Assembly: GCA_942493105.1 (NCBI GenBank) | Contig: OW818668.1 | Span: forward strand, 870,001 to 902,000 | Length of the DNA: 32,000 nt | Reading direction: 5' to 3' | DNA from: an uncultured Erysipelotrichaceae bacterium | Lineage (GTDB): Bacteria > Bacillota_I > Bacilli_A > Erysipelotrichales > Erysipelotrichaceae | Shown: one piece after another, positions 1 through 32,000 of the stretch | Layout of the letters: every line of letters starts with the position of its first letter | Position numbering within the stretch: the stretch's first letter is position 1 | Notes under the pieces: generated by a model | What the model was told of the DNA's origin: nothing | The model's input: the letters and a program-made list of their open reading frames with translations, nothing else | Databases searched by the model: none | Program-made: the position numbers and the translations under genes

Positions 1-1
1 T

Positions 2-631
2 CGAACCTTAAGAGAACTAAATACAGGATGGATCCAATTTATCCCTATTCTTATTAAAAATAGCGATGGAACTCTGGCTAGCGATTCGGTAGATGCCAAA
101 GCTTATGGAGAATTTCTTAAAGTGATTTTCGAAGAATGGATCCATCATGATTTAGGTGTGGTAGATGTTCAGATCTTTGCGGAAACAGCCATAATGTGGG
201 CTGGTGGATCTGCCAGTGTATGTTGGCTCGCACCGACTTGTGGCCGTGTTATGGTAGTTGAACGTAATGGGAACGTCTATTCTTGCGATCATTATGTATC
301 ATCACAATATTACCTTGGAAATATTGAAAATTCATCTTTAGCTGACTTGGTTGATTCTCCATTTCAGAAACAATTCGGTCAAAATAAACGAGAACACATT
401 GCACAAAAATGTTTATCATGTCCATATCTTAAAGTCTGTAATGGAGGATGTCCTAAAGATAGGATCGATCACGGAGATCTAAAAGGTTTAAATATTTTAT
501 GTGAAGGACTATATGCCTTTCATGAGCATGCTGAAAAACCTTTGAAAGAACTGATGAGACTTAGAATGCAAGGTTTATCCCCGCAAGAAATTATGAAACA
601 ACTAAGACTCAAGTTTCCTAAAAGCACTTAA
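2..631 (+). CDS. Anaerobic sulfatase-maturating enzyme (radical SAM/SPASM family), C-terminal part; the 5' end lies upstream of the window
   Basis: The frame is open from nt 2 (RTLRELNTGWIQF...), so the M at 122 in the ORF track is internal. SPASM-like Cys motifs are present: CWLAPTC, SCDHY, CLSCPYLKVCNGGCPKDR. The sequence aligns by eye with the C-terminus of the full-length paralog at 652-1737. Confidence 0.75.
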   Translation, partial: RTLRELNTGWIQFIPILIKNSDGTLASDSVDAKAYGEFLKVIFEEWIHHDLGVVDVQIFAETAIMWAGGSASVCWLAPTCGRVMVVERNGNVYSCDHYVSSQYYLGNIENSSLADLVDSPFQKQFGQNKREHIAQKCLSCPYLKVCNGGCPKDRIDHGDLKGLNILCEGLYAFHEHAEKPLKELMRLRMQGLSPQEIMKQLRLKFPKST

Positions 632-653
632 AAAGTCATCCTAGATGACTTTT
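631..653. terminator. Bidirectional stem-loop between the convergent anSME genes
   Basis: AAAAGTCATC-cta-GATGACTTTT is a perfect 10-bp inverted repeat. It overlaps both stop codons and has A/T runs on both sides. Confidence 0.6.
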
Positions 654-1737
654 ATTTTCTGTATAGTGTCTTTATTTTGGGCAATGCATAATTCAAGAAA
701 TCTTGATAGCCACACATCTTCTCATCAAAATAGGTCACATTGAGTCTTTTACAATTCCCATTACAGATCGATTTAAATTGACATGAGTTACACAAAGGAC
801 TCATTCTTTTGGGTTCATTTATAAATTTTACAGATATTTCTCGATGTCGTAATTCCATAATAGAATCTGTATTGATGTTGCCAACTTTATATTGATCTAG
901 TACAAAGAAATCGCATGGATAAACAGAACCATCAGCTTCAATGACAAACTGTGGTGTACAAAAACCCAGCATTCCACATTGTTGGGGATATTCCCCAACA
1001 AACATAGGGATCACATTATCAAACAAGGTAACACTAAGATAATCCCCTTTTATATAATCTGTATACCATAAGTCAAAGAATGACTTATAGAATGAAGCAA
1101 AAAGCTCTGGAGTTAGGGCATATTTACTGTCTTTTTGATCCAAGTCCGGTAGACAAGGTATCAACTGCACATAGTCAAATTTTTGCTTCTTATAGAAAGC
1201 ATAGAGTTCTTTAGGATGCTTGGCTAGGATGCTGGTCAATACAGTTAAGATATTAAAATCAACTTTATGGCTTCTTAACAAATCGACAGTCTTCATGACG
1301 GAATCATAGGTTCCCAATTGATTCGCATTCTTTCTAAGAAAATCATGATTGGCTTGATAACCATCTAGGGATAACCCAACTAAAAATTGGTGTTGGGATA
1401 AAAATTGAGCCCATGTTTCATCAAGTTGTGAGCCGTTGGTTTGAAGGGCATAATGTATCACTTGGGTTGGTTGTTTAAACTGATCGACAGATTCAACAAA
1501 TGCTTTGAAATAATCCAAACCAGCTAAAGTAGGTTCTCCACCTTGAAAGGCAAAAGTAACATCTTCAACTTGTGGATTTTCTGTTGCCTTTTTGATTAGA
1601 TTTCGCATCGTATCAAAAGTCATAATGCCTGTTGATTTAACTTCTCTATGGTTGCTGACATCTGCATAAAAACAATACACGCAGCGGTAGTTACATAAAG
1701 ATGAAGCTGGTTTGATCAACATACTAAGACTGGCCAT
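652..1737 (-). CDS. Anaerobic sulfatase-maturating enzyme (radical SAM + SPASM), full length
   Basis: The CNYRCVYC (C-x3-C-x2-C) radical SAM motif is at aa 15-22. A GGEPTL SAM-binding motif is present. The C-terminus carries SPASM cysteines (CGMLGFC, PCDFF, CNSCQFKSICNGNCKR). RBS GGAGGT precedes the ATG. Confidence 0.85.
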   Translation of the reverse strand: MASLSMLIKPASSLCNYRCVYCFYADVSNHREVKSTGIMTFDTMRNLIKKATENPQVEDVTFAFQGGEPTLAGLDYFKAFVESVDQFKQPTQVIHYALQTNGSQLDETWAQFLSQHQFLVGLSLDGYQANHDFLRKNANQLGTYDSVMKTVDLLRSHKVDFNILTVLTSILAKHPKELYAFYKKQKFDYVQLIPCLPDLDQKDSKYALTPELFASFYKSFFDLWYTDYIKGDYLSVTLFDNVIPMFVGEYPQQCGMLGFCTPQFVIEADGSVYPCDFFVLDQYKVGNINTDSIMELRHREISVKFINEPKRMSPLCNSCQFKSICNGNCKRLNVTYFDEKMCGYQDFLNYALPKIKTLYRK

Positions 1738-1795
1738 TTGACCTCCGTCACATTGTGATGATGAAGTTATTATATTCTATTTGAATGGTTATGAA

Positions 1796-1817
1796 AAGAC
1801 AGCTTATTAGCTGTCTT
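1796..1817 (-). terminator. Rho-independent terminator after the GntR gene
   Basis: AAGACAGCT-tatt-AGCTGTCTT is a 9-bp stem. On the minus strand it is followed by TTTTC, immediately after the stop codon at 1817-1819. Confidence 0.6.
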
Positions 1818-2545
1818 CAGATACGTTGAATGGAAGTCCTATAGGAAGACTGGGTCACACTAAATCGATCAGATCGATAATAAGTCGAAGTAAATTCAAA
1901 GGCAGTGCCGTTTTTTAAATATGAAACCATGGTGATTTTAAGTAAAGGCAATCCGACTTCTACTTGAAGCAACTGAGCTAATCTTTCGTTCGCAACCACC
2001 GCTTCAATTTCTTGATTGGCATATGTAATGACACAACCCAAGTCTCTTTCAAGATGATGATAGATGGATCCTTTTAAGATTTCTTCATTACAATCTGTAA
2101 AGACAGAAGCCAAGTAAACCGAACTTTCATATGCAAAAGGTTTATCATCGACATTTCTGACTCGTTTTACGATCCAAACCTGTCGATTCGTTGTGACACC
2201 TAAGCGATGAGCTGCCGCAACATTTGCATTTTCTTTTTTACATTCAACTACTGTATTGGTGACGGATAGACCCCTGCGTTCAGCCTCTTCGGTAAAACAA
2301 AGGAAACTCTGAAGATCTTTAAAATGAGGACGATTGGATACAAAAGTTCCTTTGCCTCTGAATCGTTCAAGGATCCCAAGAACGACCAACTCATCAATGA
2401 CCTTTCTTGAGGTCATCCGCGAAACATTGAATTTCTTGGCCAAATCATTTTCAGATTCGATGAGGTCGCCTGGTAGAATTTCTTTTCTTGTAACTCTTCC
2501 AACAATGTATTCTTTGATTTCTTCATGTTTGAATTTTAATTCCAT
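1817..2545 (-). CDS. GntR family transcriptional regulator, HutC/NagR-like (N-terminal wHTH + C-terminal UTRA-type effector domain)
   Basis: The N-terminus (LPGDLIESENDLAKKFNVSRMTSRKVIDELVVLGILERFRGKGTFV) is a typical GntR wHTH. The length of ~240 aa and the C-terminal layout fit the HutC subfamily. The gene is divergent from the sugar operon. RBS AAGGGG is present. Confidence 0.85.
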   Translation of the reverse strand: MELKFKHEEIKEYIVGRVTRKEILPGDLIESENDLAKKFNVSRMTSRKVIDELVVLGILERFRGKGTFVSNRPHFKDLQSFLCFTEEAERRGLSVTNTVVECKKENANVAAAHRLGVTTNRQVWIVKRVRNVDDKPFAYESSVYLASVFTDCNEEILKGSIYHHLERDLGCVITYANQEIEAVVANERLAQLLQVEVGLPLLKITMVSYLKNGTAFEFTSTYYRSDRFSVTQSSYRTSIQRI

Positions 2546-2609
2546 CGGTTTACCCCTTATCTACCCCGTATTGATAGGGTCCTAAGCCTATATTTACATC
2601 TTCACCGAT

Positions 2610-2618
2610 ATTATAACA
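2610..2618 (-). promoter_or_regulatory. Candidate extended -10 promoter element (TGTTATAAT) for the GntR gene
   Basis: The minus strand reads TGTTATAAT about 65 nt upstream of the GntR start. No good -35 was seen. Confidence 0.35.
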
Positions 2619-2650
2619 TAACAAATATCTGTAAAATTCACGAAAAATAC

Positions 2651-2699
2651 TGTTGTATATATAAGTTTAATCTCTTATAATTAAGTTGTATATATAACT
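2651..2699 (+). promoter_or_regulatory. Promoter of the 2728-11173 operon, bracketed by two copies of a 16-bp near-palindromic operator
   Basis: -35 TTGTAT (2653-2658), 17-nt spacer, -10 TATAAT (2676-2681). Operator copy 1 is TGTTGTATATATAAGT (2651-2666) and overlaps the -35. Copy 2 is AGTTGTATATATAACT (2684-2699) and overlaps the predicted start site. The copies are 33 bp apart. The core resembles GntR/HutC-type GT-n-TA-n-AC dyads. Confidence 0.6.
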
Positions 2700-2727
2700 G
2701 GATGAAATATCCTAGGGAGAAAAACAA

Positions 2728-4482
2728 ATGACCTATTTAAACGGTGTATCTAATTTCGAAAAATACCCATCCACCAAGATTCTTGGACATGACTCTGATG
2801 TGTTTGCAGGTTATGATCAAATCGCAGCAACACTCAAAAAATCCATCGATAAGCATGATTTTGTCTTGACTGTTGAAACGTATGTTGGGGTCGACGAAAG
2901 CGTACTAGAAGCCTTGGTTCAGCGTTTAAAACCAAGTACCGTTATCCGCAGCATCGATATTTTCTATCCAAGCGATGTCATGCAGAAAATGATGGCTCGA
3001 TATATTACAGATGATCGTGTTTATGGGATTGCTTATACAGGTGAATGGTCTGATTTCGTTGATCCAGAACGTCTTGAAAAAGCTAAAGCTCAGGTTCAAC
3101 AAGCCAAAGGCTTGACCTTGATTTTTGGGGTAGGTGCTTCCTACATCTCAAAGGGAGATTGTTTGGTGTATGCAGATATGGCCATTTGGGAATTACAGAT
3201 GCGTTATAGAAATGGAACTCCTAACTTCAATGCGACCAATGTCGTTGAAGAACAGATCCGTAAATTCAAGCGTGGTTATTTTATTGATTGGCGCTTATCC
3301 AATCGTCAAAAAGCTTCCCTATTTGAAGAGTTTGATTTCTATCTTGATACCGTGTGGAATGATAAACCCGCTATGCTGACTCGTAATGCTTTTGAGACTG
3401 GTTTAAAAGAAATGTTGCACCAACCTTTTAGAACCATTCCTTTCTTTGATGAAGGTCTGTGGGGTGGTCAATGGATGAAAGAAGTCTGTGATGTGGAAGA
3501 TAAATCACGCATCAATTATGCGTGGAGTTATAACTTATTATTCCAGGAAAATGAAGTCAATCTTCAATTCGGAAATACACGGGTCAATATTCCTGGGTAT
3601 ACTGTTATGCTTCGTTATCCTAAGTTATTGATCGGTGAAAAAGGATTCTCTCGTTTTGGAGCTGAATACCCAATTCGTTATGACTTCTTGGATACCATGG
3701 AAGGTGGTTATCTCTCGCTTCAAGTCCATCCGGATACCCAATATTATCAGCAAAACTTTGGGATGCCTTTTACTCAAGATGAAAGTTACTATTTCTTGGA
3801 TTGCGGTCCAACCGATACCTTTATGCATCTTGGATTAAAGACTGGCGTTAAAAAAGAAGATGTTGAACGCGATCTTAAACGGGCATCACGTGGTGAAATA
3901 GATTTCCCTGCAGATAAATATACCAATAAGATCTATGTTAAAAAACATGATCATCTGCATATTCCTGCAGGTACCATTCACTGTGCTGGACCAAATACGA
4001 TGGTTCTTGAGATTTCATCTGCACCTTGTATCTTTACATTCAAGCTATGGGATTGGGGCAGAGTTGGTATGGATGGTATTCCTCGTCCAACCCACATCGA
4101 TCGTGGTATGAAAGTCATCCAATGGGATAAAGGAACAGAGTGGATCAATGAAACCTGTGCTTTCCCAGCGTATAAAGTAGATGGCGGAGAAGGTTGGGTC
4201 GAAGAAAAAACTGGACTTAATGATTTGGAATTTATCGAAACCCATCGTGTTACCACCTCTGTTAAAGTTCACAGGTCAACCAAAAACGAAACCAATGCGT
4301 TGCATCTTGTCGATGGTCGTGAAGCTTTGATTGAATCTCCAACAGGTCAATTTAAACCTTTCATTATCCACTTTGCGGAATCTGTTTGTATTCCTGCAGG
4401 GATCAGTGAGTATACATTCCGTCCTTACGGCGAAAGCGAAAATAAAGAAGTCAGTTTAATCATTGGATATGTTAGGTATTAG
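2728..4482 (+). CDS. Long (584 aa) class I phosphomannose-isomerase-like cupin protein with an unassigned ~240-aa N-terminal region
   Basis: The C-terminal half carries PMI type I hallmarks that parallel the ManA-like ORF at 9421: GLWGGQWM (cf. KIWGG), LSLQVHPD (cf. LSIQVHP), ESYYF, HIPAGTIHCAG (cf. IPSGTIHAIG). RBS GGGAGA is present. Confidence 0.6.
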   Translation: MTYLNGVSNFEKYPSTKILGHDSDVFAGYDQIAATLKKSIDKHDFVLTVETYVGVDESVLEALVQRLKPSTVIRSIDIFYPSDVMQKMMARYITDDRVYGIAYTGEWSDFVDPERLEKAKAQVQQAKGLTLIFGVGASYISKGDCLVYADMAIWELQMRYRNGTPNFNATNVVEEQIRKFKRGYFIDWRLSNRQKASLFEEFDFYLDTVWNDKPAMLTRNAFETGLKEMLHQPFRTIPFFDEGLWGGQWMKEVCDVEDKSRINYAWSYNLLFQENEVNLQFGNTRVNIPGYTVMLRYPKLLIGEKGFSRFGAEYPIRYDFLDTMEGGYLSLQVHPDTQYYQQNFGMPFTQDESYYFLDCGPTDTFMHLGLKTGVKKEDVERDLKRASRGEIDFPADKYTNKIYVKKHDHLHIPAGTIHCAGPNTMVLEISSAPCIFTFKLWDWGRVGMDGIPRPTHIDRGMKVIQWDKGTEWINETCAFPAYKVDGGEGWVEEKTGLNDLEFIETHRVTTSVKVHRSTKNETNALHLVDGREALIESPTGQFKPFIIHFAESVCIPAGISEYTFRPYGESENKEVSLIIGYVRY

Positions 4483-4494
4483 GCAGGTACTAAC

Positions 4495-5250
4495 ATGAAA
4501 TTTATTGTTTGTGAGGACCATTCACACTTAGCTGAAGTTGTCTCTGAACTGATCATCCAACAGGTTACCCGTAAACCGGATTCTGTTCTTTGTATTCCTA
4601 CCGGTGGCACACCGATCCCAGCTTATCAGCGTTTAGTCGAAAAAGCCAAGAACATTGACTTTAGTCGTGTATCATTTTTTAACTTAGATGAATACTTAGG
4701 GTTACCACCCACTCATGAACAAAGTTATCAAAGTTTTCTAAAGACTCATGTTTTAAATCCATTAGGCATCTCCTTAGTTCAACAGCATCTTTTAAGCTCT
4801 GATAGTCCAGATCCTATATTAGAGTGTTTACGCAATGATGACCTGATCGACCAATTCGGTGGTTTCGATATGATGTTGGATGGGATTGGTGAAAATGGCC
4901 ATATCGCATTCAATGAACCCAGTGATCATTTTGAGGCAAGAACCCATATTGCTGAAATAAGTACTTCTACCAGACTTGCTAATGCACGATTTTTCAATTC
5001 GCTTGATGAAGTTCCTACTCAAGCAATTTCTGTTGGTTTCGAAGACATCATAAAAGCTAAACATCTTGTTTTAATGGCTACTGGTCCTAAAAAAGCACTG
5101 GTGATTGAAAGACTGGTTTCTGAATCGACAATAAGCTGCGACTTCCCCATTTCTTTCTTACGTATGCATCCTAATGTTACAATTGTGTTAGATAAAGCAG
5201 CTTGTGGTAGAAGTGTTGATGTATTGATCAACAAAGGACAATCATTATGA
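4495..5250 (+). CDS. nagB: Glucosamine-6-phosphate deaminase/isomerase family protein (NagB-like)
   Basis: Motifs PTGGTP, FNLDEY, DGIGENGHIAFNEP and ANARFF are present. The length and order of conserved blocks match Bacillus-type NagB. Confidence 0.8.
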   Translation: MKFIVCEDHSHLAEVVSELIIQQVTRKPDSVLCIPTGGTPIPAYQRLVEKAKNIDFSRVSFFNLDEYLGLPPTHEQSYQSFLKTHVLNPLGISLVQQHLLSSDSPDPILECLRNDDLIDQFGGFDMMLDGIGENGHIAFNEPSDHFEARTHIAEISTSTRLANARFFNSLDEVPTQAISVGFEDIIKAKHLVLMATGPKKALVIERLVSESTISCDFPISFLRMHPNVTIVLDKAACGRSVDVLINKGQSL

Positions 5251-6071
5251 AAAAAGCCCCGGCCTTTAAAGGATTATTAAATTACATCTTACTTGGTTCA
5301 GTTATTGGCCTATTGATTGCTGTCCTAAAATATTTATTTGCTTGGAATGCCCAATTGACCAATATCATTTTGTTCTCAACTGTATCTTTAATCCTTATAG
5401 GGTTCCTATCAAAATTCTTTTATGACTATTTTAAAATGAAAAGGATGTATACATCCTATGAAAAGTATCTTACCAATTATGAAATGGATAAATACATCAC
5501 AGCAGTTCAAGATGCCTTAAGTAAAACAAAGACAAAAACGTATCAAGACATCCATCGCTTAAGTCTATCTTTAGGTTATGGTTACATTGGAGAGTATCAA
5601 AAAGCAATTGATGAACTGGCACTGACATATGGCAGTTCAAAAACCATGACACCTACCGCAATTCTCAGTATCGTCAACATCATCAATTACTATATTCAGC
5701 TGGATGATTTTAAAGCCGTTAAGAAGATTCAACAACGTGCAGAGAAGATCATCACAGCTTATCAAAACGATCCTAAATATGGCATCTTGATTGAAATCAA
5801 CAACATCCAAGTGGCTCTAAAAGAAAAGAATCTAGAGAAAGCTTATGCTTCTCTTCAACAAGCCGAATTATATCGGGATCTCATAAAAGCATCGAATTAT
5901 GAATTGGATATCGTCAAAGCTAAGTATTTAATCGCCAGTGGTAAAGCAGATGAAGCACGAGAATTATTGGAACCTTTAGAAGCATTGGTTCTACCTCCAG
6001 TGTTTAAAAAATCAGTAAAGCAACTTCTAGATCTTATCCATAAAAAACCTCGTCTTCAGGAGAAAACTTAA
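5247..6071 (+). CDS. Hypothetical membrane protein: two N-terminal TM helices plus a helical, TPR-like soluble region
   Basis: Hydrophobic segments LLNYILLGSVIGLLIAVL and IILFSTVSLILIGFL are followed by an amphipathic helical-repeat-like sequence. The start overlaps the nagB stop (ATGA). The stop abuts the nanE start (TAAATG). No family was recognised. Confidence 0.5.
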   Translation: MKKAPAFKGLLNYILLGSVIGLLIAVLKYLFAWNAQLTNIILFSTVSLILIGFLSKFFYDYFKMKRMYTSYEKYLTNYEMDKYITAVQDALSKTKTKTYQDIHRLSLSLGYGYIGEYQKAIDELALTYGSSKTMTPTAILSIVNIINYYIQLDDFKAVKKIQQRAEKIITAYQNDPKYGILIEINNIQVALKEKNLEKAYASLQQAELYRDLIKASNYELDIVKAKYLIASGKADEARELLEPLEALVLPPVFKKSVKQLLDLIHKKPRLQEKT

Positions 6072-7529
6072 ATGAACGAGGAGAATAAATTTAAAAAAAT
6101 CTTTCAGCCAGGAATCATCGTATCCTGTCAAGCGCATAAAGGAGAACCTTTATATCGCGAAGAAGGAGGTGTCATGAGCTTGATGGCTCTAGCTGCCCAA
6201 CAAGCAGGTGCGGTTGGGATCAGAGCCAATGATATTTTAGATTGTTCTCAAATTTTAGAAACAGTAAGTATCCCAGTCTTAGGCATATTGAAGAAACATT
6301 ATCCCGATTCAGACATCTACATAACCCCAACCATGGAAGAAGTAGATGCGTTAATGAACATCAAAGGCATGAAAGCCATCGCGGTTGCGATGACAGATAC
6401 AATTAGGCCTAATGGATTAACCAATGAAATGTTTATCAAACAGATACGAGAAAAGTATCCTGATGTCGCCATCATGGCTGATATTGCGAATATTGATGAA
6501 GGCATCAAGGCGTGGAAATTAGGGGTAGATTGTGTTGCTACAACACTTTATGGGCATTTGCCTCACGAGACAAATAAACCCAGTATTGATTTGGTAAGAC
6601 AATTGGTTGATGCTGTGGATATTCCGGTCGTATGTGAAGGCGGGATCTATCTAGAGCAGCATATCACTGAAATTATTAAAGCAGGTGCTTATTGTTGTGT
6701 GGTTGGCGGATCGATCACACGACCCAAAGAAATCACCAAACGATATGTAGAAGCCTATAAATCTTGGTTGCTCAAACAACCCATCATTCACCAAATTGAT
6801 AGACAACCAAATCGTTTCAGATCTGTGTTCAAACCAGGGATCATCGTATCTTGCCAAGCTCAAAAAGGTGAACCCATGTATCGTATAGAAGGTGGGATCA
6901 TGAGTTTGATGGCCTTAGCTGCTCAACAAGCCGGAGCCATTGGTATCAGAGCCAATACAGTCATCGATTGCTTGCAGATCAGTGAAACAGTAAGTATTCC
7001 GGTCCTAGGCATCTATAAAAATCATTATCCAGATTCACCTATATACATCACCGCAACCATGAGTGAAGTAGATGCCTTGATGTCGATCAAAGGGATGAAA
7101 GCCATTGCCGTTGAATTGACGGATGCTAAAAGACCTTTTGGTCAGAGTCATGAAGACTTCATCCATCAAATCAGATCTAAATATCCAGATGTTGCCATTA
7201 TGGCAGATATCGCAACCTATGAAGAAGGCATCCATGCTTGGAAGTTGGGAGTTGATTGTGTTGCTACGACGATGTATGGTTATACCACATACGATCCAAA
7301 TACACCAAAACCAAACATTGAGTTGGTTAGGCACCTCGTTAAAGCAATTGATGTTCCTGTGGTCTGTGAAGGCGGTATCTATCTAGAACAGCATGTGGTC
7401 GACATATTTGAAGCAGGAGCGTATTGCTGTGTCATAGGCGGGTCAATCACTCGTCCTAAAGAGATTACAACGAAATTTATAAAAGCGTATGAAAACGCTA
7501 AACATAAAGGGAGAAACAATGAACATTAA
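6072..7529 (+). CDS. nanE: Tandem-fused double N-acetylmannosamine-6-phosphate 2-epimerase (NanE-NanE)
   Basis: Two full NanE-like modules sit in one ORF (aa ~7-232 and ~249-474). Each carries PGIIVSCQA.KGEP.Y, GIRAN, DCVATT.YG and VVCEGGI...GGSITRP blocks. RBS AGGAGA is present. Confidence 0.8.
   Translation: MNEENKFKKIFQPGIIVSCQAHKGEPLYREEGGVMSLMALAAQQAGAVGIRANDILDCSQILETVSIPVLGILKKHYPDSDIYITPTMEEVDALMNIKGMKAIAVAMTDTIRPNGLTNEMFIKQIREKYPDVAIMADIANIDEGIKAWKLGVDCVATTLYGHLPHETNKPSIDLVRQLVDAVDIPVVCEGGIYLEQHITEIIKAGAYCCVVGGSITRPKEITKRYVEAYKSWLLKQPIIHQIDRQPNRFRSVFKPGIIVSCQAQKGEPMYRIEGGIMSLMALAAQQAGAIGIRANTVIDCLQISETVSIPVLGIYKNHYPDSPIYITATMSEVDALMSIKGMKAIAVELTDAKRPFGQSHEDFIHQIRSKYPDVAIMADIATYEEGIHAWKLGVDCVATTMYGYTTYDPNTPKPNIELVRHLVKAIDVPVVCEGGIYLEQHVVDIFEAGAYCCVIGGSITRPKEITTKFIKAYENAKHKGRNNEH
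6090..7493 (+). repeat. Internal tandem duplication (~680 nt unit; copy 1 6090-6767, copy 2 6816-7493) inside the NanE-NanE ORF
   Basis: The two halves align end to end at protein level. By eye, roughly two-thirds to three-quarters of positions are identical, with one 2-aa indel near YGH/YGY. They are also recognisably similar at DNA level (ccaggaatcatcgtatcctgtcaagc vs ccagggatcatcgtatcttgccaagc). Confidence 0.85.
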
Positions 7530-8643
7530 AAGTGATCGTATTCTAACTGAAAAAGGATTGATTAGTGGCTGGATCGAAGAAAAAGGTGGCATCATAACCC
7601 ATATTGGTCAAGGAACGTGTCCACATCCTATCGATGTCGATGCAACAGGAAAAATCGTTTGTCCTGGACTGATCGATATTCATCTGCATGGTTACAATGG
7701 TTGGTTATCTTCATCAGGTGATATCAAACATGAGGATGTGATCGGTTTCCTGCATGAGATGGCAAAACATGGTGTCACAGCCTGTATGCCCAGTGTAGAA
7801 CCTAAATTTTATCCTATATTGGCCAAAGCTTATAAAGAACAAACTGGTTCTCGTTTACTTGGTATATATCTTGAAGCCTACTTTACAAACAAAGAATACA
7901 GTGGTTTTCGTGGTGAAAGAGGCATCTTTCCTTTACCTTCAGTAGAGTATGCCAAAGAACTCTTAGAATCATCTGAAGGCTTATTAAAATATGTCATGAT
8001 TGCTCCTGAATTGCCTCATGCGGCTGAAACCATACGCTACTTAAAAGAGCGCGGAGTTAAGATCGCAGCTGGTCATACATTAATGAAAAAAGATGAATTC
8101 TTAAAGTTCACCAAGGAAGGTTTGATTGATTCCTTATGTCATACCGCAAACAACATGGGTCAGATGCATCAAAGGGATGTTGGTGTCATGGGTGTAGGAT
8201 TACTAGATCCAAACATTACCTGTGAATTGATTTGTGATTTCCTTCATGTTTCTTCAGAAATGATTGAAATCATCTTGCGTGTCAAAGAACACGATAAGAT
8301 CGTCTTGATTTCAGATTCAACCTTCTTGTCTGGTAAACAACCAGGTGAATACCCAATCGGTGATAAAGTATTGATCGTAACTGAAAAGTATCAAATCGTC
8401 GATAAAGCAGGAAATATCCATGGCAGTTGCTTTCCATTGATCCACAATGTAGGTCTATTGGTTAAAAAGAAAATGTTGACGCTTGAAGAAGCCATCACGA
8501 TGGCGACCTTGAATCCAGCCAGGTTCATGGGAGTCGATCATGAATTAGGTTCACTTAAAGAAGGCAAAGCATTTGATGTGATCATCATCGATGATGACTT
8601 TAACTTGATTTCTACCTATGTTAAGGGACAGAAATACGCATAA
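7519..8643 (+). CDS. nagA: N-acetylglucosamine-6-phosphate deacetylase family amidohydrolase (NagA-like)
   Basis: PGLIDIHLHGYNG is a metal-binding HxH block. The ~375-aa length and the C-terminal GSL.EGK.AD....D motif fit NagA. I prefer the ATG at 7519 (RBS AAGGGAGA, 6-nt spacing) over the ORF-track start at 7489. This start overlaps the nanE end by 11 nt. Confidence 0.75.
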   Translation: MNIKSDRILTEKGLISGWIEEKGGIITHIGQGTCPHPIDVDATGKIVCPGLIDIHLHGYNGWLSSSGDIKHEDVIGFLHEMAKHGVTACMPSVEPKFYPILAKAYKEQTGSRLLGIYLEAYFTNKEYSGFRGERGIFPLPSVEYAKELLESSEGLLKYVMIAPELPHAAETIRYLKERGVKIAAGHTLMKKDEFLKFTKEGLIDSLCHTANNMGQMHQRDVGVMGVGLLDPNITCELICDFLHVSSEMIEIILRVKEHDKIVLISDSTFLSGKQPGEYPIGDKVLIVTEKYQIVDKAGNIHGSCFPLIHNVGLLVKKKMLTLEEAITMATLNPARFMGVDHELGSLKEGKAFDVIIIDDDFNLISTYVKGQKYA

Positions 8644-8671
8644 ACAAGGTAATAAATAAAGGAGAACCCTT

Positions 8672-9424
8672 ATGAAACACGTTTTTTCAAACCAAGCATC
8701 CATCAATGCAGCATTTGATGATGAAAAAGAAATCCTGATCGTCGATGATGATTTAGTGATTGAAGAATCACCCGTTAGACGACTAAAGGACATGCGCAAT
8801 CTGTTTGTAGACCCTACAGGATTTGATGATGAAACTGCGCTTTACTACATGTACAACGGCATCTATAAGCCTCAACACAAGGCTTTCTTCAAGGATCAAA
8901 AGATCAGATATGAATTTACCATTCTTCTGGATAAACCCATCAATGGTGAATGTATCAAGGCTCATGGCCATATCCATGGGATCAATCCAATTCGTAAGGC
9001 AAGACATGTGGAAGCTTATGAGATCCTATATGGTAAAGGTTACTTTGAACTCTTTACCTATGTCGGTAAAGAACTTCATGTAGTCATGATCGAAGTTAAA
9101 CAAGGGGATTACTTGATGATTCCTCCAGATTATTATCATTTATCCATCAATACCGGAGATGTTCCTTTTATATTCGGAGATTTGATCATTGAAGGTGCCG
9201 GTGCAGATTATGGTTACCTCAAAGAAAAAATGGGAGCTCCTTTGTTTGCGATGAAAGATGACAAAGGCCACATCGATTTCAAATTCAATCAGCATTATTC
9301 CGACAGTGAATTGTTTGTCAGTTTCGTAACTGCAGATACTGTGCCTTGGGATGTGCCTTTGGCGAAAGTACCTTTATACGCTCACTTTATATCGAATCCT
9401 GAAAGGTTTGAAATCTTAAAATGA
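8672..9424 (+). CDS. Cupin-type glucose-6-phosphate isomerase family protein
   Basis: A cupin metal motif is present (KAHGHIHG ... EAYEILYGKG ... YLMIPPDYYHLSINTGDVPFIF). It resembles archaeal/bacterial cupin PGIs (T.GH.H ... E ... P..W.H...N.G). RBS AAAGGAG is present. Confidence 0.6.
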   Translation: MKHVFSNQASINAAFDDEKEILIVDDDLVIEESPVRRLKDMRNLFVDPTGFDDETALYYMYNGIYKPQHKAFFKDQKIRYEFTILLDKPINGECIKAHGHIHGINPIRKARHVEAYEILYGKGYFELFTYVGKELHVVMIEVKQGDYLMIPPDYYHLSINTGDVPFIFGDLIIEGAGADYGYLKEKMGAPLFAMKDDKGHIDFKFNQHYSDSELFVSFVTADTVPWDVPLAKVPLYAHFISNPERFEILK

Positions 9425-10350
9425 GTCGTTTTGTATTTCATATTGAACCATTGTTTCTTTCAAAAATATGGGGAGGAACTCAGCTTCAAACATGGTTTTC
9501 ACTAGAAGGTGAAGATCTTAAGATCGGAGAAGTGTGGAGTGCTTCTGCCATGCCTGAAGGGGATTGTTTAGTTGCTGGTCATGGCCAAAAACTATCCGTT
9601 TTCTTAAAAGAAAATTCTAAGCTTTTCCCAATGAATACTGAGACCTTGCCTTTCCATATTACTTTGATTGATGCTAAAGATGATTTATCGATCCAAGTTC
9701 ATCCTACAGATCAATACGCAAAAGAAAAAGGTTTGCCATCAGGTTTAAGTGAAGCTTGGTTGGTTATAAAGGCTGAGCCCGGATCGAAAATAGAGTTGGG
9801 TCATAAAGCCTCAAGTAATTCTCAATTGGAATCTTGGATTGATTCAAATCAATGGGATAAGATCCTAGACTATCATGAAGTCAAACCCAATGATCTCTTC
9901 TTCATACCCTCAGGAACAATTCATGCGATTGGGCGAGGTTTGTTGATTTATGAGATCTCTCAAAGTGTGGATGTGACCTATCGCTTATATGATTATGATC
10001 GTATTGATGTAAAAAGTGGAAAACCACGTGAACTTCATCTTAAGGATGCCTTGAGTGTGGTTGAAGCTCCAGATCGATATACCTATGATGAACTAAAAAT
10101 TCCGATTGGTGAGCATTCTCACCATCGAATCTTGCTTCAAAAGAAGGGTTTGTTTCAATTGTCGTTGATCGCATCTGAATCATCTTACTTAAAACTTGAT
10201 ACCTGGGGTTTTTTGACGGTGATAGATGGGGAAGGAACACTAGATAACGTGAACATTAAAACAGGGGATACAGTATTGATTGGAAAGTGTGATGAAGCAT
10301 TATCTATGACAGGATCTTTTAGAGGGATCTTTGCGAGTATCTATGAGTAA
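9421..10350 (+). CDS. manA: Mannose-6-phosphate isomerase, class I (Firmicute ManA type, ~310 aa)
   Basis: Motifs KIWGG, LSIQVHP, SEAW and IPSGTIHAIG are present, and the length is typical. The start overlaps the previous stop (ATGA). Confidence 0.8.
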   Translation: MSRFVFHIEPLFLSKIWGGTQLQTWFSLEGEDLKIGEVWSASAMPEGDCLVAGHGQKLSVFLKENSKLFPMNTETLPFHITLIDAKDDLSIQVHPTDQYAKEKGLPSGLSEAWLVIKAEPGSKIELGHKASSNSQLESWIDSNQWDKILDYHEVKPNDLFFIPSGTIHAIGRGLLIYEISQSVDVTYRLYDYDRIDVKSGKPRELHLKDALSVVEAPDRYTYDELKIPIGEHSHHRILLQKKGLFQLSLIASESSYLKLDTWGFLTVIDGEGTLDNVNIKTGDTVLIGKCDEALSMTGSFRGIFASIYE

Positions 10351-11173
10351 GATCAAAGCAGCATTTTTTGATATCGATGGAACTTTGATTGAACATACTG
10401 TAGGACTAGATGAGCCCAGACCTTCTACGATTCAAGCATTAAATGCCATGAGAGAAGCAGGCATCAAGGTAGTCGTTGCTTCTGGACGTACCCCGCAATC
10501 TGTAGGGCACGTTACTGACTTCGCTTTTGATGGCTTTATATCGGCTAATGGAGCACTTGATTTTGCGGATGGGAAACTGATCTATAAAGGTGGGTTGACT
10601 CAAGATGAAGCGGCTCAACTTAGGGATTATCTCTTAGAAAATAAAATAGGCTTTATCCTACAAGGGGATGCATTGTTTCTGTATGGCAAGCTTGAAGATT
10701 ATGGCGTTGATCGTTACCTGCAAGGGGTACGTAAACGTAGCTATGAGAAAAGAATCGAACCTGTCAGTTTAGAGAAGATCGATGATTTGATATTCAAGGC
10801 CACGGTGTTTTTTGATTCGATTGAAAAGAAAGAAAAAACACAGCGTGATTTAAAAGGCATTTTCCACGTCATGATCAATGATGTGAATACAGGTAATGCT
10901 GTTGTCGATAAATTTAGCGGAGAGATTTCAAGTCTTCGTGATACGAAAGGTTCCGGGATACAACACCTACTGGATTATTGGAAAATCGATCCCAAAGATG
11001 CGATTGCATTTGGAGATAACTCTAACGATTTAGAGATGTTTGATGTGGTTGCTGGCTATGCGATGGGCAATGCTGTTGATGAATTGAAGGCAAAAGCAGT
11101 TGAAGTTATTGGTGATGTCAACTCCGATGCGATCGCAGAAATACTCATAAAAAAAGGAATCATTTCTCGTTAA
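10343..11173 (+). CDS. Cof-type HAD-IIB sugar-phosphate phosphatase
   Basis: HAD motifs are present: FFDIDGTL (I), ASGR (II), GDNSNDLEM (IV). The start at 10343 (MSKIKAAFFDIDGTL) is preferred. The ORF-track alternative is 10331. Confidence 0.75.
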   Translation: MSKIKAAFFDIDGTLIEHTVGLDEPRPSTIQALNAMREAGIKVVVASGRTPQSVGHVTDFAFDGFISANGALDFADGKLIYKGGLTQDEAAQLRDYLLENKIGFILQGDALFLYGKLEDYGVDRYLQGVRKRSYEKRIEPVSLEKIDDLIFKATVFFDSIEKKEKTQRDLKGIFHVMINDVNTGNAVVDKFSGEISSLRDTKGSGIQHLLDYWKIDPKDAIAFGDNSNDLEMFDVVAGYAMGNAVDELKAKAVEVIGDVNSDAIAEILIKKGIISR

Positions 11174-11181
11174 AAATTCAC

Positions 11182-11211
11182 TTGACAAGTGCTCATGAAG
11201 ACAAGTAGAAT
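11182..11211 (+). promoter_or_regulatory. Sigma-70-type promoter of the PTS/sulfatase operon
   Basis: TTGACA (11182-11187), 18-nt spacer, TAGAAT (11206-11211). It lies in the 88-nt gap between the HAD stop and the IIB start. Confidence 0.6.
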
Positions 11212-11224
11212 AAGAGTAGATTAG

Positions 11225-11240
11225 ACATGTATATACAACA
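11225..11240. promoter_or_regulatory. Third copy (variant) of the 16-bp operator, just downstream of the PTS promoter -10
   Basis: The plus strand reads ACATGTATATACAACA and the reverse complement reads TGTTGTATATACATGT. The variant matches the 2684-2699 copy at 12 of 16 positions. Its core TGTATATACA is a perfect palindrome. Confidence 0.5.
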
Positions 11241-11261
11241 AAATAGGAAAGGTAAAAAAAC

Positions 11262-11765
11262 ATGCCCGTAGTTCTTTCAAGAATTGATGATCGTCTCGTT
11301 CACGGTCAGGTCATTGGAAGTTGGATTCGTAGTTATAATGTTAATGTCATTGTCATCGTAGATGATGCTTGTGCAGTGGATAAGACACAATTAGAAATCT
11401 TTAAGTTGACAACGCCTCCGGGGATTCAGTTGATTGCTCAAACGATTGCTGGTTTTGTTGACAAGTACCAAAAAGGTGTTTTTGAGAAATACAGAGTCAT
11501 GGTCATTACCAGAGACACAGCAGCAATTACAGCCATTGCTAAAGCTGGAATCAAATTCCCAATCGACTTTATCAATGTTGGGGGCATGCGCTTTAAAGAA
11601 GGCCGTATACAAGTTACAAATTCAGTTAGTGTTACTCCTTCTGAAATAGAGGATTTCATATTCTTAAATGACTTTGGCTATAAACTTGAGTACCGTCAAG
11701 TTTTATCGCATGAATCAGTCAATCTGGTTCCAATCATTAAATCACAACAAAAGAAAGGGGTTTAA
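11262..11765 (+). CDS. PTS mannose/fructose/sorbose-family EIIB component
   Basis: The N-terminal LSRIDDRLVHGQV block contains the phospho-His. The ~165-aa size fits. Confidence 0.85.
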   Translation: MPVVLSRIDDRLVHGQVIGSWIRSYNVNVIVIVDDACAVDKTQLEIFKLTTPPGIQLIAQTIAGFVDKYQKGVFEKYRVMVITRDTAAITAIAKAGIKFPIDFINVGGMRFKEGRIQVTNSVSVTPSEIEDFIFLNDFGYKLEYRQVLSHESVNLVPIIKSQQKKGV

Positions 11766-11774
11766 AGAGAGCTT

Positions 11775-12548
11775 ATGACAGAAGCGATTATTATTACAAT
11801 CATTTCCATCTTATTGACATGGGAATCAGCCGCTATCGGTCAGTTCGGCTTAGCTAATCCACTCGTATCCGGTACGATCATTGGTTTAGCATTAGGCGAT
11901 GTAACTACCGCTATCGAAGTTGCAGTTCCGTTGCAGTTGATTTTTATGGGGGCCGTTGGGATTGGTGCATCGACACCACCTGATTCATTGCTAGGTACGA
12001 TTTTGGGTACCGTCTTGGCAATTAAAGGTATTCCTGTTGAAACCGCTTTAGCTATTGCCGTACCAGTTGCATTCGTTGCCGTATCGTTGAATACCATCAT
12101 TAGAACGATCAACTCCTTAACGATGCACTACATGGACAGATTGATTGACAGAGAAAACTATAGAATGTTTAAAATTGTCCATCTGACGTTCAGCCAAGCA
12201 TTGTATGCTATCCGTAATATCTTGGTTGTCTTCCCAGCCGTATACTATGGCGCAGAAGCTGTTCAAGGTGTTCTAGCTGTTATTCCACCGTTTATTCTAA
12301 CTGGCTTTAATGCAGCTGGGAAAATTCTACCTGCTTTAGGGTTTGGGATGTTGATCCAAATGATCGGTGTTCCTCATCTGATGCCGTTCTTATTCATCGG
12401 TTTCGTTCTAGCTTCATATCTGCCTATTACCCTAATCGGTGTTTCCGTTTTGGGTATCTGTTTCGCATTGTTGTATGACTTCTTTGTCAATAAATTAAAA
12501 GGCAAAGGCAGTGGTGAGAGCGATTTAGACTCTCTCCTGAATGACTAG
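11775..12548 (+). CDS. PTS mannose-family EIIC component
   Basis: A polytopic membrane protein of ~257 aa, positioned between IIB and IID. Its Gly/Ala-rich TM segments are typical of IIC-Man. Confidence 0.8.
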   Translation: MTEAIIITIISILLTWESAAIGQFGLANPLVSGTIIGLALGDVTTAIEVAVPLQLIFMGAVGIGASTPPDSLLGTILGTVLAIKGIPVETALAIAVPVAFVAVSLNTIIRTINSLTMHYMDRLIDRENYRMFKIVHLTFSQALYAIRNILVVFPAVYYGAEAVQGVLAVIPPFILTGFNAAGKILPALGFGMLIQMIGVPHLMPFLFIGFVLASYLPITLIGVSVLGICFALLYDFFVNKLKGKGSGESDLDSLLND

Positions 12549-12560
12549 GAGGCCACGAAA

Positions 12561-13373
12561 ATGACAGAATCAAGAGCTATTACTAAGAAAGATTTGATGG
12601 GTGTATTCTACAGATCATTTACATTACAAGCATCATGGAATTACGAACGTATGCAGGCTGGCGGTTGGTTATTCATCGTATTGCCAGTATTGCAAAAACT
12701 CTATAAAGGCAATCCGGAAGGCTTGAAAAAAGCTGCAGCCCGTAACCTTGAATTCTTTAATACTCAACCATATTTAGCATCACCAATCTTGGGTGTTGCG
12801 TTAGCTTTGGAAGAACGCGTTGCTTTAAACGGTGATGTTGACGCAAGTGCTGTCTCCGCCATTAAGATGGGGATGATGGGACCGTTTGCCGGTTTAGGCG
12901 ATTCCATGTTCTGGTTTACCATTCGTCCTATTTGTTTAGGGATTGGGATCTCGCTCGCTGCTGGCGGCAATATCTTAGGTCCTATCGTATTCTTGCTGAT
13001 TTATAACGTATTCCATCTTGGTACACGCTATTTTGGTACAATGGAATCCTATAAGATGGGTCTTAACTTCATGTCTACTTTGGCTAAAGGCGGAGTCGTT
13101 CAACGTATTTCCGAATTGGCTGGTGTTCTTGGTTTGACCGTATTGGGCGTTATGATTGCTCAAAACGTTTCTGTTCCGTTCATCTTTAAGATCGGTACAG
13201 GAGATGCTGCTAAGAGCTTCTTAGACATCGCAAAATCCATTATGCCTAACATTTTAGGTCTTGGCGTTACCTTCTTGTTCTCATACTTCCTGAAGAAAGG
13301 TATTACACCAGTTCGTATTCTGTACGTCGTATTGGCAGTATGTCTGTTGTTTGCCTACTTCAAGATTTTCTAG
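12561..13373 (+). CDS. PTS mannose-family EIID component
   Basis: The N-terminal block (FYRSFTLQASWNYERMQAGGW, then FFNTQPY...P..G) is characteristic of IID-Man. RBS TAGGAGG is present. Confidence 0.85.
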   Translation: MTESRAITKKDLMGVFYRSFTLQASWNYERMQAGGWLFIVLPVLQKLYKGNPEGLKKAAARNLEFFNTQPYLASPILGVALALEERVALNGDVDASAVSAIKMGMMGPFAGLGDSMFWFTIRPICLGIGISLAAGGNILGPIVFLLIYNVFHLGTRYFGTMESYKMGLNFMSTLAKGGVVQRISELAGVLGLTVLGVMIAQNVSVPFIFKIGTGDAAKSFLDIAKSIMPNILGLGVTFLFSYFLKKGITPVRILYVVLAVCLLFAYFKIF

Positions 13374-13382
13374 GATCTCATT

Positions 13383-14669
13383 ATGTTACTGGGATCAAGC
13401 AAAAAAATCAACATCACCCCACCCATCGGATTACGGATGTCAGGCTTTGAAGAACGTAACCATGGTGCTGAAGGGATCTTGAATCAACTGTTTGCCAACG
13501 TATTGGTTCTAGGTGACGGTAAAACGAAAGTAGCCATCGTGACCTTGGATTTGAGTGGCGTCGACAAAGTACTCACCAAAGCAGTTAGAGATGCTGTCAG
13601 TCAAAAGACAGATATTCCCTATGATGCGATTATGTTGATTGCTTCACACACCCATTCGGGTCCTGAAGCTTGGCGCACCGGAGATATGGGAAACATTTCT
13701 CGTCCTGTCGATTTGACAGCGGATGAAATCGCCTACAGAAATGTATTGCCTGGATTGATCGCCAATGGCATCGTTTGGGCAAATAAAGAGTTAGAACCGG
13801 TTAAACTTGGAGTTAAGCAGAGTGAACTGCTTGGTCTTGGTAGCAATCGAATTGATGCGTCTCGGTATGTCGATAATACCGTTACCGTATTTAGAGTAGA
13901 TCGCTTGACCGGAGAACCTTTAGCTTTATTGACACAGTATACCTGTCATCCAACCATCCTTAACTTTACCAACTACCTCTATTCCGGAGATTACATCTCC
14001 TTCTATCAAGAGACAGTTGAGAAAGTCTTCCCAGGCTGTGTTGCGATGTTTGCTCAAGGCTGTGCCGGAAATGTCAGCACACGTCACAATCGTAAGAGTT
14101 TCGGTGTAACCGAAGCACGTCGTATGGGAGTGTTATTGGCAGGCGAAGTGATTAAAGATGCAAGCTTGGTCGATACGAAGGATGATCTAACATTATCTGC
14201 CGCAATCGAACCTCTTAGACTCAAAATTCGCGACTTCGAATCTGATGAAGAATGCGAACGTAGAATCAAAGTGGTCCAAGACAAGATCGATGAATTAAAA
14301 GCAAACAATGCACCTGAAAATATCCAACGTACAGCTTACGTTGAAATGCAAGGTGCTACCCGTTATTACCGACTCAAAAAGCGCGTCGACATCAAAAAAG
14401 TTGTCGTTGAAATGCAAAGAATCAGTATCGGGGAGTGGAACATCATATCAACCCCAGCAGAAACCTTTGGTGAAATCGGAAGAAACATACGTAATCTTGA
14501 CCGCAGTAAGAAAACAGTGGTCACAGGTTACACCAATGCTTCGGTCGGCTATATCCCAACCCGCGAAACTTATCGCAATCCTGTAGGGTACGAGGTCGGT
14601 GTTGCACTTGTCAGTGAAGATTCAGAAGACCGTTTGGTCAAAACTGCAAAAAAATTATTAACGAAGTAA
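13383..14669 (+). CDS. Neutral/alkaline-ceramidase-N-terminal-domain-like hydrolase (function unknown)
   Basis: The N-terminal ITPPIGLRMSGF and the ASHTHSGPE block resemble the Zn-binding core of neutral ceramidase superfamily proteins. There is no signal peptide. The gene lies between the PTS IID and IIA genes. Confidence 0.5.
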   Translation: MLLGSSKKINITPPIGLRMSGFEERNHGAEGILNQLFANVLVLGDGKTKVAIVTLDLSGVDKVLTKAVRDAVSQKTDIPYDAIMLIASHTHSGPEAWRTGDMGNISRPVDLTADEIAYRNVLPGLIANGIVWANKELEPVKLGVKQSELLGLGSNRIDASRYVDNTVTVFRVDRLTGEPLALLTQYTCHPTILNFTNYLYSGDYISFYQETVEKVFPGCVAMFAQGCAGNVSTRHNRKSFGVTEARRMGVLLAGEVIKDASLVDTKDDLTLSAAIEPLRLKIRDFESDEECERRIKVVQDKIDELKANNAPENIQRTAYVEMQGATRYYRLKKRVDIKKVVVEMQRISIGEWNIISTPAETFGEIGRNIRNLDRSKKTVVTGYTNASVGYIPTRETYRNPVGYEVGVALVSEDSEDRLVKTAKKLLTK

Positions 14670-14672
14670 TGG

Positions 14673-14705
14673 GAATGGGGAATTGAAAAATTCCCCATTC
14701 TTTCT
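14673..14705 (+). terminator. Intra-operon stem-loop (terminator- or attenuator-like) between the ceramidase-like gene and IIA
   Basis: GAATGGGGAATT-gaaa-AATTCCCCATTC is a perfect 12-bp stem. It is followed by TTTCT, and the IIA RBS AAGGAGG lies 8 nt further on. Confidence 0.5.
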
Positions 14706-14721
14706 ATAAAAGGAGGAACTT

Positions 14722-15174
14722 ATGAAAGGTATCATATTAGCAAGTCATGGTCCAATGGCCAAAGCAGTTTTAGAATCAGTTAAATTATTCGTCGGTGAAG
14801 TAGAAAATATTTTAGCACTCGCACTTGATGGTGACGAAAGTCCTGAATCTTTTAAATTAAGATTAAAGGATGCGATCGTTCAACTTGATCAGCACGATGG
14901 TATCTTATTGTTAACAGACATACCTGGTGGTACACCTAGTAATATTGGATTGATGATTGCCAGTGATACCCCAGATTTAGTTGTCGTTTCGGGACTCAAC
15001 ATGATTCTACTAATGGAAGCTATTTTGACCAGAGAGTTTACACCAAGTGTTGAACAATGGGTCGAAAGCAGCATACAAAGCGGACAAACCAGTATCCAAG
15101 ATTTGACATCAAGATTGAGAAATGAAAATACGTCAGGAACACCATCTGAACTTGATGAATTATTAGACGAATAA
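14722..15174 (+). CDS. PTS mannose-family EIIA component
   Basis: The N-terminal MKGIILASHGPMAKAVLES block contains the His phosphorylation site. The ~150-aa size fits. Confidence 0.8.
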   Translation: MKGIILASHGPMAKAVLESVKLFVGEVENILALALDGDESPESFKLRLKDAIVQLDQHDGILLLTDIPGGTPSNIGLMIASDTPDLVVVSGLNMILLMEAILTREFTPSVEQWVESSIQSGQTSIQDLTSRLRNENTSGTPSELDELLDE

Positions 15175-15178
15175 TATT

Positions 15179-16936
15179 ATGAAAGCCATCATGTTGATGT
15201 TTGATTCTTTGAATCGTCGTCTACTTGAGCCTTATGGATCACTAGAATCCGAAACTCCGAATTTTACACGACTGGCCCAAAAATGTCTTGTTTTTGATCG
15301 TTGTTATGTTGGAAGTATGCCTTGTATTCCTGCTCGTAAGGAACTACATACAGGAAGACATAACTTTTTGCACAGAAGCTGGGGACCTCTAGAACCCTAT
15401 GATGATTCTGTTCCGGAATTATTAAAGAAGAACGGAATACATACCCATTTGGTTACCGATCATAAACACTATTGGCGTGATGGTGGGGCAACTTACCACA
15501 ATCGTTACTCTACTTATGAGTTCATACGAGGTCAAGCTGGTGATTTATGGATTGGTCAAGTCAATCAACCTGAAGTCAAAGTCAAAATCATGGATGATCC
15601 AGACCGATTTAAAAGACGTCAATTGAGCCGTTCCCAAGATCTCATCAATCGCAATTATCATAATCAACATCATACCCATCAACTTGTTCAAACTTTTGAT
15701 AAAGGTTTCGAATTTTTGGATATGAATAAAGGATCTGATCAATGGTTTTTACAGATAGAATGCTTTGATCCTCATGAACCCTATTTTGTTCAGGAAGAGT
15801 ATCGAAGAAAATTTCACCTCTCAGATGAGTTTGATGGTTGGGCTCCTTTGATCATAAGATCTCCTGAAGAAGGTGATCCTGATCAAATCAGACAGCACTA
15901 TAAAGCACTCTTAGCGATGGTCGATGATCAGATTGGACGTTTTATCGATAAGATGGATGAACTGAAGTTGTGGGATGATGTATTGGTCATCCTCAATACA
16001 GATCATGGTTGTTTCTTAGGTGAACATGATTGGTGGTATATGGGAGTTATGCCTTTATACAATGAAATGGCTAACATTCCTATGATGATCCATTATCCAC
16101 AAAGCAAGTTACAATCTCAACATTCAAAAGAAATCGTTCAAAATATAGATATCCCTGTTACTTTATTGGATTACTTTAAAATCTCAAAGCCAGAATCTAT
16201 GAAAGGCATTAGTATTTTACCTGTCTTTGAACAAAAAGAACGAACAAAATCTGAAGCGTTTTTTGGCTACTTTGGCGGTGATTTAAATGTAACAGATGGT
16301 CGTTATGTCTATATGCGAGCGCCTTTGACGAAGAGCTATGATCATGTTTATGAGTATACTTTAACTCCGACCCACATCAATAAATTCTTTTCTGTTGAAG
16401 AACTCAAACGTATGGAGATGGTTGGTCCATTACCTTTTACAAAGGATTGCCCAGTATTAAAAATCAAAGCTACTGAAGATCCTCAACCCAATGCACATCG
16501 ATACCTTCATCGTTTGTTTGATTTAGAAAAAGATCCTCAACAAAACAATCCGATTGATGATCCGTCGCTTGAACTCAAATTCTGTAAGTTGTTGAAACGT
16601 TTGTTGGATGAACATGATGCCCCTAATGAGATCTATACCAGATATGGACTCTCTGATGAGATGACAGTGACTTCCTTATTAAGACAACGTGAAACACATT
16701 ACGAAGAATATGAAGAACTATTGAGTGTTTTAAGGTTCGCTGATCAAAGTGCGCTTGAGAAGACGATCGTACTTTATAATGCGATTAAGTTAGATCAAAG
16801 AGAGGCTTTTTTATTGATGGCTAAGCAGCGTCAAATTGATACGTCATGGTTACAAACATTATTGGAGACATTTATTGTTTCTGATCAATGGTTAAGTACT
16901 CAATACCAAATGGATCTGTATGGGAAGGTAAAATAA
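15179..16936 (+). CDS. Cys-type (formylglycine) sulfatase, paralog 1, no signal peptide
   Basis: The C-x-P-x-R core is within SMPCIPARKELHTGRHNF (Cys49, nt 15323-15325). The N-terminal MFDSLN block starts the sulfatase fold at residue ~7. TDHG..LGEH is a late catalytic block. Confidence 0.8.
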   Translation: MKAIMLMFDSLNRRLLEPYGSLESETPNFTRLAQKCLVFDRCYVGSMPCIPARKELHTGRHNFLHRSWGPLEPYDDSVPELLKKNGIHTHLVTDHKHYWRDGGATYHNRYSTYEFIRGQAGDLWIGQVNQPEVKVKIMDDPDRFKRRQLSRSQDLINRNYHNQHHTHQLVQTFDKGFEFLDMNKGSDQWFLQIECFDPHEPYFVQEEYRRKFHLSDEFDGWAPLIIRSPEEGDPDQIRQHYKALLAMVDDQIGRFIDKMDELKLWDDVLVILNTDHGCFLGEHDWWYMGVMPLYNEMANIPMMIHYPQSKLQSQHSKEIVQNIDIPVTLLDYFKISKPESMKGISILPVFEQKERTKSEAFFGYFGGDLNVTDGRYVYMRAPLTKSYDHVYEYTLTPTHINKFFSVEELKRMEMVGPLPFTKDCPVLKIKATEDPQPNAHRYLHRLFDLEKDPQQNNPIDDPSLELKFCKLLKRLLDEHDAPNEIYTRYGLSDEMTVTSLLRQRETHYEEYEELLSVLRFADQSALEKTIVLYNAIKLDQREAFLLMAKQRQIDTSWLQTLLETFIVSDQWLSTQYQMDLYGKVK

Positions 16937-16945
16937 GGAGACTCT

Positions 16946-18706
16946 ATGAAAGCAGTCATGATGATGTTTGATTCTTTGAATCGAAGGTTTCTAGAACCTT
17001 ATGGGTCACAAGAAAATCTGACGCCAAACTTTAAACGACTAAGCGAACACTCCGTCAGTTTTGATCAATTTTATGTGGGTAGTTTGCCTTGTATGCCTGC
17101 AAGAAGAGAAATGCATACAGGACGGCACAACTTCTTACATCGAGGTTGGGGTCCTATAGAACCTTTTGATGATTCTGCCCCCGAAATTTTAAAAAACAAT
17201 GGCATTCATACGCACTTGGTTACCGACCATAAACACTATTGGCGCGATGGTGGATCGACTTATCATAATCGATATCGGACCTATGAGTTTATCCGTGGCC
17301 AAGAAGGTGATACATGGATCGGTCAAGTCAATAAACCTGACTTGGGTGAATTGACAGGTGAAAGCACAGAACGTAAATCAAGAAAGAGAGTAAGTCGTAC
17401 CCAAGATTTGATCAATCGCCAGTATATGGATACTGTATCATCACATATGATGATCAGGACCGTTGAGAAAGGCCTGGAGTTTTTAGAGATGAATAAAGAT
17501 GCAGATCAATGGTTTCTACAAATCGAGTGTTTTGATCCGCATGAACCATATTATGTCCCACAGAAATATTTGGATAAATTAGGGATCACTGAGAAATTTG
17601 ATGGTTGGCCAGAATACTACATCAAAACAGAATCAGAATCAAAAACAGCCCTTATTCAGGGATACTATAAGGCATTGCTTATGATGTGTGATGAGTATCT
17701 TGGGAAGGTCCTCGATCACTTTGATGAACATAAGCTGTGGGATGATACGATGCTGATTGTTTGCACAGACCATGGTTTTCTATTGGGTGAACATGAATGG
17801 TGGGGGAAAAGCTATATGCCAGTCTTTAATGAGCTAGCCAATACACCTTTCTTTTTATGGGATCCGCGTTTAGGCTTAAAGAATCAACATTCAACTCGAT
17901 TGGCTCAATTGATTGATGTTCCAGCAACTTTACTAGATTACTTTAAATGTCCAAAACCTATAGATATGCATGGGGTTTCTTTAAGTCAAGTTTTAGAAAC
18001 AGACAGTAATGCCAGAGATCAAGTGCTATTTGGCTATTTTGGATGTAATGTCAATCTTTCGGATGGGAATTATGTGTATATGAGATCTGCGACACATCGC
18101 AATGGTCAAGGTTTATATGAATACACTTTAATGCCAATGCGAATCAATCGCAGATTTACACCTGAAGAGTTAAGAGAAACCATTTTAAATGCACCACTTA
18201 GCTTTACAAAAGGATGCTCTATTCTTAAGATTCCTTCACACGATTTTATCGCAGAAAATCTGAATCGCTTCGGTAATCGTTTGTATGACTTGATAAATGA
18301 TCCACATCAAACGCAACCTCTAGACAACAATGAACTAGAAGCTTATTATGCCAATCTCATGCGACAAAGAATGATTGAAGAGGATGCGAATGAAGAGATT
18401 CTAGATTATTATGGCTTACTTAATCCACACACCTCAGAATCTATAAAAGCTGAAAAAGATGAAAAAAAGCATCGATTGAACGATGCTGACCATGGCTTGG
18501 TTTTTTCTGATTTTGCGACTCAAGAGGGCTACTTTAGTTTTATGGAATGGCTTTCTGCCGATCAGCGACCTTCTGCTCTCAACTACTATAAAGCAATGCA
18601 TATCATCACCTCTGATGTATTAGTCCAAGGGATTGAAAGTATTGTAGAGCCACAACGTTTATCTGAAGCAATGTATAGAGTCAACCTTCATATGAGAATC
18701 AACTAA
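16946..18706 (+). CDS. Cys-type (formylglycine) sulfatase, paralog 2, no signal peptide
   Basis: SLPCMPARREMHTGRHNF is present (Cys49, nt 17090-17092). The protein is collinear with paralog 1. The N-terminal ~130 aa are very similar and the C-terminal ~100 aa are divergent. RBS AAGGAGA is present. Confidence 0.8.
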   Translation: MKAVMMMFDSLNRRFLEPYGSQENLTPNFKRLSEHSVSFDQFYVGSLPCMPARREMHTGRHNFLHRGWGPIEPFDDSAPEILKNNGIHTHLVTDHKHYWRDGGSTYHNRYRTYEFIRGQEGDTWIGQVNKPDLGELTGESTERKSRKRVSRTQDLINRQYMDTVSSHMMIRTVEKGLEFLEMNKDADQWFLQIECFDPHEPYYVPQKYLDKLGITEKFDGWPEYYIKTESESKTALIQGYYKALLMMCDEYLGKVLDHFDEHKLWDDTMLIVCTDHGFLLGEHEWWGKSYMPVFNELANTPFFLWDPRLGLKNQHSTRLAQLIDVPATLLDYFKCPKPIDMHGVSLSQVLETDSNARDQVLFGYFGCNVNLSDGNYVYMRSATHRNGQGLYEYTLMPMRINRRFTPEELRETILNAPLSFTKGCSILKIPSHDFIAENLNRFGNRLYDLINDPHQTQPLDNNELEAYYANLMRQRMIEEDANEEILDYYGLLNPHTSESIKAEKDEKKHRLNDADHGLVFSDFATQEGYFSFMEWLSADQRPSALNYYKAMHIITSDVLVQGIESIVEPQRLSEAMYRVNLHMRIN

Positions 18707-19206
18707 GATTTTTTCTCGGACCTATAGACTCTAAAATAACCAAAGACGATGGTTGTTAGTGCTGCTATCGGATAAATCAAGAAATCTGAAGTACCATAAA
18801 CTTTACTATAACCAAGATAAAGAAGTGTTAAGGCAAGTGCCACATATAATCCCATATGGAGAATTCTAAATTTAGGATTTTGAAGTTTGGTCAGTCGAGT
18901 AGGTGCTATGGTGAAGTTTCTGATTTTAGCATATTTAGCCAACATAAATTTACGGTAATATAACTCTACTGAAGTCAGTAGAACCACCGCAATACCACCC
19001 AAAATATAGTTGTTAAACTTTGTCACATAATATGTAAAAAAGACGATAATGATAACAACGAGGTATCTATTTCTCATGAAAAAGAAAAGTTGTAAATCTT
19101 TTTTAGGAATGACATAAGCCATATTCTTTTTGGGAACTGGATAGATATATTTTCCGTTTTTTTCTTGAATGACGCCGACAGTATTAAGTGTGTTATTGGA
19201 TATCAT
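18703..19206 (-). CDS. Hypothetical small membrane protein (about 4 TM helices)
   Basis: Hydrophobic segments are present: YLVVIIIVFFTYYV, ILGGIAVVLLTSV, LHMGLYVALALTLLYLGY, LIYPIAALTTIVFGYF. RBS GAGGTGA is present. Its stop codon overlaps the sulfatase-2 stop codon. No family was recognised. Confidence 0.55.
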   Translation of the reverse strand: MISNNTLNTVGVIQEKNGKYIYPVPKKNMAYVIPKKDLQLFFFMRNRYLVVIIIVFFTYYVTKFNNYILGGIAVVLLTSVELYYRKFMLAKYAKIRNFTIAPTRLTKLQNPKFRILHMGLYVALALTLLYLGYSKVYGTSDFLIYPIAALTTIVFGYFRVYRSEKKS

Positions 19207-19253
19207 AGAATCACCTCATCAATATTATAACTTATGAAAGTAGCGATATCTAC

Positions 19254-19269
19254 TGTTATATATACAACT
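19254..19269 (-). promoter_or_regulatory. Fourth copy of the 16-bp operator, upstream of the 18703-19206 membrane-protein gene
   Basis: The minus strand reads AGTTGTATATATAACA. It matches the 2684-2699 copy at 15 of 16 positions. The 14-mer GTTGTATATATAAC is identical, and the upstream flank AAGTT is shared. A TATAAT on the minus strand lies between it and the gene start. Confidence 0.55.
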
Positions 19270-19367
19270 TAGAAACAGTGGAAAACTAATCGAAAACTTA
19301 AGTATTTCTTGAAATATGGAGTTTTTGCATAGAGTCGTGTAAAATGAAATTAAGAAAAGGAGACATC

Positions 19368-19883
19368 ATGATCATTAGAACCGCACAAGAAAAAGATGTG
19401 TCCAGAATCCTCGAAATTTTCAATGAAGCATTGATCAATACCACTGCAGTATATGCCTATAAACCAGCAACTTTGAATGAACAACTTGATTGGTACCATC
19501 ACAAACTGGAAGAATCTTATCCTGTATTCGTGGCTCAAGTTGACGACCAAATCGTAGGTTATGCCAGTTACGGAACATTTAGAAATCGACCAGCTTATAA
19601 ATATACTGTTGAATCTTCAGTGTATGTCGACCATAAGTATCGGAATAAAGGATTTGGTAAACAATTACTCTTGACGATCATTGAAGATGCTTCAAACAAA
19701 GGCTATGCCACTATGGTAGCTGGAATTGATTCATCCAATGGTGCCAGTATTGCTTTACATATGAACTGTGGATTCACGCTTGTTGGCACCATTAATAAGG
19801 CAGGATATAAATTTGGACGTTGGTTAGATCTATCATTTTATCAGTGTGATCTCAAAGGACCACAAAACCCCAACGAAGACTAA
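19368..19883 (+). CDS. GNAT N-acetyltransferase, phosphinothricin/amino-acid acetyltransferase (PAT/YncA-like) family
   Basis: The IRTAQEKDVSRILEIFNEAL...T..Y N-terminus and the acetyl-CoA block VYVDHKYRNKGFGKQLL are present. The ~170-aa size fits. The start at 19368 has RBS AAAGGAGA. The ORF-track start at 19344 is unlikely. Confidence 0.7.
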   Translation: MIIRTAQEKDVSRILEIFNEALINTTAVYAYKPATLNEQLDWYHHKLEESYPVFVAQVDDQIVGYASYGTFRNRPAYKYTVESSVYVDHKYRNKGFGKQLLLTIIEDASNKGYATMVAGIDSSNGASIALHMNCGFTLVGTINKAGYKFGRWLDLSFYQCDLKGPQNPNED

Positions 19884-19909
19884 ACCATCATAAAAGTGAT
19901 GGTTTTTTA
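19883..19909 (+). terminator. Rho-independent terminator after the GNAT gene
   Basis: AACCATCA-taaaag-TGATGGTT is followed by TTTTTAT. Confidence 0.7.
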
Positions 19910-19948
19910 TTGAAAAAGACAATAATATTATGAAATTCTTATTCAATT

Positions 19949-19962
19949 TTGATGTAGGTCAA
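19949..19962. promoter_or_regulatory. FNR-type box TTGAT-GTAG-GTCAA upstream of the HMA/ATPase/Crp-Fnr operon
   Basis: It matches 9 of 10 positions of TTGAT-N4-ATCAA. A candidate -10, TACACT, is at 19985-19990. That would put the box centre near -41.5 of a predicted start (estimate only). Confidence 0.4.
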
Positions 19963-20030
19963 AGAAATTCATGTGGCTTCTCTTTACACTGTGAGTATCA
20001 ACCCTAGTGTTGAAACAAGGAGAAAATCAT

Positions 20031-20246
20031 ATGTCACAAAAAACGTATCAACTAGAAACGGTATCTTGCCCAAGTTGCATCAAGAAAATTGAAGGGATGC
20101 TCAAACAAACAGATGGAATCACAAGCTCTGAAGTACTTTTTAACTCTTCAAGAGTCAAAGTAGAATTTGATGAAGCTTTGGTTTCTTCAGCACTCATTAA
20201 AAGTAAAATTCATCAACTTGGATACAAAGTCCTTAGCGAAAAATAA
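20031..20246 (+). CDS. Heavy-metal-associated (HMA) domain protein, CopZ-like metallochaperone
   Basis: A ~71-aa ferredoxin-like HMA with a CPSC (CxxC) motif near the N-terminus. The ATG at 20031 has RBS AAGGAGA. The ORF-track GTG at 20007 is unlikely. Confidence 0.7.
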   Translation: MSQKTYQLETVSCPSCIKKIEGMLKQTDGITSSEVLFNSSRVKVEFDEALVSSALIKSKIHQLGYKVLSEK

Positions 20247-20266
20247 GGATAAGAAAGGAGTTCCTA

Positions 20267-22126
20267 ATGTTAAAAATTTCTAAACAAAATCTAGTCAAGT
20301 TATCGACCTTACTAATTTCTATATCATTTATAACCAAACAAATCAGTTCATTACAGTCGATCGCTATTGGATTCATGTTGATGACCACAATAATTTCGGG
20401 AACTCCTATCTTTAAAAAAGCACTTTCAGCGATTCGTTATCGTGTTGTTGGAATCGATGCTTTGGTGACCATAGCGGTAATTGGTGCACTTTTCATCGGA
20501 GAAGTGTGGGAAGCTGCAGCAGTAACCTATTTATTCATGCTTGGTGACTATCTTGAATCCAGGACCATTGAAAAAACACGGTCTTCAATCAAGAAACTGT
20601 TAGACCTGTCCCCAAAGAAAACTGTCGTAATTCGTCAAGGTGTTGAAGTTGAAATACTGACGGAAGATGCTATTAAGGGAGATTGGGTCATTGTTAAACC
20701 AGGTGAAAAGATTTCTGTTGATGGTGTGGTTTTTGAAGGATTGGCTTATGTAGACCAATCATCGATCACAGGCGAATCTTTGCCAATCTTAAAGACAAAA
20801 GATGAGTCGGTTTTTTCAGGGACGATCCTAGAATCAGGTTATTTAAAAATTTTGGCTGAAAAAGTAGGTGATGATACAACTTTTGCGAAAATTCTAAGAT
20901 TGGTCGAAGATGCCCAAGATAGTAAAGCGAAAACACAAAAATTCATCGAGAAGTTTTCTCAGTATTATACGCCGCTTGTTGTTTTGTTATCCATAGTAAT
21001 GTATGTGATCACTCGGGACCTTGAATTATCATTGACGATCTTGGTCATAGCATGTCCTGGTGCTTTGGTTATATCGACACCAGTCAGTATCGTAGCAGGC
21101 ATAGGCAGTGGCGCTAAACAAGGTATCCTATTTAAAGGTGGAGAATCAATAGAAAGGCTAGCGAAAGTAAAAGTTGTGGCTTTTGATAAAACGGGAACAC
21201 TAACGATTGGTAAACCTGAAGTCACCAAAATACAAGGATTTGGATTAAGTGAAGATGAAGTATTAAAGATTATGGCAATTGGTGAGTCCTATTCTGAACA
21301 TCCATTGGGTAAAGCCATCATCAATAAAGCAGTTCAGCAATTTGGTCAACTTAAGGAAACACCAACACATGTTGAAATGATGGCTGGACAGGGTCTGACT
21401 TTCACAATCAATGAAACATCTTATGTCCTGGGTAATAGAAATTTACACCAACAACAAGGTATTGATCTGTCTAAGTATGAATCGATCATCAGAGAAGAAG
21501 AAGAAATTGGACAAACTGTGATGATCCTCAGTGATAAAGAAAAGGTTTTGGGATTAGTTTCAGTCGCGGATACCTTGAGACCTGAATCACACGCACTAAT
21601 TAAAAGACTTAAGAAATTAGGTATCAAGAAAATTGTGATGTTGACAGGTGATAATCAAAGAACGGCTCAATCTATTGCAAAGCAAGTTGGTATCAGTGAG
21701 ATATATGGAAGTTTATTGCCCAGTGATAAAGTCAATGTCCTTAAGCAACTTCAACAACAGTTTGGTTTGGTTGCGATGGTTGGAGATGGAGTCAATGATG
21801 CACCTGCTTTAGCTACAGCAGATTTAGGAATCGCAATGGGAGGTGCCGGTTCCGATGTGGCGATGGAAACCGCTGATGTGATCTTGCTGTCATCAGAAAT
21901 CAGAAAATTAGCTACAGCGTTTGGTTTAAGTAAGGCCACAGTCAGCAATATGCAACAGAACATTTTGTTTGCACTATTTGTGGCAGGAACTTTACTTGCT
22001 GGCGTTCTCATAAAAACGATTAACTTATCTATCGGTATGTTGATTCATGAAATATCGGTCTTTCTAGTCATCGTTAATGCAGCTAGATTGCTCAGATTCA
22101 AAGAAACAACTCGAAATAGAGTATGA
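20267..22126 (+). CDS. P1B-type heavy-metal-translocating ATPase lacking a fused N-terminal metal-binding domain
   Basis: Motifs TGES, DKTGTLT, SEHPLG (HP) and GDGVNDAPAL are present. The transmembrane motif is CPG (ACPGALVISTP) instead of the usual CPC. The C-terminal TM carries HEISVFLVIVNAARL. Confidence 0.8.
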   Translation: MLKISKQNLVKLSTLLISISFITKQISSLQSIAIGFMLMTTIISGTPIFKKALSAIRYRVVGIDALVTIAVIGALFIGEVWEAAAVTYLFMLGDYLESRTIEKTRSSIKKLLDLSPKKTVVIRQGVEVEILTEDAIKGDWVIVKPGEKISVDGVVFEGLAYVDQSSITGESLPILKTKDESVFSGTILESGYLKILAEKVGDDTTFAKILRLVEDAQDSKAKTQKFIEKFSQYYTPLVVLLSIVMYVITRDLELSLTILVIACPGALVISTPVSIVAGIGSGAKQGILFKGGESIERLAKVKVVAFDKTGTLTIGKPEVTKIQGFGLSEDEVLKIMAIGESYSEHPLGKAIINKAVQQFGQLKETPTHVEMMAGQGLTFTINETSYVLGNRNLHQQQGIDLSKYESIIREEEEIGQTVMILSDKEKVLGLVSVADTLRPESHALIKRLKKLGIKKIVMLTGDNQRTAQSIAKQVGISEIYGSLLPSDKVNVLKQLQQQFGLVAMVGDGVNDAPALATADLGIAMGGAGSDVAMETADVILLSSEIRKLATAFGLSKATVSNMQQNILFALFVAGTLLAGVLIKTINLSIGMLIHEISVFLVIVNAARLLRFKETTRNRV

Positions 22127-22156
22127 TATGCTTAGTATAAAGGAGGATTACTTAAC

Positions 22157-22849
22157 ATGAATGAGCATGATCATTGTGAAAGCACAAATGCCAACTGTAT
22201 TGAAATCGTTCCAATCTTTAACAATCTAACAGAAGAAGAAATGTTAGAAATCGCTAACATAACCAGTGATTCTACTTTAGATAAGGGAAATTATGTGTAT
22301 ATGGCAGGCGATCAAGGTGGCAAACTATTTGTATTGCACTCAGGTCGAGTTAAAATATCACGCATCAATGCTGTTGGAAAACAACAAGTGATCCGCATTG
22401 TAGAAGCAGGTGAATTTATGGGTGAGCTAAGCTTGTTAAGTTCAGAACCTCTAAGTGACAACGCTGAAGTACTTGAAAAATCAACCATGTGTATGATTGA
22501 TGGACATAGATTAAAAGAATTGATGGTAAAGTATCCTTCGATTGCATTTAAAGTCATGGAAGTACTAAGTAAACGACTAGAAAAAGCAGAAAACCTAATT
22601 GAAAACATCAATCTTAATACAGTTGAACAAAGAGTTGCTCAAGCACTATTAGAGCTTGCTCAAGGAAAGAAAACCATCATCCTCAATATGACCAAAGGTG
22701 ATTTCGCATCTCAATTAGGTATGAGTCAAGAAACATTAAGCAGGAAACTGGCAGACTTTCAAGAAGAAGGTTTGATACTAATGGAAGGTCAAAGAAAGAT
22801 CAAGTTACTTGATCTTGAAAAACTCAAAGTTCTTAAGGAACCTGTTTAA
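22157..22849 (+). CDS. Crp/Fnr family transcriptional regulator (Flp-like)
   Basis: A cNMP-binding-like beta-roll (GDQGGKLFVLHSGRVKI...GEFMGELSLL) is present with a C-terminal HTH (FASQLGMSQETLSRKLADF). There are only three Cys residues (C7, C14, C112). Confidence 0.8.
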   Translation: MNEHDHCESTNANCIEIVPIFNNLTEEEMLEIANITSDSTLDKGNYVYMAGDQGGKLFVLHSGRVKISRINAVGKQQVIRIVEAGEFMGELSLLSSEPLSDNAEVLEKSTMCMIDGHRLKELMVKYPSIAFKVMEVLSKRLEKAENLIENINLNTVEQRVAQALLELAQGKKTIILNMTKGDFASQLGMSQETLSRKLADFQEEGLILMEGQRKIKLLDLEKLKVLKEPV

Positions 22850-22856
22850 ACATAAA

Positions 22857-22886
22857 GACCCATTAAGCCCACTCATGGGTTTTTCT
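22857..22886 (+). terminator. Probable terminator after the Crp/Fnr gene
   Basis: GACCCAT...ATGGGT(T) forms a stem followed by TTTTTCTTT. The loop is rather large (11 nt). Confidence 0.45.
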
Positions 22887-22971
22887 TTAGTCATGATTAA
22901 AGGTTAAGTTATGATGCTGTGATACAATTGAATCAAGAAATTGAAGTATTTAGATACTTGAAAGGAAGTCT

Positions 22972-23763
22972 ATGAAATTAATCGTACATTCAGATGATTA
23001 TGGATTATCTTATGGAGTCACTGATGGGATCTTACTTGCTGCACGCAATGGGATCTTAACTGAAACGGGTCTGATGACCAATTTAGACAGCAGTGAATAT
23101 GCAGGTAAAAGGATGGTTGCAGAATTTCCACACATATTATTAGGGCAAGACATCAATGTCGTAGCAGGCAATCCAGTTTCAGATCCTGCCTTGATTCCAT
23201 CTATGGTCAATCCTGATGGATCCTTTAAGACATCGGGTCAACATCGTGCACTTGATAAGACCCATCCTAATCACATCACGTTTGAAGAATCATGTATTGA
23301 AGTTGAGAGTCAAGTTCAAAAATTCATAGAAATAACAGGAAGAAAACCAGCATATCTTCATGGTCATTCATACTCATGTCCAAATCATACTGCAGGGATG
23401 AAAGCGGTAGCTGAAAGACATGGGATACGTATCTTTAGTGAGATGGCTGATGAGGTTGGAGTTTATCGTAATTCAAGTTGGAATAAGAAACCTTTTACCC
23501 TAGAAGATCAAATTGCTGCAAGTCCAGAAAAGATGTTGTTAAGCAATGAGTTGGGTTTCCTAGACCATGACATCTGTAATTTACATGTTCATGCAGGGTT
23601 TGTAGATCAAGATATCATGGATCGTTCAACATATACCATTGTCAGAGTCAAAGACCTTCAATGTGTTATCAGTGAACAAGTCAAAGCTTGGGTCAAAGAA
23701 AACAATGTTGAATTGACCAATATTATCAAACTCTATCAAGAGAAATTTCCTAACATTAAATAA
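22972..23763 (+). CDS. YdjC/ChbG-family carbohydrate deacetylase
   Basis: The N-terminal MKLIVHSDDYGLSYGVTDGIL matches the YdjC-family DD.G block. The ~260-aa size fits. RBS AAAGGAAG is present. Confidence 0.7.
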   Translation: MKLIVHSDDYGLSYGVTDGILLAARNGILTETGLMTNLDSSEYAGKRMVAEFPHILLGQDINVVAGNPVSDPALIPSMVNPDGSFKTSGQHRALDKTHPNHITFEESCIEVESQVQKFIEITGRKPAYLHGHSYSCPNHTAGMKAVAERHGIRIFSEMADEVGVYRNSSWNKKPFTLEDQIAASPEKMLLSNELGFLDHDICNLHVHAGFVDQDIMDRSTYTIVRVKDLQCVISEQVKAWVKENNVELTNIIKLYQEKFPNIK

Positions 23764-23783
23764 TTAATTAATGAATGATTACT

Positions 23784-23814
23784 AAAGACAACACATGTGA
23801 GTGTTGTCTTTTTA
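23784..23814 (+). terminator. Rho-independent terminator after the YdjC-like gene
   Basis: AAAGACAACAC-atgtga-GTGTTGTCTTT is followed by TTAT. Confidence 0.7.
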
Positions 23815-23905
23815 TATGTAAACAAGCTAGTGAATCAAGATTATTAGCCTTTCTTCAATGAAATAAGCTTAAGTGTTATACTTAAATAGATCGAATTGAG
23901 GAACT

Positions 23906-25102
23906 ATGAAAAAAAGAAAATGGACCCCAGCACTCATATTTATCGTATTGATGGGGTTAGTCAGTTTATTATCCGATATGACACACGAAGGCGCACGAAG
24001 CATATATGGCGTCTTCTTAAGTATGACGGGTGCTTCTGCAGCAGCCATTGGCTTTGTGTCAGGCTTTGGCGAGCTTTTAGGGAATGCCCTCATATTGGTG
24101 ACTGGGTATATAGCAGATAAAACACATAAATACTGGATGATGACGATCATCGGCTATTCCATTAATTTACTTGCGATTCCTGCTTTAGCACTGGTTCCAG
24201 AAAATGGATGGATATTGGCCTGTGCTTTAATATTCATTGAAAGAATTGGTAGAGCCATACGTAAGCCATCAAAAAGCACCATGGTTTCATTTGCCTCTAA
24301 GCAACTTGGTGAAGGTAAAACATTTGCGATCTTAGAGTTCATGGATCAAATAGGAGCTTTCTTAGGTCCAGTCATGTTGTTTTTTGTTTTGATGATCAAA
24401 GGTGAAAGCAATGTTTTAAGTGCTTATCATCTAGCCTTTTTGATCCTTGGAATTCCTGCCATAGCGACGCTGATTGTGTTGTTGATTGCACGAAGGAAAT
24501 TTCCAGATCCATCACAATTTGAAAAAGAAAGTATTGTAAAAGAGCCGCTTAAAATAAAAGTTAGTTTCATTTTGTATTTGGCTGCGATTTCACTCTTCGC
24601 GTTTGGATTTATCGACTTTCCTATGATTACAATGCATATCTCAAGACAAGGTCTTGTATCAAATAATATTTTGCCTTTATTGTATGCAGGCGCCATGATC
24701 GTAGATGCCTTTGCGGCTTTATTCTTTGGATGGTTCTATGACAAATATGGATTAAGGGTATTGATGTTGTCGACACTGGTTTCCGCAACTTTCTCTCTGT
24801 TCATCTTTTATATCGGTTCACTTGAAGGAATGGTTATTGGGATCATCATGTGGGGGATTGGGATGGGAGCTCAGGAAACGATTCTTAAAGCGGCTGTTGC
24901 GACTTTGGTTCCTAAAAAAAGCCGTTCGATCGGCTTTGGAGTCTTTGAATTAACTTTCGGATTTTCATGGTTTTTAGGAAGCTGGTTTTTAGGTTATCTC
25001 TATGATATCGACATCAATCTCATGATCATGATTTCAATCGGAGTTCAACTTTTAGCCATCCCTGTTTTCTATGGAACGTATCGAACGAGTAAGCAAGCTT
25101 AA
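23906..25102 (+). CDS. MFS-type transporter (substrate unknown)
   Basis: 398 aa with ~12 predicted hydrophobic helices and a basic loop GRAIRKPSK after TM2/3, as in MFS proteins. RBS GAGGAA is present. Confidence 0.65.
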   Translation: MKKRKWTPALIFIVLMGLVSLLSDMTHEGARSIYGVFLSMTGASAAAIGFVSGFGELLGNALILVTGYIADKTHKYWMMTIIGYSINLLAIPALALVPENGWILACALIFIERIGRAIRKPSKSTMVSFASKQLGEGKTFAILEFMDQIGAFLGPVMLFFVLMIKGESNVLSAYHLAFLILGIPAIATLIVLLIARRKFPDPSQFEKESIVKEPLKIKVSFILYLAAISLFAFGFIDFPMITMHISRQGLVSNNILPLLYAGAMIVDAFAALFFGWFYDKYGLRVLMLSTLVSATFSLFIFYIGSLEGMVIGIIMWGIGMGAQETILKAAVATLVPKKSRSIGFGVFELTFGFSWFLGSWFLGYLYDIDINLMIMISIGVQLLAIPVFYGTYRTSKQA

Positions 25103-25117
25103 AAATTCATTTTGTTA

Positions 25118-25594
25118 TTATTGTGATCTGTGTCGTTTGACTTGAACTTCAGTAACATTAAGTCGATAAACTGTGACTTGATCTATTGCAGCATCTGAAT
25201 ATGTAAAGTCAGTTGATCCACTTTGATGTTTCATTAAAATATCTAAAGCATTTATTTTTTCTAATCGATCTTCAATGAATTCAATCACACCTGTTCCTAT
25301 GACACTCACAAAATCAAAGGTATAATCACACGCAAGTTCACCAGATATCAGTTGGTGTTCATCATCCATCTCAAAACAAACCTTTGGATTTGCTTTTAAT
25401 AGATCCATTTTTCTTCCACTATGAGCAGAGTGAAAGTATAAAGTATCCAGTTGATCACTGAAAGTATAACCAAAATTTAAAGGTACGATATAGGCTGTAT
25501 CTTCATCTACAAGTCCTAAACGACATACCTTTATTTTAGAGATGATATCTAAGATTTCTACAGGATCTATGACAGCTCTATCTTTTCTTCGCAT
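25118..25594 (-). CDS. Pyridoxamine-5'-phosphate-oxidase-like FMN-binding protein (Nim/PNPOx_2-like)
   Basis: MRRKDRAV.D..EI..II....VCRLGL.D....YIVPLNFGY is an N-terminal pattern typical of this family. The ATG at 25594 has RBS AGAGGAG. The ORF-track start at 25630 is unlikely. Confidence 0.65.
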   Translation of the reverse strand: MRRKDRAVIDPVEILDIISKIKVCRLGLVDEDTAYIVPLNFGYTFSDQLDTLYFHSAHSGRKMDLLKANPKVCFEMDDEHQLISGELACDYTFDFVSVIGTGVIEFIEDRLEKINALDILMKHQSGSTDFTYSDAAIDQVTVYRLNVTEVQVKRHRSQ

Positions 25595-25668
25595 AAGGAC
25601 TCCTCTTAAGTTAGATTTATTATATCGCAAATATCATTGGATCATAACTAGGGTTAGATAATGAAAAT

Positions 25669-25682
25669 TGAAAGCGCTTAAG
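25669..25682. promoter_or_regulatory. cre-like (CcpA-type) element upstream of pflB
   Basis: TGAAAGCGCTTAAG matches 12 of 14 positions of TGWNANCGNTNWCA. The last two positions deviate. Confidence 0.3.
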
Positions 25683-25700
25683 TCATATTAGGTGCAAAAA

Positions 25701-25716
25701 TGTGATTAAAGTCACA
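25701..25716. promoter_or_regulatory. Perfect TGTGA-N6-TCACA dyad (Crp/Fnr- or Rex-type box) upstream of pflB
   Basis: The sequence is TGTGATTAAAGTCACA. TATAAT at 25741-25746 lies downstream, so the box centre is about -44 of a predicted start (estimate). Confidence 0.55.
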
Positions 25717-25766
25717 TCATAATGTTGAAGAGCATGATAATATAATTTAGCACTCAGGAGGCACAT

Positions 25767-27992
25767 ATGCACAAAACATGGGATTCATTCAAATCAGGTG
25801 TATGGCAACATGAAATCAATGTTGAAGATTTCATTAACCAGAACTTTAGCACGTATGTTGGTGATGATCAGTTTCTATCACCAATATCAGACAATACAAA
25901 AGCAGTTTGGGAAAAATGTGTAGAACTGCTTAAACAGGAACAGAAACTTGGAGTTTTAGATATTGAGATGGATGCTGTATCCGGTGTCAATAATTTTAAA
26001 CCTGGGTATATTTTAAAAGATAAAGAATCGATTGTAGGACTTCAAACAGATGCCCCATTAAAGCGCATCATCAATCCTTATGGAGGCATTAAACTTGCTT
26101 CAAAAATACTAGAAGTCTACGGACGTAAAATGAAACCAGAATTTGAAAAGTTCTTTAATGATTATTCAAAGACCCATAACCAAGGTGTTTTTGATGCCTA
26201 TACACCAGAAATGAAGAAAGCTCGACACACCGGATTGTTGACGGGTTTGCCGGATGCTTATGGGCGAGGAAGAATCATTGGGGATTATCGCAGAGTGGCT
26301 TTATATGGAATAGATGCTTTAATTGAAGCCAAGAAAATTGACTTCAATCAAATCACAGAAATCAATGATTCAACGATTCAACTCAGAGAAGAAGTCAGCG
26401 ATCAAATTAGAGCTTTAAAAGACATGATCAAAATGGCTTCATCCTATGGCTTTGATATCTCAAAACCTGCTACAAATGCTCAAGAAGCCGTACAATGGCT
26501 TTATTTTGCTTATTTGGCAGCTGTTAAAGAAAACAATGGAGCAGCCATGTCTTTAGGACGTACTTCATCTTTCCTTGATATCTATATTGAAAGAGATCTT
26601 AAAGAAGGCTTGATCACAGAAATGCAGGCTCAAGATTTGATCGATCAGTTCATCATCAAATTACGTTTGGTACGTCATTTACGTTCACCTGAATACGATG
26701 AATTATTTGCGGGTGATCCAACATGGGTGACTGAATCCATCGGTGGTATTGCCTCTAATGGGAAACCTTTGGTGACCAAGACATCATTTAGATATCTGCA
26801 TTCATTAACCAACATTGGACCTGCACCTGAACCCAATATGACCATACTTTGGTCTGAAAAACTACCTGAAGCATTCAAACAATACTGCGCAAAAATGTCC
26901 ATAGAGACAGGTGCCATTCAATATGAAAATGATGATTTGATGTCTCCTTTATATCGCAATGATTATGCGATCGCTTGCTGTGTTTCGGCTATGGAAGTTG
27001 GTAAACAGATCCAATACTTTGGCGCAAGAACCAATTTAGCCAAGGCACTGCTCTATGCGATCAATGGTGGTTATGATGAAATCTACCAAGAAAAGATCAT
27101 TGATGGGATCCCATCGATCACAGATGAAGTTCTAGATTTTGATAAAGTCATGGATCTGTATACTTTGACTCTGAAGAAAGTTTCAGCTCTATATGTCGAT
27201 ACCATGAACATCATCCACTACATGCACGATAAATATGCCTATGAAAAAAGCATGTTTGCCTTACATGATACACATGTCACACGTTTGATGGCTTTTGGGG
27301 CAGCAGGATTATCGGTTGTAGCAGATTCATTGTCTGCGATAAAGTATGCGAAAGTAAGACCAATTCGAAATGAGCTAGGTATTGCGATCGATTTTAAAAT
27401 TGAAGGTGATTATCCTAAATTTGGAAATGATGATGATCGTGTAGATGACATCGCTGTAGATGTCGTCACCATGTTTTCAAACATGTTGAAAGAACATCCT
27501 TTACATCGCAATGCAGTTCATACATTATCGATCTTAACCATCACATCCAATGTTGTATATGGACTTAAAACAGGCAACACACCAGATGGACGTCAAAAAG
27601 GTGAACCTTTTGCCCCGGGTGCAAACCCAATGCATGGTCGTGATCAAAGCGGTGCTTTAGCTTCTCTCAACTCTGTCGCAAAGATTCCTTATGGGGATAT
27701 CTGCCAAGACGGGGTGTCTAATACATTCTCGATCCTGCCAGAAACTTTAGGCAAGACTCAACACGAACGCATCTTAAATACGGTATCAATCCTAGAAGGT
27801 TACTTTAAACAAAAAGCACATCACTTAAATGTGAATGTTTATTCTAGAGAAGTCTTACAGAAAGCCATGGATCATCCTGAGCTTTATCCTAATCTTACCA
27901 TTCGTGTTTCTGGTTATGCAGTTCACTTCCATCGCTTAACCAGAGCTCAACAGTTGGAAGTACTTAATAGGACCTTCCATGAATCCATCTAG
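25767..27992 (+). CDS. pflB: Pyruvate formate-lyase (glycyl radical enzyme)
   Basis: The glycyl-radical motif RVSGYAVHF is at the C-terminus. The active-site Cys pair is in IACCVSAME. The protein is 741 aa. RBS AGGAGG is present. Confidence 0.9.
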
Positions 27993-28722
27993 ACTCGGCT
28001 ATATCAGTAAAATAGAACCCTTTGGGACCTTTGATGGGCCAGGGATTCGATCGATCATCTTTCTTTCAGGATGTCCTTTAAGATGTGTATATTGTCATAA
28101 TCCAGAGACTTGGCAAGCCCAAATCGGAAATCGATTGAGTGCCCAAGAAATCACAGAGTTGGCACTAAGAAATAAACCTTACTATGGTCAACATGGTGGC
28201 GTCACCTTTAGCGGTGGAGAACCTTTGAATCAGCCAGAATTTCTTTTAGAGTGCTTATTGGCTTTAAAAGAAGCAGGCATTCATACTGCACTAGATACTT
28301 CAGGCTTTTCATTATCACCTTTATTACCAGAAATCATCAAAGCAACTGACTTAATTATCTATGACTTAAAAGCAGCTGAAGCAGATCTATATAAGAAAAT
28401 CACTTCTCAAAAAATGGAAGTGACCGAACGTTTTCTAGAGTTGGCTCAAAGCATAGGAACCCCATTATGGATCAGACAAGTCTTAGTTCCAGGACTCAAT
28501 GACAATCAGGTCAATCTGCTCGCAACAGCTCAACGTATCGCAAAACTTAAGCATGTCGAAAAAATTGAGATCTTGCCTTATCATACCTTAGGAAAGTCTA
28601 AATATGAACTTATGGAGATTGAATATCCTTTAGGTGAAACTCCAGCCATGTCTCTAACCAAAGGACTACAGTGGCAAACACAACTCATAGAACTCGTCAA
28701 CAAGCTAAAGCCATCTGAATAA
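27979..28722 (+). CDS. pflA: Pyruvate formate-lyase activating enzyme (radical SAM)
   Basis: [11 protein letters not shown] is followed by [12 protein letters not shown] (C-x3-C-x2-C) and [10 protein letters not shown]. The gene overlaps the pflB end by 14 nt. Confidence 0.9.
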
Positions 28723-28737
28723 TCAGATGGCTTTTAT
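28707..28737. terminator. Stem-loop terminator at the pflA 3' end (shared with the convergent gene)
   Basis: AAAGCCATCTGA-ataa-TCAGATGGCTTT is a 12-bp stem spanning the pflA stop codon, followed by TATT. Confidence 0.6.
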
Positions 28738-28836
28738 TAAGATATATTTTCTTGATGATGTATGGAATATTCTTTGAGAGTTCAATAACCATACAAATAA
28801 CGATTTTTAGTGAGCTAGTGAAATCCTATCTCTATA

Positions 28837-29988
28837 CTAGTCTTCTAATGAATTGTTGTAGGTCTTGAGTTCATCAAATAATTGTTTAAAAACCACTTCC
28901 AACCGATCTTCGTTTTCTTGATCGTCTTGCATAGCATATATGGTTTGTCTAACACGGATGTTCATCATTTTTCGAAGTAAAAGAGTTTTGTAATCTTCAT
29001 CATTAACATCATATACCTGTTCCAATACCACAAGCAAATATGGTAGTACCGTTTTATACTCAGGACGATAGAGTTGATAATTGGCTGCAAACAAATAATA
29101 GAAATCAATTTCTCCGTATTGAACAGTATTTGTTAGCATCAAGTTCAAAAACTCTTGATTTCTACCTAACAATAGATAAGCATTTAAGTATTGTGTCATG
29201 ACCAAAGCTTTAGCATCTTCAGGATCTCTGATTGATGAAAGATTCGCAAAAGATTCCATCCCATATAAATCTGCTCGTCCACTATCTTCACGAAGTTCAT
29301 AAATTAGTTTGAGTACTTCATCATCTTTCAAAGCAAGGGGCAAATAGGTAATTCTTTCTTCATAACTTCGATAATTTATAAGGTCTATTGTTAATTTAGC
29401 TAAATTTTCAGAACTGGGTTCCTCATTATAAGAGTATATTTCATAACGAATACGCCATTCAGAGCTGAAGATTAAAACTACTGCAAATCCAACAAATGGA
29501 AGGATAAACATTAGAAAAGAAATGGTGCTGATCTTGAAAGTTCGTCTTAGGAATTTAATTGTTCTTGGAAAACGCAACTTTTTAGATGCTTGATAAGAAA
29601 GTTCATGGTTTTCTTTAGAGATGATCCAATGATTGTATATTAAGACCGTCACATGAATGGCGAAGGTATAGATGAGAATGTTAAATAATAAGAACCTAAT
29701 CAAAACAGGTAAATTATAGTTATGTTGTCTAAATAAAAAGGATGTTGGTAACAAGCCAATATAAACAAGTGGGGGCATGAAAATATATAGAACCTTATTC
29801 TTAATTATGTTTAGTTTCTTGTTGGTCATTACGATGACCGTTATCATATAGGAAAACATCCCAATTAAGATAGTAAATAAATAATCAAATGGAATCATCC
29901 TTGGCCAAAGGGCTTCTTTAAAAGTCAAAAAAATTACCGCTGCGGGTCCACCAACCACATAAAGCCAGAATAATATTTTCTTGAGCAT
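28837..29988 (-). CDS. Hypothetical polytopic membrane protein with a C-terminal soluble helical domain
   Basis: Roughly 5-6 hydrophobic helices occupy the first ~190 aa, followed by ~190 aa of soluble sequence. The ATG at 29988 (MLKKILFW) has RBS GAGAGG. The ORF-track TTG at 30036 is less likely. No family was recognised. Confidence 0.5.
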   Translation of the reverse strand: MLKKILFWLYVVGGPAAVIFLTFKEALWPRMIPFDYLFTILIGMFSYMITVIVMTNKKLNIIKNKVLYIFMPPLVYIGLLPTSFLFRQHNYNLPVLIRFLLFNILIYTFAIHVTVLIYNHWIISKENHELSYQASKKLRFPRTIKFLRRTFKISTISFLMFILPFVGFAVVLIFSSEWRIRYEIYSYNEEPSSENLAKLTIDLINYRSYEERITYLPLALKDDEVLKLIYELREDSGRADLYGMESFANLSSIRDPEDAKALVMTQYLNAYLLLGRNQEFLNLMLTNTVQYGEIDFYYLFAANYQLYRPEYKTVLPYLLVVLEQVYDVNDEDYKTLLLRKMMNIRVRQTIYAMQDDQENEDRLEVVFKQLFDELKTYNNSLED

Positions 29989-30032
29989 AAAAAACCTCTC
30001 TGATATCATTCTACTCAAATATAAGAACCTTT

Positions 30033-30725
30033 TCAATCTGCTTTACTAAAGTTTGGTGATTCGTAAAGTATTGTATTGGTTGCATTACATTCCTTCAATA
30101 ATTCTTCCACATAATTGATCATGAATAAATATCTTTGATGACCAATTTGATTGGCTAAAGATGTGTTATAGTGTCCATCAAGTTTAAATAGCTTTTCATA
30201 AAAATGATTGAGGCTGGTTGTATGCAGAGCTTTGTTTTTGTAATTTTCAGAACTTAGATTTTTTCGATAAGGGATTTCAGGGTTAAAGATCTCGCGACCA
30301 TGGGCACCACCAAACGCAAAAGCACGGGCTATTCCAATGGCCCCAACCGCATCTAAACGATCCGCATCTTGAACGATCTGTCCTTCTATGGTAGACATTG
30401 GACGAAGAACCTGACCTTTAAATGACATTGTTTCGATGATTTCAACCACGTGCTGAATCAATTTATTATCTACACCACAAGAAATCAACCAATCCTTTGC
30501 AGCTTTTGGACCCTTGATTTCATCATTTGATGATTTATAGTCATAAATATCATGTAAGGTAGAAGCTAATATTACCACTTCCATATTCACTTCTTGTGTT
30601 TCTGATTGTGCTAAGCGAATAGCCATATCGATGACTCTTTGCGTATGCCACCAATCATGACCAGTGGCTTCTTTCTCAAGCAACCTCCTAGCATAACTCA
30701 TTGTCTTCTCGATGATTGTTTCCAT
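30033..30725 (-). CDS. HD-domain metal-dependent phosphohydrolase (YpgQ/YedJ-like)
   Basis: GHDWWHTQRV and LHDIYDYK (HD) and DADRLDAVGAIG blocks are present. The ~230-aa size fits. The ATG at 30725 with GAGG 5 nt upstream is preferred over the GTG at 30731. Confidence 0.7.
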   Translation of the reverse strand: METIIEKTMSYARRLLEKEATGHDWWHTQRVIDMAIRLAQSETQEVNMEVVILASTLHDIYDYKSSNDEIKGPKAAKDWLISCGVDNKLIQHVVEIIETMSFKGQVLRPMSTIEGQIVQDADRLDAVGAIGIARAFAFGGAHGREIFNPEIPYRKNLSSENYKNKALHTTSLNHFYEKLFKLDGHYNTSLANQIGHQRYLFMINYVEELLKECNATNTILYESPNFSKAD

Positions 30726-30947
30726 AGTCACCTCAATACTTCTATTATAGGCTATGTAACTACCACAATGAACTGAACTTCATGTTTCATCAAACCCATC
30801 AATATTCACCAAAATTTTAAATTTTAGGTCAAAATTTTAATTATGGTAAATTTGTGGGATTATCACTGTCTGAACACTGTAGGGGGTGGATTTGTTATAA
30901 TGAAAACAGAAAATCTATCGTGGTATAGATTTGCGAGAGGACCTCAT

Positions 30948-31826
30948 ATGAAAAATATAGCGACTTTCTCCATCGTAGCCAGAGACCCTGAAACAGGTGA
31001 AATCGGGATTGCTGTTCAATCTAAATTTTTGGCTGTAGGATCTGCTGTTCCTTGGGCAAAAGCCAACGTTGGTGGAATCGCGACTCAGGCCATGGCTAAC
31101 CTTGAGTTTGGGACAGTTGGACTGGATTTGCTTGAGAAAGGTTACACTGCTCAAAAAGTATTGGAATCACTAAAAGCCAGGGATAACCATATCGAAGATC
31201 GGCAATTTGGGATCGTAGATTCCAAAGGTGGAGCTGTTACTTTTACAGGTAAAAATTGCTTCGATTATGCAGGAGGTATCGCTCAAGAAAATCTAGCGTG
31301 TCAAGGCAACATATTGGTTTCTGCTGAAACGATTGAAGCCATGGTTAAGACCTACAGATTGACCCAGGGGACCTTAGCGAATCGCTTGGTCAAAGCCCTG
31401 GATGCTGGTCAAAACGCTGGTGGTGACCGCAGAGGTCGCCAATCTGCTGCTTTATTGATTGTTAAACAAGGGGGCAGTTATGGTGGGTATAATGATCGAT
31501 ACATGGATCTTAGAGTAGATGATGATCCTCAACCCATTAAGAAACTAATGAAGCTTGTTAAACTTCATGAGATCTATTTTAATAAAACAAGAGAAGAAGA
31601 TAAAGTCGTGGTTGATTCTAAAGGTGCAGATCAGATTCAAAAGGCACTCAAGAAATGTGGATACTATAAAGGTCCTTTTACTCAAGAATTTGATACAGAA
31701 ACCATAAAGGCATATAATGATTTTTGTGGTTGGGAGAACTTTGAAGAACGCATCAACGAAGGTAATATTGTCGATAAAAATGTTTTAAAATTCTTGTTGA
31801 GAAAAGCCAAGCGAATCATCGAATAA
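30948..31826 (+). CDS. DUF1028 (Ntn-hydrolase-fold) protein with a C-terminal peptidoglycan-binding-like domain
   Basis: TFSIVARDPETGEIGIAVQSKFLAVGSAVPWA is a typical DUF1028 N-terminus. The C-terminal IQKALKKCGYYKGPFTQEFDTETIKAYNDF resembles PG_binding_1. The ATG at 30948 (RBS GAGAGG) is preferred over the ORF-track start at 30843. Confidence 0.65.
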   Translation: MKNIATFSIVARDPETGEIGIAVQSKFLAVGSAVPWAKANVGGIATQAMANLEFGTVGLDLLEKGYTAQKVLESLKARDNHIEDRQFGIVDSKGGAVTFTGKNCFDYAGGIAQENLACQGNILVSAETIEAMVKTYRLTQGTLANRLVKALDAGQNAGGDRRGRQSAALLIVKQGGSYGGYNDRYMDLRVDDDPQPIKKLMKLVKLHEIYFNKTREEDKVVVDSKGADQIQKALKKCGYYKGPFTQEFDTETIKAYNDFCGWENFEERINEGNIVDKNVLKFLLRKAKRIIE

Positions 31827-31851
31827 TTGTTTTTCTAAAAAGGAGATGTTT

Positions 31852-32000
31852 ATGTTGATAATTGAGGGTGTAGTAGGAGTCGGTAAAACTACTTTGATGA
31901 ATCATCTTGTCAAAGAAGGGTACATTGCTTTTCCTGAACCTGTTTTAAATAACCCAATATTGGATAAGTTTTATCAAGATCGTAAGCGATATGCATTTCC
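31852..32000 (+). CDS. Deoxynucleoside kinase (dAK/dGK family), N-terminal fragment running off the window
   Basis: The sequence is MLIIEGVVGVGKTTLMNHLVKEGYIAFPEPVLNNPILDKFYQDRKRYAF. It contains the P-loop G.GKTT and the EPV...NP.L..FY block typical of dNKs. RBS AAAGGAG is present. This ORF is not in the ORF track because it is truncated. Confidence 0.7.
   Translation, partial: MLIIEGVVGVGKTTLMNHLVKEGYIAFPEPVLNNPILDKFYQDRKRYAF

Follow-up and report, generated by a model that had tools for sequence, protein, structure and literature searches.

How might a gut-type Firmicute use a sulfated amino sugar if its sulfatases carry no export signal? The question is raised by a gene cluster at positions 2–19269 of a 32,000-nt stretch of DNA from an uncultured Erysipelotrichaceae bacterium (GCA_942493105.1, contig OW818668.1, positions 870,001 to 902,000; hereafter the window). 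An earlier note, made from the sequence alone, proposed that a sulfated amino sugar is imported and phosphorylated by a mannose-family PTS and only then desulfated in the cytoplasm. We found that the gene set described in that note is real, with some corrections, and that its interpretation is supported only in part: comparative data favor cytoplasmic sulfatases working downstream of a PTS, while the substrate and the order of steps are inferred.

We first examined gene content by Pfam and NCBIfam profile searches. The window opens with the 3′ part of an anSME-like radical-SAM/SPASM maturase gene (2–631, +), which is cut by the window edge and encodes the C-terminal 209 aa (SPASM PF13186; TIGR03942 anaerobic sulfatase maturase, 3.1e-57 over model positions 175–361). 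A complete anSME-like gene (652–1737, −; 361 aa) encodes Radical_SAM and SPASM domains and a CX3CX2C motif (CNYRCVYC, residues 15–22). Its scores of 347.7 bits for TIGR03942 (cut-off 349.45) and 365.9 bits for NF010321 (cut-off 441) make anSME the best-scoring family by far but fall just under the curated equivalog level, so that assignment at that level was left undecided. A GntR/HutC-type regulator gene follows (1817–2545, −; GntR PF00392 and UTRA PF07702).

Downstream lies a co-oriented block of 16 genes; 2728–18706 is the only co-oriented portion of the locus. Gaps within it range from −4 to 52 nt, except for an 88-nt gap before IIB that holds a promoter and an operator. The first gene (2728–4482, +) encodes a 584-aa PMI-like cupin with no Pfam or NCBIfam hit; residues 311–462 match the B. 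subtilis PMI (PDB 1qwr, E 4e-8), the N-terminal domain of about 300 aa has no family match, and a 62% identical ortholog is present in a sister locus without a sulfatase (L083). It is followed by a NagB-like deaminase/isomerase (4495–5250, +; PF01182), a 274-aa protein of unknown function with two N-terminal TM helices (5247–6071, +), a fused double NanE, or ManNAc-6-P 2-epimerase-like protein (6072–7529, +; PF04131 in two stretches, 347 bits), of which relatives carry a single copy, and a NagA-like amidohydrolase (7489–8643, +; PF01979). NanE scores 486 bits with NF002231, above its cut-off of 189, whereas the NagA-like and NagB-like proteins fall below NCBI's equivalog cut-offs (TIGR00221, 174 versus 225.65 bits; TIGR00502, 224.6 versus 236.9 bits); a canonical NagA/NagB/NanE funnel is therefore not certain. 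Next are a cupin-type glucose-6-phosphate isomerase homolog (8672–9424, +; PF06560, 4e-21), a 309-aa type I phosphomannose isomerase homolog (9421–10350, +; PF20511; TIGR00218, 92 bits, below the 116.2 cut-off) and a Cof-type HAD-IIB phosphatase (10331–11173, +; PF08282, 4e-44; TIGR00099, 136.3 bits against a cut-off of 137).

The mannose-family PTS is complete. IIB, IIC and IID occupy 11262–13373 (+; PF03830, PF03609 and PF03613), IIA lies at 14722–15174 (+; PF03610), and both phosphorylation histidines are kept, in RIDDRLVHGQ of IIB and in an SHG motif at residues 8–10 of IIA. Between IID and IIA we found a gene that the earlier note had missed (13383–14669, +), encoding a 428-aa neutral-ceramidase-like Zn amidase with no leader and no TM segment (PF04734, 1e-23; PDB 4wgk and 2zws). 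Only the N-terminal catalytic domain matches (residues 11–233), and NF041649 gives 23.8 against a cut-off of 1200, so this is not a full-length neutral ceramidase; the Zn-site motifs HTHSGP and CHP nevertheless appear to be kept. The note also missed the 274-aa gene and a gene for a 167-aa membrane protein (18703–19206, −) that has three TM segments and no family hit. Both are conserved in two related loci (L004 and L084) and in a related contig (P0008), the 167-aa gene next to the sulfatases. No RNA family reached the Rfam gathering score in the window.

The two sulfatase genes (15179–16936 and 16946–18706, both +) lie 4 and 9 nt behind IIA and encode proteins of 585 and 586 aa that are 48% identical to each other (PF00884, 2e-33 and 2.5e-29). 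Both are of the Cys type, with the CxPxR Cys at residue 49: C49-I-P-A-R53 in sulfatase 1 and C-M-P-A-R in sulfatase 2. C49, P51, R53, D9, K96, H97, H199, D275 and H276 are invariant across 57 sequences. An AF2 model of sulfatase 1 (pLDDT 84.4, pTM 0.88) retrieved only S1 sulfatases in a Foldseek search, at 19% identity or less; activity on a defined substrate was not assayed, and no SulfAtlas subfamily was assigned. Export signals had been named in advance as an observation that would overturn a cytoplasmic reading, and we found none. Only 4 and 3 in-frame codons lie upstream before a stop, the highest 19-residue hydropathy is below 1.0, and no TM segment was detected. Both proteins start 3 residues before the first core strand: residues 4–20 align to the first beta-strand of BT4656 at residues 32–48, which sits behind the N-terminal leader of that protein.

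We next asked whether the locus is under common control. A search for GTTGTATATAYA with up to 1 mismatch gave 6 matches at 4 sites (2652, 2685, 11228 and 19255), all intergenic, against 0.29 expected by chance. The sites fall in three promoter regions, not two as the note had it. Two copies (GTTGTATATATAAG, GTTGTATATATAAC; 2652–2698) lie in the divergent region between gntR and the 584-aa gene and flank a TATAAT at about 2676–2681. A further copy, GACATGTATATACA (11228–11239), follows an internal promoter (TTGACA-18-TAGAAT, 11 of 12) within 11182–11239, and is kept at the same place in L004 and L084. The last (GTTATATATACAAC, 19255–19268) is just upstream of the promoter-like site of the 167-aa gene. 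A strict 14-mer search in L004, L084 and L083 found nothing, but reading the promoters showed that the conserved core is ATGTATATACA. The operator is conserved in relatives whose sulfatase 1 is only 62–63% identical.

Gene-neighborhood comparison, which had been suggested beforehand as a test of PTS–sulfatase–anSME co-occurrence, gave strong support. The ~580-aa leaderless sulfatase family lies within 3 kb of a PTS permease in 70 of 79 species-level loci, and three unrelated PTS superfamilies are involved (63 Glc-type, 5 Lac-type and 2 Man-type), which points to a functional tie. The 9 exceptions are 8 actinomycetes and 1 Anaerolineaceae. An anSME lies within 6 kb in 46 loci, a TauE-type anion exporter in 7, and a GH1 or GH4 gene in 13; the two checked by Pfam are GH1 and GH4, families that include phospho-glycosidases. 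Of 174 homologs, 173 carry CxPxR at residues 42–51, which leaves no room for a leader. Carriers include Salmonella and Klebsiella, whereas in 5,426 complete E. coli genomes only the PTS IIC part of the Salmonella locus matched, at 69%, and no sulfatase was found, so E. coli is not a carrier. The closest named relative is an uncultured Erysipelotrichaceae MAG at 84% (L005). The whole operon is syntenic in L004, L084 and the P0008 contig, and the two sulfatases persist as separate ortholog lines. The P0008 variant adds TauE next to the anSME, consistent with sulfate release inside the cell; the window itself has no TauE-like exporter.

Based on these observations, the best explanation, to which we assign a probability of roughly 0.6, is a GntR/HutC-controlled regulon for uptake and intracellular breakdown of a sulfated N-acyl or N-substituted hexosamine. 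In this view the PTS imports the sugar and phosphorylates it, most likely at O-6; the two sulfatases, activated in the cytoplasm by the adjacent anSME-type maturases, remove sulfate groups from the PTS product or an early intermediate derived from it; the ceramidase-like amidase and/or the NagA-like enzyme removes the N-acyl group; and NanE, the NagB-like enzyme, the PMI-like cupins and the cupin PGI carry the sugar phosphate to fructose-6-phosphate. The amidase belongs to the conserved core and may be the real N-deacylase. No sugar kinase domain was detected in the locus, while NanE, NagA and NagB all act on 6-phosphates. Our data demonstrate the gene content, the absence of export signals, the shared operators and the family-wide linkage of the sulfatase to PTS genes; the identity of the sugar, the position of the sulfate, the order of the steps and the phosphorylated form as the true sulfatase substrate are inferred. 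The note's proposal of a 3-O-, 4-O- or N-sulfated hexosamine from mucin or GAG likewise remains an inference, and its argument for a free O-6 holds only for a monosaccharide.

Several features fit this model less well. No substrate is known for any member of the sulfatase family, and the nearest solved structures are too distant for regiospecificity to be read off. The top structural and sequence neighbors are S1_11 6-O-sulfatases, and a 6-O-sulfate would clash with O-6 phosphorylation of a monosaccharide. L083 runs the same core module with no sulfatase, and the P0008 variant lacks NanE, NagA and GPI; the base substrate may therefore be an unfamiliar amino sugar. The roles of the 584-aa protein, the HAD phosphatase and both membrane proteins are unexplained. 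A PFL gene at 25767–27992 was rejected as part of the pathway because it is only 30% identical over 193 aa to the glycyl radical enzyme inside the L083 operon. Tagatose-6-P kinase and tagatose-bisphosphate aldolase of the Aga/Gam GalNAc pathway are absent from the window, although they could be encoded elsewhere in the genome, and GalNAc-4-sulfate was judged unlikely on this basis. Glucosinolates were considered, without testing, as substrates for the Glc/Bgl-type loci and do not bear on the window.

Of the alternatives, the one that survives best, although we consider it unlikely, retains the general logic but changes the chemistry. The PTS substrate would be a disaccharide or glycoconjugate, or the sugar phosphate would first be dephosphorylated by the HAD enzyme, and the sulfatases would then act on a non-phosphorylated residue, possibly on a 6-O-sulfate. 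In favor of this are the S1_11 neighbors, the 13 loci with a GH1 or GH4 homolog, which implies glycoside substrates there, the reported import of hyaluronan disaccharides by Man-family PTSs (PMC9067506), and the presence in the conserved core of a HAD phosphatase and an amidase of unknown specificity. On the other hand, no recognizable glycoside hydrolase or sugar kinase domain was detected in the window locus, so a released free sugar would have no recognizable entry step, and identity to S1_11 enzymes is only 16–19%, too low to transfer specificity. A second and less likely alternative is that the enzymes hydrolyze another ester, such as a phosphate or phosphonate monoester or a non-sugar sulfate ester, or scavenge sulfur, their position next to PTS genes reflecting something other than a shared substrate. 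Phosphonate monoester hydrolases and choline sulfatases of the S1 fold appear among the matches, actinomycete homologs lie beside P450 and BTAD regulator genes with no PTS, and pneumococcal lysates showed no 4-methylumbelliferyl sulfate activity (PMC3283741). Against it stand the linkage of 70 of 79 loci to three PTS superfamilies, the position of the genes inside a sugar operon under a sugar-type repressor, and the recurrence of TauE-type exporters and anSMEs; moreover, a phosphatase acting on PTS products would be futile. Non-classical export followed by desulfation outside the cell before PTS uptake, as in the usual picture for glycan sulfatases, is very unlikely, since leaderless secretion exists in Firmicutes but nothing in the sequence suggests it here and the family is leaderless in both Gram-negatives and Gram-positives.

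A broader reading, which we hold only tentatively, is that the ~580-aa leaderless sulfatases form an uncharacterized S1 subfamily whose physiological substrates are PTS-generated sulfated sugar phosphates or sulfated phospho-glycosides. This route, not described biochemically, would have been recruited separately to Glc-, Lac- and Man-type PTSs in Salmonella, Klebsiella, Providencia, Vibrio, Bacillaceae and Erysipelotrichales, with the window as its amino-sugar version containing a ceramidase-like N-deacylase. Work on bacterial use of sulfated host and dietary glycans centers on exported Bacteroides sulfatases, and a 2023 specialist review of carbohydrate sulfatases never uses the word "cytoplasm" and uses "PTS" only for Pro/Ser/Thr mucin domains. 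If a widespread sulfatase family works on PTS-imported sugars inside the cell, it gives Firmicutes and Enterobacteria, several pathogens among them, their own route to sulfated sugars released by other microbes, it could explain the virulence-linked pneumococcal PTS-sulfatase island, and it defines sulfated sugar phosphates as a new substrate class for sulfatases. The family occurs in genetically tractable hosts (Salmonella enterica subsp. arizonae, Klebsiella and Serratia), so the idea can be tested directly.

Finally, we compared the locus with known systems. Prior characterization of homologous loci with a different function had been named as a possible refutation; full-text searches, which did not cover most subscription journals, found no characterized PTS-coupled desulfation pathway. 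The logic is nonetheless not wholly new, and the note, which knew of no characterized pathway of this kind, overstated its novelty. The accessory island SPH1922-SPH1930 of Streptococcus pneumoniae, described and mutated in 2012 with no substrate found (McAllister 2012, PMC3283741; Bidossi 2012, PMC3302838), combines a PTS, a sulfatase, a radical-SAM sulfatase maturase and a NanE-like protein in one regulated sugar island with no glycoside hydrolase described. It differs in having a Lac/chitobiose-type rather than Man-type PTS, a ROK rather than GntR regulator, TauE, one sulfatase instead of two, no NagA/NagB/PMI/PGI set and no ceramidase-like gene. A search with a Firmicute member of the family (the Beduini-type P0009) showed no Streptococcus protein among the top 120 hits, which leaves SPH1924 unplaced with respect to this subfamily. 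Erysipelotrichales relatives (L003, L006 and L008) do have a Lac-type EIIC, sulfatase and anSME, and L003 and L006 also have TauE.

Bifidobacterium breve UCC2003 is reported to use an intracellular sulfatase on GlcNAc-6-sulfate obtained by cross-feeding (Egan 2016, as summarized in PMC7326374), and thus also imports a sulfated amino sugar before desulfating it. The sugar there is 6-O-sulfated. The importer there is not a PTS, so the substrate would not be phosphorylated on entry. Man-family PTS loci for glycosaminoglycan disaccharides in streptococci, and chondroitin loci of Proteus vulgaris and Yersinia pseudotuberculosis (PMC9067506, PMC4641178), likewise deliver a host-glycan-derived amino sugar into a cytoplasmic pathway, and the Proteus and Yersinia loci also list a sulfatase. 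Those loci are built around a lyase, the unsaturated glucuronyl hydrolase GH88 and KduI/KduD or DhuI/DhuD, none of which appears among the Pfam hits for any window gene. The exported S1 carbohydrate sulfatases of Bacteroides act mostly in the periplasm, after outer-membrane uptake, so that the note's statement that such enzymes act before uptake is only partly right. One of these, BT4656 (S1_11, PDB 5g2v), shares the S1 formylglycine fold, the CxPxR motif and dependence on an anSME, but the sequence match is only E 1e-21 over part of the protein and structural identity is 16%. The Bacteroides enzymes carry an N-terminal leader, whereas the family described here has none and has, in the predicted model, an extra helical C-terminal region of about 120 residues.

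We first examined the gene content of bases 2–19269, where an ORF listing and profile searches confirmed the inventory drawn up in the earlier note from sequence alone; its observation is confirmed, with additions. On the minus strand lie a GntR+UTRA regulator gene (1817–2545) and a complete anSME-like radical-SAM/SPASM gene (652–1737), which scores 347.7 bits on TIGR03942, just under the cut-off of 349.45. Convergent with the latter, on the plus strand, is the 3′ end of a second anSME gene (2–631), which is cut by the window edge. From 2728 to 18706 sixteen genes run on the plus strand: a 584-aa PMI-like cupin (PDB 1qwr, E 4e-8), a NagB-like gene, a 274-aa two-TM protein, a fused double NanE, a NagA-like gene, a cupin GPI, a type I PMI, a Cof-type HAD phosphatase, PTS IIB, IIC and IID, a 428-aa neutral-ceramidase-like protein, PTS IIA, and two sulfatases of 585 and 586 aa. 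Gaps in this block range from -4 to 52 nt, apart from one of 88 nt before IIB. A 167-aa membrane protein gene (18703–19206) converges on the second sulfatase; the two genes overlap by 4 nt at their stop codons (18703–18706), with no terminator-like hairpin between them. The ceramidase-like gene and both membrane proteins had gone unmentioned in the earlier note. NanE (6072–7529) is a tandem fusion of two full domains, 485 aa in all, while the related loci L004 and L084 carry a single copy of 239–240 aa. No Rfam family was found in the window. Downstream, from 19344 to 31826, lie genes for a GNAT acetyltransferase, a P-type ATPase, a Crp/Fnr regulator, a YdjC-like deacetylase, an MFS transporter, a PNPOx-like protein, pyruvate formate-lyase (PFL) with its activase, a 399-aa membrane protein, an HD-domain protein, and DUF1028 with a peptidoglycan-binding domain, none of which carries the operator motif considered below.

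We next asked whether the sulfatases bear export signals, a finding that had been named in advance as one that would overturn the proposal of cytoplasmic desulfation, and found none. Only 4 and 3 in-frame codons, respectively, lie upstream of the two genes before a stop, the highest 19-residue hydropathy is below 1.0, and no TM segment or hydrophobic N-terminus occurs in any of the enzymes of the locus. Residues 4–20 align to the first core strand of BT4656, which in that exported enzyme lies behind the N-terminal leader. Both proteins carry C-x-P-x-R at residue 49. An AlphaFold2 model built on 57 homologs is confident (pLDDT 84.4, pTM 0.88), and a Foldseek search with it returned only S1 sulfatases, none above 19% identity. 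The two proteins are therefore genuine S1-fold enzymes, but far from every solved subfamily, and they also carry an extra helical C-terminal region.

A shared operator indicates a single regulon. The sequence GTTGTATATAYA, with up to one mismatch, gives six matches at four sites, all of them intergenic, against 0.29 expected by chance. Two of the sites flank the -10 element of the promoter of the 584-aa gene, one lies just downstream of the best sigma-70-like promoter in the region (TTGACA-18-TAGAAT), in front of IIB, and one lies at the promoter of the 167-aa membrane protein gene. The site in front of IIB is kept almost letter for letter (GACATGTATATACA) in relatives whose sulfatase 1 is only 62–63% identical.

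The main new evidence comes from comparative genomics. The sulfatase family is large: thousands of proteins match, and at least 581 places were found in contigs taken from one genome per species. Members are uniformly 575–592 aa in length. Of 174 homologs, 173 have CxPxR at residue 42–51, and the remaining one (P0048) has SxPxR, which may be a Ser-type variant or a sequencing error. The co-occurrence of sulfatase, PTS and anSME genes across genomes had been put forward as a test of the pathway, and we annotated 79 species-level loci with a phmmer panel, with Pfam spot checks. Seventy of these have a PTS permease within 3 kb of the sulfatase. In 63 loci, from Salmonella arizonae, Klebsiella, Providencia, Serratia, Vibrio, Paenibacillus, Gracilibacillus and others, the permease is a Glc/Scr/Bgl-type EIIBC(A), and typical partners are an aldose epimerase with RpiR, or GntR with an anSME, or GH1/GH4 homologs. 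In 5 loci, from Beduini, Coprobacillaceae and Amphibacillus, it is a Lac/Cel-type EIIC, typically accompanied by LacI, TauE and an anSME. In 2 loci, in addition to the window, it is of the Man type and is accompanied by amino-sugar enzymes; the hosts are Erysipelotrichaceae and an unclassified MAG (L004). The nine exceptions are eight actinomycetes and one Anaerolineaceae MAG; the one actinomycete locus that was checked by Pfam (L081) has P450 and BTAD neighbours. In the Salmonella locus (L001), an arylsulfate sulfotransferase gene of the AssT type (6122–7795) lies about 0.65 kb upstream of the EIICB gene of the EIICB-sulfatase-epimerase-RpiR cluster, between the mtl and selAB genes. In the Beduini-type loci L003 (4342–7452) and L008, two further sulfatases of about 495 aa, from a different subfamily, lie upstream of the Lac-type EIIC and next to a divergent RpiR gene, so that some loci stack three sulfatases around one PTS. 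Linkage of one enzyme family to three evolutionarily unrelated types of PTS permease is hard to explain unless the enzyme works on what the PTS delivers, and the TauE-type anion exporters found in several loci fit with sulfate release inside the cell.

In the Man-type version, the full operon is syntenic in L004, L084 and the contig carrying the homolog P0008. The two sulfatases persist as two ortholog lines, with 62–63% and 57–58% identity within a line and 44–49% across lines, which suggests two conserved specificities. Two variants are informative. The P0008 contig lacks NanE, the NagA-like gene and GPI; it keeps the 585-aa cupin, the NagB-like gene, the 309-aa PMI (PMI309), HAD, the PTS, the ceramidase-like gene, both sulfatases, GntR and anSME, and it adds TauE. 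The sister operon L083 (1–16080; NCBI GCA_964369955.1, contig CAYJFQ010000005.1) has no sulfatase. It holds a Man-PTS, two ceramidase-like genes, NanE, a cupin GPI, a 584-aa PMI-like cupin 62% identical to that of the window, a PMI309-like gene, GntR, a PHP-domain protein and a NagB-like gene, directly followed by a 745-aa glycyl radical enzyme and its activase. The radical enzyme is not PFL. It is only 30% identical over 193 aa to the PFL of the window, and thus a radical enzyme appears to be embedded in an amino-sugar operon. Based on these variants, the sulfatases look like an add-on to an amino-sugar module of unknown substrate.

The ceramidase-like amidase belongs to the core of that module. 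In the window it is a leaderless 428-aa homolog of the neutral ceramidase catalytic domain (13383–14669), situated between PTS IID and IIA, and its Zn-site motifs appear to be kept. The family is small, with 51 proteins at E<=1e-10 among 5.8 billion, and in every context examined it lies in a Man-PTS amino-sugar locus; a 66% identical homolog (P0153) is probably encoded in the same genome as the window. This protein may be the N-deacylase, and the NagA-like and NagB-like proteins score below NCBI equivalog cut-offs.

Taken together, the analysis itself establishes a complete PTS with its catalytic histidines in place, the absence from the locus of any recognisable sugar kinase or glycoside hydrolase, downstream enzymes of families that act on 6-phosphates, cytoplasmic sulfatases and maturases, and a shared repressor site. 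The pathway built on these features is our inference: the sugar would enter as a 6-phosphate still carrying its sulfate, be desulfated by the two paralogs, be N-deacylated, and then be isomerised or deaminated to fructose-6-phosphate. The interpretation offered in the earlier note is thus supported in part; its core logic is much strengthened by the family-wide linkage to PTS genes, while the substrate is unproven. Its argument that O-6 must be free holds only for a monosaccharide. The nearest solved relatives, though distant, are 6-O-sulfatases, and 13 sister loci include GH1 or GH4 homologs. A glycoside or disaccharide substrate, or dephosphorylation by the HAD enzyme before desulfation, therefore remains a live rival.

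Prior characterisation of homologous loci with a different function had also been named as a point on which the proposal could fail. Full-text literature searches, in a collection that omits most subscription journals, found no characterised PTS-coupled desulfation pathway, and a 2023 review of carbohydrate sulfatases contains neither the word 'cytoplasm' nor the transport PTS. Nonetheless, the claim of novelty must be tempered by two precedents, in pneumococcus and in bifidobacteria. The S. pneumoniae island SPH1922-1930 combines a Lac-type PTS, a NanE/ComA-like protein, a sulfatase, a maturase, TauE and a ROK repressor, where the window has a Man-type PTS, two sulfatases and a GntR+UTRA regulator; mutants of the island were attenuated, no arylsulfatase activity was seen, and the authors left open whether the PTS and the sulfatase work together (PMC3283741, PMC3302838). 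B. breve UCC2003 is reported to use an intracellular sulfatase for GlcNAc-6-sulfate (PMC7326374). Finally, the chondroitin loci of Proteus and Yersinia list a PTS together with a sulfatase (PMC9067506, PMC4641178).
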